Of a stretch of DNA of 64,000 bases, positions 1 through 64,000 are shown piece after piece. Location: IMG/VR virus record IMGVR_UViG_3300037067_011504, positions 1-64,000 of that record; one strand, given 5' to 3'. The translations under genes were made by a program, and so were the position numbers. The notes under the pieces were generated by a model, which was not told where the DNA came from, ran no database searches, and saw only the letters and a program-made list of their open reading frames with translations. The DNA comes from a virus. Taxonomy: Duplodnaviria; Caudoviricetes. How positions within the stretch are numbered: position 1 is the first letter of the stretch; each line of letters begins with the position of its first letter.

Positions 1-282
1 TTTGTCGCAGGAGATAAGTTGTTAAAATCAGAAGCAAGAAAAAGGTTTGAGAATATATTAAAAGTGATAGGTGTAATCATTGCCATTGGTGCTTTAGGAA
101 CTTCAACATATTTTGGTTTTCGTAATATTCAACAGGGAGCTACTATTATACAAAAACAGGACGATCAGAGTATTCCACTTGTGGTTAATCCGCGTGGTGA
201 GATTCTGGCATTGCCTGATTCAAGTCGTATTATATTCTTTAATAATGATTCAGCCAGGTACCTTATAAAAAAAGAGAGATGA
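1..282 (+). CDS. membrane protein of the lysis cassette, probably 5'-truncated
   Basis: Frame is open from base 1. One TM segment (ILKVIGVIIAIGALG). ATGA overlap with the amidase. Confidence 0.55.
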   Translation, partial: FVAGDKLLKSEARKRFENILKVIGVIIAIGALGTSTYFGFRNIQQGATIIQKQDDQSIPLVVNPRGEILALPDSSRIIFFNNDSARYLIKKER

Positions 283-719
283 TAAACATAATAGTACATT
301 GCAGCGATAGTAGCTGGGGTAATGCTTCAGTAATAACAAAATGGCATGTTGCCGAAAGGGGCTGGGAAACAATAGGATATCACTATGTCATTCTCAATGG
401 ATTACTATCACCTTACAAATTCCATTCTTATTTTGACGGTCATATTGAGACAGGCAGACCTCTTGATGATGATGCAGATATGGAGCTGGATGAAAAGGGA
501 GCGCACGCATTTGGCTATAATAATGCTGTTGGTATCTGTCTTATTGGATTATCCGGTACGTTTACAGATGCACAAATAAGGTCGCTGAATCATCTGATTA
601 ACAGGTTACGGGATCAGTTTGGAGAGATAAAAGTGATGCAACACTCGGACGTGGAACCAAAAAAACCGCAATGTGCAGGACTTACAAGATTGCAAATGAA
701 TGTTTTAAATAGGATATAA
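279..719 (+). CDS. endolysin, N-acetylmuramoyl-L-alanine amidase (T7-lysozyme-like Amidase_2)
   Basis: Zn-amidase motifs IIVHCS, IGYHYVI, GR, GAHAFGYN, GICLIG, F-T-x-AQ and HSD...C. Confidence 0.93.
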   Translation: MINIIVHCSDSSWGNASVITKWHVAERGWETIGYHYVILNGLLSPYKFHSYFDGHIETGRPLDDDADMELDEKGAHAFGYNNAVGICLIGLSGTFTDAQIRSLNHLINRLRDQFGEIKVMQHSDVEPKKPQCAGLTRLQMNVLNRI

Positions 720-720
720 T

Positions 721-912
721 ATGAAATGGTTACTTACAATTACCTGGTCGAAATTAGTTGCGCTTATCTTTCAGACAATGGCGTTTACGCTTGATTGGAA
801 GTTTAAAACTAATGGAACTATATTCATGTTTTCGCTTCCGTTTTCAGTATTTCTGATTACCGGAAAGCAGTATTTTGATGCAAAGAAAGAAGTTAAAGAT
901 TCAAAGGGATGA
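721..912 (+). CDS. putative holin
   Basis: 63 aa with two hydrophobic segments and a charged C-tail, directly after the endolysin. Confidence 0.6.
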   Translation: MKWLLTITWSKLVALIFQTMAFTLDWKFKTNGTIFMFSLPFSVFLITGKQYFDAKKEVKDSKG

Positions 913-1004
913 AGATAACTATCATATTAATAATCTTAGTCGTTATTCTTGCGGTCCTTATCTGGGATCACGTTGACGACTATCTTAAAAATAAACTTAG
1001 ATGA
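909..1004 (+). CDS. small single-TM protein (31 aa), not in the ORF track
   Basis: MKITIILIILVVILAVLIWDHVDDYLKNKLR; ATGA overlaps with both neighbours. Confidence 0.65.
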   Translation: MKITIILIILVVILAVLIWDHVDDYLKNKLR

Positions 1005-1771
1005 AGAGATTAAGGATATTAATAAGTAAATTATCTCATTATATAGGGATATCTATTGATTGGATAGGTAGGAATATTAGTCGTATAAAGACTATCGGAT
1101 TACTATTATTATTTATTTTATTTATCATGTCATTTATAAGTAATGGATGTAATCGTGAACAGGCAAACAGATTGTTTAGACAGGTGACAGGACTAGATCT
1201 TCAGAATGATATTCTTTCTCTTCATAATAGAACATTAAAGGATTCATTGAATAGAGAAATGATTATAAGACGTCAATTAGAATATTCAAAAGCATTATTG
1301 CTAAAAGAAAAAGATAGTCTTATAAAGAATAATAAGATTCTAAAGAAACGTCTGGCAGGTATTCCTGAATGGTTACTAAATATGCCTGCAGATAGTTCAT
1401 ATAAGTTTCTTAATGAGATAGCATATCCTTATCCCGGGAAACAGATATATCCTTTTAATGAACCACAGATAAAAAATATACATAAAGATTATCTGGAGAA
1501 TATTCAGCTAACAGGACTTGTTGTTACATTGGAGAATCAATTGATCAATTGTGAGAAGATAGGAGATAATGCCGATTCATTAAGAGTTAGTTATATGAAG
1601 AGTTATAATACAGCAGAGAAACAAAAGTCTAATCTGGAAAAGATTATTGTAAATACAGAAGAAAAGGCAGATCTTTACAAGAATGAATTAGATAAGAATA
1701 GAAGAAGAAAAGGATTCTGGAAAGTAACATCAATGATAGAAACAGTAGTAATATTAATTTTAGCATTATAA
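1001..1771 (+). CDS. spanin-like protein
   Basis: N-terminal hydrophobic stretch ending in SNGC, long coiled coil, then a basic patch and C-terminal TM; lies in the lysis cassette. Confidence 0.55.
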   Translation: MKRLRILISKLSHYIGISIDWIGRNISRIKTIGLLLLFILFIMSFISNGCNREQANRLFRQVTGLDLQNDILSLHNRTLKDSLNREMIIRRQLEYSKALLLKEKDSLIKNNKILKKRLAGIPEWLLNMPADSSYKFLNEIAYPYPGKQIYPFNEPQIKNIHKDYLENIQLTGLVVTLENQLINCEKIGDNADSLRVSYMKSYNTAEKQKSNLEKIIVNTEEKADLYKNELDKNRRRKGFWKVTSMIETVVILILAL

Positions 1772-1775
1772 ATCA

Positions 1776-2474
1776 ATGACAGGTTACCAGTATATTTACG
1801 ATGTCAGATCTCAGTTAAGAAATAATCATATAACTGATGAGGATCTTCTTACTGAGAGACAAATAGAGTTCTGGATAGTAGCACAAAGATCTACATGGAT
1901 AGAGAGAAGGGATTCTGCATATATCAATATTGATCATTCATTGGCACAGGTATTGACAGAGAGTGTTATATCTATTGACAGATCTATGTTGCCTGATAGA
2001 GTTGAAGCAGGATATAGAATATTGAGGACAAACAGGAAATTACCACGTATGATTAATTTTACATCATGGGATGGTGTTATTAATGCTGGTCCGATAGATA
2101 TGGCATCTCCACGGTTTAATCATTGTGAATATAATGAAGCAATAAACAGTGGTAATGGACGGTTTAATAAAGATCAGATATATTCATTTATACTTGATGA
2201 TTATCTATTTATAGTATCAAAATCAATAAGTAATAGTTGGTATCTTATATCGCAGGTTGGTGTAATGGGCATATTTGAGAACCCGAGAGATCTTGGTAAC
2301 TTCATTCATGTCACCGGTGATCCATGTTGGAGTCTTTCACAAGAATATCCCATAAGTCTTGATTTATGGAATTATATGAAAGATCAGATAAAGACGATGA
2401 ATATAGATATGTTATTAAAGGTTCCTGTTGATAAGACTAATGATGATAATGATTCTAAAAATAATATACCATAA
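1776..2474 (+). CDS. crAss-like tail ring/neck protein
   Basis: Size, position before the muzzle, and RQIxFW...R / GIFENP / EYPIS pattern recalled from crAss ring proteins. Confidence 0.65.
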   Translation: MTGYQYIYDVRSQLRNNHITDEDLLTERQIEFWIVAQRSTWIERRDSAYINIDHSLAQVLTESVISIDRSMLPDRVEAGYRILRTNRKLPRMINFTSWDGVINAGPIDMASPRFNHCEYNEAINSGNGRFNKDQIYSFILDDYLFIVSKSISNSWYLISQVGVMGIFENPRDLGNFIHVTGDPCWSLSQEYPISLDLWNYMKDQIKTMNIDMLLKVPVDKTNDDNDSKNNIP

Positions 2475-3106
2475 TGGCATCATTAACTAAGACAGAGGGT
2501 AAGACTGGCGTATTGAGTTACGGATTATATAAAATGTATAAGAATCGTTTCAAATATAAACCAAAGATAATTGATGGTGAAAAGAAGATCATTGGTTTTG
2601 ATCAATATGAGACATATGGTAATAAAGTAAATTATGTTGATAAGACTTGTGATGCAAATGTTCAATATCATGTATGGTTAAGAATATGTAAGAAGTTTAA
2701 TCATCTTAAGATACAATCGATATTACGTGGTAATATTTTTAAAATGCCATGTAAACTAGGTTCTATAGGAGTTATACAGCAACAACAGAAAATAAAGTTT
2801 AATGAAGATGGAGAGATAATAAAACGTAATATGTGTATAGACTGGAATTCATCAATAATATTATGGAGAAAACTTTATCCGGAATGCAAGACAAAGGAAG
2901 ATTTTAAAAAGATAAAGAATAAACCTATATGTTATTATACAAATGAACATACAGATGGTAGGATATTTCGTTTTGGCTGGAAGAAGAAGATGAGTGCATT
3001 AAGAAATAGATCAGTATATTTGTTTGACGTAGGGAAGCAATATAAAAATGAATTACGTGATCTTATTTATAAGAATCCAAATATTCAATTTTGTACAAAA
3101 TTTTAA
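2474..3106 (+). CDS. crAss-like IHF/HU-like basic protein
   Basis: FKMPCKLG, IDW, YTNEHT-G-FRF-W pattern; very basic; lies between ring genes as in Crassvirales. Confidence 0.6.
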   Translation: MASLTKTEGKTGVLSYGLYKMYKNRFKYKPKIIDGEKKIIGFDQYETYGNKVNYVDKTCDANVQYHVWLRICKKFNHLKIQSILRGNIFKMPCKLGSIGVIQQQQKIKFNEDGEIIKRNMCIDWNSSIILWRKLYPECKTKEDFKKIKNKPICYYTNEHTDGRIFRFGWKKKMSALRNRSVYLFDVGKQYKNELRDLIYKNPNIQFCTKF

Positions 3107-3110
3107 TATC

Positions 3111-3446
3111 ATGGCAGCAATACTTGAATCTAACAAATCGACAAGATCAGAAAATGGTAAGACAACTTATTCAATAAGGGAATCTTATGAGAATGATGAA
3201 TCAAAGACACTTAATGTAAGAGAGGTAGAGAATGGTTTTATAGTTCGTATAGAACATTCCTATTACATAGGAGAAGGCGATAAGAGATCATGGAAATGTG
3301 ATGAGAAGGAATATATAAGTGTTGATAATCCTCTTGATAAGGTAAAGACACCAAAGGAAGAAGAAAAGAAAGAGATGACATCTGCTGATATAGCAAGTAC
3401 TATCAGTGGATTTATCGCAGGAATGAGTAATAAATTATTGATATGA
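3111..3446 (+). CDS. hypothetical protein
   Basis: ATG 3111 (MAAILES) just after the upstream stop is more plausible than 3048; ATGA overlap downstream. Confidence 0.6.
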   Translation: MAAILESNKSTRSENGKTTYSIRESYENDESKTLNVREVENGFIVRIEHSYYIGEGDKRSWKCDEKEYISVDNPLDKVKTPKEEEKKEMTSADIASTISGFIAGMSNKLLI

Positions 3447-4219
3447 ATCCATTTGAATTAGTCGAGAGGCAAAATGATAAGATACAGTTTGCTTCTATTG
3501 AACGTGTAATAGAGATGATATATAGAGATTACAAGTTCATCACGAGGATAAAAGTATCTGATGTATTGGAATGGATAGGATCTATATATGGTCTTATTAA
3601 TGCACCTAATATGTTTAGACAGAAGATTACAGGAGCAGATATACTAACTCCCAATATAACTATAACACAATATAGAGGTGTATTACCAATAGATTTTATA
3701 AAGGTTCTCAAAGGAGGTATAAGAGACTATGACAGTAAAGAGGTATATAGAGAGTCAAGAGCAACACATACAGCAAGTAGATATGATCTTAACAGCGATC
3801 CTGCATATCAGAATACAGATAAGGTATACAAGATAAAAGGAGGATATATATTTATTGAGGAAGAGGAGAAGACTCTGGAGATGTGTTACCAGGCATTTCC
3901 TATTGACGAGAGAGGTTATCCTCTTGTACCTGCTGAACAGAGAGTCCTCGAATATGCAAAGGAATTCATATCAGAGAGGATAGCATTCAATCTTCTTGCA
4001 GAGAAGAAGATCGATCCATTCATATATGACAGGATAAATACCAGCAGGATGTGGAGAGCGGGTGGTGCTCATACAGCACTCATACGTCCTGATCCTGATA
4101 TAATGGAGTCATGGACGTGGGCAAGATTAAAACTTACAAGTATAATAGGACAACATGATTCTTCATATGCTTATTTTGGTAATGTAGAAGATCTGACATT
4201 GGGAACGAATACTGACTAA
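3443..4219 (+). CDS. tail ring / tail tubular protein
   Basis: YRGxLP and Y-x-AFPIDERGYPLVP pattern; immediately upstream of the muzzle. Confidence 0.7.
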   Translation: MNPFELVERQNDKIQFASIERVIEMIYRDYKFITRIKVSDVLEWIGSIYGLINAPNMFRQKITGADILTPNITITQYRGVLPIDFIKVLKGGIRDYDSKEVYRESRATHTASRYDLNSDPAYQNTDKVYKIKGGYIFIEEEEKTLEMCYQAFPIDERGYPLVPAEQRVLEYAKEFISERIAFNLLAEKKIDPFIYDRINTSRMWRAGGAHTALIRPDPDIMESWTWARLKLTSIIGQHDSSYAYFGNVEDLTLGTNTD

Positions 4220-4221
4220 TA

Positions 4222-7200
4222 ATGCCAAGACATGTATCATCATATAAAGGTGGAATGGATAAAGATTCTTCGAAGAATAAGTATTCTCCGGATTCTTATT
4301 ATAATATGAAGAACTTTCGCGTTACATCATTTGATGAGTTATGTAATGGTAATGTCATATCAATAAAAGGAAATACATTATTATTATCGGCACCGACATA
4401 TGGTGGTAGTGCATATATATATGATTTTGTTATTGGATGGAAGATAATACGTAATTATCTTGTTGTATGGACCACTGATTGTAATACTGCTGATCCCGGT
4501 GGTGCTGATGCAGCATCAAGAGGAACAATACATAGAACAGATCTATCTGTTGCAGTTCCATCATGGACATTGGTATATACTAATAATGCAATGAATCTCA
4601 CTGCACAACATCCAATATATGATGAGGTAGTAGGATATTATGAATCAGATACACTGATAAAAGTATATTGGACAGATAATTTTAATCAGATAAGATTTAT
4701 AGATATTATTGCACCGGATATAACAGATGTATCTGAGTTAGATATATTAGGAGAGACAGATTTTGTACAGCCTACAATACGTAATATATTATCAGGATAT
4801 ATATATGCAGGGATGATACAATATGCATTTCAGTATTATAATATCAATGGTGTTGAGACATGTTTCTCTCCATGTACTCCATTGATACATCTTACACAGT
4901 CTGGTGAAGGACTCACAGGAGCATATATAAGACTTTATAAAGGTACACCTGCATTAGATGATAGTGGTAATCCAAGTAATTCCGGGAAGTCTGTTACTAT
5001 AGAGATAGATGGTGCTGATACTGATTATGATCGTATAAGGATAGTAGCAGTATTATATCGTAATCTTAACCAAGAACCGGATATACATGTGGTAGGTGAA
5101 TATGATGTAATAGATAATCTCGTTATCACAGATTATGGAAGTTATACCATGGGTACAATAACATGGAATGCATTTCGTACATTAGGTAATCCTCATCTTT
5201 TCTGTAAGACTATGACACAGAAAGGAAATAAGATGCTCATAGGTAATATCACAGAGAAGTTTTTTGATATTGATTTTGATGCCAGAGCATATAGGTTTAA
5301 AGCAACTGTTGATGGAGCGGATTGGGTATATGATTGTAAGGTAGGAACAGCATCTACTGGTGTATATCAAACTATTGTTAAGACTGGTGTATGGCCTGCA
5401 GCTACATATCTTATAGCTGCTGCTGAAGTACCTGCAATACATGACTGTGTTTGTCCATATAACTATGACTTTGCTACGTCATTACTACCAGAGGTAGCTA
5501 CATATGATGATACTGATGCATTTGCTTATAAGTATCAGGAGAATGGTATTGCTGATCCTGCAACAGCTACAATAGGAGGAGAAGGACCAAACGTGAAGTA
5601 TGAGTTTTTATATGAATCGATGGTATTTGAAGAATCAGCAAATAGCAGATATACACAACCAGATATTGTAGTGATAGAGGATCTATCAAGTTATGATTCT
5701 TATAAGAATCCATTACGTTGTGCGTATATGTTAAATTTTAAACACGATGAGATATATCGTATGGGTCTTGTGGGAGTAAATAGTAAGGGACAAGATTCAT
5801 TTGTGAAATGGATTGGTGATATTAGGTTTCCTACTGTAATAGAATCTCCATTATGTGCACTTTCTGTTGGTACCACATCTGTAGCACATCCATTAGGTAT
5901 AAAGTTTACAATCAATACTGCCAGTCTTCTTACACAAGATGTTGTAGCTATAAAGATCGTAAGGGTAGAAAGAAAAGAATCAGATAGAACAATATTGACA
6001 CAAGGTATAGCATCTAATATGTTTTTGGTAAGTGCCGGAACAAGTAGTTATCGTGATCTTATAACAGGTTATACAAGATCAATACTTAAAAGACCTACTG
6101 AGGGAATGAATGCAGGTTATCTAGATCAGGATGATGTTATACAATTTATATCACCAGAGATAAATTATTTTAAAAATATATCACCATCAACAAATGATTA
6201 TATAAAAGTAGTATCAAGATTAACTGAAAGGACAACATATCTTCAGCAACTTACAGATACATTGGAAGACTGGGGTACAAATGAAAGAACAGCAGTGATA
6301 GGAGGTAGTGACTTTCCTACATTATTTGATGGTAATAGCTGGATTAATGTAAGTAAATATCTGACAACTAACATTACCGGTGTTACAACATTACCTATAT
6401 ATAATATATTAGATGGTATTCTTGCAGGACCTGTTGAATGGGGTGGAGAAGATGATAATAAAATATCATTGCCATCTACTCCTGGAGGATTTTATATACT
6501 TAATAGGTCATTAGATTTTACAGCATTAACTATGGATACTACTAATCATGAAGGGATCAGTGGTACATGTTTTGTTCTTGTTCTTGATGCAAATATAGAT
6601 CAGGCTGATTTAATAAGTACAGATGAGTTGGAATTATTATTATTTGATTATAAACGTCCTGGTATTGCTGCTGCACAATATGGTGGATTAACATATAGTG
6701 CAAGACAGAATAATACATATATAGATTGTGGGATATATACTTCAATAACCGGTGGTGAAGATGATATAGAGATATATGGAGGAGATACATTTATCGATTT
6801 CCATGAACATCTGAGAACTATGTGGTCAGTTGATGATAATAATGGAGATACTAATCCTGATGTTACCGATGCGCAAAGATTTATGGCTATAACATCATTT
6901 CCTTGTGAATCAGTGATAAATCTTGGTTTGTCACATGGATATAAATTCAGTGCTAATTATACAGATTATTACGTACATGCAATAAGAGAGGAATCAGGGA
7001 ATCATAATGGAGCATTTGGTGCATTGTTAGGATTAATGCCTACTAATGATTATGATCTATTTCAGGATATTAACATGTATGAATATAATTCTGTTTATTC
7101 ACAACAGAATATAAGTAAGTTATATTTCATGGAGCCGACAGACTATGAGTTTACTATACATGATGACACTCTTACAAAGATATCACTTGAAAAGGTTCCA

Positions 7201-8703
7201 AGAGAAGAGACTGATTCATTTTTACAATTCCTTACAGATAATGAGAAGATGTTACCTACAGGTTTTGGTCCTATAAATGATATGTTTGAATTTAAAAACT
7301 TTGTATTGGTATTCATGGATCATGCAATAGGAACATTATCTGTTGACGAGAGAGCAGTACTTCCTATACAGAATAATTCATTACTTGAACTTGGGTCTGC
7401 AGATAACCTTCGTTATTTTGATTTTATATCGACAGATAGCGGTACCATACATCCTATGTCGGTAGAGAAGATAGGTAATGGATTCTGTTGGTTTGATGCT
7501 AATCAAGGTATGTTTGGATTATATAATGGAGAGACACAAGATCTTGGATTGATAAAAGGATTATCGTCTAAGTTTAAAGGATATGCTGATTATCTTAAGG
7601 ATTATGTTAATCAGTTCCATGGTGGAACGATAATGATATATGAGAATAAGAGATATAAAGAAGTCATATGTGCATTAGTAGTATCTGAACTTGCTACATA
7701 TAATACCCAGGATGTATCTTATGTTGAGTTTTGTGTTAATTATTCTCCTGCTATTGCTACTAGAACAAAGGTTATCATTAATGGAGTGGAATGGTATGCA
7801 TCAACAGATGCTGTTGGTGCAGGTATATTAACAATTAATAAGACAGATAATCCTACGCTCAATCCAAAACTTTATGGAGATATACCATACTTCATTTATT
7901 ATAAAGATTATTCATATACATTTTCTTATAGTAGTATTATTGGAGCGTACATGTTTGAGATAGACATATGGCCTACATGGTTGATAGATGGATTAGATAA
8001 TCTTTACGATATTTATGGTAGATTTGTACTATATAAAGAGAATGAAGGTAATCATGGTGAGTTTTACGGTACATATAGAGAAGGGGAGATGGAATATCTG
8101 ATTAATCCACAAGGATCTATAACATGCATATTTAATAATTATGAGTATGGCATGGAAGCTATTACATCAGCAGGTATTAATACTATTGATGAGACATGGG
8201 ATAGTATTATTATGAAGAATGATTATCAATATAGTGTTAGTGATGGTATTGCATGTATTATGGTAAATGCAGGAGATACAATATCAACGCTTGCTCATGG
8301 ACTTGAGATGGGAGATAGAGTAATGTTTTCCGGTAGTAGTATACCTGCAGAGATAGATACTGAGGTATTATATTATGCCTTAATAATCGATGCAAATACA
8401 TTCCAGATCTCCACAACATATGAAGGAGCAGCAGTAGTATTCAATAGTAATGGAGTAGGATATTATCATACTCTAGAGATACCATTAACGGTAGATGATA
8501 ATGTAAAGAGAAGGATGAGAACATGGAGGATAAAAGATTTACGTGACAGAGGAATACTTGCTAATACTCCTAATCTTAAACCAAGGATGAGAGACTCATA
8601 CATAAGAATATTATTAAAATATCTTCATGGAAGCAATAAGAAGATCGTGATGCATGATCTTTATACGTATTATACTGTTACAAGAGAAAGTTTATATAAA
8701 TAG
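4222..8703 (+). CDS. muzzle / tail stabilisation protein (P22 gp10-like)
   Basis: N-terminal GGMDKDSS...YY...NFR, YWTD...RF, FKHDEIYRMG, GGDTF and C-terminal NDYQ...RRMRTWR...RMRD; 1493 aa, beta-rich. Confidence 0.85.
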   Translation: MPRHVSSYKGGMDKDSSKNKYSPDSYYNMKNFRVTSFDELCNGNVISIKGNTLLLSAPTYGGSAYIYDFVIGWKIIRNYLVVWTTDCNTADPGGADAASRGTIHRTDLSVAVPSWTLVYTNNAMNLTAQHPIYDEVVGYYESDTLIKVYWTDNFNQIRFIDIIAPDITDVSELDILGETDFVQPTIRNILSGYIYAGMIQYAFQYYNINGVETCFSPCTPLIHLTQSGEGLTGAYIRLYKGTPALDDSGNPSNSGKSVTIEIDGADTDYDRIRIVAVLYRNLNQEPDIHVVGEYDVIDNLVITDYGSYTMGTITWNAFRTLGNPHLFCKTMTQKGNKMLIGNITEKFFDIDFDARAYRFKATVDGADWVYDCKVGTASTGVYQTIVKTGVWPAATYLIAAAEVPAIHDCVCPYNYDFATSLLPEVATYDDTDAFAYKYQENGIADPATATIGGEGPNVKYEFLYESMVFEESANSRYTQPDIVVIEDLSSYDSYKNPLRCAYMLNFKHDEIYRMGLVGVNSKGQDSFVKWIGDIRFPTVIESPLCALSVGTTSVAHPLGIKFTINTASLLTQDVVAIKIVRVERKESDRTILTQGIASNMFLVSAGTSSYRDLITGYTRSILKRPTEGMNAGYLDQDDVIQFISPEINYFKNISPSTNDYIKVVSRLTERTTYLQQLTDTLEDWGTNERTAVIGGSDFPTLFDGNSWINVSKYLTTNITGVTTLPIYNILDGILAGPVEWGGEDDNKISLPSTPGGFYILNRSLDFTALTMDTTNHEGISGTCFVLVLDANIDQADLISTDELELLLFDYKRPGIAAAQYGGLTYSARQNNTYIDCGIYTSITGGEDDIEIYGGDTFIDFHEHLRTMWSVDDNNGDTNPDVTDAQRFMAITSFPCESVINLGLSHGYKFSANYTDYYVHAIREESGNHNGAFGALLGLMPTNDYDLFQDINMYEYNSVYSQQNISKLYFMEPTDYEFTIHDDTLTKISLEKVPREETDSFLQFLTDNEKMLPTGFGPINDMFEFKNFVLVFMDHAIGTLSVDERAVLPIQNNSLLELGSADNLRYFDFISTDSGTIHPMSVEKIGNGFCWFDANQGMFGLYNGETQDLGLIKGLSSKFKGYADYLKDYVNQFHGGTIMIYENKRYKEVICALVVSELATYNTQDVSYVEFCVNYSPAIATRTKVIINGVEWYASTDAVGAGILTINKTDNPTLNPKLYGDIPYFIYYKDYSYTFSYSSIIGAYMFEIDIWPTWLIDGLDNLYDIYGRFVLYKENEGNHGEFYGTYREGEMEYLINPQGSITCIFNNYEYGMEAITSAGINTIDETWDSIIMKNDYQYSVSDGIACIMVNAGDTISTLAHGLEMGDRVMFSGSSIPAEIDTEVLYYALIIDANTFQISTTYEGAAVVFNSNGVGYYHTLEIPLTVDDNVKRRMRTWRIKDLRDRGILANTPNLKPRMRDSYIRILLKYLHGSNKKIVMHDLYTYYTVTRESLYK

Positions 8704-11243
8704 TGATGAAAAAGAAAAGGAAACTTCCGAATATTAAGCCAAAGTATATCTTAGAACTTGATGAAGATCAGATGTATGATCTTGGTGGATGGTTAAAAAG
8801 AAGAGTATTACCTTTCATTGGAGATCTTGCTGTTGGCAGAGCAGATAGTTTTTTATCTAATTTTGGTGCAGGAGATATCATAAAAGATAGTGCATATAGT
8901 TCATCGAAAGCAGCTGATTTTTCAAATAAATTACAGAGTACTGTTAATCCAATAAAGAATTTTGCATTGGATCTTGTTGTTCCTGGTGCCGGGAGTGCAG
9001 CAAATATATTACAGAGTAATAATAGTTACGGAGAAGGAGAAGATGATGAAGAGGTAAAACAGATAGGAGATACTGTTATGCCACGTACAGTAGGCAAGGT
9101 TAATATGACACCTAATGTGATGCATTTCAAGAAGGGTGGTAAGATAAAGAAGGTTATGCATGAATTCAAGGCAGGGACATTACATAGTGGTAGTAAAACA
9201 GGACCATTAGTGACAAAAAGAGATCAGGCAATAGCAATAGCATTATCTGAAGAGAGAAGAAAGAATAAAAAGAAAGAGACAGGAGGAGTTATCATGGAAC
9301 CAATAGAATATAAGAAAGGTGGTAAGATCCATATAAAGAAAGAGAACAAAGGTAAGTTTAATGCTCTTAAGAAACGTACAGGGAAGACTACAGAGGAATT
9401 AACGCATAGTAAGAATCCATTAACTCGTAAGAGAGCTGTCTTTGCTCAGAATGCACGTAAATGGAAACATGAAGGAGGAGGATTACTCAATGGCATGGAT
9501 AATGATGAACAGATATATGGCAAAAGAAATCCATTAATGATAATGGAAGGAGCGTCACATGATGAAGGAGGTATTAACTTTCTTCCGGATGCAGAGGTAC
9601 AGGGAGGAGAAACGATAATAAACAATGTTGTTAATTCTGATGATATAACAATAACAAAAGAATTAGCTAATGCATATAATCTACCTAAGAAAGCAGTAGG
9701 CAAGACAGTAGCAGACTATAGTAAGAATATAGAGAGTCAGTTTGAAGGCAGGGATGGTGATCCATTCGCCATGAACACACGTAACAGGATGATGAGTGTT
9801 GTATCACGTATGTCGGCAGAGTTAGCCGATATGTATGATAATGAAGATAATCATGCACAGTATGGTAAAGATTTGAATCCTGATCCTCCTTCATGGACAT
9901 ATGGTGTACCAGCAATACGATGGGGATTAAAAGCACTTAATAGATTTAGTGAAAATGTTGGAACACCAATAAAATATCCATTTACTAATTTAAGACCTAC
10001 AGGAATAGGATGGGATCCAAATGGAAATAATAATCTTGTAGATCCAAGGACAAGAGTTAATCAAGGTGGTTTTAATGCAGAAGATTTGATGTATTTACCA
10101 TTTAATAAAGGTAATAATATTAACATTCAAGAACAACAACCAATAAGAACAACAAATAAAATAACACCAACAATACCAATAGATAATGAACCAATAGATT
10201 TTAGAACTCCTAAACAAGCAGGATATACAGAAGGAACTGCAACAGGATATAGTACAGGAACTAATACAAATAAGTTTTTCACTCCTGATATAAGTTCATT
10301 AAAATATATTGCACCAGATGATAATATGAATATTGGATCTACATTAGGATCATTGGTTGATGATAAAAAATATGATATCAAGTTTAGTAATCCGGCAGAT
10401 ATCCCTGGTCAGACATTATCTGAAAATAAAGGAATAGGTAATAATGTAAAAGGATCTGGTATTAATAATATACTAGGTGCTGTTCCTATTGCTATGAGTG
10501 CATTTAATGCTGCAAAGGCAGCAAGAGAAAGACCAGAGAAAATAAATATTGCACCTATTCATCCCGAGAAGATCAATCCGAAACTTATTGATCCTTCATA
10601 TCAGTTACAGAATGTAGGTGATGTCTTTGCAACAGGTAATGAAGCGATGAAACAAGTATCTAAGAAAGATTATTTACGTAGGCGTATACAATCAGCAACA
10701 GAAGAAGCAAAGACCAAGAGTGGAGTATTGGGACAGACAGCAGCAACTAATGTAGGGATACGTAACAGGGCGGATGAGATAAATCAATCCAATGCCATGA
10801 GAGCGGGTATGTTTAATACTGAGATGGGATTACAGGAAGAGAATATCAATGCTGCTAATATGGGAGCATACCAGACCAATAGAGATTTTCAGAGGAATAA
10901 TCTTGCAACAATGTTAGGTGAGTATGCAAGGGATACAAGGTTAGAGAAAGCTGATGAAAAATATAGAGACAGATGGTTTGATGCTGCACAGGGAGCATTT
11001 GGCAATAATCTTGGATTAGATCGTGATACATCAAGTTGGTATATTAAAGGATCTCCATTGGGATCTACTTATGATGCATCTAAGGTATATCCTAATAACT
11101 GGAATCCTACACAACAGGATATCTTTTCACCTGCAGAGTCACAATATCCTGGTATATCGCCAGAAGAAGGAATCAACTATAGAGCAAATCTATTTAGACC
11201 AATAAGTAGACTTGGATTATCAAGAGCAAGATATAGTCGTTAA
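8703..11243 (+). CDS. virion cargo/ejection protein 1 with DUF6496-like basic module
   Basis: GASHDEGG...AEVQGGE motif, IHIKxENKGKF...ARKWKH motif and repeated xxxGG; directly follows the muzzle. Confidence 0.7.
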   Translation: MMKKKRKLPNIKPKYILELDEDQMYDLGGWLKRRVLPFIGDLAVGRADSFLSNFGAGDIIKDSAYSSSKAADFSNKLQSTVNPIKNFALDLVVPGAGSAANILQSNNSYGEGEDDEEVKQIGDTVMPRTVGKVNMTPNVMHFKKGGKIKKVMHEFKAGTLHSGSKTGPLVTKRDQAIAIALSEERRKNKKKETGGVIMEPIEYKKGGKIHIKKENKGKFNALKKRTGKTTEELTHSKNPLTRKRAVFAQNARKWKHEGGGLLNGMDNDEQIYGKRNPLMIMEGASHDEGGINFLPDAEVQGGETIINNVVNSDDITITKELANAYNLPKKAVGKTVADYSKNIESQFEGRDGDPFAMNTRNRMMSVVSRMSAELADMYDNEDNHAQYGKDLNPDPPSWTYGVPAIRWGLKALNRFSENVGTPIKYPFTNLRPTGIGWDPNGNNNLVDPRTRVNQGGFNAEDLMYLPFNKGNNINIQEQQPIRTTNKITPTIPIDNEPIDFRTPKQAGYTEGTATGYSTGTNTNKFFTPDISSLKYIAPDDNMNIGSTLGSLVDDKKYDIKFSNPADIPGQTLSENKGIGNNVKGSGINNILGAVPIAMSAFNAAKAARERPEKINIAPIHPEKINPKLIDPSYQLQNVGDVFATGNEAMKQVSKKDYLRRRIQSATEEAKTKSGVLGQTAATNVGIRNRADEINQSNAMRAGMFNTEMGLQEENINAANMGAYQTNRDFQRNNLATMLGEYARDTRLEKADEKYRDRWFDAAQGAFGNNLGLDRDTSSWYIKGSPLGSTYDASKVYPNNWNPTQQDIFSPAESQYPGISPEEGINYRANLFRPISRLGLSRARYSR

Positions 11244-11260
11244 TATAATAATATAATATC

Positions 11261-13111
11261 ATGCCGATCAACCGTTTTTATCAGCCATCAGCACCACGAT
11301 ATACCAGTCAGTTTATAGAAGACAGATATCCGGAAGAACTCATCATGCAGGCAGGAGCCATGAAGTATGGTCAGCAGCAACAGTTTGCAAAAGATGTAGG
11401 AGAGATATCAGGTCTTAATGCTGCAACACCATATGGTTATAGAACAACAGATATAGCACCAATAGTAAGAAAGAAATATTCAGATAGGATAAATGAGTTT
11501 CAGACCAGATTTGCAACATCATATGATTCTCCACAAGCTGTTATGGAACTGACTAAGTTAAGAACAGAATTCCAGTCTGATCCTGATAGACAGTTAATGA
11601 TCATGGATGCTACACAAGGTAATGAAGAACGTAATGCACAGATAAGGAGTACTAATACATATAATATGGATTATGATCCTAATGTGCATCCTGCAACAGG
11701 TAAGATAAAACAGTTCCGTCCTGGTGAACCATATTCTCCATATGGACAGTTAATACATTATCAGGATCTTGAGAAGCATGCTAATGAAGCGTTTAATCAG
11801 GTTCAACCGAATCTTACATCTGTACCATTATTGAATGAGAGTGGAGAATCGATAGGACAACAGACAAGGAAATATATTGATCCTAATAAGTTAGAACCTG
11901 TAATACAATCATTGGCACAGAAGGCAGTAGAAGGGAATAGTAAGGAGGCAGCATATCTAAGGACACGGTTTAGAGATGAGAATGGTAATCCACGTAATCC
12001 TACATTTGAAGAAGCATATAACTATTATAAACCTCTTGGTGAGAAGTATATGCAGGAGAGTCGTACATTAGATATCTATAAGACATCTACAGGTAGTGGT
12101 AATGGTAGTGGTGGTGAACAGGGAGTCGGTATAGCAACACAGACTATGCCGGCTTCTAAGACATCTGTTAATATGACGGATCTTACAAAGAGAAAGGTGA
12201 ATCAGAAATTACTATATAATTTCTTCCATGAGAATAAGATACCATTATCATCTGATGCAGGATTTGCCAATATCATTGCTAGGTTAAAGAATGAAAAGGC
12301 ATTAAGTGATAAGGCAACATCATCAGAAGAAGCTACTGCTCTTAAGAAATATATCGATGAAACAAAAGATCAGAGTATGTATCTAAAGGTAGAGAGACCA
12401 ACTGATCCGAAAGAGGTAAAGGATGCTGAGTCATATTTCTTTGGTTCAGGAGCAGTAAACGGTAAATTAAATAGTGATATAAAAGGATCAGTTATTGCAG
12501 GTAGTTATCTATGGGATACTAAGACAGGCGAGACTATAATAGACAAGAAAAAAATATCCGAACTACTTAAAGAAGATACATCAATAGCAGTAATAGGCAA
12601 GGTTGATGAGAGGACATCTACTATGGCTCCATTTCCTAATGCCTGGCAGATAGATATAGGTGATAAGAGCTATCTCATAAAAGGATCTGATGAGGGTACA
12701 TATAAAGATAAACTTACGTGGAACTTATATGGTATGGATAGGTCTAATACAGATATAGGTGCTCCATTCGCATACAATATAATAGATGGAAGAGGAGAGA
12801 TAACGGATATATCTGATCCTGGCATGGATGGAGATCCTACTAAACTAACTGATCCTTATGCATTATATATTGTCCCGATGAGAGATCATACTGAGACTGA
12901 TAAATATAATAGACCAATAATAAAATACAAGGTCTTTAGTTCAAATCCATTAGTTGGAAATAATAATAAGAGTAATTATATGGATGATAGTAATCCAAAA
13001 TTTTTAAGAGAATATAAGTTAAGTGATTTTGCTGATATGACTAGCTTAGTCACTAAGATGTTCTCTATTGAGGATGTTGATGATATGATGACAATGAAGT
13101 TCAGTAAATAA
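11261..13111 (+). CDS. virion cargo/ejection protein 2
   Basis: NRF...Y-SQF...P N-terminus; lies between cargo 1 and the RNAP polyprotein. Confidence 0.6.
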   Translation: MPINRFYQPSAPRYTSQFIEDRYPEELIMQAGAMKYGQQQQFAKDVGEISGLNAATPYGYRTTDIAPIVRKKYSDRINEFQTRFATSYDSPQAVMELTKLRTEFQSDPDRQLMIMDATQGNEERNAQIRSTNTYNMDYDPNVHPATGKIKQFRPGEPYSPYGQLIHYQDLEKHANEAFNQVQPNLTSVPLLNESGESIGQQTRKYIDPNKLEPVIQSLAQKAVEGNSKEAAYLRTRFRDENGNPRNPTFEEAYNYYKPLGEKYMQESRTLDIYKTSTGSGNGSGGEQGVGIATQTMPASKTSVNMTDLTKRKVNQKLLYNFFHENKIPLSSDAGFANIIARLKNEKALSDKATSSEEATALKKYIDETKDQSMYLKVERPTDPKEVKDAESYFFGSGAVNGKLNSDIKGSVIAGSYLWDTKTGETIIDKKKISELLKEDTSIAVIGKVDERTSTMAPFPNAWQIDIGDKSYLIKGSDEGTYKDKLTWNLYGMDRSNTDIGAPFAYNIIDGRGEITDISDPGMDGDPTKLTDPYALYIVPMRDHTETDKYNRPIIKYKVFSSNPLVGNNNKSNYMDDSNPKFLREYKLSDFADMTSLVTKMFSIEDVDDMMTMKFSK

Positions 13112-13129
13112 AGATAGATATTTGACATT

Positions 13130-16100
13130 ATGGGAAAGAAGCAGGGTACCAAGACCTTTGCTGATATGATGGAAGGCATTGAGCAACCAATATCGGCAAA
13201 TAATGTACCGGAACAATACACACCTTTTATATCCGGCAATGAACCTACCAAGAAGAATCCACTAGAAGGATTCAACATGAATTTTCCAGATCCATACAGA
13301 TCCAAACAGTATGTCGATCAAGGAGGAAAATATTTCATAGGGACACCACAAACAGCATTCACAAGTTCTGTAAAAGGGGAAAACCAACCATGGCCATCTA
13401 AGTTATTGAATGGTTTGATTGGTAATACTATTGCAGTATCTACCAAGGTCAATACAGCAGTAGGTGAGATAGGAGGAGGATTATTTGATCTACTCACTAT
13501 GCCTATCCCAGGTGTTACAGAAGAGAGAAAGAAACAATATGGTACAGCTACTCCACATCTGTTTGAGAACTTCTATACAGAGTTCATAAAACATGTAGAG
13601 AATGATATTGTAAAGGATAAGTTATTTCCTGTCTATGGTGGTCAGGCATATAATACAGATAACCTGATAAGCCAGATGGGTGATATGAAGTTATGGTCAT
13701 CTGATCTTGCCGATGCAGTAGCTTTTACTGTTGCAGCTTATACTCCTGTAGCAGCACTTAGCAAGGTATCAACATTGATGAAGCTTGGCAAGAACGCATC
13801 TAAGATATTTCAGACAATAGCAACATCAGGATGGAACACTGTACAGGAAGCATCTCTTGAAGCACAACAGGGATTACAGGATATTAGAGAGACATTATCT
13901 GCTGATATGTTTAAATCAACATATGCAGGTCTTAGTAAAGAACAACAGGCAGAAGTTAATCAGAAGGCTGGTTCTCATGCGGCTAACATATTTAATACTA
14001 ACCTTGCTATCCTTGCAGGACCGAATCTCATACAGGCAAGATTCTTCATTGGTCCCGTCAAATCATCCAAGTCAAGGTTGATGAAAGGTGTTCTTAGTGG
14101 AAAAGTAACTAAAGAGAGTATAGGTGTTGCCAAGAGTGTATTAAAGCAATCAGGACTAGGTATTGTATCAGAAGGTGCATGGGAGGAAGGATCACAACAG
14201 GCTGTACAGGATTATGAGAAGAACCGTGCATTAGGTATGGAATATGATAATAGGCTTGGAGGATATGCCTATCAATGGCTTAATAACTTCTATACTACAG
14301 AAGGACAGAAGTCAATGTTCCTTGGTGCTATTGTAGGCGGTGGTATGGGTGCCAGATCAGGTATTGTTGATGCAAGAGCAGATAGAAAGTTTGTTGAGGA
14401 GTATAGTAATAAATATCAGGATGCATTAAAGAACAGGTTTCCATTATATGATAATGTATTGCCTAATAATATAAAACATTTTCTTAAGTCATATAATAAA
14501 GAGACAACAGATAAGGATGGTAATAAGGCAATAGGCAAGACAGTATTAAATGAGAGAGGAGAGATAGAACCTGATGTATATAAGATGGGTAAGTTGTTTG
14601 CCGGTAGCATGCAACAGAAGTCATTGTTTAGTAATCTTGCAATGGCTAATCTTAATATGGATGAAGTACATGAGAAATTTTTTGTCAATGAAGGATTATT
14701 ACAGATGTTCTATAAGTATATGTCTGATCCTATCTTTGATGATTCCAACATTGCCTTTGATACCATGATGGAGAGAGAAGGTATCAAAGCACTTTCGGAA
14801 GATGAAGAACTATCTAAGCTTGGATTTGATTATAATGACCTGTCTGTTCAGTTACATAAGATGAAGACTGAATGGGATAATATACATAAGAAATTATATT
14901 CCCGGAAAGATCTCGACAATACCGATCAGGAGAATGAGTTCAAGAGGAATGTAGTAAAAGGAATTCTCTATGAGAGGATGAAGTTACATGTACTTGATGA
15001 TATTGAACAGATAGTAGAAGATAAAGATCAGTTAGATCCTATACGTGATGATGCCAGGAAGTATATCGATATGTATGAGGATAAGTCTGAACGTAATAAG
15101 TTATTTGAGGAATATACTAAAGAGACATCAGCAAGGATAGATCTTATTAAACAATTAAAAGATCAGTATGTAAAGGATCCTGCATCAGTAGATACAAAAA
15201 AACTGGAGTATCTTATTGAAGAAGAGAGTATGATCAATGGTAGTCCTGTTACTAATGACAGGTTTTCACTCATACAAAGACCGGAAGATAAGACAGGGGA
15301 ATTTGGTTTACGTAATCAGTATTATCTTAATATTGGTATGGATGCTATTGCAGGGGCAAGATTACAATCAGCGATAAACAATGTACAGGACAGTAATGGA
15401 ACACTTAAGGAAGCGGTAGATATACTCACAAAAGAGAAATATGATGTAAGGAAAGAAGATATACAAGCGGTAAAGAACCTTATACCTATTGAGAGGAAGA
15501 GAGTCGAGAGTAATAGATATACTTCTGATATGTTTAATGCAGATATAAGTGCATTATATAGCAAACAGGCTGGTGGAGAGATGACAGGAGAGGAGGTGCG
15601 TATTGCATCACAGGAACTCGAGAAACAGTTAGAAGAATCTGATATCATCGTTAATGATATGGAGGATGCTATTGACAGGCTAAATGCTATTGATCCAAAG
15701 AGTGACGGGAAGGGATTACTTAACTATATGGATGGCATGCCACGTCATATAACAGATGACTATTCTTTCATGCGTAAGGTAGCTGATGTTCCAATTAATG
15801 AAGCAGATGATCTTATAAAGACTGTAAGAGCTAATCCTGATAGTTATGATAAAGTAAGGAAAGTAGAGGAATTAATAGAAAGACTCAATGATAGAAAAAA
15901 TATATATAAGAAGACAGAATTAAAACAACGTCTTGATAATAAAGCATTCAAAGGATATATAAAATCTATTGATGATATCCTTAAGATAATAAAAAAAGAG
16001 ATATTACCTGTTGCAGAAAAGAACTACACCGAGAAACAGAATACTGATTCCAGACATCAGGTTAACAGGAATCATAAGAGGTTTGAAGGATTAGGCATGA

Positions 16101-19100
16101 CGATATCCGATATAGATGAAGTTATTCCTACTGATTCGGATATATATAATGCTATAATATCTATCATTGGTAACGATGAATTAAAGAAGATATTAGCGAG
16201 TGCTAAAGAGGCATCGGAACTTGGTAATGAGTATTCATTTAATGAAATATTTGTTGACAGGATAATAGCATCAATAAAACAGAAGGAGAAAGAGAAAAAG
16301 ACAGAAGGATCATTTAAGAGACTCATTGAATCGAAATATAATACAGGTACAACAGAGATAGAGAATCTTTATATGTCATACCAGACTAAGGCAACAAAGT
16401 CAGACAGGGAGATGATAAAGAAATATAAACGTAATCCTAAGAAGTTATTTAAGACAGTCATTGAATTTATTGTAGGATATAAAAGACTTAACACATCAGA
16501 GAAGTTTGCTATTGACAGGTATTATATCAATAATGACATTCTTGAATTCCGTGATAATATAAGTAATGAGACTGATATAGGATATACAGGGTTAACGAAA
16601 GAGCAGATACTATCATTTATCAATAAACATATACAGGTAGAGGCATTACAAGATATTATAAGTGATTTTGATAATGACTATGATATCAAGAAGCAGATAA
16701 AGGCAGAGAATGATGCATATATAGAGATGAAAAAAGCACCTACCAATCAGCAGGTGACAGTAATACGATCAGCAGTCAAATGGGCATTATCTCCACTTAA
16801 GAGAGTCTTTGAGACAGATAAGAAATATCATAGGTTTAAGACATGGTTATTTATCCGTGGCAATGCTGGTACAGGTAAGACACAATTTGTCATGAAGTTT
16901 TTAACACGTTGTCTTAGTGTTAAGAGTAATGAGATCTTTGCTGTTGCTCCTCATCAGAATGCTGCTGACATGATAGATAAGTCACTTGTAACAAGTAATA
17001 AAACAACACTTATAAAAGATCTTACAGTAGATAGTATATCTAATGATATTAAGTTTGTATTGATAGACGAAGTTGCTGCATTGACTAATCCGGAACTTAT
17101 AGCATTATCTAATACTCTACAGGCTATTAATGAAAAGAGACAGGTACCCTTTCGTGTGATAGCATTTGGTGATCCCAGCCAGGCATCGGCACAAGAGGAA
17201 GGAACAACAAAGTCATTTGATCCGGTAATCAACAGGAACATGACAGATGGGATAGAATATCTTGAGGTTACTGATCCTCTTACTGTACGTCATAGAAGTA
17301 TCATACCGGAGATAAACGAGTTACTGGACATATATGAAGGTAATGACAGGATCGTAGCAGGATTAACTGTCTATGCAAGTAATATGATAGGTTATGAGAG
17401 TATAGGTGTTCATGCAGGTACATTATCTGATATGGATACTCAACTTAAAGTACATAATAGTAATGGTAAGACAAAAGCTATTGTGGTATTCTCAAATAAG
17501 GAAAAGGCTAATATGATTAGTCGTCATCCTGATATGACAGATAATGTGTATACATATACAGAAGTAGCAGGGCAGGAGTTTGGCGAGGTATATGTTGATC
17601 TGTCACGTAACCAATTCAGGGATAACAGCGAATTTAATAAGGCGTTCTATACATCTATCAGTAGGTCCCAGCAATATATTTTCTTTAATGACAAAGGTGG
17701 TACATTTAATAACCAGGCTAAACAGTCTATAAAAGATAAGTATGACAAAGGAGATTATCAGAAAGAACAGAGTAAGATATTTGATGCACGGAAGAAAGAG
17801 TATGAGAAAAGACTTGAGTTTGATAATAATGTCTTATCTGGCATAAAGACAAGGAAGAAAGAAGAGAAAGTAGTTATAAAAAAAGGTACCGAGAGTGCTG
17901 AGGAAGATCAGTATATACCATCAGAGACAGAAGATGTAACAGGGAAGGAAGAACCGGACTCCAATGCTAACATGGAGAAGATTGAACAGAAGATAACCAG
18001 TTCGGCATTTAAGCATATCCTTGCATTTCCATCATACATAGGATCTAAGTTCATAAGAGCTAAAGGAAACACAAGTAAGTTACTTCCAAATAGTGAGGTT
18101 ATATATGTTAAGACTGAGGATAAGACAAATGAACATAAATACACTATTCACATCCTTGGTCAGTTATATGATAATAATAACCAGCCATTAAATAACAGGT
18201 ATGCTCATCTTGGGATAGTATCAGAGGAAGAATTAGCCAGTGATTTTGGTCAGAAATTGATGAGTAATTATGAAAAGAGTTTTAATAAAGAAGGAGAAGA
18301 ATTATTCAATACTATCACTATAGACAGGACAAGTGATGTAGTAAATCTTACAAATTCAAAAGGTGAAGAATATACTAAGACTATATTGGCTACCGGTAAG
18401 CTTGCTCTTGCACAGCCATTGACATATAAATATAGTGATAAGATAACATATAAAGGAGAAGGGTTTATAGATAAGGTTATTGATCTGTTTAGCCATAGGT
18501 ATCTTGATAGGGCAAAAGAAAAGGCATCATATAGTATAGTAATATATACTAATAATAATAAACCTGCAGAAAGATTTGCAGGTGTACCATATCTGATAAT
18601 AGAACCAGTATCTAAGAAGGGACTAAAAAAGGATAAACAATATATATCACTTAATCCACGTAATATATCATCAGGTAACAGGCATATAAAAGTATTAAGA
18701 TCATTCACAGAGGAGATAACTAAGCTTGAAGAATATGTTGGTAGTAAACTTGGTATATCTCCATTCAATGAGATGATAACAATGTTCTCACGTAACTTTC
18801 ATATTGAGGGTGATGATATAACCTTTGCAGGTAAGAACTTATTATTTGAAGAATATAATAATCTTGCAAAGAGAGGATTTGTTATACCTCTTGATAAGAA
18901 ACAATTTAATCATGTTGCAGAGACAATAGAACCTATCATCAAAGGATTATATTCTAAGGATAAGATCAAGAAGCGTATCAAGAATGAGGATGAGATGAAG
19001 AAACTCTATAAACTTGATGAGAATAATAAGTCAGATGATGCTATATATGAATTTAGACCGGCAACGAGAAAAGATAAAGAAGGTAATATAATAGACAAAG

Positions 19101-22100
19101 GATATGGATATGTATATAAGTTCTCATTAGCTAATAAAGAAGATAAGGGAACATATGAATATGAAGACGGATTAAAGATAGGAGGAGGAGAAGCACAGGT
19201 ATCACTTAATGTGATCGCAAAAGCAAATCACTATGTTAATAGTAAGTCAATACGTGTAAAGACAAAGAAGAGAAGGACTGAGACTGGTGCGTTAATGAAG
19301 ACTGCTACATATGTAACAACAGCCAAGTCATTACTTGATACTAATGAATATTCAGAAGGATATTATAGAATGGTAAGAGAATTATTTAAAGAAAATAATA
19401 TTAATATTTTTTATGATGTTACATTTAAAGATGGTAGTACAAGAAAAGTAGAAGATCGTTATATAACAGATGACAATATAGAGGCTGTAGAGAATTATCT
19501 TATTGATGAGGGGATAAAAACAAGAGAGGAACTTGATGAGTTAAAGAATTCATTTATAACTGAACCTATAACATCAGACAGGTTAAGAGATATATCTATG
19601 TTTGATGGTGATGAGCATCCTGAGTTACGTACACCATTAGAGAAAGATGGTAAATGGGGTATTAATACTCTTGGGGAAGATATAGAAGCTAATAAAGAGA
19701 TTCTTGAACAGTTACTACAGACTAATATTGAAGACATACTACAGACTGATATACATGTGGCTGTTGATGAGAATACTGCTATTGATAATGAACCTGAGAT
19801 AAGTGAGGAAAAGAAAGAGAAGGACCTTGGTAAGAAGTCTAAAGAAGTAGCATCACGTATATTTAAAGGTATACGTAAGAAACTATTATCCGGAATTCCG
19901 ATATTAGGAAAGAGAATATATGAGAGTGATATAATAAAGATCATACGTAAGAGTATCCCGGGAATAGGTAAGGAGGGGGTAGTCTTTTTGGAGAAGCAGA
20001 TGATAGACCGGTTAGCTGATGAAGAAGCATGGGGGTTATATGAGGATGGTATTATATATCTTGCAAAGAATGATGATGGTACCGTATATGAGAATATTGC
20101 CAGGCATGAAGTTTTCCATAAGATATATAATGAATATCTTACTGCTAAAGAGAGAAAAGAGATAGATGATATGGCTCAAAAAGAATTTAAAGATTATGAT
20201 AAGTTTTCATCTATTGAAGAACTACTTGCAGTAAAATATCATGAATGGAAAAGAGGAAGGTTAGAGAAGATAAGTGATTACTTTAAGAATCTTTTTAAAC
20301 GTATAATGGCATTTCTTGGTATCTATGAGAATAATATAGATAGCATCAATGATCTCTTTTATAAGATCGAGAATGGATTTGTTGACTATAGATATTCTAA
20401 AGGAGATAACACAAGACGGTTAATGAAAGATATAAAGAAAGAGTTTGGTACAATTAATAATTATATCGAGTCATGTGATTATGTCCTTGCCATGCTTGGG
20501 GAATATCGTGAGAATGGTATTAATGGTATACCATCAGAGAGAGGCGAGATAATAGATGAGATAATAAGAGATACTATTAACAGAATAGATACATTAAGAA
20601 AACTATTACGTACATCTGATGAACCGGCATACAGATATGAACTGGACAGATTATTGATGATAACAAAAAATATGAAGGATATCGTTAATGATTTATTTCC
20701 CGGGTTTAATAATTATGCTGATGGGTTATATCGTTCAACAATAGAAGAGGAGGAGTTAGAGTCGATAATCGATGAGATGGATGAAGACGAAGTGGTTAAT
20801 CTTAATAAACATATAATAGAGAATAGTAAACTTAATAGTGAAGTTGATATATCAGATGATATAAGGGAATTCATATCATATATAAAGAATGATGATGGTG
20901 AGTTTGTATCATGGAGATATGCATACATCAAACTATTAGGTATGCTTGAAGGGGTGAATCTTGAAGATGATAATTTTATTGATCAGATACTTGAGAAGTT
21001 CAAAGTAGCAGAGACAGATAAGGGAGTCAGTAGGCATGACATGAATACTAATGAGACGGCTGTCTTTAAGACACTACAGACACTTAAGAATATAATAGAT
21101 ACTAATACTTATAAAGCAGTAAGATTGCCTATGACAGTTAGGTTTGTATCAGGAGATACATTCTTCTATTCCAATAAGTCTGTAGAAGATGTAAATAGTA
21201 TCTCAGATGCAAGAGTATTATCCGGAGAAGTGAGTTATACAAAAAAGAATAAAGGAGAGTCATCTAAGGATTTCTTTAACAGGATAACAAAGTTATCAGA
21301 TATCTCTAAAGAGAAGATCATACAGATATATAAAAAGGAGCAGGCACGTCTCATACTTGCACGACTAACAAGTCATTTTAATTCACACAGGCAGAGAGAT
21401 CCTAAGATAGGTACAATCAAGTCAAGTTTTGGTGGTCATGAAGTGAAGTATTTTGATGCAAAAGGTAATGCAGTGACTACTGGTGTACGATCAGCGATAG
21501 CTTCCCAGATAGCCAATAAATTCCAGGAGAAGACAGATATTGAAAAGTTCATTAATGGTCCTTTAAGAAAATGGAACGATGCATATTATAAAGATCCGTT
21601 ATCATTCGTTAAAGATTTTTTTAGATATATAGGTTTATCTGAATATAGTGGATCGCTTAAGAATAAAAGCATGAGTATGATCATGGGTGATATAAATGCT
21701 TTCTTTACTACAGCATCACAGGAGATGAATAAGCCACAACAATCTGAAAAGGATGATGAGGTATCAGATACGATAGATAATAATGAGGTAGATAATACTG
21801 TAAGCATTGGTAAGATATTGTCAGATGAAGGATCCGGTATGCTTACAAGACTTACTGCAGCAGTGTCATTAATGGATAACCTATCACGTATATTATCTTC
21901 TCAGGATGGTAAAGGTCATAAGAGATATAATGCCGTGTTGAGCACACAGATACATAAAAAGATATTCGGTCTGATAAATAGTAGAAATATACATGGCGTA
22001 GGAGATAATAAGTTCATCAATATAAGATCTGTATTCAATAATAAATTTTTTCAAAAGAATATATTCATCAATGGATTGAATAAAATATATTCTATCATTG

Positions 22101-25100
22101 ATCATGATGGTACAACAAGGACATACAGAAATGATAACATAAGACCTATCATGTATGAATCGGAGAAGATAGATACATATAATCAAAGGACATTTGGTAT
22201 GGGATTCCTTGGGATGATATCGACATCAAGAAAGAATAATCCACGATATATACAGTTTATCTATCCTAATGAAAGACAGACACCATTTGGTGTTGACATA
22301 AATGTTCTTAAACCTGATAAGCTTATCAAAGCAATAGAAGCAACGATAACACAGATGGTAAACAGAAATGCAGAAAAAGAAAAAGATGTTGAGAATTATA
22401 ACTCTGATAGCGTAGTAGGTTTCGAAGTATTGCGTGAAGTAATAGGAGATAGAAAGATAAGTGAGATAAAGAAGAATGAGATACCAGGTATAGCAAAGAA
22501 GATATATAACATCCTTGATAAGAAGTCATATACATTAACTGATAATATCATTAAGAGTCGTATGCCATTAGATAGTTCATTACCAAAAAGAGATATGTTA
22601 AATAAACTTATCGATAAAGAACTTTATCCGGAATGGTCAACGAAAGTATTTCCTGTTAACAGAGGTGGTTATCTATCTCCTTCACAGACATGGGATCAGT
22701 TTGAAGCGATACATAAAGATAAAGGGATAACAAGAGAGAATGCATATAGCAAAGGATTTCAAAGAGAATATAATATAAAGAATGAACATCTCCAGCCATT
22801 GGTATCATTATTCTATATTAATAACTATGTTAATGGTTATCATTTTGCACAACTTGCTGCAGGTGATCTTGCATCATTTAAAGATAGTGATAATCTTTCT
22901 GACCGGTTATCATTAGCTTTTAGTCCTGGTAAGACAGGATTAGTGAATGATAAGTATGGTATGAGGGCAAAGGCAAGAATAGCAGTGATAGATGATCCTG
23001 TTAATGATATTAAGACTGTAGAGGATTTCCTTAAGACATTGCTTAAAGAAGAAGATGTTGCTGATGTGCTTAAGCTATTTGATCCGGAAGGATCTATGCC
23101 AGCTGACTCACAGGGATTCATGTTACCGGAAAGACGTGATGATATAAACTATGGGTTTGGTGATGATATGGGATCAGTACTTAAACCATCATATTATAGT
23201 TATGACATTGATGGTATCGCAAGAGCAATAAAATACTCGTCTGTAGTACTTACTGATGATCTTTGTGACAGACATCCGGCATTAAGCCTGTTACGTAATA
23301 AGATGCGTAAGAAAAATATTGATGAGGTGATATTCAATAGTGCTTTGAAGTTAGGTAATCCTATTGTTAAGAATGACTGGTATAAACTTACCGATGCTTC
23401 GCAAGATATTGATATAGATGACTTGTCAGTATTTGATATTGATAACAGGGATTTCCGTATACAGCTTGATCCTGCAGCTAAGTTAGATGCTAAGGTATCA
23501 CATCCTACACAACTATCATATATGTTACGTTTATATGGTATCAATGATGAGCAGGCAATAGGGATATATAACTCTATAAGTAAGATTATAGAGAGTAATC
23601 AAAAAACATTATCTGAATGGACAAGTGGTAAATCATTTGTTAATATACTCAAGAATTTTACTAATAAGAAAGGACAGGAGAATCTCTATGATCTTCTCAT
23701 GAGTGGTATAAATCATAATTTTCCTTCAATAGCTGACAGGTCATTGGTGCATTATATATCATCAGTATTTAAAAAAGCAGTTAAGGTTGTATATAATGGA
23801 TCAAAACTTGTTCTACAAACAGCAAAAGGTATTGAGAAGAATTATAAGGATATTAAACTACCTGATCATCTACAAAGAGAATTACAATATAAGAAAGATA
23901 AGAATGGTAGATTATATGCTGAATGTATTATACCGGAGGGCATGCTCCCAGCAGACATAGAGAATAAAATAAAAGAATATCTTAAGAAAGATTCTGAACC
24001 GGAAGATTTGTTTATGTTTCTTGGGCAGGAGTCAAAAGATATGATAGGATTTCGTATACCATCATCCGACTTACATAGTGCAGTAGCAATAAAGGTAGCA
24101 GGGTTCTATGACTCAAAAGGAACAAATATAATCGTTGCTCCTGAGATGTTGATACCAATAACAGGATCAGACTTTGATATAGATTCATTGTTTGTTATTA
24201 AGAGGTCATATGTAAAAGCATATAGTAAGACAATACCTGTAGGATATATAAAGAAAGGAGACAAGTATGTTTTTGATGGTGATGCATCATTTCTTAATAA
24301 CGTTGACAATAAGTTATTAAGAGAGGTAACAGAAGCATATTATACTAATGCTATCATGGAGGGATTCATTAATATCATCACTGATGAGAAAAACATCAAG
24401 AGGATGTTATCGCCTATATCATTCGTGAAGCTTAAAGGAGAAAAAGACAGGATGATAAAAGCTACACGTCAACAGAAGAAGAAAAGAGATATATCAGATA
24501 CCATACAGGCGCAGGAGATACATAATGATATATTTACAGGAGAGGTAGCTATTGGTATGTTCATGAACATGGTTAAAGGTTTCGCATTCCTTCACAAGGC
24601 AGAGAAAGGTGCTAAGATAACTCATCTTAAAGAGACAGCATCAGGGACAGATGATAATATAAAGAGTCCTGTTAGAATCTCATTCAATGATAGGTTATAT
24701 AATGAAATGACAGATATTGATGAAGCAGGAGAAGAAGTAGGATTCAGGTTTGATTCATTGGGTAACGCTGCACTAGATAACAGGAAACAACATATATTAT
24801 CATTTCTTAATATAAGCAGGGAGACATTAAGACCATACTCTATATTGGTTATGCATGGTGTAAAGACAGAGACGATAAATAATTTTATATCGCAACCCAT
24901 ATTAAGAAGTCTGTCTAAGTATGGTTATGGTGAAGGTAACAGGATAAAGAAGAGTATAGAGGAATTAGTAACACAGAATGAGATTGATACTGTAGAGACA
25001 TTCTATGATACAGAGATGGAGAAATATCTTAAGTATACTCCGGAGGATATAGATGTTATTCTTTCGAAAGATAAGATAACGCCAACAGAGAGGAAGTTTC

Positions 25101-28100
25101 TAATATATCAGGCAAGGGTGTATGATATGTATACTGATCTTAATAAGATAGGTAATGACATAGCATCATTATCAAAGATAACAAATGTGAATCGTAAGTT
25201 TCCAAATTCTGTAGATGCCATGGAGACTATATTGTCATCTGCCAAGAAGATAATGGGTATACCTGAGAGTGGCAAGATAACAGATACACCTAATGACGAT
25301 AAGAGTGACTTTCCTTATTACGTATCTAATTTCTGGACAGCAAACCCTCATGTATATAGTGCTCTTAAGTCAATGCAATGGACAGTAGATAATATTAACC
25401 AGGAATATATATCATATGGTAAACAGTTCAGGTCAATAGCTAATAAGGTATATAACAATACTAAGCTTAAGCTTGATCAACAGTTAGACATAAGTAAGAA
25501 GAAGATACGTGATGAATTCACCAAGTTTCTTATGTCAACTCTTATCGACAGGAAGGATATAGATCCGGTAACTATAACTGTAAGAGGAGAACAGATAGTA
25601 CTTACCGACATAGCTGCATTTAACAGGTCATTCATCGATCTTATCAAACAGGCTAAGAAAGATGATTACATGAAGAAGATAATGTCACAGAATAAGAGTA
25701 AAGAAGAGAGATATAATGGTAATATATTTCTTAATACATTATCATTTGCATCTGATGCTGAGACAGGACAAGAAAAGATAATATTTCATGGTCCGGCAAC
25801 GATGGACATAGGTGATCTTAACTTATTTCGTGAGTCATTTGAGGAGATGAATAATTTCGATTATGTAAAGAAGAATGGTGTATATGAACAGGTAAAGAAA
25901 GATACGGATGGTTATTCACAGTTCCAGAAGATGTTTGTCACATATGCCATGCTTAACTATGGTATGAACTTTGGTCTTCGTAACTATTCAATAATACTCC
26001 CTGGTGATATATATAAAGAGGAGAGTGATAAACTTGTGGCATTGATGGCAGATATAAATAATCTTAAGACAAATGAGATAAATAATGTAGTTAATGTTTT
26101 CGAGGCACAACTGATAAGTAACTTTCCTGAGAGTGCTCAATCAGAAAGGATAACTATAAAACCACATGCTAAGACTATCGTTGATCCAAAGACGAAGAAA
26201 TGGATGGACATAAAATATGGTAAGAATCCTGATGGGATATATTATGACAGGTGGTTTGAGAGTGAGATAGTACGTACATGGCCCAAGTATCATGTTGAAT
26301 CATTTGGTAAGAAGTTCAAGATATTTAAGCGTACATCACCAGAGGAAGGATTAGCAGTATATTATACAAGGATAGGGACGAAGAACAGGATACCTATATA
26401 TAGCATACATTCATTACAAGACATGAAAGAGTATGATGAAGATGAGGCATTCAATCAGAAGATACTTCATGTCAAAGGGAGGGTTACTAAGAGTGGGTTA
26501 TTTGAAAGTAAGGCATATGATCTTACTATGGGAGATAAGATAAGTATAACAGATTATAGTGATGCAGCTAAGATATATCCTGTTACTTATGAAGTCATTG
26601 AGAAGAAGGCATCTGGTATATATAAGGTTAAGCCGTCTGTTCCTATACGTGATAAAGGATATTATGATAAACCAGATGGTGAAGCACAAAGATTATATGA
26701 TACAATAACAAAACGACTAAGGAGTAAAGAAGGACCATTTAGAGCTGGTAAGATGGGAAGGATATACTTCAGGAAGAACCTTGAAGGAAAGGGTAGGTTA
26801 TTACGTCAACAACTGAATAAGGAGATATTTGCAGGATATAATGTAATTAAGGAGAGGGTGACAGCATCCGGATGGCAGGTATATATTGATATGGATACAA
26901 TAAAAGAATATTTGTTTGGTGAACAACTTAATCTATTTGATAAAGGATATAAAGAATCAGAAAGTAAAAGAGATATTGTAAGTATATTATTTAATCAGGC
27001 AGTAGACAATAATATATATTGGAACGAATTCCAGGAATCATTACAAAGCATAGATGAGAATATTGAAGATAAGATAAATGAACTAAGTGCATTATATGAT
27101 GGTAAGACAGTGGATCAGCTTCTTAATGATATAGAAGGTGATGAAGATACTTCTTCATTCGAGAAGATGATAATACGATGGATGAGACCATATCTTAAGA
27201 ATCTTAAACCGGAATTTGTTGGTAACAGGAAATTAAAAGATGGTAGACTAGGAGAGTTCTTATCTACCGGACAGTTCTCATTAGATTATAATCAGTTAGC
27301 AGAGAGAGATAAGACACAATATGATATAGATAGGATCATACTTCATGAGTTGATGCATGGATTGACTATCATACAGTTTAAAGGAGATAGTAAGTTTAGA
27401 GCAGAGTTGAAAGAAAAGATCAGACTGCTTAAGAAAGGTAATCCAGCATTGGCAGAGGAATATTCTTATGCTTTCTCAGATGAAGAAGAGTTTATATCAG
27501 AACTATTTACTAATGAGAAGTTTTTTAACGCATTAAACTATATTAAGATACCTTTAAAAGAGAAGAATATATTAAGGATAATAGGTGAATGGATAATGTC
27601 ATGGTTTAAGAAAGGTGCTGATATACGTACCGGTGACAGATTGATGTCATGGATAAAGAATAATATAACTCCATTAGAATATATTAAAACAGAAGAGATA
27701 GAAATATTATCGAGAGGATATGAAGATGAAGAAATGAATAAGATAATAGACCAGGGATTGAAATATATCGTACCAATAAATGATAAAGGAGAGGAAGAAG
27801 ATCATTATATAGATATAGATGATAAAGGGAAAATATTTAAAAGAGTAACAGATATATATAATGGCTGGGCATCATATTTTCGTAAAAAAGGAGACAGGAA
27901 AACATTTGGTGAGAGAGAGGCTGATTCGGTATGGAAGTATACAGAGAAGAATATTCCAAAAACAATAGATGGTAAGGAAGAGACATACGATCAATACAAA
28001 GAACGTATGGACAAGGTGATGATTGAAGCATCTACCAGAGCAAGAATAATCCACTTAATCGATCAACGGTTTATTGATAGATTATTTAATAATAGTCATA

Positions 28101-31100
28101 ATCAAGGACTGATAAATAGCAAGATACAATTACTTGCATATAAAGATTATAATATTATTGATAGCGAAGGAAAAACATATACTATAAACATTAATGTTGA
28201 TCCGGAAAAGATGAACTGGTATGAAGAGAATATTGAGAAGATATATAAGATTCATGGAATAAACATATTTGATAACTGTAGTGCCGATCTGAAAGATATA
28301 TTAGCATCAGAAGTAACAGTAGCATCAGAGGAGTTAGGTATAGCAGGTACGATAGATAAGCTTATAAAGCATGCTGATGGTACATATTCTATAAAAGATA
28401 TCAATACAGGATCTAACTTCGATAATACATTATCTAATAGATTGTTTAATTATGGTGATCAAAATAGACAGTTGATAGATAAGCCAAGGGATAGGAAGAA
28501 GTTACAGATAATGACATATGCCTTCATGTTGAAAGCGAATAATCCTGATATCAAGTTCCGTAATCTTGATGTGATGTGGATACCTAATAGTTTCCAGGCT
28601 ACTCATTTTGATAATATGCGTAAGGTAGAGGTTGATGACTTTCTTAACATGATGAAAGCGTTTTTACAGGATAAGGTAGCACTTAAAGAAGTAGGGATAG
28701 ATGAAGAAGTATATGAAACATTGGTAAGTAAATCAAAAGATATATTTAACGTAACTCATTATACTCATGGATATACTCTTAAAGAGGAAGGATTAGATAT
28801 TGTTGATGAGACAATAATAGCCGAGAAGCTTGCTGATGATCTTATAGTTAGTGGTGATCCGCCTCATATAGTGGCAGAGAAGAAGATTAATGAGTTAAGA
28901 AAGATAATAGGTAAAGCTCCGGTTATAATTAATATAGGGAAGAATAAGTATGAGAATCTATCTAAGACTGATCGTGTAAGAGCAAGGATGCTTACTTCAC
29001 AGATACTTCAACTGATAAAGGATCCTCAGACTACATTATATATGAATCCTGAAAATGATGTATCACTAGTCACTCAATGGATAGGTAACTACTATGATAT
29101 AAATAATCCTTATGTTAAGGTATGGAAACAGTTTAGGAATAAACAGGAAGATATTGCTAAGAAAAAACATTATGATTTGTTTAATGAGTTTCAATCATAT
29201 CTTAAGCCGGTGACAGATGAATATTATGCAAAACATCCCACATTAAGTAAGGGATGGCTTAATAACCTTAACTATAAAAAACTATATTCATTTGCATATA
29301 TGGAGTTTGATAATAACGGATCAACACAAGAGAGGTTAATAACAGAGAACGACACAGAGAAATGGAACGTATTAACAGATAAACAAAGAAGACTATTATC
29401 ATTTATAAATAAGATATATGCATCATACTTTGGTAAGGGATCATATACTGATGAGGTAGCTACATATGTACCAGAACATGGACAATTGAATCCTATATCA
29501 GTGATAGATCTATTTAATAAGGGTACTGATGATGTACGTAAGTTTAGATATATCCCAGGGTTCTTTCCTAAGATACCAAAAGAAGATTCTGAACATATAT
29601 TTGACTTTGGAGAAGGCAGTTATCTTAAAGGCTTATTCAGTAAAGGATATTTCAAACAAGCAGCACATGAGAGCTTCACATTCTATCTTGAGAACCAGTA
29701 TGAAGGCAGACAACATGCTAATATGGTATTGCCATTAAAATATATGGGTAGTTTCCAGATAGATAATAAGAGAGATTATTCACGTAATATCGAGTTTCAG
29801 TTTGACAGATTCATAAAGAGTATAGAATATAAGAAAGCTATGGATCCTGTATACGCATTTGGAGAGAGTGTAAGAGGTTATCTTGATCTGCAGAATGATA
29901 AAGATCAACCTATGTATACAAACACTGTTAAGATGCTTGAGATGAAACTTACACAAGATGTACTTGGCAGAACGATAAGGAAGAGATTGGTACGTAAACC
30001 TATTAAATGGTTTGGTAAGGAATATGAAGATAGAGAGGTTAAGGCTGATGCAGTATTTATCCTTATGAGAAGATGGGTATCGGCTACCACCATGTGGCTT
30101 AAACCATTTACGGGTACAGCGAATGGTGTACATGCTAACTACCTTAAACATAAAGATGGATTAAAAGGTACTATAGCAAATAAGATATTTGGGATAGATA
30201 ATGATGCAATTGATTATACTCTTTCTGATAGTCTTGCTGCAGATAAAGTATATTTTACTGAACATATAGTAAATGCCATGACTGGTAAGATAAGACAAGA
30301 TAAGACATGGTTATTACTTAAGAAACTTCATTACCTACCTGATAACTTTGATTTCATGTCATCTGAGAAGTATTTATTATCATTACGTAACAGGATGATA
30401 TCAGAGAGTACGATGTATACTTTTCATAGGATACCTGAAGAGTTTGTTGCTATGACAACAATGATAGCACAACTTAAACATCTTAAACATCCTACTATTA
30501 AGAAGAATGGTAAGAAAGTCAGCTTATGGGATCTATATGAAGTAGAGAAAGATGCAAATGGTATATATGACATAGTATGGAGAGGTGGATCGAGAGGTAA
30601 GATAAAGAAAGGATCAGGAAAAGAAGTGACATACGAAGATATGAAAGAGTTGCTTCCAAAAGAGATAGTTAAGTTAAAACGTGTTTATGAACGTATGCAA
30701 GGTGGTTACAGAAAAGAAGAGGCAGCAGCATTGGAAGTATATGTTCTCGGAAAAGTATTCATACAGCTGAAGAAGTACGCACCACGTCTATTACTTAATG
30801 CGTTTCAGAGTAAACGATGGGAAGATGATCTTGGTATGCTTAAAGCAACAGGAGAGAGACATGAAGAAGAAGATGTATACGAATGGATGGAAAGACTTAA
30901 TGAAGGACGATTCAGGATACTTGGTAAGTTCTTATTCTCTACTATGATGATGGGAAGTGGGAACAGGGAATATAAATGGAGTAACATGCCACCGGAATTC
31001 AAACAACATATCATTGATGCATGTCTCACATTGGGTATATGGGCAACATCATATACAGCATATCTTAATATGTTTGGTGATGATAAGGATGATGATACAC

Positions 31101-31444
31101 TTAAACGTATGTGGAAGATGTATCTATTACAGAACCTTAGTCAACAGTATAATCCTATTGAGTTACTTAAATTAACTAAACAGATGTTAGAACCTGTAGC
31201 ACTTACTAAGGCTATTGATACGTTTACAGCTATGGGGACACTTATGGCAGCAGGATTCGATGCAGGAGTACATGGTGATGCAGAGTTGTTATTTACTGAT
31301 AAGGGTGATCTTAAGGGATGGAATAATCTCAGAAAAGCATTGCCAGGATTAGCAAGTTATACGGATGCTATCAAGAGGATAGAAAACTTCGGTGATATAG
31401 ATGTACAGTTTAGTCGTGTAGCTTCATTTGGGAAATATAGATAA
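13130..31444 (+). CDS. giant virion RNA polymerase polyprotein (6104 aa)
   Basis: GFRIPS...GSDFDIDSL catalytic loop (DFDID at 24170-24184) as in crAss-like vRNAPs. Also an SF1 helicase Walker A GNAGTGKT (16859), HEVFH (20105), HELMH (27344), a PD-(D/E)xK-like domain (~28300-28560) and N-terminal hydrophobic helices. Confidence 0.92.
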   Translation: MGKKQGTKTFADMMEGIEQPISANNVPEQYTPFISGNEPTKKNPLEGFNMNFPDPYRSKQYVDQGGKYFIGTPQTAFTSSVKGENQPWPSKLLNGLIGNTIAVSTKVNTAVGEIGGGLFDLLTMPIPGVTEERKKQYGTATPHLFENFYTEFIKHVENDIVKDKLFPVYGGQAYNTDNLISQMGDMKLWSSDLADAVAFTVAAYTPVAALSKVSTLMKLGKNASKIFQTIATSGWNTVQEASLEAQQGLQDIRETLSADMFKSTYAGLSKEQQAEVNQKAGSHAANIFNTNLAILAGPNLIQARFFIGPVKSSKSRLMKGVLSGKVTKESIGVAKSVLKQSGLGIVSEGAWEEGSQQAVQDYEKNRALGMEYDNRLGGYAYQWLNNFYTTEGQKSMFLGAIVGGGMGARSGIVDARADRKFVEEYSNKYQDALKNRFPLYDNVLPNNIKHFLKSYNKETTDKDGNKAIGKTVLNERGEIEPDVYKMGKLFAGSMQQKSLFSNLAMANLNMDEVHEKFFVNEGLLQMFYKYMSDPIFDDSNIAFDTMMEREGIKALSEDEELSKLGFDYNDLSVQLHKMKTEWDNIHKKLYSRKDLDNTDQENEFKRNVVKGILYERMKLHVLDDIEQIVEDKDQLDPIRDDARKYIDMYEDKSERNKLFEEYTKETSARIDLIKQLKDQYVKDPASVDTKKLEYLIEEESMINGSPVTNDRFSLIQRPEDKTGEFGLRNQYYLNIGMDAIAGARLQSAINNVQDSNGTLKEAVDILTKEKYDVRKEDIQAVKNLIPIERKRVESNRYTSDMFNADISALYSKQAGGEMTGEEVRIASQELEKQLEESDIIVNDMEDAIDRLNAIDPKSDGKGLLNYMDGMPRHITDDYSFMRKVADVPINEADDLIKTVRANPDSYDKVRKVEELIERLNDRKNIYKKTELKQRLDNKAFKGYIKSIDDILKIIKKEILPVAEKNYTEKQNTDSRHQVNRNHKRFEGLGMTISDIDEVIPTDSDIYNAIISIIGNDELKKILASAKEASELGNEYSFNEIFVDRIIASIKQKEKEKKTEGSFKRLIESKYNTGTTEIENLYMSYQTKATKSDREMIKKYKRNPKKLFKTVIEFIVGYKRLNTSEKFAIDRYYINNDILEFRDNISNETDIGYTGLTKEQILSFINKHIQVEALQDIISDFDNDYDIKKQIKAENDAYIEMKKAPTNQQVTVIRSAVKWALSPLKRVFETDKKYHRFKTWLFIRGNAGTGKTQFVMKFLTRCLSVKSNEIFAVAPHQNAADMIDKSLVTSNKTTLIKDLTVDSISNDIKFVLIDEVAALTNPELIALSNTLQAINEKRQVPFRVIAFGDPSQASAQEEGTTKSFDPVINRNMTDGIEYLEVTDPLTVRHRSIIPEINELLDIYEGNDRIVAGLTVYASNMIGYESIGVHAGTLSDMDTQLKVHNSNGKTKAIVVFSNKEKANMISRHPDMTDNVYTYTEVAGQEFGEVYVDLSRNQFRDNSEFNKAFYTSISRSQQYIFFNDKGGTFNNQAKQSIKDKYDKGDYQKEQSKIFDARKKEYEKRLEFDNNVLSGIKTRKKEEKVVIKKGTESAEEDQYIPSETEDVTGKEEPDSNANMEKIEQKITSSAFKHILAFPSYIGSKFIRAKGNTSKLLPNSEVIYVKTEDKTNEHKYTIHILGQLYDNNNQPLNNRYAHLGIVSEEELASDFGQKLMSNYEKSFNKEGEELFNTITIDRTSDVVNLTNSKGEEYTKTILATGKLALAQPLTYKYSDKITYKGEGFIDKVIDLFSHRYLDRAKEKASYSIVIYTNNNKPAERFAGVPYLIIEPVSKKGLKKDKQYISLNPRNISSGNRHIKVLRSFTEEITKLEEYVGSKLGISPFNEMITMFSRNFHIEGDDITFAGKNLLFEEYNNLAKRGFVIPLDKKQFNHVAETIEPIIKGLYSKDKIKKRIKNEDEMKKLYKLDENNKSDDAIYEFRPATRKDKEGNIIDKGYGYVYKFSLANKEDKGTYEYEDGLKIGGGEAQVSLNVIAKANHYVNSKSIRVKTKKRRTETGALMKTATYVTTAKSLLDTNEYSEGYYRMVRELFKENNINIFYDVTFKDGSTRKVEDRYITDDNIEAVENYLIDEGIKTREELDELKNSFITEPITSDRLRDISMFDGDEHPELRTPLEKDGKWGINTLGEDIEANKEILEQLLQTNIEDILQTDIHVAVDENTAIDNEPEISEEKKEKDLGKKSKEVASRIFKGIRKKLLSGIPILGKRIYESDIIKIIRKSIPGIGKEGVVFLEKQMIDRLADEEAWGLYEDGIIYLAKNDDGTVYENIARHEVFHKIYNEYLTAKERKEIDDMAQKEFKDYDKFSSIEELLAVKYHEWKRGRLEKISDYFKNLFKRIMAFLGIYENNIDSINDLFYKIENGFVDYRYSKGDNTRRLMKDIKKEFGTINNYIESCDYVLAMLGEYRENGINGIPSERGEIIDEIIRDTINRIDTLRKLLRTSDEPAYRYELDRLLMITKNMKDIVNDLFPGFNNYADGLYRSTIEEEELESIIDEMDEDEVVNLNKHIIENSKLNSEVDISDDIREFISYIKNDDGEFVSWRYAYIKLLGMLEGVNLEDDNFIDQILEKFKVAETDKGVSRHDMNTNETAVFKTLQTLKNIIDTNTYKAVRLPMTVRFVSGDTFFYSNKSVEDVNSISDARVLSGEVSYTKKNKGESSKDFFNRITKLSDISKEKIIQIYKKEQARLILARLTSHFNSHRQRDPKIGTIKSSFGGHEVKYFDAKGNAVTTGVRSAIASQIANKFQEKTDIEKFINGPLRKWNDAYYKDPLSFVKDFFRYIGLSEYSGSLKNKSMSMIMGDINAFFTTASQEMNKPQQSEKDDEVSDTIDNNEVDNTVSIGKILSDEGSGMLTRLTAAVSLMDNLSRILSSQDGKGHKRYNAVLSTQIHKKIFGLINSRNIHGVGDNKFINIRSVFNNKFFQKNIFINGLNKIYSIIDHDGTTRTYRNDNIRPIMYESEKIDTYNQRTFGMGFLGMISTSRKNNPRYIQFIYPNERQTPFGVDINVLKPDKLIKAIEATITQMVNRNAEKEKDVENYNSDSVVGFEVLREVIGDRKISEIKKNEIPGIAKKIYNILDKKSYTLTDNIIKSRMPLDSSLPKRDMLNKLIDKELYPEWSTKVFPVNRGGYLSPSQTWDQFEAIHKDKGITRENAYSKGFQREYNIKNEHLQPLVSLFYINNYVNGYHFAQLAAGDLASFKDSDNLSDRLSLAFSPGKTGLVNDKYGMRAKARIAVIDDPVNDIKTVEDFLKTLLKEEDVADVLKLFDPEGSMPADSQGFMLPERRDDINYGFGDDMGSVLKPSYYSYDIDGIARAIKYSSVVLTDDLCDRHPALSLLRNKMRKKNIDEVIFNSALKLGNPIVKNDWYKLTDASQDIDIDDLSVFDIDNRDFRIQLDPAAKLDAKVSHPTQLSYMLRLYGINDEQAIGIYNSISKIIESNQKTLSEWTSGKSFVNILKNFTNKKGQENLYDLLMSGINHNFPSIADRSLVHYISSVFKKAVKVVYNGSKLVLQTAKGIEKNYKDIKLPDHLQRELQYKKDKNGRLYAECIIPEGMLPADIENKIKEYLKKDSEPEDLFMFLGQESKDMIGFRIPSSDLHSAVAIKVAGFYDSKGTNIIVAPEMLIPITGSDFDIDSLFVIKRSYVKAYSKTIPVGYIKKGDKYVFDGDASFLNNVDNKLLREVTEAYYTNAIMEGFINIITDEKNIKRMLSPISFVKLKGEKDRMIKATRQQKKKRDISDTIQAQEIHNDIFTGEVAIGMFMNMVKGFAFLHKAEKGAKITHLKETASGTDDNIKSPVRISFNDRLYNEMTDIDEAGEEVGFRFDSLGNAALDNRKQHILSFLNISRETLRPYSILVMHGVKTETINNFISQPILRSLSKYGYGEGNRIKKSIEELVTQNEIDTVETFYDTEMEKYLKYTPEDIDVILSKDKITPTERKFLIYQARVYDMYTDLNKIGNDIASLSKITNVNRKFPNSVDAMETILSSAKKIMGIPESGKITDTPNDDKSDFPYYVSNFWTANPHVYSALKSMQWTVDNINQEYISYGKQFRSIANKVYNNTKLKLDQQLDISKKKIRDEFTKFLMSTLIDRKDIDPVTITVRGEQIVLTDIAAFNRSFIDLIKQAKKDDYMKKIMSQNKSKEERYNGNIFLNTLSFASDAETGQEKIIFHGPATMDIGDLNLFRESFEEMNNFDYVKKNGVYEQVKKDTDGYSQFQKMFVTYAMLNYGMNFGLRNYSIILPGDIYKEESDKLVALMADINNLKTNEINNVVNVFEAQLISNFPESAQSERITIKPHAKTIVDPKTKKWMDIKYGKNPDGIYYDRWFESEIVRTWPKYHVESFGKKFKIFKRTSPEEGLAVYYTRIGTKNRIPIYSIHSLQDMKEYDEDEAFNQKILHVKGRVTKSGLFESKAYDLTMGDKISITDYSDAAKIYPVTYEVIEKKASGIYKVKPSVPIRDKGYYDKPDGEAQRLYDTITKRLRSKEGPFRAGKMGRIYFRKNLEGKGRLLRQQLNKEIFAGYNVIKERVTASGWQVYIDMDTIKEYLFGEQLNLFDKGYKESESKRDIVSILFNQAVDNNIYWNEFQESLQSIDENIEDKINELSALYDGKTVDQLLNDIEGDEDTSSFEKMIIRWMRPYLKNLKPEFVGNRKLKDGRLGEFLSTGQFSLDYNQLAERDKTQYDIDRIILHELMHGLTIIQFKGDSKFRAELKEKIRLLKKGNPALAEEYSYAFSDEEEFISELFTNEKFFNALNYIKIPLKEKNILRIIGEWIMSWFKKGADIRTGDRLMSWIKNNITPLEYIKTEEIEILSRGYEDEEMNKIIDQGLKYIVPINDKGEEEDHYIDIDDKGKIFKRVTDIYNGWASYFRKKGDRKTFGEREADSVWKYTEKNIPKTIDGKEETYDQYKERMDKVMIEASTRARIIHLIDQRFIDRLFNNSHNQGLINSKIQLLAYKDYNIIDSEGKTYTININVDPEKMNWYEENIEKIYKIHGINIFDNCSADLKDILASEVTVASEELGIAGTIDKLIKHADGTYSIKDINTGSNFDNTLSNRLFNYGDQNRQLIDKPRDRKKLQIMTYAFMLKANNPDIKFRNLDVMWIPNSFQATHFDNMRKVEVDDFLNMMKAFLQDKVALKEVGIDEEVYETLVSKSKDIFNVTHYTHGYTLKEEGLDIVDETIIAEKLADDLIVSGDPPHIVAEKKINELRKIIGKAPVIINIGKNKYENLSKTDRVRARMLTSQILQLIKDPQTTLYMNPENDVSLVTQWIGNYYDINNPYVKVWKQFRNKQEDIAKKKHYDLFNEFQSYLKPVTDEYYAKHPTLSKGWLNNLNYKKLYSFAYMEFDNNGSTQERLITENDTEKWNVLTDKQRRLLSFINKIYASYFGKGSYTDEVATYVPEHGQLNPISVIDLFNKGTDDVRKFRYIPGFFPKIPKEDSEHIFDFGEGSYLKGLFSKGYFKQAAHESFTFYLENQYEGRQHANMVLPLKYMGSFQIDNKRDYSRNIEFQFDRFIKSIEYKKAMDPVYAFGESVRGYLDLQNDKDQPMYTNTVKMLEMKLTQDVLGRTIRKRLVRKPIKWFGKEYEDREVKADAVFILMRRWVSATTMWLKPFTGTANGVHANYLKHKDGLKGTIANKIFGIDNDAIDYTLSDSLAADKVYFTEHIVNAMTGKIRQDKTWLLLKKLHYLPDNFDFMSSEKYLLSLRNRMISESTMYTFHRIPEEFVAMTTMIAQLKHLKHPTIKKNGKKVSLWDLYEVEKDANGIYDIVWRGGSRGKIKKGSGKEVTYEDMKELLPKEIVKLKRVYERMQGGYRKEEAAALEVYVLGKVFIQLKKYAPRLLLNAFQSKRWEDDLGMLKATGERHEEEDVYEWMERLNEGRFRILGKFLFSTMMMGSGNREYKWSNMPPEFKQHIIDACLTLGIWATSYTAYLNMFGDDKDDDTLKRMWKMYLLQNLSQQYNPIELLKLTKQMLEPVALTKAIDTFTAMGTLMAAGFDAGVHGDAELLFTDKGDLKGWNNLRKALPGLASYTDAIKRIENFGDIDVQFSRVASFGKYR

Positions 31445-31468
31445 TAGGCTTAATAAATAATAGTAGTT

Positions 31469-31975
31469 ATGATAAATAAAAAACCGATAAAATATATAGA
31501 TGATAATCTGATAAGATTAATAAATAATATTAATAAGAGGATTACAACATTATCTATGAATATTAGTAATGTAAGTTCTAATAATATTACTTTAGAAGTA
31601 GTTAAGTCTGATACGGATATAGCTACAGCAATATCGTCAAGTCATCAATCAGGTTCTGACAATCAAGATCTGAGTAATCTAGTAGTTAAAGAAACTGGTA
31701 AGTCACTTATAAGTGATATATTAATATCTGATATACATGCACCGGGTTCAGATAATCAAGATCTATCATCATATGTACAGACGAACGATAGTAGACTAAC
31801 TGATGCAAGAGAACCGTTGATACATGTACATGATAACTATGAACCAGCTAATGTAAATATACAAAGTCATATTTCATCTACTCATTTACAATTTTCAGGA
31901 TTAACAAAAATAACTGTAGGAGATACAGCACCTATAAATCCTTCAGTTGGAGATTTATGGATTTCAACAATTTAA
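31469..31975 (+). CDS. fibre-like structural protein
   Basis: Duplicated GSDNQDLS, NDSRLTDAR and C-terminal VGDTAPxNPxxGDLW fibre motifs. Confidence 0.6.
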   Translation: MINKKPIKYIDDNLIRLINNINKRITTLSMNISNVSSNNITLEVVKSDTDIATAISSSHQSGSDNQDLSNLVVKETGKSLISDILISDIHAPGSDNQDLSSYVQTNDSRLTDAREPLIHVHDNYEPANVNIQSHISSTHLQFSGLTKITVGDTAPINPSVGDLWISTI

Positions 31976-31987
31976 TATTAAAATGAT

Positions 31988-32347
31988 ATGGCACAATCTA
32001 TTTCTTATGCGCGTTTGGTTACAACAGCCACAACAGCAAAACAGACAATACTTACCAATACTCCGGCAAGTAACTTAAAGTTAAAGACTATTGTTATAGC
32101 AGGTTATCCTACTGTATGGTCAGCAACGGAAGCTAATCTTGGAACTATTTATCTACAAGTCGGAGGTGTAGATAAAATGGAGTTTAGACTACAGAATACC
32201 GATAATGATACTCTTGCAGGTATAGTAGTTATTCCTCTTGGTAATGGATTGATCTTCTCTGGATCAGAAGCAGTAGATGTAAAAGTTACTCCTGCAGCAG
32301 CAACATCTTATACATGGACGGCAAGTTTATTTTTTGATACTGTTTAG
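31988..32347 (+). CDS. small beta-sandwich structural protein
   Basis: Thr/Ala-rich; shares LQVxGVDKMEFR with the next gene. Confidence 0.55.
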   Translation: MAQSISYARLVTTATTAKQTILTNTPASNLKLKTIVIAGYPTVWSATEANLGTIYLQVGGVDKMEFRLQNTDNDTLAGIVVIPLGNGLIFSGSEAVDVKVTPAAATSYTWTASLFFDTV

Positions 32348-33271
32348 ATGATAGATAAACAAACTATAACGATTGACTCACAAGAGAAGGTCGGTACATT
32401 ACCTGATTTGACTTCTAACTGGTCAAGTAGAAGTCCATTACGTAATGGCACCGTTAGTATAGGTAAGTATACCGTACCTGATAATACAATGTCATGTATT
32501 AAATTCTTATGGCCTTTTGGACAATTTGCTAATATACCCAGAGTACCATCATTAACATCCATTCCTGTTGGTATTGTTAAGTTACAAGTCAATGGAGTAG
32601 ATAAGATGGAGTTTCGTATAGGAGGAATTAAATCAACATTTGGCGGATCATTAGGTACAGCAGACTTTGACATAAGTAGAAGACAACTTCTTTTATATGA
32701 TGGTATACAATTTGTTGAAGGAGATGTAGTAAGACTTATTGTTACTCAGGATAAACTGACTACTACAGGAACACCTCAAGTGTGCTATAATGTATCATTC
32801 ATAGGTGTTAATACTTCTACTGGTGCAACGATAATAGAGAAACAGAGAACTATAATAACAGTAGAGACGGCTAATCAAATCATTGCTTCATATACTGTCT
32901 TATCTGGTGGATTAACTTTACAAGATTTGACAATACAAACCCAAGTAGGTGATTTCATGATGGGACATATGCAGATACTTGTTAATGGCATGGTAGTAAT
33001 GGAATTCCCTGTATCAGATTCGATGGGATGTACAAGACCTAGTGGTGGTATGTTTGGAATGATACCATTCTATGATGGACTTAATTTTGGAGCAGGAAAT
33101 ACTATTGAAGCACGAATAGATCCATCGGTATCTGTTAATCAGAAATTTCATATGTTTACTGTAGGAGAGGAAACAGTCATTGGAGGAGCACCTATTGATA
33201 GTAAACTTAAGAGATGGACAGGAGAGGAATGGGTATCAGTCGGTACTCTGGTCAGTTTCCAGCCACTATAA
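32348..33271 (+). CDS. two-repeat beta-sandwich structural protein
   Basis: Repeats LQVNGVDKMEF and ILVNGMVVMEF; C-terminal LKRWTGEEW. Confidence 0.55.
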   Translation: MIDKQTITIDSQEKVGTLPDLTSNWSSRSPLRNGTVSIGKYTVPDNTMSCIKFLWPFGQFANIPRVPSLTSIPVGIVKLQVNGVDKMEFRIGGIKSTFGGSLGTADFDISRRQLLLYDGIQFVEGDVVRLIVTQDKLTTTGTPQVCYNVSFIGVNTSTGATIIEKQRTIITVETANQIIASYTVLSGGLTLQDLTIQTQVGDFMMGHMQILVNGMVVMEFPVSDSMGCTRPSGGMFGMIPFYDGLNFGAGNTIEARIDPSVSVNQKFHMFTVGEETVIGGAPIDSKLKRWTGEEWVSVGTLVSFQPL

Positions 33272-33320
33272 AAAAAAGGTAAAAAAGATCCCGGGTTAGC
33301 AAAACCCGGGATTCTTAATT
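33272..33320. terminator. convergent intrinsic terminator
   Basis: 10-bp stem atcccgggtt(33288-97)/aacccgggat(33303-12). The A-tract on its left is the U-tract for the minus strand. Lies at the strand switch. Confidence 0.85.
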
Positions 33321-33344
33321 ACCTTCAGTCATGAACAAAAAATA

Positions 33345-33578
33345 TTATTTATATTCTTTTTTATAAATTATAATAAATAGCCATTTTATATTATGTCCTA
33401 TTAATTGTATTGGATAAGTATATTTATCACCTTCTTGTTTTGGATTTTCTAATACTTTACAATGATATATTATTTTAAAACCCAACCATCTTAAATACCA
33501 TGGTAAAACTTTAAAATGTACTAATGTATCATTCTTTTTAAAAAATGAATCATTAAAAGTTAATTGAAATTTTTCCAT
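33345..33578 (-). CDS. hypothetical protein
   Basis: TAATG-coupled ORF. Confidence 0.6.
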   Translation of the reverse strand: MEKFQLTFNDSFFKKNDTLVHFKVLPWYLRWLGFKIIYHCKVLENPKQEGDKYTYPIQLIGHNIKWLFIIIYKKEYK

Positions 33579-33970
33579 TATTGATATGATCTTACTTGTT
33601 CTATTAATTCTTTAGCAAGTAGAGGATTCTCTCCTTCTACTGATTGAGCATAAGCAATAGCAGCTTTCTGTGCATGAGGATCATCATCCACTCTTAATAC
33701 GAAGTACCATGCATCAGGATCAATTTCTGAACCATCTGCTTTGCTGATGATATATTTACTTGCTTGTAATCCGCCTTTCTTATATCCTTTCTTAATAGGT
33801 AGTTCAGTTTTATTATATATCTCACATAATATCCTTCCTGTATCGATATCTTTTTTTATTATTTTGATCCAATAAGGATAATTCATGTAACATTCATCAT
33901 CATTTACATAGATTTTGTTTCCTTGTTCAAATAGAGCAAGATGTTTTTCTTCAAGTAATATTTTTTCCAT
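33578..33970 (-). CDS. hypothetical protein
   Basis: C-terminal KY...YFVLR-D-DPHA-AA-AYA module, common in phages. Confidence 0.65.
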   Translation of the reverse strand: MEKILLEEKHLALFEQGNKIYVNDDECYMNYPYWIKIIKKDIDTGRILCEIYNKTELPIKKGYKKGGLQASKYIISKADGSEIDPDAWYFVLRVDDDPHAQKAAIAYAQSVEGENPLLAKELIEQVRSYQ

Positions 33971-34281
33971 TAGAATAATATTTTTTGTATCGGTTCTCTC
34001 AGTAATATATCAATTGATTTAATAAATAGATTACCATCATTCATATATCTCAATAGGTTTTTTCTATTGGATGAATAGGTAAGATATCTTGAATAGTACT
34101 GATTGGTTTGTGGATTGTATACTATCAATTCTATTCCTTCTCTTATCTCAGCATTTTCAGCAGTTAGTATCTCTCCTTCAGGAGGTAGTTTAAATATTTC
34201 TTTTATATTAGTCATTTTCTCATATCCTTCAGGAAGTGATTGGTAATACTCTAATTCGGTTTCTGTAACTATCTTATCCAT
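33970..34281 (-). CDS. hypothetical protein
   Basis: Coupled ORF. Confidence 0.6.
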   Translation of the reverse strand: MDKIVTETELEYYQSLPEGYEKMTNIKEIFKLPPEGEILTAENAEIREGIELIVYNPQTNQYYSRYLTYSSNRKNLLRYMNDGNLFIKSIDILLREPIQKILF

Positions 34282-34579
34282 TTAATTCTCTATTAAAAGC
34301 ATCTTCTTCTTCATCAGGATCACCATATATAAGTTTATCTATTTCATCATCATAATCTTTATCATCTTTCTCTTTATATATCTGAAACATCTCTTCCATT
34401 GTATGTTCAGTTACTGGCATATAATGATCACAAATATACTTCATGAAATCTCTTATTTCTTTTGCTTCTTCACAATATAGATCTTCTACAATATATAAAT
34501 AAGCGTTTCCAAAATTATATCCCTGACTCTTTAAAGCATGAGATATAATATAACAATTTCTTTCTCCTAATTTTTCCAT
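34274..34579 (-). CDS. hypothetical acidic protein
   Basis: Coupled ORF with an acidic tail. Confidence 0.6.
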   Translation of the reverse strand: MEKLGERNCYIISHALKSQGYNFGNAYLYIVEDLYCEEAKEIRDFMKYICDHYMPVTEHTMEEMFQIYKEKDDKDYDDEIDKLIYGDPDEEEDAFNRELNG

Positions 34580-34580
34580 A

Positions 34581-34955
34581 TTATTTATGTAAATATTTAA
34601 ATGAAGATAAATTAATAAAACTCTTTTTTATATCATCAATTCTTTTTCCCATTGCATTTCTAATATTTTTACTACATGTTTCTTGTGCTTCTCTATTTTC
34701 TTTAACACTATCTCTTATTTGCCATAGATGATGACAATAAGGATGATAATTAACAAATTGAGTTTTAGAAGGAAATAGTTGAGCCATGAGAATATTATCA
34801 GGAATATATTTATATCTTGCTTCTTTAATTTCTTTATAAGAAGGAGAATTATATTTTGTACTTATAGATAGATGCCATAATCCTTCATCAATAGATATTA
34901 TTATATCACATCTTCCCATCTTAAATGTTCCAGTTTTATATTCTTTTTCTTCCAT
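34581..34955 (-). CDS. conserved phage protein (HLSIS...P...HP-C-HLW family)
   Basis: WHLSIS, PSYKEI, FVNYHPYCHHLW. Confidence 0.65.
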   Translation of the reverse strand: MEEKEYKTGTFKMGRCDIIISIDEGLWHLSISTKYNSPSYKEIKEARYKYIPDNILMAQLFPSKTQFVNYHPYCHHLWQIRDSVKENREAQETCSKNIRNAMGKRIDDIKKSFINLSSFKYLHK

Positions 34956-34957
34956 TA

Positions 34958-35614
34958 TTATTTATTTATTAAATCTGGAAAATGTTTAAGGATATTGTGT
35001 TTATAGTATATATTAGGATGGTTAATTGTTTTTAACCAATCTCTGTCTGGTATTCTTGCACCAGGACCAGTCTCTGCACCTATAATTAAAAGATCCAATG
35101 AGTATGATGAATAGTAGTTATTAAAATCAAATCTATCTACAGGTCCTAATATAGGCTCAAGAGACACAAATAAGGGGCATAATGTATGAGAGGTAGATCT
35201 TATTAACCATTGTACTCTATCGAAGTCCTTATTGCTTGTTATAGTAGTCCCTAACATACAATTACCAGGCCATTGATAATTCTTATACTTCATTGGTCTT
35301 TTAGAAAGAAACATGAACAGATGTTGAGGATTTTCGTTTACTACTTTAAGTATCTCATATATCCAGTTCTGATGTACACCTTCACTAAATATGTCGGACA
35401 TTGAACCAACGAATATCTTAGCTCCTTTTTTCTTTTTATATGGTTCTTGTAATCTTTTTTCAAAGAATTCCGGTCTATTCCATTGATCGATCCATTTAAA
35501 TCGTCTATTCATTGCTTCTGCATAACATTGGAATTCCTGACAGTTATTAGCACATCCAACGATGGGATTAAATGACCATTTTGCCCATCCGATAGTTTTA
35601 CTTATATCATTCAT
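34958..35614 (-). CDS. phage Gp37/Gp68 (DUF5131) radical-SAM-like protein
   Basis: WSFNPIVGC...C...CYA, IFVGSMSDIF, LSKRP, FVSLEP, IIGAETG. Confidence 0.88.
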   Translation of the reverse strand: MNDISKTIGWAKWSFNPIVGCANNCQEFQCYAEAMNRRFKWIDQWNRPEFFEKRLQEPYKKKKGAKIFVGSMSDIFSEGVHQNWIYEILKVVNENPQHLFMFLSKRPMKYKNYQWPGNCMLGTTITSNKDFDRVQWLIRSTSHTLCPLFVSLEPILGPVDRFDFNNYYSSYSLDLLIIGAETGPGARIPDRDWLKTINHPNIYYKHNILKHFPDLINK

Positions 35615-35617
35615 AAT

Positions 35618-36493
35618 CTAGTCTTTAAGATTATTAACAAATTTCTTTAATTCACTTCTATAAGTAATTCGTTCATCTCTTTCCTGTGCAAGAAGATCTT
35701 CGTATTTACTTTGATCAAATATCTCGAGTATTGCGTCTTCACATAGTTTCATTAATTCTTCAGGTCTAACAGCATCTAATTCTACTTGTCCTAATCCTTC
35801 CCATTTAGCAGTACGTGAATCAGTAAGTTTTGTAGGCGCTGGTGGTAAATTCCATTCTTCTACTTGTTCTTGCATTAATGCAATTCTTCTTACTTCAACA
35901 TCGATTCCAAATCTATTGAGATTATCATATATACTTCTTGGTATATCTTCTCCTGATGGATCATAATCTCCAAAATAAAGTATTATTGGGATCTTATCAT
36001 TTAAATAAGCATGTTCAAATCTTCCATAAGCATCATTTAAGAATGTTAACGAAGGATATCCTTTACATGCACCTAATGCTATTGACCAATCGTTACATAT
36101 ATTTTTAAATACTCCTTGTAATGCTTTCTTTTCAATAAATATTTCTGGATAATATGGTTGATTTTCCCATTTATTTTTATGATAATTCTGCATCCATAGT
36201 TTTATTTGATGTTGAGCATTATCAATTTCATCATCTAATATTGTTTCTTTCCAGTTTGTTTCTCCTACCATAGTACGATCAAGATCTGAGAATTGATCGA
36301 AATCTATTTTATCATCCCATCTGGCATCAATCATTGCTACAACAACACGTTTATAATGTTGTATATCATTAGTCATTCCAAGTCCTACTAGTTGATAATG
36401 TAAAGCACGAAGAGTTAATATCCCTTTTTCATATCTATTACATATATCAATAGAATTATCTATTATCCATTCTTTTGTAAATATGTCTTTCAT
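35618..36493 (-). CDS. TopoVI-A/Spo11-like wHTH-TOPRIM protein
   Basis: TLRxLHYQLV, IEK, GYPS, YFGDYDPSG, ELDA. Confidence 0.8.
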   Translation of the reverse strand: MKDIFTKEWIIDNSIDICNRYEKGILTLRALHYQLVGLGMTNDIQHYKRVVVAMIDARWDDKIDFDQFSDLDRTMVGETNWKETILDDEIDNAQHQIKLWMQNYHKNKWENQPYYPEIFIEKKALQGVFKNICNDWSIALGACKGYPSLTFLNDAYGRFEHAYLNDKIPIILYFGDYDPSGEDIPRSIYDNLNRFGIDVEVRRIALMQEQVEEWNLPPAPTKLTDSRTAKWEGLGQVELDAVRPEELMKLCEDAILEIFDQSKYEDLLAQERDERITYRSELKKFVNNLKD

Positions 36494-36496
36494 AAT

Positions 36497-36967
36497 CTAA
36501 TTAGTTTTCATTGTATAATAAGCAATAAGAATAGCATCAGCAGTATTATTAGATATTGGTTGATTAGGTAATATCCTTTGAAGATATTCTCTTAATCTTC
36601 TCTTCCATTCTACTTTGCTTTCTGTTTTATCCTTTTTAAGGTTATAATATTTCATCCATGTCTGTGGAGTAACTTCTTTAAAAGGAATATCAAGAGCTAA
36701 TAAAGCCATCTCTATATGACCTACATTCTTCATAAATGTAGAAACAGATGATACTCCCATTCCTGGCATTCCATGAACCTTCTCAAGAACACATGAGATA
36801 TTACAAGAAAAAATAATAGATTGTTTTAATAATTTATACCATTCTTTTGTAGTATGTTTAGCGAATTCAATTGTATGTATTTCTTTTAACTTGTTATCAA
36901 TAGTGTATATTAATGCGATACATCCACTTGAAGATCCTGGATCGATTCCTATATATATATTATTCAT
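36497..36967 (-). CDS. RuvC-like Holliday junction resolvase
   Basis: IGIDPG, E-KV, PQTW, ADAILIA. Confidence 0.85.
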   Translation of the reverse strand: MNNIYIGIDPGSSSGCIALIYTIDNKLKEIHTIEFAKHTTKEWYKLLKQSIIFSCNISCVLEKVHGMPGMGVSSVSTFMKNVGHIEMALLALDIPFKEVTPQTWMKYYNLKKDKTESKVEWKRRLREYLQRILPNQPISNNTADAILIAYYTMKTN

Positions 36968-37085
36968 TTTTAATAATAGTTTTTAAATGTTTATCATTAT
37001 AATCCTTACAAATAGCTGCAATAGCTTCAAATAAATTATCTTTAGTCTTTTGTATTAACTGTTTCTTATTATTTTTTCTTTTCAT
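36960..37085 (-). CDS. small hypothetical protein (41 aa), not in the ORF track
   Basis: MKRKNNKKQLIQKTKDNLFEAIAAICK...; fills the gap and overlaps both neighbours. Confidence 0.5.
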   Translation of the reverse strand: MKRKNNKKQLIQKTKDNLFEAIAAICKDYNDKHLKTIIKNE

Positions 37086-37291
37086 TGGGGATATGTTACT
37101 ATTTTAATAAATTCTTTAGCTTCATCTTTTGATATAATATTAAGATTTAATAGTTGGTTTGCATAATATGATGATGAAATAGGATGCATATTACGTAAAA
37201 GAGTTATATAATCCATACTAGTTACTGTTTCTTTTAATAGTTTATTTACAGCTATTACTTCACATTCTAATATTTTTTTTATACTATTCAT
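37082..37291 (-). CDS. hypothetical protein
   Basis: Coupled ORF. Confidence 0.55.
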   Translation of the reverse strand: MNSIKKILECEVIAVNKLLKETVTSMDYITLLRNMHPISSSYYANQLLNLNIISKDEAKEFIKIVTYPQ

Positions 37292-37611
37292 GGTTTGTAT
37301 GTTTTTATTTTACAATATGTATCTAAGTAATAATCTATGGTGTCCCATGTAATACCTATAGAAGCATCATGTTTTGAGATCATTTCATGTAATGCTATAA
37401 TAAACATATCTTTATTGTAATATAGATCCCAGTCATCTGCTCCATTACAATTCTGTATTGCTTGACCTTCAAAATCTTCTTCACTCCATGAGATACATTC
37501 TTTAGCTTTTTTACGTAATAGATCTTGTACTGTGATAGCAGGATAATAATCTGTATTATTAAATCTTACTATCTTCTTGTTAAGTTTATTTATTAAGTCT
37601 TCTATATACAT
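37288..37611 (-). CDS. hypothetical protein
   Basis: HDASIGITWDTIDYYL motif. Confidence 0.6.
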   Translation of the reverse strand: MYIEDLINKLNKKIVRFNNTDYYPAITVQDLLRKKAKECISWSEEDFEGQAIQNCNGADDWDLYYNKDMFIIALHEMISKHDASIGITWDTIDYYLDTYCKIKTYKP

Positions 37612-37973
37612 TAGATATTAAATATAAATTCCCATATATTAAAATTAAGATATACCTCATTCAATATTATGAATGAAATAAGCAAGACGATTGAGATAAG
37701 GATAAATCTCATTAACATTCTTTGTTTACGTCTTGAGATATTTATCTCATATGTCTCGATAAATGTTATTATAGATAGTGTTAAGATTACTATAGGACCA
37801 CTACACATGAATGATTGTATGATAAACCATATAAAACTACTAATAATGACATATGAGTCTATTGTAGGAGCTATTTTAGCACCATGAAATTTGTTTATAA
37901 ACATATTAATGTCTAATAGATTTATCAGACAATAAAATATTATTATTATACCTATTATAAATGTTAGTATCAT
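37611..37973 (-). CDS. multi-pass membrane protein
   Basis: 3-4 Ile-rich TM segments. Confidence 0.6.
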   Translation of the reverse strand: MILTFIIGIIIIFYCLINLLDINMFINKFHGAKIAPTIDSYVIISSFIWFIIQSFMCSGPIVILTLSIITFIETYEINISRRKQRMLMRFILISIVLLISFIILNEVYLNFNIWEFIFNI

Positions 37974-38347
37974 CAGTCGTTGGAAAATTGCGTATCATAC
38001 CATTTAATGATTCTCACTAATACTTTGAATGATCCTTCTATATGTGACCATTTAAGACTACTTCTCATATCTTTTACCATATCATTAATCTCTCTTCTTA
38101 GATGAGGATTCATCTTAAGAGTAGGGATAAGAACATCTCTATGAAGTTTATTCCAAACAAAATGGAGCCAGTTCCAATCACTATCGAACATAAACCCATC
38201 TGTATTTAATTCCATTTCTCCGGTATCTTCTTTAAAATTATTAGGTACATGATATACCACATACCCATTATCATCTTTATAAGACACAGGCCAATCAAGA
38301 AAATCGGCTATTAATTCATTACCTTCTATACGTTCTTTATTTGTCAT
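37973..38347 (-). CDS. hypothetical protein (phage NxLIAxF...F-SDWNWL family)
   Basis: NELIADF and FDSDWNWL motifs. Confidence 0.6.
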   Translation of the reverse strand: MTNKERIEGNELIADFLDWPVSYKDDNGYVVYHVPNNFKEDTGEMELNTDGFMFDSDWNWLHFVWNKLHRDVLIPTLKMNPHLRREINDMVKDMRSSLKWSHIEGSFKVLVRIIKWYDTQFSND

Positions 38348-38937
38348 TATTCTTTATCTTCAGGTAATTCGAAATTAATATCCATCTTATCTTCTTCATT
38401 AAGATCTGTTATAAACTGTTCTTCGGAATAATCTCCTGTATTATTATCATCTGATAATGAGTCATCATCTGCAGCTATCTCATCAGTTGTGATATTCACC
38501 TGGTCATCTATTGTAAGTTGTTTAACACCTGTTTTCTTTCCAGTAAGAAAATGATGTACTTCAAGACTCAATGTAGATAGTTTCTGTGCTAATTCTTCTT
38601 CGAATCTATAACTATCTCCATCGGTATCTATAGAAGGAGATGAAATTCCTATAACACCTCCATTATCAGTAGTTAGCTTACCAGTAAGTATAATTTTATC
38701 TCCATTGTATTTAAAACCTGTTATCTCATATATTCCGGCATACTCCTTATCAGCATGGAATATATCAGCAAGATAATGATTAAGTCCTTTAAGAGCATTA
38801 AGGAGATCAATATGAGGTTGATCTTCTATTACATCGGTACGTGAACGGTTAAGTTCCGGAACGAAATAATCAATTTTAATTGTTTGTGAGTTCTTTGTTT
38901 TTTCTAATTTAAAACCTGTAATGTTTTCTGCATTCAT
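38347..38937 (-). CDS. hypothetical protein with acidic tail
   Basis: 196-aa ORF with a D/E-rich C-terminus. Confidence 0.65.
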   Translation of the reverse strand: MNAENITGFKLEKTKNSQTIKIDYFVPELNRSRTDVIEDQPHIDLLNALKGLNHYLADIFHADKEYAGIYEITGFKYNGDKIILTGKLTTDNGGVIGISSPSIDTDGDSYRFEEELAQKLSTLSLEVHHFLTGKKTGVKQLTIDDQVNITTDEIAADDDSLSDDNNTGDYSEEQFITDLNEEDKMDINFELPEDKE

Positions 38938-38956
38938 TTTGTTTAGTTATTAATTA

Positions 38957-40438
38957 TTAAATATATTTCATTAGTTTTACTGTTAAAGCACAATATCTGG
39001 TCCAAGTAGGAGTAAATAAATCTGTACTGTTATAATCTAAATACCATGCATAACCGTTTCCAAATCCTGTATCATCGGATAACCAAAAATCACCATATTT
39101 ATGTATGCTGTCGAATCCTTGATCATCACCAGTATCACAAAATCTATTACCGGCACCTATACCTTTAAATCCATATGTATCTGTAGCACCAAAATTGGGT
39201 GTTAACCAATGACCTAATCCTATCTCTTTTAATTTTCCTCCTGCAATACTCCAATCTCCAATATTATCTATTAGATTTATAATATCAGTAGAAGTAGGTA
39301 CCTTCCATCCAACTTCTCTTGTAGAACCTCTTTTAAGATATGGAAATCCATGTACATTATTAAGTGCATAATGATTATAAAGGGCACCATAGGTATTTTT
39401 ATAGATTATATTATTATCATACCAACAGTATGCACCTGTAATATCTGTGATAAATCCATCTACTTCGAGATTATAACAAAGATATGCAGCACTTGTTACA
39501 TGTCCTGCCTGCCATACTATTTCACTAGTGTTTGTTTCTCCATAACCTATATCTGTCCCGGTCCATGATATCTCTACATCATCTACATTACTCCACGACT
39601 TAGATATACTTACATCTGTTAGTGCTGCTTCGTAATAAAGTGCTCCTGATCCATCAATATAGAATATCAATCCTCCTGATGGACCAGTATCTCTTAATGA
39701 ATATGCTCCGATCTCTGCAATGAAGTATCTAAAGGCACGAACATGACAAGTAGTTGATTTAAGTGTTTCTGTTTGTGTACCAGTAGAGAAATCTTGCATC
39801 CATGCTTCTGTAGCTGATGATTCACTCGATGACCAATATGTCCCGGCAGCAAAATCACCTACTCCATGAAGATGAAGATTAGTATACATCTCATTTAATT
39901 CATCTTTTGAAGGCAACAACATATCAGTTGCTCCTCTTAATATAATATTAGATATTGCAGTACCATCTGCATAGTGTGTTGCTTTAAAATTTTCTACTAT
40001 CCACCGTTGATTACCCATGTCAATAGTTGTATAGACATTTCCGTCATAATCAGTAAGTATACCTTCTTCTTCTATTGGTACTGGTACAGTATCGACAGGA
40101 AATTCAAGTTCTATACATTTTGTTATGTCAGTAGTAGTAACTATTATTACTCTTCCTCTATTATCATCTGCTATCTGTCTATAATTTTTAGAGATATAAT
40201 ATCCCTGATCAAATGCAAGTTTATTAATATCTATGTCATAAGTATCAAATTGTATATTATAATTTACATTTCCGTGATATTGTTCATAATTACGTAGATG
40301 ACTTCTATATTGAGTATAGAACATCAATGCAAAATATTGATCTTCTGTCAATGTTGATTCATCATCAAGAGTAGCAGTTTCGCTAACCAATGTTATTATA
40401 CCATTGGTTATCTGTGTTACGTAAGCACTTGTTGTCAT
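38957..40438 (-). CDS. FISUMP (Fib_succ_major) protein with an inserted DUF1566/Lcl-like domain
   Basis: FISUMP motifs DYDGNVY...QRWxxEN, YGALYN, GWKVP, AGGKLKE, GF...AGNR; DUF1566-like motifs LPSKDEL...YWSSSE...VRAFR. Start placed at MTTSAY. Confidence 0.8.
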   Translation of the reverse strand: MTTSAYVTQITNGIITLVSETATLDDESTLTEDQYFALMFYTQYRSHLRNYEQYHGNVNYNIQFDTYDIDINKLAFDQGYYISKNYRQIADDNRGRVIIVTTTDITKCIELEFPVDTVPVPIEEEGILTDYDGNVYTTIDMGNQRWIVENFKATHYADGTAISNIILRGATDMLLPSKDELNEMYTNLHLHGVGDFAAGTYWSSSESSATEAWMQDFSTGTQTETLKSTTCHVRAFRYFIAEIGAYSLRDTGPSGGLIFYIDGSGALYYEAALTDVSISKSWSNVDDVEISWTGTDIGYGETNTSEIVWQAGHVTSAAYLCYNLEVDGFITDITGAYCWYDNNIIYKNTYGALYNHYALNNVHGFPYLKRGSTREVGWKVPTSTDIINLIDNIGDWSIAGGKLKEIGLGHWLTPNFGATDTYGFKGIGAGNRFCDTGDDQGFDSIHKYGDFWLSDDTGFGNGYAWYLDYNSTDLFTPTWTRYCALTVKLMKYI

Positions 40439-40803
40439 AGTAATTATTTTTAAAGTAAATATGCATGTGAAAATAGACAATTATTATTTTGCATACAATT
40501 TAAACAATTTCCGTGAGGTAACAATATTGTACTATCTTCAAACTCAATGCAGAATATAGGATTTTTATTAAACATACTACTTCTGTTACGTGTATATTCA
40601 TCTAATTCATCCTTTGTCATAGGACGAATAGCTTTTATTTTTCTACCGTTTATCTCCATATATTTTATTTTTCTTAACAATTTCTTCAATAGTTAACATT
40701 AAACAATTTATATTCATCCATAATTTTCTTATATGCCAATATGATAGATTGTTTGTTTCAATAAGCTTTATCGATTTATTAAGCATGGTTATTAAATCAT
40801 CTT

Positions 40804-41013
40804 TTACCATATCAATTTAGAATTATGATATACTACATAATTATATATTCTATTTCCTGCAGTCTTCCATCCTCTTTCTTCTGATTTAAATAAATCAGTA
40901 GGAAGCATTTCAGTGTAGTGTGCTGATATCTCTTTATTATAATATTGTACTGTTATTCGTTTTTGACCATATCCTTCAAGTACTATAGATAATATCTTTT
41001 GCCATCCTTTCAT
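40804..41013 (-). CDS. hypothetical protein
   Basis: Coupled ORF. Confidence 0.55.
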   Translation of the reverse strand: MKGWQKILSIVLEGYGQKRITVQYYNKEISAHYTEMLPTDLFKSEERGWKTAGNRIYNYVVYHNSKLIW

Positions 41014-41309
41014 TCTATTGCTTTATTAATTATTTCTATTGCTCTATCTCTTATTGCTTGACAGAAACCAACAGTTACATATGATTTATCTTTAACCATT
41101 GCGTTGATATTTATTTTTTCAACAATTCGTTGAAGTTCTTTAAGCATATCTGGTGCTGCAGCAATAAGTTTTGCATTTGCTTTAATTTCATTTGGATCAA
41201 CTCCATTTAATTCTGCAATAACAATCTTATTATCACAATAAATAGTATGTTCAAATCTATTATTTCCTCTTGCTTGTTTCCAAGTCCAATTTCCTTTTGT
41301 ATATTTCAT
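41010..41309 (-). CDS. conserved phage hypothetical protein (ANAxLIAAAP family)
   Basis: YTKGNW...ANAKLIAAAPDML. Confidence 0.7.
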   Translation of the reverse strand: MKYTKGNWTWKQARGNNRFEHTIYCDNKIVIAELNGVDPNEIKANAKLIAAAPDMLKELQRIVEKININAMVKDKSYVTVGFCQAIRDRAIEIINKAIE

Positions 41310-41572
41310 TATTTCATTTTAATAGGTTTATCATATCTTTTTAATGAAGATGATGTATGTTTCTCATCTGTAATAAAATCTTCCCATTCTCCTTCTATCT
41401 GTATGTCAGATTCATTTTCAATTATTCCTAGAAAACATTCTTCATAATAATCACCTCTATCATAATCGGGATCATTAAACTTATTAAATGCTTCTTTTGG
41501 TGTATCAGCTTTAATCATTATACTATATTCTACTCTTTCTGTTACTATAAAACAAACTTTATACTTTGGCAT
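41309..41572 (-). CDS. hypothetical protein
   Basis: MPKYKV...A-T-KEA pattern. Confidence 0.6.
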   Translation of the reverse strand: MPKYKVCFIVTERVEYSIMIKADTPKEAFNKFNDPDYDRGDYYEECFLGIIENESDIQIEGEWEDFITDEKHTSSSLKRYDKPIKMK

Positions 41573-41583
41573 ATCATTGATTT

Positions 41584-41886
41584 TTAAGTACCATAAGGAC
41601 TAATTAATAATTCACATATAGGTATAGAAACAAATCCTGATGCAACTCTACCTACCGGGTGACTAACTATACCAGCATCAATAAGAACTTGTAGAATACC
41701 TTCATTCTCACTATAATCTTTAATACATACTTGATTGTCTTCTAAGGGTACATTAGGCATATTAACTGTAGCTATTGCTATTGGTTCATTAGTACCTATT
41801 TCTATTAACTCTATTGCTATACGTTGATTAGAATATTGTTTAAATTCTAGTTTACATTTCCAGTCACGAAATATTATTTCTTTCAT
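41584..41886 (-). CDS. DUF4313-like protein
   Basis: IAIEL...EPIAIATVN...IKDYSENEG...SGFV-IP. Confidence 0.6.
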   Translation of the reverse strand: MKEIIFRDWKCKLEFKQYSNQRIAIELIEIGTNEPIAIATVNMPNVPLEDNQVCIKDYSENEGILQVLIDAGIVSHPVGRVASGFVSIPICELLISPYGT

Positions 41887-41904
41887 TATCTTATATATAT
41901 TAAA

Positions 41905-42558
41905 TTATAATATACCCGAATCAGTAAATGAATAGTATTTATTTTCTCCAATAATTATATGGTCAAGTAACTGAATATCTAGTATACCACCGGCTTCTTT
42001 TATTTTCTGAGTTATTTTGGTATCAGATTCACTTGGATTAAGGTTTCCTGATGGGTGATTATGGCAAACTATGATACCGGAAGCGAGAGATTCTATTGCT
42101 TTTTTCATTACCATTCTTACATCTGTGACCGTTCCGCTAATGCCTCCCTGACTCAGTTTCATTCTGCTGATTACTTTATTTGACCTGTTTAAGAATAATA
42201 TCCAGAATTCTTCATGCTGAAGATCTGAGAGAAGCGGTTGAAAAATGTCAGCAACATCTTTTGAACAACTAATCTTCATTTTATCCGGTATATCTTGTAA
42301 TTTCTTTCTATTAGAATATTCATTAGTTGCTATTATTCTTGTAGCTTGCTGATGAGATAACCCATTATTTATCATATCAAAGTAACTTAACTTTGCTATT
42401 GAATTAAAATTATTATCACATTTTTGTAATAATGTATGAGCTTTTTCAAGTGGATCTTTTCCTGAGATAACAATCGATAATGTTTCAGCATCAGAAATAT
42501 AATGCGAACCTTTATCAACTATCTTATAATTCGGATCATCAAACTTATTTAATTTCAT
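41905..42558 (-). CDS. radC: RadC family JAB/MPN protein
   Basis: SDAETLSI N-terminus; EEFWILFLN, GG...T, HNHPSG...PSESD, LLDHIIIG. Confidence 0.93.
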   Translation of the reverse strand: MKLNKFDDPNYKIVDKGSHYISDAETLSIVISGKDPLEKAHTLLQKCDNNFNSIAKLSYFDMINNGLSHQQATRIIATNEYSNRKKLQDIPDKMKISCSKDVADIFQPLLSDLQHEEFWILFLNRSNKVISRMKLSQGGISGTVTDVRMVMKKAIESLASGIIVCHNHPSGNLNPSESDTKITQKIKEAGGILDIQLLDHIIIGENKYYSFTDSGIL

Positions 42559-42767
42559 TATGTTGTAATTGTTAGTTTATCTCTACTACCATAAGCTGAT
42601 ATATGTAATTGACTACAATAGTCCATTATCTTATCATATACAGCTACGTTTTCACATTTCATTGATCGTGAAAGTAAGTTTAATACATCTCTATCAGTTG
42701 TTTTACCGGACCATAAAGAATGTATTTCATTAAGCATATCTTCTGTTATGTATTTTGATTCAGTCAT
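42558..42767 (-). CDS. hypothetical protein
   Basis: TAATG-coupled ORF. Confidence 0.55.
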   Translation of the reverse strand: MTESKYITEDMLNEIHSLWSGKTTDRDVLNLLSRSMKCENVAVYDKIMDYCSQLHISAYGSRDKLTITT

Positions 42768-42768
42768 A

Positions 42769-43029
42769 TTACATATTATTTTCTAAAAATTTAAGTGCAT
42801 CTTTTCCATATTTCATTTCAACATATGTATTCATTGAAATATCTTTTTGTTTTTTATAAGTACATTTAATATTATTATAATCTAGATCATGTTGTGAAAA
42901 CATATCATCAAGTTTTATAATATCTATTTGGGCATTTGTAGGCCCTTTTATCATCGTCATTATCATATCAATTGGAGGATTAAAACCAAAATGGTTTTTG
43001 AATTGTTTACCTAATTCTTGTATTGTCAT
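42769..43029 (-). CDS. hypothetical protein
   Basis: F-x-FG...IDIIKLD...SM...KYG pattern. Confidence 0.6.
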   Translation of the reverse strand: MTIQELGKQFKNHFGFNPPIDMIMTMIKGPTNAQIDIIKLDDMFSQHDLDYNNIKCTYKKQKDISMNTYVEMKYGKDALKFLENNM

Positions 43030-43188
43030 TTATTTAAATTTTAATTGATTATCAAGGATTAACATTACTGTATTCAACTCTTTTTGAGCTTCTTTGATTG
43101 CTTTAAGACTATTGATCTTTATTCCATTTGTAATTGCCCTTGCTAAAGGTTCCTCTCTATAATTTACAGCGTATAAAATATCTTTCAT
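43030..43188 (-). CDS. small hypothetical protein (52 aa), not in the ORF track
   Basis: MKDILYAVNYREEPLARAIT...; fills the gap exactly. Confidence 0.5.
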   Translation of the reverse strand: MKDILYAVNYREEPLARAITNGIKINSLKAIKEAQKELNTVMLILDNQLKFK

Positions 43189-43204
43189 AATGTTTTATAT
43201 TCTT

Positions 43205-44099
43205 TCATAATATTTCACATAAGAATACTGGAGGATAAAATACTTTATTTGATTTAAAACTATATAAAGGTTCAGAAAGTTCTATTTCGTATCTATAACC
43301 ATCTCTCCAGTTTCCATGAATATCTTTAATAGTTCCTATTTTACCAGTTAATCCGGCAATTACCGATTCAATAACTTTGCATTGTTTCCCAATATTTTTA
43401 CTTATGTCTTCTCCATGAAATAATATTTCCTCACTCATACTTCTTCATGTTTATGTATATCTACTCCTAAGTGTATTTTGTAATAAGAAGGTATCTCTTC
43501 TATTTCTATCTCTTCAAACATATCCATATTAATTGGTAATAATGGATCTTTCCAGTTAGGATCAATCTTATAGGTGAGTGTTACTACTTCACATTTTTTT
43601 ATTTGTTTTTTCTTTGTCATCTTTTTTTATGTAATGCTATCATTCGCTTAGTTGATATAATAATTTAGTTAGTTCATATATGACATCAGAAATATTAGCA
43701 TATGGTATTCTTATCTGACAATTAGCTAAATGATCCTTAGAATTTATAGGTTCTAATAAAATAGTATTTGAATTAGCTGTTAATCCTAATCCTTTTTGTC
43801 TGCCCATTCCATTTCTTCCTATGTATGTTGTTTCATGATCATATATAATATCATTTATTATTCTATTCATATTCTTTTAAATTAGATACATTTATTGGAT
43901 AAAAGTCACCAGTTTTTATATTACAAGTACAATCGACTATATTGAATGTACCACTATAATGCGGAATAACTTTAGTATAATACCTTTTATTTATTTTTAT
44001 TACTCTATTATTATTAATTAAGTCTTTAAGATTATCATTCCATGTATCAGGATTTCTAGTCCAATGTAATAAATATTCTTCTCCTTGTCTTATTTTCAT
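43205..44099 (-). CDS. four small coupled hypothetical ORFs (43205-43438, 43435-43620, 43640-43870, 43863-44099)
   Basis: ORF track; tightly packed. Confidence 0.55.
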
Positions 44100-44104
44100 A
44101 GTTA

Positions 44105-44144
44105 TTTAAATAAAAGAGGTGCAACTTAAATAGCTACACCTCTT
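44105..44144 (-). terminator. intrinsic terminator
   Basis: Minus-strand 12-bp stem aagaggtgtagc/gttgcacctctt with G-U pairs, followed by ttattt. Confidence 0.7.
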
Positions 44145-44160
44145 ATTAAACGATAATTAA

Positions 44161-45048
44161 TTAATTTAAATCAGCAAGTTCAAATTTCTCAATAAGATAA
44201 TCACCAAGCATATGATTTCTTCCAATTATATTGGGAAGATCAGTATGTTCCGGTTTATAGAGTTCAGTACACATATTATAGAATTCATAAAGAGTAAGTC
44301 CTTTTTGATAATCAAGGTTAGCATTATCTCCTTTTAAGAATTTAAGATAACTTGTACTGACATCACCAATTTGATTCTGTTGAAGAATATATTCAGGAGC
44401 TATTCTAAGACTGTCTTTAGCTACTCTCTTAAGGTTTAGTTCACCTATTATGTCGCATACATTAGAATAGTTTAAGACGATAGTTTTCATTCCTTCAAGA
44501 ATAGCAAGATCTCTTTGTCTTATCTCATCATAGTTGAATATCCAATCTGATATGACCTGGAATAGTGTTTCTACGTTGACTTTGTTATCTCCGAATGTTT
44601 GATGTCTGTTAGATGATCCATAGATACATTGATTTTTACATATCTTTATATTAGGACCAAAGGCAACTTGTATACCTTGTTGATGATATGCAATAGCAAT
44701 AGATTGTGTTGTTTCGTCTGTCTCTCCTTTTCTTATATTAAAAGCAGTTATCATCCTTCTTAATAGATGAGCTTCCAATGCTCCTATACCATGTTTTTCT
44801 TCAAGTACTGGTAATAATGTCACTCCTGGAAATGCACTTGCGCCACCTGATGTAGCATAAATAGGATCCATATCAAATAGTAGTTTAGCTTTCTCGAGCA
44901 TGTCATAGACTCTTTGAAATAATACATGATGTACTATTCCGCTTATTGGATTACCTCCAATGTTTCTTTCATCAATTGTTTCTTTTAATTCATCAAGAGA
45001 TAACTCCTGTACCGGACATTCTTTAAAATTTAATAATTTTTTTGTCAT
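44161..45048 (-). CDS. DUF932-like protein
   Basis: Q-AFG...IC-NQC motif and TLYEFYN-CT; family call is tentative. Confidence 0.45.
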   Translation of the reverse strand: MTKKLLNFKECPVQELSLDELKETIDERNIGGNPISGIVHHVLFQRVYDMLEKAKLLFDMDPIYATSGGASAFPGVTLLPVLEEKHGIGALEAHLLRRMITAFNIRKGETDETTQSIAIAYHQQGIQVAFGPNIKICKNQCIYGSSNRHQTFGDNKVNVETLFQVISDWIFNYDEIRQRDLAILEGMKTIVLNYSNVCDIIGELNLKRVAKDSLRIAPEYILQQNQIGDVSTSYLKFLKGDNANLDYQKGLTLYEFYNMCTELYKPEHTDLPNIIGRNHMLGDYLIEKFELADLN

Positions 45049-45065
45049 GATTAATTATTTATTAT

Positions 45066-46016
45066 TTAAACTGATTGAACTGATTCTCTGTCTTTACAAT
45101 CGAAGACCGGACATTCTTTACATACTTTATAGTCTGGTTTAGTAGGCCATCCAAGTCTTTCATTATACTCAATAAGATTAATAGTTTTATTTATCATCTC
45201 ATGTAATTCATTCTCTACTGTTGGATCCCAATTAACCTTTACAAGTTTATCTTCTAATAGTTCTTTTTTATAATTGAACACCCAATAGTAGAATCGTAGA
45301 TTATCTTCTCTTATAAGTTCTATTACATTACGAGTAAGGATAGATGTCATATGAGGATTTAGATCAACATGGTTTATTATCTGTCTTGCTCCATAATGAT
45401 ACATATATCCTTGCGAATGATCCATATACTCTGGAGAACCCCAACAATATTCTCCATATGTAGAATTAAGATCTGCAGTAAGCTTGATATCTATTATAGC
45501 AAGTCTTAAACCGGTATCAGAAGGATTATCCTTTATCCTTTCATCTGTCATGATAGCAGTAGGAAAGATATCAAACTCCATCTTCAGGTATATATCGGGG
45601 TTCTTATGCCAGGGAATGATCACCTTAGTCTGTGTGTTTTCCTCAATAGGTGTTATCTGATACTTTGCACATAGTATCTTAAATCGTTTTGCCTGTTGTT
45701 CTATACGTTCCTGATCACTTGTCTTTTCTCCTTGTAATAATGGTAGATTAAGTTGTTTACGTTTAATATTTTCAAGTTCCTTAGCTTTTAAAAGCTTTTT
45801 ACGTGGTAGATCATTTTGTATCTGACCTCCCGATCCTCTTCCAATACATAAAGTCTCAAAGAAATGACCTTTACGCATTGAATCGGTAGAATACTTGTGT
45901 GTCTTGATTATATAAAGATGATAGAGATTTTTAGGACAAGTATTTTCTCTTTCCTCACCTTTATAAAGAAATTTCGTTATTAATGATTGGTTTAAAGGAT
46001 TCTTTTTAAAATCCAT
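45066..46016 (-). CDS. PD-(D/E)xK exonuclease (RecB/Cas4-like)
   Basis: CP...G-FFE, EFD, IIDIKLT, QGYMY, and C-terminal CxxC-x3-C. Confidence 0.8.
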   Translation of the reverse strand: MDFKKNPLNQSLITKFLYKGEERENTCPKNLYHLYIIKTHKYSTDSMRKGHFFETLCIGRGSGGQIQNDLPRKKLLKAKELENIKRKQLNLPLLQGEKTSDQERIEQQAKRFKILCAKYQITPIEENTQTKVIIPWHKNPDIYLKMEFDIFPTAIMTDERIKDNPSDTGLRLAIIDIKLTADLNSTYGEYCWGSPEYMDHSQGYMYHYGARQIINHVDLNPHMTSILTRNVIELIREDNLRFYYWVFNYKKELLEDKLVKVNWDPTVENELHEMINKTINLIEYNERLGWPTKPDYKVCKECPVFDCKDRESVQSV

Positions 46017-46022
46017 AATTAT

Positions 46023-46328
46023 TTAATTATCATTTAAGTATTTACTATCCTTTATGGAGATTAACCATTCCCAAAATTCTTTATTATTAATAAACGGATA
46101 TTCGATATTAATACCATGTGTAAATAACCCTTTTCTATCGAGTAATGCAACAATAAGAATTTCTTCAGGAGTTAATGTAGAATTACTATTTATTTTTCTA
46201 TATATTCTATATAATATGTGTACAATTGACTTTAATTTTCTTTGACATCTACATATATTAAGTTCTTCACATAATTTATTTCCTATTTTATGCCATTGGT
46301 AATTATATTCATTATCATTAAAGTCCAT
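46023..46328 (-). CDS. hypothetical protein
   Basis: CRC...LD...THG motif. Confidence 0.6.
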   Translation of the reverse strand: MDFNDNEYNYQWHKIGNKLCEELNICRCQRKLKSIVHILYRIYRKINSNSTLTPEEILIVALLDRKGLFTHGINIEYPFINNKEFWEWLISIKDSKYLNDN

Positions 46329-46569
46329 TACTTACTTCTATTTTATTAAGCATTTTAGTAAATATTTTTTTTATATATTCAGTTTCAAAATTTGAATAAC
46401 TAAACCATTTTTTATAAAATGGAATATTATTTAATTTAATTAATTCATTTACTAAATCTCCTACACCAGCTTTATATTCTTCTAAAGAAATATCAACTAT
46501 CTGTCCATTAATTTCTATTTTACCCGGAAGTAATTTCCCTGTTTTATATTTTTCTAATTCTTTATACAT
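46318..46569 (-). CDS. hypothetical protein
   Basis: Coupled ORF. Confidence 0.5.
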   Translation of the reverse strand: MYKELEKYKTGKLLPGKIEINGQIVDISLEEYKAGVGDLVNELIKLNNIPFYKKWFSYSNFETEYIKKIFTKMLNKIEVSNGL

Positions 46570-46570
46570 A

Positions 46571-47278
46571 TTAATCGATTCTTAGTAATGCTTCGAGTTC
46601 ATCAATCTCTTTTCTGGTTATCTTATTCGGATCTTTATCACCAAGAGATGATTTACTAAATAGTTCTATTATCCGTAATTGATAATCCGGACCTCTATTT
46701 GTCCAGTCCTGGAATAGTTTAAGAGCTTCAAATGGTCTCATGAAGTATCCTTTTCTTGCATATTTACAACATCTCAATAATGAACTGATAGGACAATGAA
46801 TATTCTTTAATCGTAATATTCCATGTAATTCATCATCTAAGAAGTCTTCATCAACCATTACTTCAGTAGGAGATATTATTGCTGCACGTACAATAGTGAA
46901 ATCAAAATTATTTAGTATTTCTTCTACCGTACCAAGTGTAACAATCTTACCTTCTATCACCGGTTTAATAATCTGAGGAGTAGGAATAGAATTTAATTCC
47001 GGATGTTTTTTTCCTTTTACAGCCATCGTGATAGATACATGATTTTCATAGTCTTTCTTATATCCTAATGATATTAAATCTTTGAGCATATCATCACATG
47101 CTTGTTCTGATTTAGGAAATATATCTACATCCCATGCTTCTTTTACTTTCTTTGTTGATAGTGGAGATGCACAATAACGTGCATAACCTCCACATATGAC
47201 ACAATCATTTTTCTGTGCTAAATCATATAATACTGATATCTCAGTAAATCCTCTTAAAAGTTTTGTAGTTTTAAACAT
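46571..47278 (-). CDS. nucleotidyltransferase, class II CCA/poly(A) polymerase head-like
   Basis: ICGGYAR, DVDIF, FDFTI, R-xKY--KGY. Confidence 0.8.
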   Translation of the reverse strand: MFKTTKLLRGFTEISVLYDLAQKNDCVICGGYARYCASPLSTKKVKEAWDVDIFPKSEQACDDMLKDLISLGYKKDYENHVSITMAVKGKKHPELNSIPTPQIIKPVIEGKIVTLGTVEEILNNFDFTIVRAAIISPTEVMVDEDFLDDELHGILRLKNIHCPISSLLRCCKYARKGYFMRPFEALKLFQDWTNRGPDYQLRIIELFSKSSLGDKDPNKITRKEIDELEALLRID

Positions 47279-47279
47279 T

Positions 47280-48053
47280 TTAAAGATTATTTGCTATTTT
47301 ATTAATATCATCTGTTATGAGTTCTGTAAGAGTAACGATACCCTGAGTAGACAATAGTGTCTGTCCATCAGGTAACATCAAGGAATTTAAGTCAAGACCC
47401 ATGATAGCTATCTTAAGAGATTTTTGTAGTACAATAGACTTATCATTAGCTTTCTTTAATTCTGCCTTAATACCATTCTTAGACTCTACTGATCCTAATC
47501 CTGATCTATCAACGATATATTTACATAATACATTTGATATATCAGCTATCTGAGTATGACTTGTTACCTTTTTATCTGTATTATTAGATACCTTTGCACA
47601 TAATAGCATTGCAGCTTCATAAGATGACTGAGAAATGATACTCAATATCTCCGGTCTTGATCTTACATATTTATATTCTGCCGATTTATCTTTATTGACT
47701 TCTGTTCGTGGTCTTTTACGTTTCTCTTTTTCAGCCTCAGTATAATCAATGAAATTATCTATTTTTCCTTTAGGACCAATAGATACTTCATATTCTTCTC
47801 CGATAAGAAATTTAGTTTGATTTTTAGAGTTAGTTGAAAATTGACCGATTGTATCATCTTCTGCTTTTAGATCAAAATAATAAATAGTATTTTTCGTGTC
47901 AGGAACAGTCCATTCTCTATTAAACACTACATCTTCTACTTTAATTTTTTTTGTTTCCATAATTGTTTTTTTTGTTTTCTTATTAAAATATTCACTTAAT
48001 TCTTCTCCATAAGCACTACCTAATATGGCAATATCTTCTGCTGTATCGCCCAT
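47280..48053 (-). CDS. putative ssDNA-binding/annealing protein
   Basis: Beta-rich OB-like N-part and I-x-QSS-x-AA helix; lies between the exonuclease and ATPase. Confidence 0.4.
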   Translation of the reverse strand: MGDTAEDIAILGSAYGEELSEYFNKKTKKTIMETKKIKVEDVVFNREWTVPDTKNTIYYFDLKAEDDTIGQFSTNSKNQTKFLIGEEYEVSIGPKGKIDNFIDYTEAEKEKRKRPRTEVNKDKSAEYKYVRSRPEILSIISQSSYEAAMLLCAKVSNNTDKKVTSHTQIADISNVLCKYIVDRSGLGSVESKNGIKAELKKANDKSIVLQKSLKIAIMGLDLNSLMLPDGQTLLSTQGIVTLTELITDDINKIANNL

Positions 48054-49582
48054 TAAAATAATGCTTTATTAGATGTTTTTGTTTCTTTTGTTTTCTTATC
48101 CTTAGACTTTTTCTCATATCCAACTATTACGAGTTTATCCAGACTACGATCTATCTCATCAACAAACATGATCTTTCCGTTTGCTTCTGCAATATCATAT
48201 AGTCTGTCAAGCTTATTAAAGTCAAGTAATGATGCATCTCCTAATATCTGTATAGGAGTAGTATTCATCTTACACATTAGTTGTGCTACTAATAGTATAG
48301 TGTCTGATTCACATGTCTGATGTTCGTCAAATCGTAATCCATTTATTGTAAGATAACCATCTTTATCGAATAGAAGATTATCTACCGGGAATTCTCCTTC
48401 TGTTATTATCAGTTCTTTTTGTTTTCTACATTCTTCTATTATCTCTGTTAATGAACTACTTTTCTCAAATACTTTTTGATATTCATCATTATATTTATTA
48501 TACTTCTCAAGCTTAAGAGTTAATTCTTTCGCTTTGTCGACATAATTAACACCTCTTTGTATGATAACTTCCAGTTCACTAATCTTCTTCTGTATATCAG
48601 GATCATCAACAACAGTCTTTATCTTCTTATTTACTTCTTCAATAAGTTTATTTGATTCTCCTAACAATGTAAGATATTCAGTACGTTTAGCATCATGTAA
48701 TTCTGTTTCTTTTTTAATGTTCTCTTCTTCTGATTTAATACGTTCTTCAAGTATACGTATTTGTTCTTGATGATCTTTTATCCGTTGTTCGGAGAATTGT
48801 TTTGTCTTTGTAAGATTAAGATTAAGATTAGTAATATTTTCATTAATCCGTTCTTTTTCTTTCTCTGCAGTGGTTTTCTCAAGTTGAAGATTTATTACTA
48901 TTTGTCCGGATTCATTGAGTTTCTTATGTTCATCTTGTCTCAATGTGAGTTGTTTCTTTGCAGCATCAAGATTCTTTTGTATCTCCGATTCTTCTTTTGT
49001 TAGTTCATACTCTTTAACAAATCCTTTTGACAGATTAACCTGATTGTTTACTTTTGTTCGTTCATTAAATGATAGTTCTTCATTTGCTTCAAATTCCTTA
49101 TATTTAAGAAATGATTCACTCGGTAATAAGTTAAGGATATATTCTTTTTGTTTTCGTCTTCCTTCAGCTGATCTGCTCCATGATATGAATTCCGTGGCAT
49201 CAACATGATTATACTTAAATATATCACGCATATCGGTAATCTTTGATATCTTATTACCTTCATCATCAAAGATCACGAATTTAGTAGTGGTATCGGTAAA
49301 CTCATATACCACATTATACATCTTACCATCAGGACCAGGTATGATAAACTCATTGGATCCTTCGGTTTCGCCTATTGTGACCTTCTGTGGAGTATCATCT
49401 TTAATCTCATGAGCAGCTCTTAATGCTTGTAGAATGCTACTTTTACCTACTTCATTACATCCTTTAACAAAATAGATATGACTACCTTGTAATGTAAATT
49501 CTTCTTTTTTTAAAAGTTTGTAATTGTAGAATGACAATTTAATCTCTTGTTCTGTTACATCTAATAGTTTTTTCTTTTCCAT
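48053..49582 (-). CDS. SMC/Rad50-like ABC ATPase with coiled coil
   Basis: Walker A GCNEVGKS, long coiled coil, degenerate signature and D-loop (CESD, LGDASLLD). Confidence 0.8.
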   Translation of the reverse strand: MEKKKLLDVTEQEIKLSFYNYKLLKKEEFTLQGSHIYFVKGCNEVGKSSILQALRAAHEIKDDTPQKVTIGETEGSNEFIIPGPDGKMYNVVYEFTDTTTKFVIFDDEGNKISKITDMRDIFKYNHVDATEFISWSRSAEGRRKQKEYILNLLPSESFLKYKEFEANEELSFNERTKVNNQVNLSKGFVKEYELTKEESEIQKNLDAAKKQLTLRQDEHKKLNESGQIVINLQLEKTTAEKEKERINENITNLNLNLTKTKQFSEQRIKDHQEQIRILEERIKSEEENIKKETELHDAKRTEYLTLLGESNKLIEEVNKKIKTVVDDPDIQKKISELEVIIQRGVNYVDKAKELTLKLEKYNKYNDEYQKVFEKSSSLTEIIEECRKQKELIITEGEFPVDNLLFDKDGYLTINGLRFDEHQTCESDTILLVAQLMCKMNTTPIQILGDASLLDFNKLDRLYDIAEANGKIMFVDEIDRSLDKLVIVGYEKKSKDKKTKETKTSNKALF

Positions 49583-49596
49583 TTTTTTAATTTAAT

Positions 49597-49848
49597 TTAT
49601 TGATTAATAACAAATCCTTCTCCATTATGTATATTTAGTTTAATATGTCTACACCACCAGGCACATACTTGATCAATAGCTATCTGTTCATTATTACATA
49701 AATCAAGATATATTCCTATCTTATTAGAAGGGACAAACATATCACTTTCATTTAACCATTCATAAAATTCATGAAAAAGTTTATCATAATCATCTTCTTC
49801 AGGGAAATAATTTTGTAATTCTACAAAGATATTTTTAAACTGTCCCAC
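49597..49848 (-). CDS. hypothetical protein
   Basis: Coupled ORF. Confidence 0.5.
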   Translation of the reverse strand: MGQFKNIFVELQNYFPEEDDYDKLFHEFYEWLNESDMFVPSNKIGIYLDLCNNEQIAIDQVCAWWCRHIKLNIHNGEGFVINQ

Positions 49849-50218
49849 TATGTTCTGTATATTTAAGTTGTTCTCTTACCTTATCAATAGTATTACTATC
49901 TACTGATCGTGTCTTATTGAAGAATTCATCGAACTCTTTATGTAGATATTTCTCATGGTTTGTCTCATAGTTAACACCTAGAAAAAACCAGTTAATAAAT
50001 CTATTATGTTTAATATCTAACTTTCTTATATTTATTTCATGTCCTAAGTAAGTAAATAGAGGAAATAGTATATTTAGTAATGGTATAAACCATATCTCGT
50101 ACATTATATATTTTTTATAATGTATAGGATCTTTGTGTGTTTGTGCTTTTATATCAAGATATCTTCCTAAGAAGATCGTTATTATATAACTAACTATTAT
50201 CAAAATCACCGTCATCAT
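49835..50218 (-). CDS. membrane protein
   Basis: Two TM segments, WFIPLLN. Confidence 0.55.
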   Translation of the reverse strand: MMTVILIIVSYIITIFLGRYLDIKAQTHKDPIHYKKYIMYEIWFIPLLNILFPLFTYLGHEINIRKLDIKHNRFINWFFLGVNYETNHEKYLHKEFDEFFNKTRSVDSNTIDKVREQLKYTEHSGTV

Positions 50219-51995
50219 TTATTTCTTTAAATATGTTGTATCCAAGATCTGATATAAATCTGAATATTGAATTAGTATCGATATTGCTATCATCTCTGTT
50301 CTTTATCGATTCAACAATAAACAGATTATCTATATAATTTCTTAGATTCTTATTATTACCATACAAATAAATACTTCTATCAGATTTATCAGATGGTAGA
50401 TAGTTTTCGTTAAACATCTTCTTTACTATGAAGATGAAGATAGATTTTTTTCTATCTGCTTGAGATATATACTTTTCATCCTTTCCTTTTAATCGACTAT
50501 CTACATAGTGAGAATATTCAGTATATTTCTGTATTATACTCGAGAATGTTATTATTTCTCCATTAGCATATTTAGATTCATTATTTAATAATGTTCGTAG
50601 TTTTACAAATGTCTCTGTTCGTAGATCAGTTATTGCTTCTGTTTCTTTACATCTTTGACTGTTTATACTCCATAAATGCTTATCAAAATTAGTTTCTGTA
50701 AACTCAATATCTTTTGTTTTAATGAATGTTAATGGTATTCTTTTTTCTTCTCTTATCAGATCAGGATACTTATTTATAAGATTAACGAATAGTGCCTGTT
50801 GAACATAATCAAGTATCCTGGTTGATCCTTTAAGATATTCCTTACGTGGTCTATAACCATCATCTATATTAGCCTTACGTGATATCTCCTTAGTAAAATG
50901 ATGAATAAGTATCACTGATGATCCTGTTACATTAGCTATCATCTTAATCTTACTGGCTATATGATCATCTCTTTCTAGTCCGGTTAACTTACAATCTATT
51001 AATCCGAGATTATCTATTATAATAACTCTTTTATGAGTTTTATATTTATCACTAAATTGTCTTGACCTGGTTACTATATTACCTATTGATGTTAACTTAT
51101 CATAGAATTCTATTATATAATCCTGATATTTAACTGATGCTATCTCTATCTTTTCTATGTCTTCATCTGTTATATTATAATTTATTGATTGCAGTTCTTT
51201 TGTTGTCATCTTCATATCACTTGCAAGGAATCCTCTTATAATCTCTTCTCTATCTTCTTCAAATGAAAACCATTGAACAGCAAGATTAGGTTCGTTAGCA
51301 AGCATACCACGAATGATCGATAATGTAAATTTGCTTTTTCCTGATCCCTCAGAACCTGCTATGATACATACATATCCTGTACGAAATGTAAATAATTTAT
51401 CTATTCTTATATATCCTGTCTTTATTACTCTGTCATTATCTCCTTTGGATGATTTTATTATCTTATTTATTGTAGCTGTTAGTGTATGCTTAAAATTATC
51501 ATGTACACTGCCATCGAATTCAATAAGATCAATTATAAAGTTTTGAATATGACTTATTATATCCATAGGATCTATCAATGATTCAAAAGATTTTGAATTT
51601 ACTTCAGATGATAATCTTATCAATTCTCTGAAGAAATACTTATCCATTATGATCTTAACATGAGATTCGATATTAGCTAGTTCCATCCCTGACAACTTAG
51701 TAAGATATATTGCACCGTCTATATCTTCTAATATATTATGATTACGCATATATTCAGTCAATATGACTAAATCCGGATGTTTATCATTAACATATAGATC
51801 TAATATAGATTTATATATTTTTTGATGAATATCTTTATAGAATACTTCAGGTTTAAGAAATGGGAATTTACCAATAAGATTATATTGATTGATTATCGTA
51901 CCTATTACATGCATCTCGATATCGGTAGCTTGTGGCGGTATTTTACCAAAATCAAGAGACATGATAGGATTATTCGTTTTTTTAATATTAGTCAT
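50190..51995 (-). CDS. dnaB: DnaB-like replicative helicase with a large C-terminal insert
   Basis: N-domain GKIPPQA...FY---HQ-IY; Walker A GSEGSGKS; FSFEE; IIIDNL; LKGS; KNRD arginine finger. Confidence 0.9.
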   Translation of the reverse strand: MTNIKKTNNPIMSLDFGKIPPQATDIEMHVIGTIINQYNLIGKFPFLKPEVFYKDIHQKIYKSILDLYVNDKHPDLVILTEYMRNHNILEDIDGAIYLTKLSGMELANIESHVKIIMDKYFFRELIRLSSEVNSKSFESLIDPMDIISHIQNFIIDLIEFDGSVHDNFKHTLTATINKIIKSSKGDNDRVIKTGYIRIDKLFTFRTGYVCIIAGSEGSGKSKFTLSIIRGMLANEPNLAVQWFSFEEDREEIIRGFLASDMKMTTKELQSINYNITDEDIEKIEIASVKYQDYIIEFYDKLTSIGNIVTRSRQFSDKYKTHKRVIIIDNLGLIDCKLTGLERDDHIASKIKMIANVTGSSVILIHHFTKEISRKANIDDGYRPRKEYLKGSTRILDYVQQALFVNLINKYPDLIREEKRIPLTFIKTKDIEFTETNFDKHLWSINSQRCKETEAITDLRTETFVKLRTLLNNESKYANGEIITFSSIIQKYTEYSHYVDSRLKGKDEKYISQADRKKSIFIFIVKKMFNENYLPSDKSDRSIYLYGNNKNLRNYIDNLFIVESIKNRDDSNIDTNSIFRFISDLGYNIFKEINDDGDFDNS

Positions 51996-52009
51996 TATAT
52001 TATTTCATT

Positions 52010-52510
52010 TTATGATAATTGATTTTGTTTTTTAAAGTCCTGATATTTTAATTTCATTTCAAATACTAAAGAAATCCATTCTTTATATTTCCATTCAGGA
52101 TGTTTCTCTCTTTGTAATGCAGTACTTTGATCTACAAATTGATGAAATAATGGAGCTACTACTCTGATGTTTTCAGGATTTAATTTCCAATAAGTATATC
52201 GTCCTTTTGGTAATACATGAGCAAAACATGAATACCACATATTTGTTTCTTTTAAATCAGTTATATCAATTCCTGTGAATTGACAAATAACTCTTCCTTT
52301 TTCATTTTTTGCTTTTTCCCAACACCAGTTAAAAAGATCTATTTGATTTTCAAAACCAAATGAAAAATCTTGTATAGATTTTTTTTGACTTTTATAAGAT
52401 ATTTTTTTATTTACTTTTTTATCTGTACGGAGATATTGATGATTACAACAAAACCCATTAGAAAATACATTTTGATAACATCCCTCTTTTTTACATTGTT
52501 TCATACGCAA
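52010..52510 (-). CDS. HNH-like nuclease with Zn finger (NinG-like)
   Basis: CxxxGC...C-NH, CQFTG, FAHVLPK...NI...H. Confidence 0.65.
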   Translation of the reverse strand: MRMKQCKKEGCYQNVFSNGFCCNHQYLRTDKKVNKKISYKSQKKSIQDFSFGFENQIDLFNWCWEKAKNEKGRVICQFTGIDITDLKETNMWYSCFAHVLPKGRYTYWKLNPENIRVVAPLFHQFVDQSTALQREKHPEWKYKEWISLVFEMKLKYQDFKKQNQLS

Positions 52511-52535
52511 TCAGATTGGTTAATACTTATGTTGC

Positions 52536-53303
52536 TTAGTCTGCTTGAAAACCTCCACAAAGTTCACATACACCTTGTATGAATACAGGATGATCACATC
52601 TGCAAAAACTATTATTATAGGCTTCATCTTTACTTTCTTCTTTTTCTTTCCTGCACTCATTAACGTAATCTTCCATAGCATCTATTATCTCATGCTTTTT
52701 ATACGGATTCATACAGCAGGTATGTTTAAATAATATTTCCTCCGCTGTTTTCCTATTGTCGGGTAGTGGCTGAACCTTATCCCTGCCTTTTATCATGCCT
52801 TCATGCATTGCATAACAGTTCTTATATAGTTGAAGTATTTCCTCTTTGGTAAGTGCCATCCATTCTTCATCAGTCAGGTCTTGCCATTGCATAAAGTTAG
52901 TCTTATTAATTAAATCATAAGCGTCCTCACGCTCCTTCGATGTTTCAAATTTGCACTCATCAAGTTTTGCAGAGATCATTTCCCCTGTTAGCTTATCAGG
53001 TTCGGGCTTTGATTGAAATAATTTAGACGTTAAAATTAATCTTTTACATTCATTTGATAAGCCATATTGTATTTCTCTGCCACATTCAGGACAATTAAAA
53101 GGTATGCCACGTTGTATTTCCTGTTCGAGCTGTTCGAGAAGATACCACCTTATTTCTCTCATGTAAGATTTATCAGGTGGATCATGCAATAATCGCTGAT
53201 ATGAATTAAAGCCATTCCTGTTGCAAAAATAATATCCATCTTCTTTCGGCAAATCATCATTGCTCTCAATAAAGATTTGTTTATATGTCTTTCCTGTTTT
53301 CAT
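52536..53303 (-). CDS. mosaic hypothetical protein with Zn ribbons
   Basis: CPECG, KTAEEIL...AME-Y module, C-terminal CxC...CxxC. Confidence 0.6.
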   Translation of the reverse strand: MKTGKTYKQIFIESNDDLPKEDGYYFCNRNGFNSYQRLLHDPPDKSYMREIRWYLLEQLEQEIQRGIPFNCPECGREIQYGLSNECKRLILTSKLFQSKPEPDKLTGEMISAKLDECKFETSKEREDAYDLINKTNFMQWQDLTDEEWMALTKEEILQLYKNCYAMHEGMIKGRDKVQPLPDNRKTAEEILFKHTCCMNPYKKHEIIDAMEDYVNECRKEKEESKDEAYNNSFCRCDHPVFIQGVCELCGGFQAD

Positions 53304-53305
53304 AC

Positions 53306-53800
53306 TTAAATAAATTTTAACAAATCAGTATTCCCATTATAATTTTGATAGTAACCTTGCCCGTTTTTATAGGGAATTGCAGTCTCAAGTATTTTAGGAT
53401 TATTGCATATCCATGCATATCTACCCTCATCATAATTACCAAATGCTATTTCGGCTTCTGATATTTTTATATTGCTCCCTATTAATTCAAAATAACCGTT
53501 ATGGGTTTCGAAAATAGGATAACAATCAATAATATCTATAGAACCAATTATACAACCAAGCGAAAGTGAATGACTTTTTAGTACTTCTTTAAAAGGACTT
53601 TGCTTACTTATTGCATCTAATTCTGATGTCCATTTCTGAGCAGCGTGAATAAGATAAGTTCCTTTATCAACAGTCCAACTTGTAAATGATGGTCTTGTTT
53701 CTATCTTTTTGGCTCCAATAACCAATAAGGTAGCCCACGGTTGCCAAAGAGTTAAAACTTTATATCGTTTTATTGTTTCACGCGGAAAAAGTGTTTTCAT
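53306..53800 (-). CDS. ASCH domain protein
   Basis: LTLWQPWA-L---G-K-IETR, LIHAA, G-IIG, YAW, GQG. Confidence 0.9.
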   Translation of the reverse strand: MKTLFPRETIKRYKVLTLWQPWATLLVIGAKKIETRPSFTSWTVDKGTYLIHAAQKWTSELDAISKQSPFKEVLKSHSLSLGCIIGSIDIIDCYPIFETHNGYFELIGSNIKISEAEIAFGNYDEGRYAWICNNPKILETAIPYKNGQGYYQNYNGNTDLLKFI

Positions 53801-53887
53801 ATTCTTGTAATTAAGTTAGTAATTCTTTTTAATTATGATACCGCCCCTGTTAATTTGTACACAGGAGCGATAACATAACTATTAACT

Positions 53888-55735
53888 TTAAACAAGTAAT
53901 CCACAAATTAATTCAATGGATGTTGTTAATTGTCTGTTTGGCTTTTCTCCTGTCATACCATGACCTGAAGCCATAAGTTTAATAGCATAATCATAACCAA
54001 AGTTTTCGTTTACCAATCCCACAAGGTGAGGGAGTGCACAATCATATTCAACTTTTGATTCTCCACTCATTGTTTCACTTTGCTTCTGCAATGCTTCAAC
54101 TATCTTTTCAGGTTTACCGATAAATTGTACTGACCAACTCATTTTATTAATGGATTTTACAATGCCCGTCCAAGGCTTATTCTTTTGATGAAGGTTTACT
54201 TACGTCTCCGTTTTCATACAGCCTGTCAATGATAAATTCTGACATTGCAACCATATCCCGAAGTTTACTTTTTTGAATTTTACCATCATTAAAAAGTAGA
54301 GCAATTTCGACAAGTGTTTTATCATCAGGTTTTGTAAATCTTTTCGTTATCCGTTCTTCTTTCTGCTTTAATAGGTGGTATTCTTCCATAGCTTTCAAGA
54401 TAGATTTCTTAACCTTTTTTGTTTCCGTAAATGATATATTGCCGGGCTTAAGTTGGTCATTAAATGAAAAACCCATCTCATTTAATTCATTTTCAAGTAT
54501 TTCCTCTGCTGTCTTCTTATCTTTTGCTTTCATCTCTGTTTGGATTAGTTATTTACGTCTATCGTGATTTAAATATTTAAAAGAAACTTCATAATGTTCA
54601 CCAACTTTAAAGGTAGTATCCATCTTATCAAGAACTAATTTAACCTTTCCGATTGAAGGTTCTTTGGTATGATCAAAAACATTAAGTATCACTTTTGTAC
54701 TCAATGTTGATTTCTTAATTGATTCACAAATAAATTGGTTTTTCATCTTTCTTTCGTATTACTTACCGTTTAAATTAATTTTTTACACAATTCACAATGA
54801 CCATTATCGTCAGGCCATTTAATTCTGCATTTACATTTTTCCCCCTGCAAATCGGAATTGCCTCTTATCTCGTCCAGTGCTTTGTCGACATCCTTTATCT
54901 TAGATAGATTTGGCTTTGCCTTCTCAATACATTCCTGCAAGTAATTCTCGTCATAATCCTTTGCCTCAATGACATTAGTCTTTTGATTAACTTTTAAATC
55001 AATTTGTTCGAGTGAGAAAGGTAAATTACTACCATAACCAATATCAAAATCCCTGTCTTCATATCCTCGTTGGTAAGCATTCCTGACTAAATCTTCAACA
55101 TCTTTTCGTTCTAATGATAATAATTCTCTTTCTACCTCCTCTATCTGCTTTTTGAGTGCGGAGATTTCTGATTCAAGTTCTTCTAATCTATTTATATCTT
55201 TTAATACTTTTGATGGTGGATATAATAATCCGCTTACATGAACTTGTCTTTTTAAAATTTCAACCAGTTCTTCCAGTTTCCCGATCAATTGATCTCTTGC
55301 GTCTTTCATAATAAGTTACTATTTTCGAGTAATTCAGTTCTTCTTTTATCCAATGCATCTATATAGCCTTGTCTTGTCAAATGCCATGCCCATCTTTCAA
55401 AAGCCACAAAGTATATTGAATCCAAATCATCATTTGACATTTCATCAAATGGTAGATTTCCTGTTAATCGCATACAACAATCAATATATCCTAATGTTGA
55501 ATTATTACGTCTTTTAGGTGTCTTCATATCAATTTATTTTAATTAACTCGTTCCAAATCTTTTTAATCATATCAATAAAATCTTGTAAATTAGGCATTGC
55601 ACCAGTCTCCCTTATCCCATTATCATAATATTTGCAAGATTTACAGTTCCCTCCTGTATCCAGATATGGACATTGTATATTTTTATAATTGCATTTCATC
55701 TTATTTCGTTTTAAGTTCCTTACTCTCAAATTCAA
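53888..55735 (-). CDS. six small hypothetical ORFs (53888-54142, 54177-54533, 54549-54746, 54770-55309, 55306-55527, 55529-55735)
   Basis: ORF track; tightly packed. Confidence 0.55.
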
Positions 55736-55770
55736 AGTCTTTCCTGTCTACCAAATACAAGTACTCATCA

Positions 55771-56328
55771 TTATCCCGGAATAACAGATAATGAATAATT
55801 ATCAAGTAACTGTTTTCTTATATCAAGTGGAACATGATTCTTAATCCAGATCTTAATAAGATTGGATTTATTATCAATCTTAGTTATCATTATTCTATTG
55901 ATATGCTTATTAACAGAATTAAGTTCTTTTTCAAGTTTTTTTTTAATCTTATTTAGATCTGTTATTGTAGGAACACTAACTCTTTTACTATTCCAATCAT
56001 TAATAAGTTCTAATGATTTACGGAAGTTGAAAATCATTTCAATATCCTTCGTATATAATAGATTATTTACTGTTTTAATAGCATGGAGTACTGTTGCGTG
56101 ATCTCTTTCACCATGATGAGATCCAATTATTGCCAAACTATATCTACTATATTTTTTAGATAATGTCATTGATAGTTGTCTGGCTTCTACATATTCTCTT
56201 TTCCTTGACCCGGGATATCTATCAGGTAAAAGCATATATTCGATAGAAACACCTGTTGCTTCAGATACCTTACTTTGAATAACATCTATAGGAATATTCT
56301 TATATAATAATTTATCAAGCATGATCAA
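55771..56328 (-). CDS. stand-alone DnaA C-terminal (domain IV) DNA-binding protein
   Basis: SRKREYVEARQLSM-L...SL-IIG...RDHATVLHAIKTV; no AAA+ domain. Confidence 0.88.
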   Translation of the reverse strand: MIMLDKLLYKNIPIDVIQSKVSEATGVSIEYMLLPDRYPGSRKREYVEARQLSMTLSKKYSRYSLAIIGSHHGERDHATVLHAIKTVNNLLYTKDIEMIFNFRKSLELINDWNSKRVSVPTITDLNKIKKKLEKELNSVNKHINRIMITKIDNKSNLIKIWIKNHVPLDIRKQLLDNYSLSVIPG

Positions 56329-57884
56329 GCTCTTTTATATCTGTCTTTGTTAATGTGAATGTTTTAAAAAAACCTACTTCATATTTCTTTACATTATTAA
56401 CAAATACATCCATAAGACCAACGACTATTTTTTCTTTATCAACTTTAAGTCTATTTAAAGATTTTTTAAGAGCATTTATGATAAATCTTGGATCATCACT
56501 ATCAGAAGTGAAATAATAACTTCCGGATATCTCAGCATCATTTTCTAATGGTCCTATATTATAGTTTATTTTTATTTGATTCATCGTTTTAATTTTTTAT
56601 GGTTTTAATTTTATTATCTCTAATGCTTCTCCAATAGTAGATAGTTTACTATTTGTTTGTGGGAAACCTACGTATATCATTCTTCCTTCATTACGATAAT
56701 TAACAAGAGTTCTAATATTGTCTATACATGTAATAGGATGATAATTAAGATAACAGTTACCATTATCTTTTACACAACGAAGAAACATTTTATAATTTTT
56801 ATCGAATTCCTGTTTAAATGAATTAGGAATGAATAAACAATTCTTATAACCTTTGATAGATAGTTTCTCTAACAGATCTCTTTCGAAGATAATATAGAAT
56901 GGTGCTTTATCTTCCCATATTTTCAGATGACCTATACAAACATCAGTATCACCTGGAAACTGAAATACATTTATGAATTTAAGATATACTTCATCACGTA
57001 TATAGATAAAGATATCATCTTTGACCTTTATCAAAGGAGTTTGTTTTTCTAATGTTTTCATAATTTTTTAGTTTAGTTGTCATTTTTAATATTTATATCA
57101 ATAACCCATTGAGAATATATAAGAACAAGGCTATTATATTTCACGAGTCATTACTGTCATTTGTATCTGATTCATGGATGCTTATTGAATGTTTTACTAT
57201 TGCTTCATATCTTTTAAGTGCAAGTTTCTCATCTTTAAAACACCATGCAGTACTTCCGAAAGCTTCATTACCGGGATAAACTTCTCTCTTAGGATAATTA
57301 CTACCAAAATATTCTGATGGAAGTGCAACTTTAATACGAAATACTTCATATACACCATCCCAACGATAATATATTGCTTCTGTTTCCGTTCTGTCAATAA
57401 GTTTAGCTGACAGACCTGGTATACCTACTCCATAGAAACTATCATAAACTTCAGGTAATCTTACATAATCAACATCTTTTAGTTTCATAGTTATTCTTTT
57501 ATTATTGATAATACTTTATCATATTTTTTTAATACTTTGAGATGTCTGGCATGTTCATAGCAACATGCAGAGACTATTTCACGTTTAATAATATCATTCA
57601 TCCTACCTCTGATGATAAAATTCTTATATTTCAGATCATCATCGGTATAGTTGAATAATCTCTTATATATCAGTTGTATCTCATCCATTAGGTATAAGTG
57701 TTAAAAATATGCAACATAGACAAAATATACTGAATAATAGTCCAAAGAAAGCTAATATAGCAAGCTTCCATACTCTTTGCCGCAGGTAGTTATATAAGGC
57801 ACATATACAGAATAATATCAATACTAATACGAATATTGTTCCTGTAATAGTTGTTAATGTGTAAGTAAATTCATCAAATGTCAT
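56315..57884 (-). CDS. five hypothetical ORFs (56315-56584, 56597-57061, 57141-57488, 57491-57688, 57681-57884 membrane)
   Basis: ORF track. Confidence 0.55.
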
Positions 57885-58315
57885 TATAGATATCTTTTAA
57901 TTTTTTTCCAATAATTAATTGTGGATTTCTTATGTATACCTTTATTACCGCCATTCCATGATCTTGCAATATATTCTAATTGTAATGGATGATATTGTAT
58001 AGCATAGTACATAAATATCTCTTTAGATATATCAGGATCAAACATATCAGTTATTGTATATCTTATTCCTGTTTTTAGATAATAATCATCTAGTCGTGAC
58101 TGTCTTATCTGAACTATACCATAAGACTTATATCTTAGATTAAGATCTCCTATAGCATAAGGATTAAACATTGATTCTACAGAACACGTTGCATTCCATA
58201 TCTTTTCATATGGTCTTACAGGTTCTGATCTTTCAATATAAAGCACTCTGTTTATTGGACAGAATGCTTTAATAGAAAACAGTATTATAAAAATTGTTGT
58301 GATCATCTTCTTCAT
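57884..58315 (-). CDS. secreted lytic transglycosylase / lysozyme-like protein
   Basis: Signal peptide, VES catalytic Glu, YGIVQI, ARSWNGG, YW-K. Confidence 0.8.
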   Translation of the reverse strand: MKKMITTIFIILFSIKAFCPINRVLYIERSEPVRPYEKIWNATCSVESMFNPYAIGDLNLRYKSYGIVQIRQSRLDDYYLKTGIRYTITDMFDPDISKEIFMYYAIQYHPLQLEYIARSWNGGNKGIHKKSTINYWKKIKRYL

Positions 58316-58387
58316 AAACGAGTTATTCGTTAATAATAGAAATTTTCATGCAAGTTACAACAAATTATTATATTGCATTTTCAACTT

Positions 58388-59116
58388 TTATTTAGACTTT
58401 TCGTAATTATCTGCTTTTGATAACGTTGGAGCATCAGAATAATATCTTCCAAGGTTATATACTGTCTTAAGATTCTTATCTTTTATTACAAGAAGTTTAT
58501 AACGTACTTCACCTTTTTTAACCTCAATAATCTCGGTAGTGATATTAAGATTATCTTTTGCTACTTTACGATATAGCTCAGTTATCAATGCTGAATAAGC
58601 CGGGCTTATCAGCTTAAAACGATTAACAGTAAAATTATCAATCTTACTGATGATCCATACTTTGAATTGTTTAAATAGTTTTTTCATTTTTATAATTTTA
58701 AATATTATGTAATTTAGATATTCTTTGTATATATCTTTTTTTAAATTCATCTAATGTTTCATTAGATTTTAAAATGCCAATTAATGCTTTATTGGTATTT
58801 CTATAATTAGTATCATAGAATTTACTATCTCTTTTGTTTAAGGGAGTAGCTATAATATGACTTCTATTAGAAATTGTAATTATTGTTATTGAATCCAAAT
58901 GAGTTTGTAACTCACCATTTGTTATTAATTTCTTTATTTTCATTCTTATCTGTTTTTAACAAGTTTATACTGATTACCACAACTTTCATAAAAGAAAGCC
59001 TTAGCAACCTTTTCATTACGAAATTTATAATACGATTGTGGATATTCCTCTTTCATAACCTCATGAGGTTTGATACGGAACTTAAATCTTTTGATTGTCA
59101 TGACTGCTTTACTCAT
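58388..59116 (-). CDS. three hypothetical ORFs (58388-~58687, 58698-58943, and an unlisted 56-aa ORF at 58946-59116)
   Basis: ORF track plus manual translation MSKAVMTIKRFKFRIKPHE... Confidence 0.5.
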
Positions 59117-59118
59117 AA

Positions 59119-59664
59119 TTATATAGTTTTAATTGGTTTACAACATCCGGATGATCCACCGCCATCAGATCTTACAGCATAATATACATCACAATCATTA
59201 TCATTGGCATATTGTTGTGCTATATCTTCGATTCTGTTAAATAATCCAATAACCGGTTCAATATCATAATGAATGATCTTCTTATAGATACTGGTATAAT
59301 AATCTTTATGTATCCTTTCTTTAGCTATTATACCCTGAGTAATATGTTTATCTCTTATATCATGTTTGGTATCACAATATAAGGCATCGGAGTTACTATG
59401 CCATGGTCCTTTGATATTATCCACAGTACCATCTTCAAGTTCAAATCTTAATGTAGCACCACCAAATCCCTGGAATCCTTTATATCCTGGTTCATTCTCA
59501 CAATGTTCAGGAGTACAATAGATATGATCTCCGGCATTATCATCAAGTGATACATACCAGGTCTTATGTTCACCTTGTATCTTCTTATATCGTCTTATCT
59601 GAGCATCATGTTGACCAGATATCATTGGTCCATGTATTGAGAATTCTACTTTACCTTTTTTCAT
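59119..59664 (-). CDS. conserved phage hypothetical protein
   Basis: GFGG...DG...KGPWHSN motif. Confidence 0.65.
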   Translation of the reverse strand: MKKGKVEFSIHGPMISGQHDAQIRRYKKIQGEHKTWYVSLDDNAGDHIYCTPEHCENEPGYKGFQGFGGATLRFELEDGTVDNIKGPWHSNSDALYCDTKHDIRDKHITQGIIAKERIHKDYYTSIYKKIIHYDIEPVIGLFNRIEDIAQQYANDNDCDVYYAVRSDGGGSSGCCKPIKTI

Positions 59665-59807
59665 GACTCATATATATTAGAATCGACAAGCATATCATTC
59701 TTAACATCTTCAACAGATACGAATATAGTATCACAATAAGGGCAATACTCGATGTGATCACTCTCATTAAGCTTCTCACCACAATAGGAGCATATATATC
59801 TTTCCAT
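59661..59807 (-). CDS. Zn-ribbon microprotein (48 aa), not in the ORF track
   Basis: MERYICSYCGEKL...YCPYCD; ATGA overlap with the next gene. Confidence 0.7.
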   Translation of the reverse strand: MERYICSYCGEKLNESDHIEYCPYCDTIFVSVEDVKNDMLVDSNIYES

Positions 59808-59812
59808 AACTA

Positions 59813-60019
59813 TTATGCATTATAAGATTGTCTTTGTTTCTTTTGTCTTATAACAAGCTTCTTTCTATTAATATTAAGAGTATTAGAATGAAGCTTATCG
59901 CATACATAGCATCTATCAGCATCAGGACACTTAACTAATAGATTTTTCTTAAGTGGTGCATTACAATCGATACAATGTCTTGTTGTATCTACCTGACGAA
60001 AATCAAATGGTTTTTTCAT
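59813..60019 (-). CDS. Zn-finger protein (DksA/TraR C4-like)
   Basis: CIDC...P-A-RCYVC. Confidence 0.5.
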   Translation of the reverse strand: MKKPFDFRQVDTTRHCIDCNAPLKKNLLVKCPDADRCYVCDKLHSNTLNINRKKLVIRQKKQRQSYNA

Positions 60020-60084
60020 TGTTATAATGTTTTTAATAAGTTATTATATGTAAAATTAAGTAGTTAACGTGAAATATTGAATAA

Positions 60085-60720
60085 TTATAAATTAGTTTTT
60101 AACCACATTGTAAAACCAGGAGAAGTTAATGGTTCATTATATTTATTTAAAGCCCCTTGCCAAGCTCTTTCACAAAGATCAATTACTTCTTCTCTTGTCC
60201 AACTATCTTTAATTGATTTAATAGAGATAGTGTTATCTGAATTGAGTTTAAGTTGTATGCCCAAAATAGAAAAATCATTCATAGAATTAAGATTATCATA
60301 ACCCTCATACTCAACCATTACTTCTTCAATCTTATTTCCTTTGTTATATTCACTGACATATTTATCAATGAATGATTTAGGAATAGAAGGAATATTATAA
60401 TCAACATTTGGATTATAAGGATAAACACCTTTAGACGTAAGAGAAAAATCAGTTGAAGCAATAATCTTTTTAAAATCTCTATGAGTATCAAATTTCATAC
60501 TACATTGTCTTACACTATCTTCAGGTAATACTATATACCAATCACCTTCTTTGATCTCATCATCAGATAAAATATAAAGATGTTGAGGAGTTTTCATTTG
60601 AGCATGGAATATTTTTGTTCTACAGTAATGAGGAGTAGATTGTAATTCTCTATGTTTATCAATCATCAGTCTTGCTTTTTTATCAGTTGGAAGTATAACA
60701 ACTTTACATTTTTTATACAT
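60085..60720 (-). CDS. Bacteroidota-phage conserved hypothetical protein
   Basis: VVILPT, QHLYILSDDEIKEGDW, KIIASTD. Confidence 0.7.
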   Translation of the reverse strand: MYKKCKVVILPTDKKARLMIDKHRELQSTPHYCRTKIFHAQMKTPQHLYILSDDEIKEGDWYIVLPEDSVRQCSMKFDTHRDFKKIIASTDFSLTSKGVYPYNPNVDYNIPSIPKSFIDKYVSEYNKGNKIEEVMVEYEGYDNLNSMNDFSILGIQLKLNSDNTISIKSIKDSWTREEVIDLCERAWQGALNKYNEPLTSPGFTMWLKTNL

Positions 60721-60728
60721 AATTATAA

Positions 60729-61052
60729 TTATTTATCAAGATGATCTTCAAGTATCTCACTCATAAGCATAGCACATATAGCTTCTTTATGTTCATGTTT
60801 AGGTTCTAATGATTTCATAAATGCTACACAATAACGCCATATTTCTTTTCGTTTAGATTCATCGATATTATTCTTGAATATAACTTTACCACCAGAAAAG
60901 AAAAGATCTGAGAATAATTTATTATATGGTGTATGACCATGTAAAAAATTTCTTTCTTTAGCTTCTTGGAGTAATTCAGGTATTGTATTATATGTACTAA
61001 ATACCATCTCAATACCATTTGGTTTTGGATAATCAAATTCAAATAAATTCAT
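60729..61052 (-). CDS. hypothetical protein
   Basis: FF-GG...S-EPKHEHKEA motif. Confidence 0.65.
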   Translation of the reverse strand: MNLFEFDYPKPNGIEMVFSTYNTIPELLQEAKERNFLHGHTPYNKLFSDLFFSGGKVIFKNNIDESKRKEIWRYCVAFMKSLEPKHEHKEAICAMLMSEILEDHLDK

Positions 61053-61397
61053 AATTTATAATTTTTAAAGGTTTATAATAATTAGATCATTATCTACAAC
61101 ATAAAATATGGTTAAATAATATCAATAGGATAGCTTACATAGTTAACTATCTCATTTCAAGGCAATATATATCATCAATAAATAATCACCATCAATTATA
61201 AGCAAATAATAGCATATATATAGCAATATCATAGTTAAATCCATCGCTTATTATAACTTATCTTTATAATAGATCAATCATTATATTATAATAACTGGTA
61301 ACATAAGATAATAATAATGATATCTATAGTATATACTTATTAATATAGTATATTCTCTTGTATTTACTACATATATTACTTATAAAAAGGTAAGAAA

Positions 61398-61477
61398 AGG
61401 GGTAAAATAGCCATTAGATTCAGGTTTACCCGCCTTAAATACCAATGATTCTGTAAAAGAACATACTATTTACCCCT
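61398..61477 (-). ncRNA. candidate structured RNA (three-way junction)
   Basis: Closing stem aggggtaaatag/ctattttacccct with two internal hairpins; G-U pairs favour the minus strand. Confidence 0.4.
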
Positions 61478-61610
61478 AATCTCAACAATATTTAATAATT
61501 TAAAGTAAAGTCGGTGATTTACTTAAATTCATTTTTGTTTTCTCGGGACCAAACTTAATAATTTAAAGCAAAATGGTTTTCATATTACTCGCTTAATCCC
61601 ATGAAGTAAT

Positions 61611-61638
61611 AAAAAAAAGGGTCTTTCGACCCCTTTCT
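61611..61638 (-). terminator. intrinsic terminator
   Basis: Minus strand gggtc-GAAA-gaccc plus U8, right after the TAG of 61639-62025. Confidence 0.9.
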
Positions 61639-62025
61639 CTACATCTCCACGCTGACAAATGTCCTGACTCTTCCCTGTTTTGACCTGAAAGCATAATCTT
61701 TCACAAGGTTCTTACTATCTTTCAGATGTGTTTCCAGATCGTCAGTAATGCCAATATTGACATTATTGTAACTCTTGGCATTGGATTCACCTGTTATATT
61801 TGCTTTGAGTGCAAAGAATCCCATAGGTTTGTTGTCCCTTGATGTGTAAGGTATCCATGCAATAACAGGTTGTAAACCTTCATCTTTAGACTTTTGCGTT
61901 TCAAACTTGCCGGAATACAATCCCGCTGGAATTTCGGGTATAATAGTTGCAATGGTAACACCCTTAGCAACCAATTCTTTTTGGAGTTCTTCTTTTTCGC
62001 TCCATGTTAAGCTGTTGTTGTTCAT
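61639..62025 (-). CDS. first gene of the leftward (early) arm, hypothetical
   Basis: 128 aa, has its own terminator, visibly higher GC than its neighbours. Confidence 0.75.
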   Translation of the reverse strand: MNNNSLTWSEKEELQKELVAKGVTIATIIPEIPAGLYSGKFETQKSKDEGLQPVIAWIPYTSRDNKPMGFFALKANITGESNAKSYNNVNIGITDDLETHLKDSKNLVKDYAFRSKQGRVRTFVSVEM

Positions 62026-62191
62026 AACTGAATAGATTAAATGAATAAATAAAACATAATTACTATTTGCTTTGCTTTTGTCCTTTGCACCGACAACGGC
62101 GGACAGTCCAGCAATGCTGGAACCATACAGGGGTTAACATGAGGTGGTATCTATTGACGGGTACATATAATGGATAGGGGTATCTAATCAA

Positions 62192-62264
62192 GTATATATA
62201 GAGGATGGAAGGTATGGGGGGTGTATTAAGGTATATATAATAAGGTATGGGGGTATATATAGAG
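62192..62264. repeat. short direct repeats in a G-skewed tract
   Basis: aaggtatggggg at 62209 and 62242; gtatatatagag at 62192 and 62253. Confidence 0.7.
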
Positions 62265-62305
62265 TTAAGGTTAAGGTAGAGGTTAAGAAGAGAAGAGATA
62301 AATTA

Positions 62306-62337
62306 TTTGGAATATATATATATATGGTATATATTTG
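62306..62337 (+). promoter_or_regulatory. Bacteroidota sigma-A-type promoter P1
   Basis: TTTG-N20-TATATTTG, matching the consensus TTTG-N19-21-TAnnTTTG. Confidence 0.75.
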
Positions 62338-62404
62338 TTGCGTCGAATAAAAATGCAACAGAGATGGAGGAGAGGTTTTTTTTCATATATAGGGGGTTAG
62401 GTTT

Positions 62405-62475
62405 AATAACAGGGGACCATCGGTGGGAGTTAGTGCATCTCCGGGACAGCCGATGGTTTTCCTTTTGTATGTTAT
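62405..62475 (+). ncRNA. structured leader/ncRNA or attenuator downstream of P1
   Basis: Stem aggggaccatcggt/gccgatggttttcct with an inner ggag/ctcc hairpin and outer ataaca/tgttat pairing. Confidence 0.45.
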
Positions 62476-62633
62476 CGGGGTAGTGGACTGACGAGGATGT
62501 GCATATTATGGTGATCATTATGCAGGAGGTTAGATCGGACTCGGTTTGGGACAGCATCGTTGGATCGGGTAGTTGTTGTATTGTGGTTTTTGTTTTGGGT
62601 ATTTCTTTTTCTTATTTTCTTTGGTGACTTTCT

Positions 62634-62664
62634 TTTGTTCTTTTTCTGGAATAGTTTATATTTG
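62634..62664 (+). promoter_or_regulatory. Bacteroidota sigma-A-type promoter P2
   Basis: TTTG-N19-TATATTTG(C). Confidence 0.75.
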
Positions 62665-62739
62665 CATACGATATATATAATATTAATTAATTAAAATAGG
62701 AGGTAACAATGCGAACGTAATAACTAATACAATCGCAAC

Positions 62740-62883
62740 GTGGCTCAAAAGAAGACACAGAAGAGAAAAGGCGGAGAGAAGAAATATGGACGTAATAAAC
62801 GTCCTGTCAATTCTGCCATGAGTGCTTATGTAAGAGGGAAGATAACATTTGAATCTTATCAGAAGCAGACAAAGATGAAATGA
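62740..62883 (+). CDS. small basic protein (47 aa), not in the ORF track
   Basis: GTG start, MAQKKTQKRKGGEKKYGRNKRPVNSAMSAYVRGKITFESYQKQTKMK; lies between P2 and a terminator. Confidence 0.6.
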   Translation: MAQKKTQKRKGGEKKYGRNKRPVNSAMSAYVRGKITFESYQKQTKMK

Positions 62884-62914
62884 GTTGATCCTACCATGTG
62901 GAGGAGACAAATCG

Positions 62915-62946
62915 AAAAGAGGCAATCAAGATATTGACCTCTTTTT
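62915..62946 (+). terminator. intrinsic terminator
   Basis: aaaagaggcaat/attg-a-cctcttttt. Confidence 0.7.
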
Positions 62947-62991
62947 GCATTTATATATAATATAAGGTATATATTAATGTTGGAGATAATA

Positions 62992-63023
62992 TTTGTTATA
63001 TATAATAATAAGGTATAGATTTG
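62992..63023 (+). promoter_or_regulatory. Bacteroidota sigma-A-type promoter P3 for the structural operon
   Basis: TTTG-N20-TAGATTTG, 38 nt before ATG 63062. Confidence 0.75.
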
Positions 63024-63061
63024 TGTATTAGAATTTATTAATTCATTAAATAATAGTTATT

Positions 63062-63589
63062 ATGGGAATAGAAAGATTAACAAAGGATAGGGTATCATTG
63101 AGTAAGTTAGTGGTACCGGTAACAGCAGATAAGATGAATGAGGTAATAGATACTCTTAATAGTCTTACTGCTGTAAGTTGTTTAAAGACTATAAGGAAGA
63201 CGATAGGGTTTCCAGGGGCAACGACAACGGACTACAAGTTCACGTCAGCGGAAAACACTACTGAGCAGGTTGTTATATTAAGGAATATCATACCTGCGAG
63301 AGCAAGGATAGCAGATATATATCTTTTGACAGATAGGGAGTTTGTAGGAGCGACAAACTTATCGGTAGATGTAGGATCGGCAAGTGGAGGTGATCAGTAT
63401 ATAGCAGCAGCAGATATTGTTGCGAAGAATGCCATATTACCAATGGCAGCAGCAGGGGCGTTTGTCACGTCACCATCGGCAAGTGTGTTACATGTATATG
63501 TTAATGCCACACCAGGAGCTAACTGGAATCTGCATACAGAAGGACAGTTATCAGTTTATATAATATATATTGATGTTACTGATTTATAA
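63062..63589 (+). CDS. head fibre/decoration-like protein
   Basis: N-terminal V-ADKMNEVID-LN anchor plus a beta-sandwich (IPA-A-I...F...L-VG...G-L-V-I-Y). Confidence 0.6.
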   Translation: MGIERLTKDRVSLSKLVVPVTADKMNEVIDTLNSLTAVSCLKTIRKTIGFPGATTTDYKFTSAENTTEQVVILRNIIPARARIADIYLLTDREFVGATNLSVDVGSASGGDQYIAAADIVAKNAILPMAAAGAFVTSPSASVLHVYVNATPGANWNLHTEGQLSVYIIYIDVTDL

Positions 63590-63620
63590 TTAGAGTTTAT
63601 TAACTTAAAAAAGAAAAGAA

Positions 63621-64000
63621 ATGGCAGTTATTGATTTGATCAACAAGACTAACTTTCTTCCCACTAAGATACCCATCAAGGTACCGGCAGAGAAGGTTAA
63701 TGAGGTTATCAGCAGACTTAATACAATAAGTTCTGGTAATGGGGTACTTGAAGCGGATACTATTAATGAATATACATCAGGAGCTGGTGTGACCATTGAT
63801 GGTGTTCTTATAAAAGATGGTACGGTGACTACTACGGCACCTACTATTAAGAGTGTGGCACCGGCTGTCACGGCACATGCCGGAGGCACTAAGGCAGCAG
63901 CCTTCCAGCTGACAGAAGAGCTTAATGTCATCACTACGTGTGCCACAGCACTGGATAGTGTGTTGTTACCATCAGCTGTTGTAGGGCAGGAGATAACAGT
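63621..64000 (+). CDS. head-fibre-like protein, 3'-truncated (missing from the ORF track)
   Basis: MAVIDLINK...VPAEKVNEVISRLN...DTINEYTSGAGVTIDGVLIKDG...DSVLLP; open to the window end. Confidence 0.8.
   Translation, partial: MAVIDLINKTNFLPTKIPIKVPAEKVNEVISRLNTISSGNGVLEADTINEYTSGAGVTIDGVLIKDGTVTTTAPTIKSVAPAVTAHAGGTKAAAFQLTEELNVITTCATALDSVLLPSAVVGQEIT

Follow-up and report, generated by a model that had tools for sequence, protein, structure and literature searches.

A crAss-like phage lineage with a DnaB-helicase module and no detected DNA polymerase or primase

We suggest, with a probability of about 0.75, that the IMG/VR record IMGVR_UViG_3300037067_011504 represents a complete ~93.1-kb crAss-like phage of Bacteroidales, which replicates with a polymerase-free DnaB module and host enzymes. 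As far as sequence and profile searches can tell, the phage probably encodes neither a DNA polymerase nor a primase. The virion and virion RNA polymerase (vRNAP) module is kept, and the canonical replication block (PolA/PolB, DnaG-like primase, SNF2 helicase) appears to be replaced by the DnaB-helicase module. The host is probably an environmental member of the Bacteroidales, the clue being a RadC-like protein:

41905..42558, minus strand: RadC-like JAB protein sharing 59-66% identity with RadC from environmental Bacteroidales MAGs

The early arm and its replication genes

The analysed window covers 64 kb (positions 1 to 64,000) of the 93.8-kb record and contains a genuine, complete minus-strand arm. 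It forms one contiguous block, dense with intact ORFs under code 11, and GC skew changes sign at ~33.3 kb and ~62 kb. A hairpin with a 10-bp stem including 6 GC pairs (one found versus 0.2 expected in shuffles) marks the junction of its 3′ end with the plus-strand block, and its 5′ end faces a divergent region with a relatively GC-rich core. These are the two boundaries given by the first-pass annotation.

33345..62025, minus strand: early/replication arm, ~62 tightly packed ORFs, delimited by ORF layout and GC-skew flips
33288..33312, no strand: GC-rich palindrome forming a hairpin, flanked by T runs; convergent terminator separating the late (plus) block from the early (minus) arm
62026..63061, no strand: divergent intergenic region of 1 kb that separates the early arm from the late block and contains GGTATATATA-type repeats

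The following genes of the arm are relevant to replication and recombination:

50190..51995, minus strand: DnaB-family replicative helicase, 601 aa (PF00772 4e-18, PF03796 4.8e-17)
49835..50218, minus strand: 127-aa ORF overlapping the DnaB stop, kept beside DnaB in two relatives
52010..52510, minus strand: Cys-rich ORF of 166 aa, immediately upstream of DnaB
55771..56328, minus strand: DnaA domain IV (DnaA-IV) helix-turn-helix protein, 185 aa (PF08299 4.2e-16)
48053..49582, minus strand: SMC/Rad50-like ATPase, 509 aa, with a central coiled coil (phrog_1499 1.9e-23; AAA_23 at E 0.0024, which fails Pfam's own cut-off)
36497..36967, minus strand: RuvC-like Holliday junction resolvase (phrog_1770 8.5e-22)
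45066..46016, minus strand: PD-(D/E)XK (Cas4/RecB-like) nuclease, 316 aa, with a Cys cluster; assigned by motif, part of the lineage core
47280..48053, minus strand: conserved lineage-core protein, 257 aa, of no known family

DnaB is the largest ORF of the arm, whose size had been noted as 601 aa. It has a conserved N-terminal (primase-binding) domain, GSEGSGKS as its Walker A motif and ~190 extra C-terminal residues. No loader family was detected, and the ORFs flanking DnaB are candidates by position only: the 127-aa ORF may be a helicase partner or loader, and a homolog of the 166-aa ORF adjoins a DnaB and a DnaA-IV gene in the unrelated phage contig L019. The DnaA-IV protein, a candidate origin-binding initiator, is kept in the relative contig G002, and the DnaB and DnaA-IV pair also occurs in L019. 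DnaA boxes show no enrichment (23 versus 28 expected), and a search for iterons or a DnaA-box cluster found none and identified no origin.

The gene content read from this arm at first pass, including the missing polymerase and primase discussed below, thus stands in large part. DnaB, the DnaA-IV protein and RuvC are matched by profiles; the exonuclease fits the 316-aa nuclease, which also scores 0.96 in the atlas to PDDEXK_1/DUF3799 clusters; the SMC-like ATPase is weakly supported by its two matches. The claimed SSB and HNH nuclease did not hold up, with no Pfam or PHROG match to either among the 62 early ORFs scanned. The 257-aa protein may be the ORF that had been taken for an SSB.

Search for a polymerase and a primase

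Pfam scans, crAss-specific profiles and profile-profile comparison all came back empty for the arm, in agreement with the earlier statement that it has no PolA/PolB or DnaG/AEP. Six-frame Pfam scans of the whole 93.8-kb record, reading through stops, gave no match to any of eight families (PolA, PolB, PolB_2, PolIII-alpha, DnaG_N, Toprim_2, Prim-Pol and AEP small subunit; E<=1, default E<=0.001 for PolA). Of 9 reference crAss-like genomes, the generic Pfam PolA and PolB models each match just 1. crAss proteins are fast-evolving. The crAss-specific jackhmmer profiles recover PolB-N in 5, PolB-C in 6 and the DnaG-like primase in 7-8 of 8 reference crAss-like genomes. None of them matched at E<=0.01 in the six-frame stop-to-stop pieces (all of at least 30 aa) of the genome and a relative; with filters off the best scores were only 5-8 bits (E 0.1-1). 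In hhalign, every early ORF of at least 90 aa and the 1012-aa ORF gave a probability of <=3.7% against the crAss PolB and primase profiles. ORF size alone would be an unsafe argument, because crAss PolB is often split across two ORFs of ~350-420 aa each.

Several further genes of the window were considered as candidates or belong to the late block:

46571..47278, minus strand: nucleotidyltransferase, 235 aa, with a class II CCA-adding-enzyme-like head (pLDDT 87)
44161..45048, minus strand: DUF932/DUF3871-like protein, 295 aa (predicted structure, pLDDT 86.8)
35618..36493, minus strand: Topo VI-A/Spo11-like Toprim protein, 291 aa, motif GDYDPSGEDI (phrog_6247 2e-59)
13130..31444, plus strand: virion protein, 6104 aa; GSDFDIDSLF at aa 3681 is the catalytic motif of the crAss vRNAP
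63621..64000, plus strand: start of a 1012-aa tail-fibre-like ORF, which extends to genome position 66659

The 235-aa nucleotidyltransferase was rejected as a DNA polymerase, its predicted structure being of the RNA-type CCA-adding-enzyme fold (Foldseek E ~1e-6 to CCA-adding enzymes). The Topo VI-A-like protein is not matched by the DnaG-type primase profiles. The 1012-aa ORF was rejected as a polymerase; its first 83 aa alone are conserved, and its similarity leads are tail-fibre-like. The other large ORFs outside the early arm are TerL, portal, MCP and virion structural and tail proteins.

It is unlikely that a polymerase or primase is present in an unrecognisable form, as a divergent or new family among the unannotated early ORFs or as a domain of one of the giant virion proteins. 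Some 40 early ORFs belong to no known family, so a novel enzyme could be among them, the candidates being the 257-aa and 255-aa ORFs, the Topo VI-A-like protein and the DUF932-like protein; the failure of generic models on most crAss polymerases points the same way. However, the profiles specific to crAss-like phages and hhalign found nothing, and the unexplained early ORFs are all of 316 aa or less. The two best-conserved unknowns, the only early ORFs without family for which structures were predicted, are the RNA-type nucleotidyltransferase and the DUF932-like protein (70-80% conserved in relatives), and neither has a palm or AEP fold, although the predicted fold of the latter has no match among solved structures. 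Two late ORFs of 846 and 616 aa have no PHROG match, but synteny matches them to virion cargo genes in Suoliviridae.

Completeness, relatives and place within Crassvirales

The first and last 683 nt of the record overlap, and so the record is effectively closed on itself. As the overlap is 91.7% rather than 100% identical, the assembly mixes strains. In IMG/VR the record is classed as linear. Outside the window, the remaining 30 kb contain lysis, packaging, head and tail genes only. Since the record closes on itself, no polymerase or primase is located elsewhere on the genome, a finding that would have spoken against the first-pass annotation.

The polymerase-free module is common to three relatives, whose core proteins are 60-80% identical: G001 and G002 (two contigs, 53 and 39 kb, of one relative from the same sample), L027 (a 99.5-kb contig) and L028 (a 94.9-kb contig). 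All have DnaB (58% identical in G001) and the 257-, 316- and 295-aa core proteins, two of the three have the SMC/Rad50-like ATPase, and no polymerase Pfam families appear in any of them.

It is very improbable that the genes exist in the real phage and are missing here from an incomplete or chimeric assembly. The linear class and the mixed strains would fit such an assembly, but the overlap is ungapped with ORFs continuing across it, CheckV estimates completeness at 96%, G001 and G002 are collinear with the entire genome around the whole circle, and the other relatives, on contigs of 95-101 kb, show the same DnaB neighbourhood. Least credible is a polymerase gene broken by introns, inteins or recoded stop codons and missed by ORF-based searches: the PolB genes of cr271_1 and Fpv20 are interrupted by introns or homing endonucleases, and DnaB and TerL of the relatives have inteins or intein-sized insertions, but the searches covered short stop-to-stop pieces and read through stops, and no gap between the intact ORFs of the arm fits a polymerase exon set.

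Yutin et al. 2021 characterise crAss-like phages by TerL, portal and MCP, a giant protein with the DxDxD motif of RNAP, a gene 86-like gene by terL, IHF and genes 74/75, and a DnaG-family primase with PolA/PolB (PMC7886860). This phage has crAss-type TerL (phrog_6681 6.5e-106), portal (phrog_6547 1.3e-104) and MCP (phrog_11589 2e-56), and in tblastn every named match is a crAss-like phage. The transcription block is represented by the 6104-aa ORF; local similarity around its catalytic site (E 1e-7 to 1e-13) reaches giant proteins of all four ICTV families. A TerS-like, gene 86-like ORF of 200 aa (genome positions 70262-70864) lies just upstream of TerL and has matches in 7 of 8 reference crAss-like genomes. 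The DnaG-family primase and PolA/PolB are absent; crAss membership can still be assigned, as PMC7886860 itself allows exceptions.

In trees built without an outgroup and without epsilon or zeta representatives, the lineage falls inside the Steigviridae/Suoliviridae clade, as sister to Suoliviridae by TerL and to Steigviridae by portal. With members of these families (cr118_1, cr50_1, cr128_1) it shares TerL at ~40% and portal at ~35% identity, MCP, the TerS-like gene by TerL, the order of the cargo block (~1500, 700, 620, then ~5000-6000 aa), the DFDID vRNAP motif and a genome size of ~93-99 kb. Unlike this phage, Suoliviridae and Steigviridae have their own PolA or PolB together with a DnaG-like primase, so the loss of polymerase and primase would be derived. 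All that links the early arm to the 8 reference crAss-like genomes is a weak DnaB match and a single 107-aa ORF.

The virion genes thus do not place the lineage outside Crassvirales in a group known to lack polymerases. The epsilon crAss-like phages, including Cellulophaga phage phi17:2, likewise lack a DNA polymerase and keep a minimal set of replication genes, but their genomes are ~150 kb and are without the vRNAP block (PMC7886860). By this published description the epsilon group is set apart from the present phage, with its ~93.1 kb and vRNAP. Azobacteroides phage ProJPt-Bp1 (Suoliviridae, Dechshavirus; classified in Crassvirales) also has no PolA/PolB by the same profiles and only a 151-aa primase-like remnant; unlike those of this lineage, its TerL and portal fall within Suoliviridae.

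Proposed replication with host enzymes

Because its own gene set has neither enzyme, the phage most likely borrows polymerase and primase from its Bacteroidales host. The absence of both and the presence of DnaB make the use of the host replisome, as in SPP1 and P22, the most likely mode. P22 and lambda have replication schemes analogous to that of SPP1. In Bacillus phage SPP1, theta-type replication involves the origin binder G38P, the loader G39P, the DnaB-like helicase G40P and host DnaG, PolC and DnaE (PMC5737612). The present phage resembles SPP1, P22 and lambda in having a DnaB-family helicase and a candidate DNA-binding initiator with no polymerase or primase of its own. Its virion and host phylum are unrelated to theirs. 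Neither a G39P-like nor a lambda-P-like loader was found in it, and its candidate initiator has the DnaA domain IV fold rather than that of G38P or O. Gene content, completeness, phylogenetic position and conservation in the relatives are established here. For the origin, helicase loading, recruitment of the host enzymes and a recombination-dependent phase, we propose the following scheme.

Step 1: The DnaA-IV protein would mark the phage origin, and the phage DnaB would be loaded there.

Step 2: The N-terminal domain of DnaB would recruit the host DnaG, and the Pol III holoenzyme of the host would follow via the clamp loader.

Step 3: In later rounds, recombination by the nuclease, the ATPase and the resolvase would drive replication, and the resulting concatemers would be available to the terminase.

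A non-canonical route appears doubtful. Here the leading strands would be primed by transcripts or R-loops of the phage's own crAss-type RNA polymerase, or a core protein would be a new primase or polymerase accessory factor, with the 257-aa protein, the DUF932-like protein and the Topo VI-A-like protein as candidates. We prefer replication by the host replisome. The pairing of a virion RNAP with lambda/SPP1-style host-dependent replication, put forward in the first-pass annotation, is thus supported: vRNAP and DnaB are both present, and the dependence on the host is probable.

crAss-like phages are usually described with their own replisome, and their frequent PolA/PolB swaps are an open puzzle. 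Polymerase-free phages are common. Exceptions without DNAP among crAss-like phages have already been mentioned (PMC7886860), and the finding is incremental and its novelty modest. Such phages, and most true crAss polymerases as well, escape polymerase-based markers and generic Pfam models. Inside the diversity of Crassvirales, this would be a complete lineage which discarded both polymerase and primase and retained the virion RNA polymerase; the replication module of crAss-like phages would therefore be fully exchangeable. It may thus offer a clean case for how a 93-kb lytic-type phage recruits the Bacteroidales replisome.

Genome layout and the early arm

The full IMG/VR virus record is 93,765 bp long, and the window is its first 64 kb. 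Positions 1-683 match genome positions 93083-93765 without gaps at 91.7% identity, which argues that the assembly wraps a genome of ~93.1 kb that is either circular or terminally redundant. Since this overlap is only 91.7% identical and not an exact repeat, closure involves two strain variants or some strain mixing. Completeness is estimated at 96% (CheckV). The 30 kb beyond the window are plus-strand and carry genes for TerL, portal, MCP and tail proteins as well as a spanin-like protein and a 1012-aa ORF; once the genome is closed into a circle, they run on into the window's own plus-strand block, at the end of which lies the 6104-aa ORF of a giant virion protein (13130-31444, plus strand).

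GC skew and ORF orientation place one minus-strand arm, 33345-62025, between the plus-strand blocks. A GC-rich hairpin (33288-33312) adjoins the 3' end of the arm and a divergent intergenic region of 1 kb borders the 5' end, so the arm is bounded on both sides, as the first-pass annotation proposed. Within this AT-rich divergent region lies a fairly GC-rich stretch (62080-62600) with GGTATATATA-type repeats on its flanks, for which neither an Rfam match nor a convincing ORF is found. The tRNA and Rfam scans found nothing, the tRNA scan covering the 64-kb window.

Genes of the early arm (all minus strand)
34958-35614: DUF5131 (early-ORF family scan)
35618-36493: Topo VI-A-like Toprim protein, 291 aa (phrog_6247 'DNA topoisomerase'; motif GDYDPSGEDI)
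36497-36967: RuvC-like resolvase (early-ORF family scan)
38957-40480: 507-aa protein with Fib_succ_major and Lcl_C (lectin-like) domains
41905-42558: RadC (early-ORF family scan)
45066-46016: PD-(D/E)XK nuclease (motifs and atlas score 0.96)
48053-49582: SMC/Rad50-like ATPase, weak support (early-ORF family scan)
50190-51995: DnaB, 601 aa (PF00772 and PF03796)
55771-56328: DnaA domain IV HTH protein (Pfam/PHROG scan of early ORFs)

DnaB, DnaA-IV, RuvC, the nuclease and, weakly, the SMC-like ATPase are thus recovered from the original gene list; the SSB and the HNH nuclease are not, as neither family was matched among the 62 early ORFs scanned. A PDB profile search with the PD-(D/E)XK nuclease gave no match. 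The length of the 507-aa protein varies widely in relatives, from 125 to 585 aa.

Search for a polymerase or primase

The HMM search for polymerase and primase families was run on the whole record and found nothing: six-frame Pfam analysis gives no match to PolA, PolB, protein-primed PolB or Pol III alpha, and none to DnaG_N, Toprim_2, Prim-Pol or the AEP small subunit. The Pfam models PF00476 and PF00136 (PolA and PolB) find the polymerase in only one of nine reference crAss-like genomes each, which makes the six-frame Pfam test weak. Hence, eight whole references were profiled: cr118_1, cr50_1 and Azobacteroides phage ProJPt-Bp1 (Suoliviridae), cr128_1 (Steigviridae), cr11_1 and cr271_1 (Intestiviridae), cr127_1 (Crevaviridae) and Flavobacterium phage Fpv20. 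Small lineage-specific profiles find the polymerase in seven of the eight, and generic models are therefore unreliable for the crAss-like group.

The jackhmmer profiles, which took the DnaG-like primase and both halves of PolB as seeds, recover PolB-N in 5/8, PolB-C in 6/8 and the primase in 7-8/8 references. They have no match in the genome or its relative (six-frame stop-to-stop pieces of at least 30 aa, E<=0.01), and with the heuristic filters off the crAss PolB and primase profiles peak at only 5-8 bits. With hhalign, these profiles and crAss PolA reach at most 3.7% probability against all early ORFs of at least 90 aa and the 1012-aa ORF. The claim that no DNA polymerase or primase is recognisable is thus borne out by the six-frame Pfam search, the crAss-specific profiles and hhalign. 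The argument from size, that the largest ORF of the arm has only 601 aa, is correct in its number but insufficient alone, because crAss PolB is often split by an intron or homing endonuclease into two ORFs of ~350-420 aa, as the reference annotation shows.

The main residual uncertainty is that one of the unannotated ORFs may encode a novel enzyme, which we consider improbable. The 1012-aa ORF (63621-66659, plus strand), which adjoins the spanin-like gene and crosses the window end, gives no match in Pfam, PHROG, PDB and phage-database searches, and hhalign against polymerase profiles is negative. Its conservation is limited to the N-terminal 83 aa, shared with a 310-aa ORF of the relative, which is what an exchangeable receptor-binding protein would be expected to show; its atlas matches are lectin or tail-fibre clusters (scores 0.83-0.88, leads only). 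The 235-aa ORF (46571-47278, minus strand; model pLDDT 87) carries a Pol-beta-type G-G...D-x-D motif. Its predicted fold matches class II CCA-adding enzymes, which on this model rules out a mini PolX and points to an RNA nucleotidyltransferase. It belongs to the precomputed family PF26128 and has 397 homologs, many of them 60-80% identical, on many phage-sized contigs. A role in tRNA 3'-end repair is a guess only; the CCA-adding-enzyme-like protein is present, yet there is no tRNA gene in the 64-kb window.

The 295-aa protein (44161-45048, minus strand; model pLDDT 86.8) is the best-conserved unknown, at 70-80% across the lineage. A primase or annealing protein is not supported here, as against the PDB Foldseek gives nothing below 1e-3 and the best VIA Z is 6.2; among viral models it resembles DUF932/TIGR03299 'phage/plasmid-like' proteins. 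None of these three suspects is a polymerase or primase. A DnaG-type primase is not supported for the 291-aa Toprim protein either, which lacks a Toprim_2 or DnaG_N match and is negative in hhalign against the crAss primase profile. In our reading its motif resembles the Topo VI-A/Spo11 Toprim. The protein stands alone, with no B subunit nearby, and may resemble 'Mini-A' proteins, which occur in mobile elements.

Relatives are alike in this respect. One relative, represented by 53- and 39-kb IMG/VR contigs of a single sample, is collinear with the entire genome, with identities of 58% for DnaB, 60% for the ATPase, 62% for the nuclease, 79% for the 295-aa protein and 80% for the nucleotidyltransferase; PolA and PolB are absent from this relative. 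The 295-aa protein also has homologs on contigs 94.9, 99.5 and 100.7 kb long. In two of these three, DnaB is followed by the same core genes, and no polymerase family occurs within the 20-kb stretches around the 295-aa gene. The lineage core is DnaB with the 257-, 316- and 295-aa proteins. The relatives examined thus also show no polymerase.

In the 94.9-kb contig (L028:1865-4699) DnaB contains an intein with Hom_end/LAGLIDADG domains, and the DnaB described here has none. The TerL of the collinear relative (G002, 19785-23090) measures 1101 aa and that of this genome 730 aa; the difference suggests that the former contains an intein and the latter does not.

Proposed mode of replication

Host-dependent replication, the interpretation of the first-pass annotation, is reasonable and the best-supported reading of the observed gene content, from which we infer the mechanism. 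We suggest that the phage would supply a candidate origin-binding protein and its own DnaB, with primase and the Pol III holoenzyme coming from the host, as described for SPP1 (PMC5737612). A later phase driven by recombination, and the processing of concatemers, might rely on the nuclease, SMC-like ATPase and resolvase.

DnaB aligns with a canonical phage DnaB only to about residue 409, and its last ~190 residues have no counterpart. The N-terminal domain of bacterial DnaB-type helicases contacts DnaG, and this domain is well conserved in the phage protein. An unrelated 38-kb phage contig has a DnaA-IV gene directly after its DnaB gene and, close by, a homolog of the 166-aa ORF, which suggests that these genes travel together. 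DnaA boxes are not enriched as origin marks, and the iteron search of 52-63.2 kb turned up nothing beyond short repeats present in two copies, located in the divergent region; no origin, helicase loader or SSB was identified. RadC gives a clue to the host: the phage protein shares 59-66% identity with its counterparts in many environmental Bacteroidales/Bacteroidia MAGs (lake sediment, fen and peat).

Position among crAss-like phages

Among named records, TerL (~40% identity) and portal (~35%) match crAss-like phages only. In midpoint-rooted maximum-likelihood trees of 10 taxa, none of them from the epsilon or zeta groups, TerL places the lineage as the sister of Suoliviridae (support 91/89), whereas portal makes it the sister of Steigviridae (100/99); with either gene it falls inside the clade of these two families, nearer than Fpv20. 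On these trees the virion genes fall within Crassvirales, as claimed earlier. The cargo block has the gene order and sizes of Suoliviridae, and the 6104-aa ORF carries GSDFDIDSLF at aa 3681, where it shows local similarity to giant proteins from each of the four families.

What the early arm shares with the eight references is, in contrast, limited to a weak match of DnaB plus a single small ORF. Because the neighbouring families have DNA polymerase and primase, the polymerase-free state is derived, and it is a whole-module replacement. Azobacteroides phage ProJPt-Bp1 (NC_055706.1), a classified member of Suoliviridae, may be another polymerase-free Crassvirales phage, judging from its sequence: crAss profiles find no PolA or PolB in six frames including the circular junction, and only a 151-aa primase-like piece at the record start.

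Epsilon phages are ~150 kb, with a minimal replication set and without the transcription block (Yutin et al. 2021, PMC7886860). The present phage is not epsilon-like and fits the second, undescribed category of the same authors, who note crAss-like phages that have no DNA polymerase. The observation is real, and the phage belongs to an already noted kind rather than representing a new phenomenon.

Follow-up and report, generated by a model that had tools for sequence, protein, structure and literature searches.

A circularly permuted DUF1566/Lcl_C domain predicted to be nested in the FISUMP domain of a phage protein

Introduction

The C-terminal domain of the Legionella pneumophila protein Lcl (Lcl-CTD; PF07603, structure 8q4e) has been described as C-type-lectin-like and binds sulphated glycosaminoglycans (PMC11162425). 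The family to which it belongs, DUF1566/Lcl_C, has been treated together with Fib_succ_major (FISUMP; PF09603, TIGR02145) as a pair of overlapping, homologous lectin-fold motifs, and both are known ligand-binding target domains of diversity-generating retroelements, or DGRs (PMC5758913; for DGR target types see also PMC4159848).

Here we analyse a gene, P0001, in which sequences of both families occur in one reading frame. The gene lies in a 64,000-nt stretch of DNA, called the window below, that comprises positions 1 to 64,000 of the viral record IMGVR_UViG_3300037067_011504 (Caudoviricetes); the record as a whole has 93,765 bases (93.8 kb) and is 96% complete. Very probably the gene product consists of three parts: a lineage-specific N-terminal domain, a split FISUMP domain and, nested within the latter, a permuted DUF1566/Lcl_C domain.

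Results

Gene and genomic setting

The ORF list gives an open frame on the minus strand between positions 38957 and 40480 of the window, within which the translation of P0001 (493 aa) occupies 38960-40438. The ATG at 40438 was taken as the start, in preference to an upstream TTG at 40480, because the relatives P0002 and P0050 also begin with MTT. P0001 has no signal peptide or signal-peptide-like start.

The genome comprises a plus-strand arm, with the virion structural genes and a 6104-aa ORF, and a minus-strand arm in which a topoisomerase-like gene and a DnaB-type helicase gene are found amid many small ORFs. According to the ORF list, the 6104-aa sequence is a single reading frame (13130-31444, plus strand) that takes up 18 kb of the structural arm. 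P0001 maps to the minus-strand arm, the replication/early arm, outside the tail module; it is surrounded by small ORFs and homing-endonuclease genes, and its closest relative, P0002, is placed likewise. Close to the lectin gene, the contigs bearing the closest relative (L171, at 4135-4680 and 8225-8962, and L172) have homing-endonuclease-like genes of the NUMOD4 and GIY-YIG/NUMOD types. Between the ORFs that this locus and the window share, the two differ in gene content. The arm of the window that carries the lectin gene also has, 1.4 kb upstream of it, a 217-aa ORF (41905-42558, minus strand) whose translation shows a RadC/JAB-like C-terminal sequence with an HNHPSG motif.

Residues 1-127 of P0001 (40058..40438, minus strand) make up an N-terminal domain that is not assigned to any family and is shared only with P0002 (77% identity) and P0050 (about 54-55%). 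A search of 5.8 billion cluster representatives returned no relatives of this domain beyond these two proteins, no second copy of it is present elsewhere in the genome, and a structure search of the Atlas gave no usable match (TM < 0.5). The domain differs from the Fn3-type spacers that most homologues have.

The outer FISUMP domain

The remainder of the protein begins with the N-terminal strands of a FISUMP domain (segment A; residues 128-169, 39932..40057, minus strand), which end in ...ADGTAISNIILRG. This assignment rests on positions 1-50 of the Pfam profile, on a segment HMM and on the alignment with plain FISUMP domains. The C-terminal part of the same domain (segment D; residues 329-493, 38960..39454, minus strand) starts with FITDITGAYCWYDN; it corresponds to profile positions 33-168 and is 45% identical to the plain FISUMP domain of P0050. 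The motif KATHYADGTAI falls at residues 152-162 and GAYCWYDN at residues 335-342.

With the Pfam profile Fib_succ_major (PF09603), P0001 scores 56.2 bits against a family cut-off of 33.9, and with TIGR02145 it scores 52.1 against 41.65. The PF09603 match is not contiguous: profile positions 1-50 align at residues ~139-185 (39884-40024 of the window when the DNA is searched) and positions 33-168 at residues 333-476 (39011-39442), the two stretches being parted by an insert. Plain FISUMP domains run from ...PNIxxDG straight into WxxDxTGAYCWY, and in the alignment the insert of P0001 sits exactly between the two.

The module formed by residues 125-493 was modelled with AlphaFold2 (pLDDT 91.9, pTM 0.75). 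At this pTM the relative orientation of the outer and nested domains is only moderately defined. The best structural neighbour of the module is TvpA (2y3c; Z 8.8, 160 residues aligned), followed by CarF (5aoh, 8.3), PvdO (5hha, 8.1), an FGE paralogue (1y4j, 7.2), Mtd (6.2) and TaqVP (5.7). Many canonical lectin domains match at Z values of about 5; overall, the Z values are middling. Matches of the FGE/DGR type cover the model from residue 3 to residue 369 with ~160 residues aligned, which is consistent with both FISUMP pieces, A and D, being aligned together in the model. The outer domain is thus predicted to adopt a compact C-type lectin fold of the FGE/DGR type. Foldseek comparison of the whole module with the PDB gave nothing at E <= 0.001 (best match 8q4e; E 4e-3, rmsd 12), as expected because the query is nested and permuted.

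The presence of the DGR proteins TvpA, Mtd and TaqVP among these neighbours raises the question whether P0001 is itself the target of a DGR, its odd order reflecting a variable region; both of its domain families are known target types (PMC5758913, PMC4159848). Such an origin is highly improbable. The 96%-complete 93.8-kb genome yields no RVT_1 match, nor does any stretch of the gene of more than ~20 nt recur in it as a potential template repeat, and the differences between P0001 and P0002 are spread evenly along their length rather than gathered in one block. Because reverse transcriptase and template repeat are missing and the divergence is even, we do not consider P0001 to be a DGR target in the sequenced genome.

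The insert is a permuted DUF1566/Lcl_C domain

By alignment with plain FISUMP domains, the insert comprises 159 residues (170-328; 39455-39931 of the window). The original prediction, made from the letters of the window, had described a FISUMP domain interrupted by about 160 aa at 39450-39940, within a few bases of these limits. Within the insert, the first half (segment B; residues 170-244, 39707..39931, minus strand) reads ATDMLLPSKDEL...YWSSSE...VRAFRYF and corresponds to the C-terminal half of a canonical DUF1566/Lcl_C domain. The second half (segment C; residues 245-328, 39455..39706, minus strand) reads YSLRDTGPSGGLIFY...EAA...WSN...GETNTSEIVWQAGHVTSAAYLCYNLEVDG and corresponds to the N-terminal half of canonical DUF1566. 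Accordingly ordered along P0001 are LPSKDEL (residue 175), YWSS (201), VRAFR (233) and GPSGG-LIFY (252), and then the GAYCWY of FISUMP (336).

The Pfam profile Lcl_C (PF07603) matches residues 157-237 to its positions 31-117 only, at 32.7 bits on the protein, just below the cut-off of 34.9, and at 27.9 bits on the genome. That the profile sees no more of the insert than this, and below cut-off, is explained by the halves being swapped. Segment C alone gives no Pfam Lcl_C match; most of it lies outside the Pfam model, or it matches too weakly.

A custom profile was built from 20 canonical-order DUF1566 units, taken only from arrays that start with a GPxGG half or end with a VRAxR half, so that the register of the units is unambiguous. 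The native insert matches this profile in two abutting and swapped pieces: profile positions 74-144 align with insert positions 3-73 (79.7 bits), and profile positions 2-75 with insert positions 89-163 (53.6 bits). When the halves of the insert are put back in canonical order, a single match spans positions 2-144 of the 144 (139.9 bits). The E values (1e-42 for the native and 5.5e-45 for the re-ordered insert) are far beyond chance. Homology thus covers the whole DUF1566 domain, including its N-terminal GPxGG-IFY strands and its helices.

Comparison with Lcl-CTD gave a similar picture. By sequence, residues 171-239 of the query align with residues 99-165 of the 8q4e chain, that is, with its C-terminal end, and a second, sub-threshold piece aligns residues 254-287 with chain residues 50-83. 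By structure, a sequential aligner superimposes residues 1-74 of the insert model on chain residues 329-401 (Z 5.5, rmsd 3.4, 72 residues, 39% identity). The canonical order of elements seen in 8q4e (S1-S4, H2, H3, S5-S9) is not kept: by sequence the halves are swapped, and by structure only half of the model can be placed on 8q4e. A Foldseek comparison of the insert with BFVD likewise returned only half-domain matches to phage DUF1566 proteins, none of them at E <= 0.001. Half-length matches of this kind, to 8q4e and in BFVD, are the behaviour expected of a permutant.

Modelled alone with AlphaFold2 from 69 aligned sequences, the insert is predicted with a pLDDT of 93.0 and a pTM of 0.89, its two halves forming one compact domain. 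Judged by sequence, the insert is a circular permutant of DUF1566, since both halves are homologous to the family, they are swapped, and their breakpoints meet. These results bear out the original prediction in its main points, namely that the DUF1566 halves are swapped, as seen in the motif order and in the custom-profile pieces (74-144, then 2-75); that the new ends lie at the G/DW loop, the breakpoints falling at the G/(Y,F,W)SDW loop; and that a lectin-like domain is nested within a FISUMP domain, which is otherwise complete. It had anticipated that the re-ordered insert would give one full-length match, as it does, and had named AlphaFold as a check, which the compact model passes. Neither of the findings that it named as refuting was encountered: in its native order the insert does not align collinearly with members of the family, and nothing in the model suggests separate folding of its halves.

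Origin, gain and loss of the insert

Canonical units read ...LCxDLxxNG-YSDWFLPSKDEL. In the nested modules, segment A ends in ...DG and is followed by (F/Y)SDWFLPS, and segment C ends in ...LCDDLxxxG and is followed by the W/F-xxD-xTGAYC of FISUMP. These junction sequences make the insert equivalent to a single, exact period of a tandem array, cut out of register at a G/aromatic boundary and set at a G/W boundary of FISUMP. The linker between VRAxR and GPxGG measures 19 residues in P0001 and 18 in the tandem arrays. Junctions and linker alike would fit an origin by excision from a tandem array; the event is an old one and not specific to P0001. Thus, the earlier suggestion that the protein was created by permutation, for example by excision from a tandem repeat, agrees with the junctions and with the 18-19-residue linker, but the creation did not take place in P0001 or its phage, the nested form being found in at least 116 clusters.

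At the DNA level, both insert junctions (39932-39934 and 39455-39457) have a GGA (Gly) codon, after which ACn GAT AT (encoding T-D-M and T-D-I) comes within a few codons. This GGA...ACnGATAT repeat could be the remnant of a recombination site or could reflect a shared protein motif; it is too short to separate the two.

The relative P0050 (329 aa) matches residues 1-165 of P0001 at 55% identity and residues 330-491 at 45%, with nothing corresponding to residues 166-329. Its contig, the window and the contig of P0002 share a downstream ORF, placing the three genes in the same neighbourhood. In a tree built from concatenated segments A and D, P0001, P0002 and P0050 form a clade with a support of 0.98. 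Further well-supported pairs that differ only by the insert are P0005/P0085 and P0113/P0082. Parsimony required ~27 state changes over 246 units, against a mean of 81 when the labels were shuffled; a Fitch count made after collapsing weakly supported nodes was left aside as not meaningful. Because a syntenic orthologue, P0050, has the N-terminal domain together with a plain, insert-free FISUMP domain, the insert acts like a cassette that close relatives have gained or lost. Most near neighbours of the P0001 lineage on the A+D tree carry the insert, and gain versus loss is not polarised there.

A different parsing of the protein would make it two chimeric tandem domains, A+B and C+D, produced by recombination between homologous lectin-fold domains. 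The families are indeed homologous and overlapping (PMC5758913), and phrog_4245 aligns to residues 143-240, across the A/B junction. Nevertheless, this parsing is very improbable. P0050 joins A directly to D, proteins made of B followed by C alone exist (see below), and the C-terminal part of FISUMP has helices of its own, which those of segment C would duplicate. The models point the same way: modelled by itself, the insert comes out as a single compact body (pTM 0.89), and the whole-module structural matches, with ~160 residues aligned over 3..369, span A plus D.

Distribution of the nested and free forms

A word-indexed protein search returned 2361 matches; among the 120 matches listed, at least 30 are collinear with P0001 over residues 128-493, at 34-48% identity, P0002 being 72% identical in an end-to-end alignment. 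When 1.84 billion cluster representatives were searched exhaustively, 678 matched at E <= 1e-30. Four segment profiles (A, FISUMP N-terminal; B, DUF1566 C-terminal half; C, DUF1566 N-terminal half; D, FISUMP C-terminal) were run over 226 retrieved proteins, from phages and bacteria. The architecture A(BC)nD was found in 116 of them, with n equal to 1, 2 or, in P0121, 4, so that other proteins with the same architecture, as sought by the original prediction, are plentiful. The others include plain AD arrays, proteins with B-C at the C-terminus (e.g. P0058, P0112, P0130, P0133), proteins with canonical C-B units at the C-terminus (P0135, P0145, P0178), and D-B-C and D-A-B-C-D arrangements. On IMG/VR contigs there are also proteins of ~160-185 residues that consist of the permuted unit alone, starting a few residues before DWFLPS and stopping two to four residues past AAKLCDDL. 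Since stand-alone, C-terminal and nested forms are all found, the permuted DUF1566 unit is an independent and widespread module, occurring alone, C-terminally, in tandem or nested, and P0001 is one among many proteins that harbour it.

In P0121, P0003/P0004, P0039/P0073, P0136 and P0197, the same FISUMP loop holds two or four B-C units. In several two-unit inserts that were checked (e.g. P0039/P0073), the internal C halves have a length of only ~68 aa, and the SAAKLC helix is absent from them. For this reason the two-unit inserts admit either of two readings: successive permuted units, or canonical units wrapped by one split unit.

The same survey bears on whether the order seen in P0001 could be an artefact of assembly or gene calling, through a chimeric contig or a frameshift fusing two genes. 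The genome is a metagenomic viral record, where such errors are conceivable. P0001 is, however, a single open frame, its 72%-identical relative P0002 has the same order in two independent metagenomes, and the order is common to more than 100 independent clusters. An artefact is thus hardly credible.

In other phages the homologous nested-module genes adjoin virion structural, tail-fibre, beta-helix and crAss muzzle genes, and one nested protein, P0026, is encoded on a clearly cellular contig of 335 kb. Among the best 80 loci in reference prokaryote genomes, we found plain FISUMP and canonical DUF1566 and no nested module. None was found at E <= 1e-40 among 301 sampled Bacteroidota genomes, each searched with limited scoring. 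A tblastn search of deposited phage genomes gave one weak partial match only.

Discussion

The arrangement can be accounted for if a second, complete lectin-fold domain, the circular permutant of DUF1566/Lcl_C, is lodged in the loop that follows the first FISUMP strands. In the canonical domain the point of the cut (...NG/YSDWFLPS...) is one continuous loop, so the two ends of the permutant would be adjacent. Adjacent ends would in turn allow splicing into a surface loop that leaves the host domain undisturbed. The permuted unit is, on this reading, an autonomous, mobile module that nests at one FISUMP site.

With regard to function, we infer that the protein would present two separate ligand-binding surfaces, probably glycan-binding, on one rigid body. 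The N-terminal domain may serve as an anchor or adaptor, and the whole protein would most likely be used by the phage for cell-surface or receptor recognition. A putative binding function is suggested by the lectin fold and by the homologues that lie beside tail-fibre and crAss muzzle genes. On balance we favour P0001 being a two-headed lectin-like binding protein involved in host-surface recognition. Its own gene is not in the tail module of its phage, where a receptor-binding or tail-fibre gene would be looked for, while homologues elsewhere are in tail modules.

The genomic setting leaves some room for another role. P0001 might be an intracellular early protein whose lectin-fold scaffolds bind a host macromolecule, in host takeover or counter-defence, rather than acting in the virion or at the cell surface. 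Consistent with this, the gene shares the minus-strand arm with the topoisomerase-like and DnaB genes and many small ORFs, the closest relative has the same setting, the signal peptide is absent, and the N-terminal domain does not resemble the Fn3-type spacers of most homologues. We regard an intracellular role as a serious but less likely alternative, as homologous modules in other phages adjoin tail-fibre, virion structural and crAss muzzle genes and the literature consulted records no such role for these families.

Returning to host-surface recognition, a broader scenario can be put forward tentatively, as something possible though somewhat short of probable. DUF1566 would exist in two interconvertible circular permutants, of which the permuted one would act as a plug-in cassette: at one fixed FISUMP loop, phages and bacteria would add it, raise its copy number (n = 1, 2 or 4) or take it out. 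This would allow a modular change of binding specificity in receptor-binding proteins without a DGR. In the phage studied here, a two-headed lectin would have been recruited, together with a new N-terminal domain, to a role in the early/replication arm.

While the component lectin-fold families are known, neither the permuted form of DUF1566 nor its placement within FISUMP appears to have been described: in the full-text literature on the families, on lectin-domain permutation and on PF26707, we found no description of either. PF26707, which precomputed tables give for some homologues, might already model part of the permuted unit. As Pfam Lcl_C sees half of the permutant, often below cut-off, many phage proteins of the receptor-binding type are mis-segmented by current domain models, and a dedicated model of the permutant would correct their annotation. 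The family is also a clear case from nature of a domain permuted through duplication and then inserted into a loop, for which the two permutants, orthologues lacking the insert and inserts of several copies can all still be compared. It further suggests a cassette route to diversified host recognition by phages, of relevance to host-range prediction for crAss-like and other phages of Bacteroidota-type hosts.

Among described systems, Lcl-CTD is homologous to both halves of the insert (39% identity over 72 structurally aligned residues) and has, like the insert, a compact C-type-lectin-like fold without disulfides. It differs in that the halves of the insert are swapped, the cut lying between helix H2 and the DW-LPS strand. 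The trimer is a feature of Lcl, whereas the insert is known here as a sequence and a single-chain model. As to FISUMP, the outer domain of P0001 scores above both curated cut-offs and can be aligned over its full length with the plain FISUMP domains of its relatives. Unlike typical members of the family, it is broken by a 159-residue domain after the first strands and has no lipoprotein signal, and it ends in ...CALTVKLMKYI (38960-38990 of the window) instead of the near-invariant SVRCVRD (VRCVRD) of the family. The ...CALTVKLMKYI ending is common to P0001, P0002 and P0050.

The DGR proteins TvpA, Mtd and TaqVP, of a type often met among phage receptor-binding proteins, resemble the outer domain most closely in structure within that class (Z 8.8, 6.2 and 5.7) and share with it a ligand-binding scaffold; the genome of P0001 differs from theirs in having neither reverse transcriptase nor template repeat nor variable region. 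Finally, the locus resembles the textbook cases of permutation by duplication and of domain-in-loop nesting, in that the insert would be one tandem period out of register with its ends adjacent, as loop insertion requires. It departs from them in that free modules of both kinds, permuted and canonical, still exist within the same protein families, and in that presence and absence of the nested cassette recur at one site.

Follow-up and report, generated by a model that had tools for sequence, protein, structure and literature searches.

An inserted domain in the DnaB helicase of a crAss-like phage is homologous to small proteins encoded next to dnaB

A central question in DNA replication is how ring-shaped helicases are loaded. 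The loader DnaC is an AAA+ ATPase, and loaders that break the ring must leave before the helicase becomes active; to our knowledge, every DnaB-family system studied so far relies on a separate loader that binds and then leaves. The phage SPP1 uses the host primase and polymerase, and its gene 39, encoding the helical-N-domain loader G39P (126 aa), lies directly upstream of gene 40, encoding the DnaB-type helicase G40P, and overlaps it. We know of no instance in which G39P has been found inserted into a helicase. Lambda P occupies the groove between adjacent DnaB C-terminal domains and lies within 10 Å of residues 419-432, 429-439 and 454-457, among others, of E. coli DnaB, and the DnaC contacts on DnaB predicted from HDX comprise residues 295-304 and 431-435 (Chase et al., PMC6391071). 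Likewise, W457 of DnaB lies at the DnaC interface according to Cargemel et al. (PMC9912922). Two small, phage-derived, non-homologous helicase loaders of the Vibrionaceae, VdhL1 and VdhL2, which belong to no known family, were inferred from synteny and co-evolution with dnaB and promote DnaB helicase activity in vitro (PMC11087808).

In this study, we analysed a dnaB gene in a 64,000-nt stretch of phage DNA (the window), which is part of a 93,765-bp virus record estimated to be 96% complete. All matches listed for its virion protein of 1493 aa are from Crassvirales phages (about 27% identity, with the matched segment annotated 'stabilization protein'), and we therefore call the phage distantly crAss-like. 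The gene (50190..51995, minus strand), recognized from the ORF list, Pfam, PHROG 19 and Foldseek, encodes a protein of 601 aa, P0001, the database copy of which (P0002) starts at M12 and is 590 aa in length. Its N-terminal domain (aa 20-118; 51642..51938, minus strand; PF00772, E 4e-18, 65.8 bits against a cut-off of 23) is the primase-binding collar in canonical DnaB. The first part of the RecA-type ATPase core (aa 191-419; 50739..51425, minus strand; PF03796, 62.6 bits against a cut-off of 27) is further delimited by two alignments (A7 and A9, the latter of P0001 with E. coli DnaB, SPP1 G40P and relatives) and by the model strand E400-406. It contains the Walker A motif GSEGSGKS (aa 214-221) and motif H4, LKGSTRILDYVQQALFV (aa 388-404; 50784-50834, minus strand; A7, A9), and closes with the helix NKYPDLIREEK, which is common to the insert-less sister helicases (A7).

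The recognizable helicase appeared to stop at this point. The DnaB_C match in Pfam (aa 191-395) covers only profile positions 2-202 of 255, PHROG 19 ('DnaB-like replicative helicase') covers aa 15-428, and the PDB sequence matches as well as all tblastn matches in the phage database end near aa 370-410. The missing end of the RecA core was found again at aa ~558-592, within a second part (aa 549-592; 50220..50351, minus strand; A7, A9) that consists of the return helix KNLRNYIDN, the strand LFIVESIKNRD and the last two strands, including Y586; in the AlphaFold2 model its strands are E558-566, E577-583 and E588-591. When LFIVESIKNRD is aligned to AEIIIGKQRNG of E. coli (A9), R567 (50295-50297, minus strand), the arginine finger, corresponds to R442 and Y586 to W457. 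K220 in GSGKS, H4 and R567 are invariant across the insert-bearing clade (alignments A1 and A9). The chain ends in an acidic tail, EINDDGDFDNS (50193..50219, minus strand; alignment A1; pLDDT 40), in which an aromatic residue is conserved, the homologues having tails such as DDGKF and DKGWE. Foldseek confirmed the DnaB fold, matching 8a3v, 7t22 and 2r6a with E values from 1e-21 to 1e-20 and target TM scores of up to 0.75. P0001 and canonical DnaB thus share the N-terminal collar, the linker, the RecA core, Walker A and B, H4 and the arginine finger, and apart from the insert the helicase is an ordinary DnaB in all other respects.

The difference lies in a single hairpin of about 12 residues in canonical DnaB, the place of which is taken in the clade of P0001 by a domain of about 130 residues. 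From H4 to KNRD (aa 565-568) there are about 160 residues in P0001 versus 22 in E. coli DnaB, and comparison with the nearest insert-less relatives (A7) placed the net insertion at aa ~420-548 (50352-50738 of the window). The extra residues that a preliminary description of this DNA had noted are therefore real; they number about 130 and separate the strand of H4 from that of the arginine finger. At either end, the limits given there (aa 413-556) are off by no more than about 10 residues; they take in helices 407-419 and 549-557, which belong to the helicase core and are found in the insert-less sisters as well (A7). The insertion begins with a linker of about 15 residues (aa 420-434; 50694..50738, minus strand; pLDDT 52-53), followed by an all-alpha domain (aa 435-547; 50355..50693, minus strand) delimited by the profiles A3 and A4 described below, hhalign and AlphaFold2. 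The signature motifs of the domain are F..LW.IN, KY.EY, R[DE].KY, YNE.[FY] and R..YLYG, and its 113 residues include 15 aromatic ones and 19 K+R versus 15 D+E, giving a slightly positive charge. Mean pairwise identity was 0.44 in the insert, versus 0.42 in the N-terminal domain and 0.30 in the lead-in linker. In the full-length AlphaFold2 model (26-sequence alignment, mean pLDDT 80.7) the insert was all-alpha and lay between strands E400-406 and E558-566, and an insert-only model (43 sequences) reached pLDDT 81 and pTM 0.72. The earlier concern that the insert might be unstructured was dispelled by this confident all-alpha domain, whose core has a pLDDT of 84-96.

Homologues with the same insert proved to be numerous. 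Insert-bearing DnaB proteins, about 590-615 aa in length, make up over 75 clusters. Querying with aa 380-601 retrieved 70 protein clusters, nearly all of 583-615 aa and several from contigs of 86-101 kb, a size like that of crAss-like phages. With aa 1-405 as the query, every relative above about 38% identity (all ~75) was of the long form; below that value identity dropped sharply to 31% or less, and the helicases were 465-513 aa in length. The preliminary description had proposed a search for homologues sharing the insert, and had counted the finding of such inserts throughout this DnaB clade against its own reading; the insert is general here, being present in all relatives above that identity level. 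It is a clade trait and no one-off, yet it is still not ordinary. The domain was absent from four classified Crassvirales genomes (phi14:2, cr10_1, cr118_1 and crAss001), and tblastn with P0001, P0111 and P0097 gave no match to the insert part or the free-standing proteins described below in 50,697 phage records, a collection in which this clade thus seems not to be represented.

The domain also occurs on its own. Searching 1.84 billion representative proteins with an insert-only profile (A3, built from ten sequences of the window and loci) revealed, besides long helicases and their fragments, about 77 free-standing proteins that range from 88 to 167 aa in length (E values down to 5e-16). These free homologues begin with Met and show the motifs F..LW.LN..G, KY.EY, RD.KY, YNE.F and RD.YL[FY]G, as in the insert, and a short class of them stops exactly at ...YLYG, the C-terminal junction of the insert. 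Conversely, a profile of 30 free-standing small proteins (A4) matched the window at 50328-50702 with an E value of 8e-24, the only copy in the 93.8-kb genome, and the most distant insert-bearing genome (G005) likewise holds a single copy. Comparison of A3 with A4 by hhalign gave a probability of 99.75% (E 1.9e-27, 107 columns). By profile and motif match, the insert of P0001 is thus a member of the new small-protein family defined by A4. No consistent Pfam or PHROG family was found for the insert, for the C-terminal 206 aa or for the 30 free homologues. In the ESM Atlas, matches scored up to 0.86 and fell in clusters of 124-142 aa auto-labelled 'mobilization protein (fragment)', which we regard as a lead only, and the free homologue P0092 had no match there. 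These data suggest that the insert and the free small proteins form a previously undescribed family of helicase partners.

The genomic neighbourhood of the free proteins links them to dnaB. Loci were sought with a degenerate DNA pattern of the family and then from the helicase side, and the context so obtained covers about 12 of the 77 free proteins, all from outside the short class of about 110 aa. The long-class pattern found seven loci in JGI metagenomes and none in IMG/VR, and the short-class pattern likewise found none in IMG/VR. The longest contigs for the short-class proteins P0092 to P0103 measure 15-26 kb, and P0151 is on one of 82 kb. According to ORF calls, the small gene lies directly upstream of dnaB and overlaps its start in five of the seven loci (L019, L020, L021, L024 and L025); in L025, for example, the small gene is at 8119-8601 and dnaB at 6747-8204, both on the minus strand. 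Four of the five helicases are of normal length (476-498 aa), the frame in L021 being split in two. L024 has a second copy of the small gene just after dnaB, L022 has the small gene at the contig edge with a next gene other than dnaB, and in L023 the contig ends. Starting from the helicases instead, we searched IMG/VR with an alignment (A8) of relatives that lack the insert and obtained 80 dnaB loci, and an HMM of the small family detected the gene in exactly the five closest (L027 to L031, with L029 and L030 being duplicates that were counted as one); there the small gene ends at 2962-2986 and dnaB starts at 2932-2989. The same HMM detected no small gene within 3 kb in about 70 other, more distant phage dnaB loci. 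Taken together, the small gene is directly upstream of dnaB in nine distinct loci, usually overlapping it, and the helicases concerned are 467-509 aa in length. Downstream, L025 and the window have the same gene order (an ATPase, then two other genes, then RadC), so that both the split and the fused state exist among related replication modules.

When 65 helicases were compared in a maximum-likelihood tree calculated with the insert columns removed, this tree placed all 26 insert-bearing helicases, all eight split-type helicases and P0201 in one clade (SH-aLRT 99), outside which fell the 30 other phage DnaBs. What the members of this helicase clade share is thus the partner module, present either in cis or in trans. 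Within the clade the tree leaves a polytomy of four lineages, three insert-bearing and one split-type, and we therefore claim no evolutionary direction, be it insertion or fission. A single origin of the insert is allowed by this sequence-based tree but is not shown by it.

The position of the insert is instructive when compared with known loaders. In A9 it maps to the hairpin R420-I433 of E. coli DnaB, between the H4 and the arginine-finger strands, a mapping made at about 20% identity and anchored by the H4 strand, R442 and W457. In PDB 6BBM and 6QEL, lambda P and DnaC contact the groove between RecA domains, including hairpin 419-439 and W457, which is the equivalent of the insertion site. 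Judging from this mapping and the published contacts, the insert would replace the tip of the hairpin contacted by lambda P and DnaC and would lie in the groove between subunits. Unlike the domain of P0001, which is part of the helicase chain, lambda P and DnaC exist as proteins of their own, which leave again after binding, and they are unrelated to it in sequence and fold. The arrangement of the free homologues, with a small gene directly upstream of dnaB in the nine loci and usually overlapping it, matches that of SPP1 genes 39 and 40, and both phages appear to rely on the host primase and polymerase; however, G39P shows no sequence similarity to the insert (hhalign 0.07%, for a single G39P sequence), and its fold (1no1) scored Z 3.2 in VIA-align, within the noise. 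The Vibrionaceae loaders offer a precedent for reasoning from synteny, and their likeness to the present family is one of description only; they are free-standing and act on a bacterial DnaB, whereas the domain of P0001 is built into a phage helicase.

Given these results, we regard the insert as very likely a copy, in cis, of the partner protein linked to dnaB. The evolutionary part of this statement, namely homology, adjacency, the shared clade and the insertion position, is well supported, while three points are what we infer from it: that the partner binds, where its free form docks and what it does biochemically. In sister phages, the all-alpha protein of about 105-165 aa is the product of its own gene, the end of which coincides with or lies within the start of dnaB; this would favour 1:1 co-production of partner and helicase, and, judging from the insertion site alone, the free protein may bind DnaB at or next to the hairpin between H4 and the arginine finger. 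In the clade of the window, the whole domain sits within this beta-hairpin of the RecA tier, and its insertion would have fixed the helicase-partner complex at six copies per ring. The overlap of the small gene with dnaB, its helical product of 105-165 aa and the position at the loader groove speak for a stoichiometric partner of the loader kind. Its most likely job may be to help with ring opening or with assembly on DNA, possibly combined with, or replaced by, the docking of host replisome parts. The full proposal, that the insert is a covalent DnaB partner with a role in loading or assembly, is in our view probable, but no detectable similarity to known loaders was found in sequence or fold (for G39P, the hhalign and Z values given above). 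The preliminary description had seen here a helicase fused with an initiator or loader-interaction domain: the fusion with a partner or loader accords with the free homologue upstream of dnaB and with the loader-hairpin site, while the proposed likeness to an initiator C-domain is not supported.

Other explanations of the insert were considered. DnaB genes are classic intein hosts, and one could regard the insert as left over from selfish DNA, be it a decayed intein or a homing element, or as a neutral expansion of a surface hairpin; the insertion site is indeed a surface loop, and genuine inteins (PF05203, PF05204 and PF14528) are present in two homologues within the clade, P0018 and P0036. 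However, the intein of P0018 interrupts the P-loop (GSGK|C) and coexists in the same protein with the helical insert; a DnaB intein is spliced out and lies elsewhere, whereas the domain of P0001 stays in the protein. Pfam found no Hint, LAGLIDADG or HNH domain in P0001, and the junctions of the insert (...EEKRIPL and ...YLYGNNKNL) lack Cys/Ser...His-Asn, which bears out the preliminary description in calling the insert a non-intein. In addition, the insert is under purifying selection in a clade that diverges to about 26% identity, and it has free-standing homologues linked to dnaB. This explanation is already largely refuted, and we give it hardly any credence. Somewhat less remote, but still improbable, is the view that the insert is an initiator domain of the DnaD-like or replisome-organiser kind, which would bind origin DNA or an origin-binding protein and so target the helicase to the origin; an example of such a partner would be the putative stand-alone DnaA domain IV protein encoded at 55771-56328. 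The 15 aromatic residues and slight positive charge of the 113-residue domain would suit it, and there are weak fold echoes: in VIA-align the DnaD-like C-domain 2zc2 gave Z 4.0 (rmsd 2.5 Å over 61 residues) and 2i5u gave Z 3.0, and rows for replisome organisers or RepA-like proteins appeared at E 1.5-3.6 when the insert-only model was compared with BFVD by Foldseek. Both VIA-align scores, however, were tied with unrelated helical bundles, and all the fold scores lie within the tool's stated noise range for such bundles; the best of 48,161 chains reached only Z 4.2, giving no fold assignment. The best Foldseek E values for the insert-only model were 1.1 against PDB and 0.7 against BFVD, so that no organiser fold was matched below about 0.7 in either. 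Comparison with SPP1 G38P, which is DnaD-like, by hhalign gave 0.28%, and the Pfam families DnaD, DnaB_2 and Phage_rep_org were found neither in the insert nor in the 30 free homologues at E values up to 10. The likeness to a phage replisome organiser's helical C-domain, on which the preliminary description had built, was therefore not borne out, with Z at most 4.2, hhalign below 1% and no Pfam or PHROG match.

A closer competitor concerns what the partner does rather than what it is. The domain may be a host-replisome adaptor instead of a loader, giving the RecA tier, which faces the fork, a permanent site at which tau or alpha of the host Pol III, DnaG, or SSB or proteins that bind the SSB tip could dock. 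No PolA, PolB, DnaG Zn-ribbon or Toprim_2 was found in the 96%-complete genome, the primase search covering the DnaG Zn-ribbon and Toprim_2 types, and the helicase must for this reason engage host enzymes, which supports an adaptor. Moreover, since the domain is unable to dissociate, it would suit a constitutive hub and accords no less well with a lasting structural or adaptor subunit than with a ring-breaker. Thirteen of the 77 free homologues end in acidic ...PF tips, which we take to resemble the C-terminal tip of SSB, and such a tip is present on DnaB itself in L020 and L028. On the other hand, the insert-bearing helicases themselves have no terminal PF, and since unrelated small ORFs in these modules carry PF tips too, such tips may be unspecific. 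The insertion site corresponds to the loader groove and not to a known site of tau or the primase. On this evidence we judge an adaptor rather unlikely as the sole role, and prefer the covalent partner with a function in loading or assembly. Its strongest form, in which a whole loader has been inserted into the helicase's own loader-binding hairpin so that the ring opens and closes without a free loader, is a possibility that we consider less likely than not. If true, helicase and loader would form a single natural chain here, and related phages would still hold the ancestral or sister state with two separate proteins.

The literature covered here mentions neither a domain inserted into DnaB at this site nor the small-protein family. 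The insertion of a whole domain, the product of a neighbouring gene, into a loop, rather than an end-to-end fusion, is an unusual kind of 'Rosetta stone' evidence, and about 77 clusters of hypothetical proteins that have no Pfam or PHROG match gain through it a first functional handle, 'DnaB partner'. The matched fused and split pairs make it possible to test where the partner binds, whether the ring is opened by it and what follows when the partner is never released. In an environmental branch of crAss-like phages that has its own helicase and apparently uses the polymerase and primase of the host, the partner is built into the helicase, while in sister phages the same domain is a separate, probably translationally coupled protein.

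The gene for a P-loop ATPase of about 450–510 aa (PHROG 1499, unknown function) is conserved downstream of dnaB both in the fused module (window 48053–49582, minus strand) and in split modules, where a small partner gene, the free-standing homologue of the helicase insert, lies directly upstream of a normal-length dnaB (loci L025:3130–4485, L027:4654–6024 and L029:5297–6655); one to several small ORFs intervene. Directly upstream of the fused dnaB is a gene for a Cys-rich protein of 166 aa (window 52010–52510, minus strand; N-terminus CKKEGCYQNVFSNGFCCNHQY...), for which no match was found in Pfam or PHROG. Its N-terminus resembles that of the product of L031:1282–1803 (CQKTSCDRFVFSHGYCKVHQY), a gene that sits further upstream of the split pair of that locus.

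Acidic C-termini of the form [DE]x[KP]PF were found in 13 of the 77 free small proteins (including P0111, P0112, P0121, P0133, P0136, P0151, P0160, P0163, P0168, P0176 and P0177) and in two split-type DnaBs (L020:2181–3677 and L028:2953–4482). Such acidic PF C-termini also occur on unrelated small ORFs immediately upstream of the ATPase gene of the module (L027:4421–4633, L029:5016–5285 and L028:5508–6056). Across these three groups, sample tips are DDDRPF, DNSPF and GDGLPF. These tips resemble the C-terminal tips of SSB and suggest that proteins of these replication modules share a docking partner.

Two homologues of the helicase, P0018 (944 aa) and P0036 (933 aa), which are encoded on 95-kb and 41-kb contigs, contain true inteins that have LAGLIDADG or Hom_end domains. 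In P0018 the intein splits the Walker A P-loop (GSGK|C), and the helical insert is present as well. Two insert-bearing helicases from this clade of phages, P0193 and P0196, carry NCBI labels that assign them to Asgard archaeal MAGs (Hodarchaeales, Promethearchaeota); most likely, contigs of phages were binned into MAGs from sediment.

Searches of the whole genome G000 (93,765 bp, estimated 96% complete; the window is its positions 1–64000) detected neither a family A or B DNA polymerase nor a DnaG Zn-ribbon or Toprim_2 domain. DnaG primase and PolA or PolB are encoded by many crAss-like phages (PMC7886860). The virion and transcription arm of the genome contains a single ORF of 6104 aa (window 13130–31444, plus strand), very large even by crAss-like phage standards; it is preceded by the gene for a protein of 1493 aa, which in its N-terminal part has a match to the 'stabilization protein' of Crassvirales.

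In split-type locus L024 the small partner gene is found on both sides of dnaB, the first copy upstream and a second, diverged copy directly downstream (L024:3653–3973, plus strand), which matches the family HMM at E 3e-19. The small partner gene therefore duplicates around dnaB, and such a duplication is a possible intermediate toward its insertion into the helicase.
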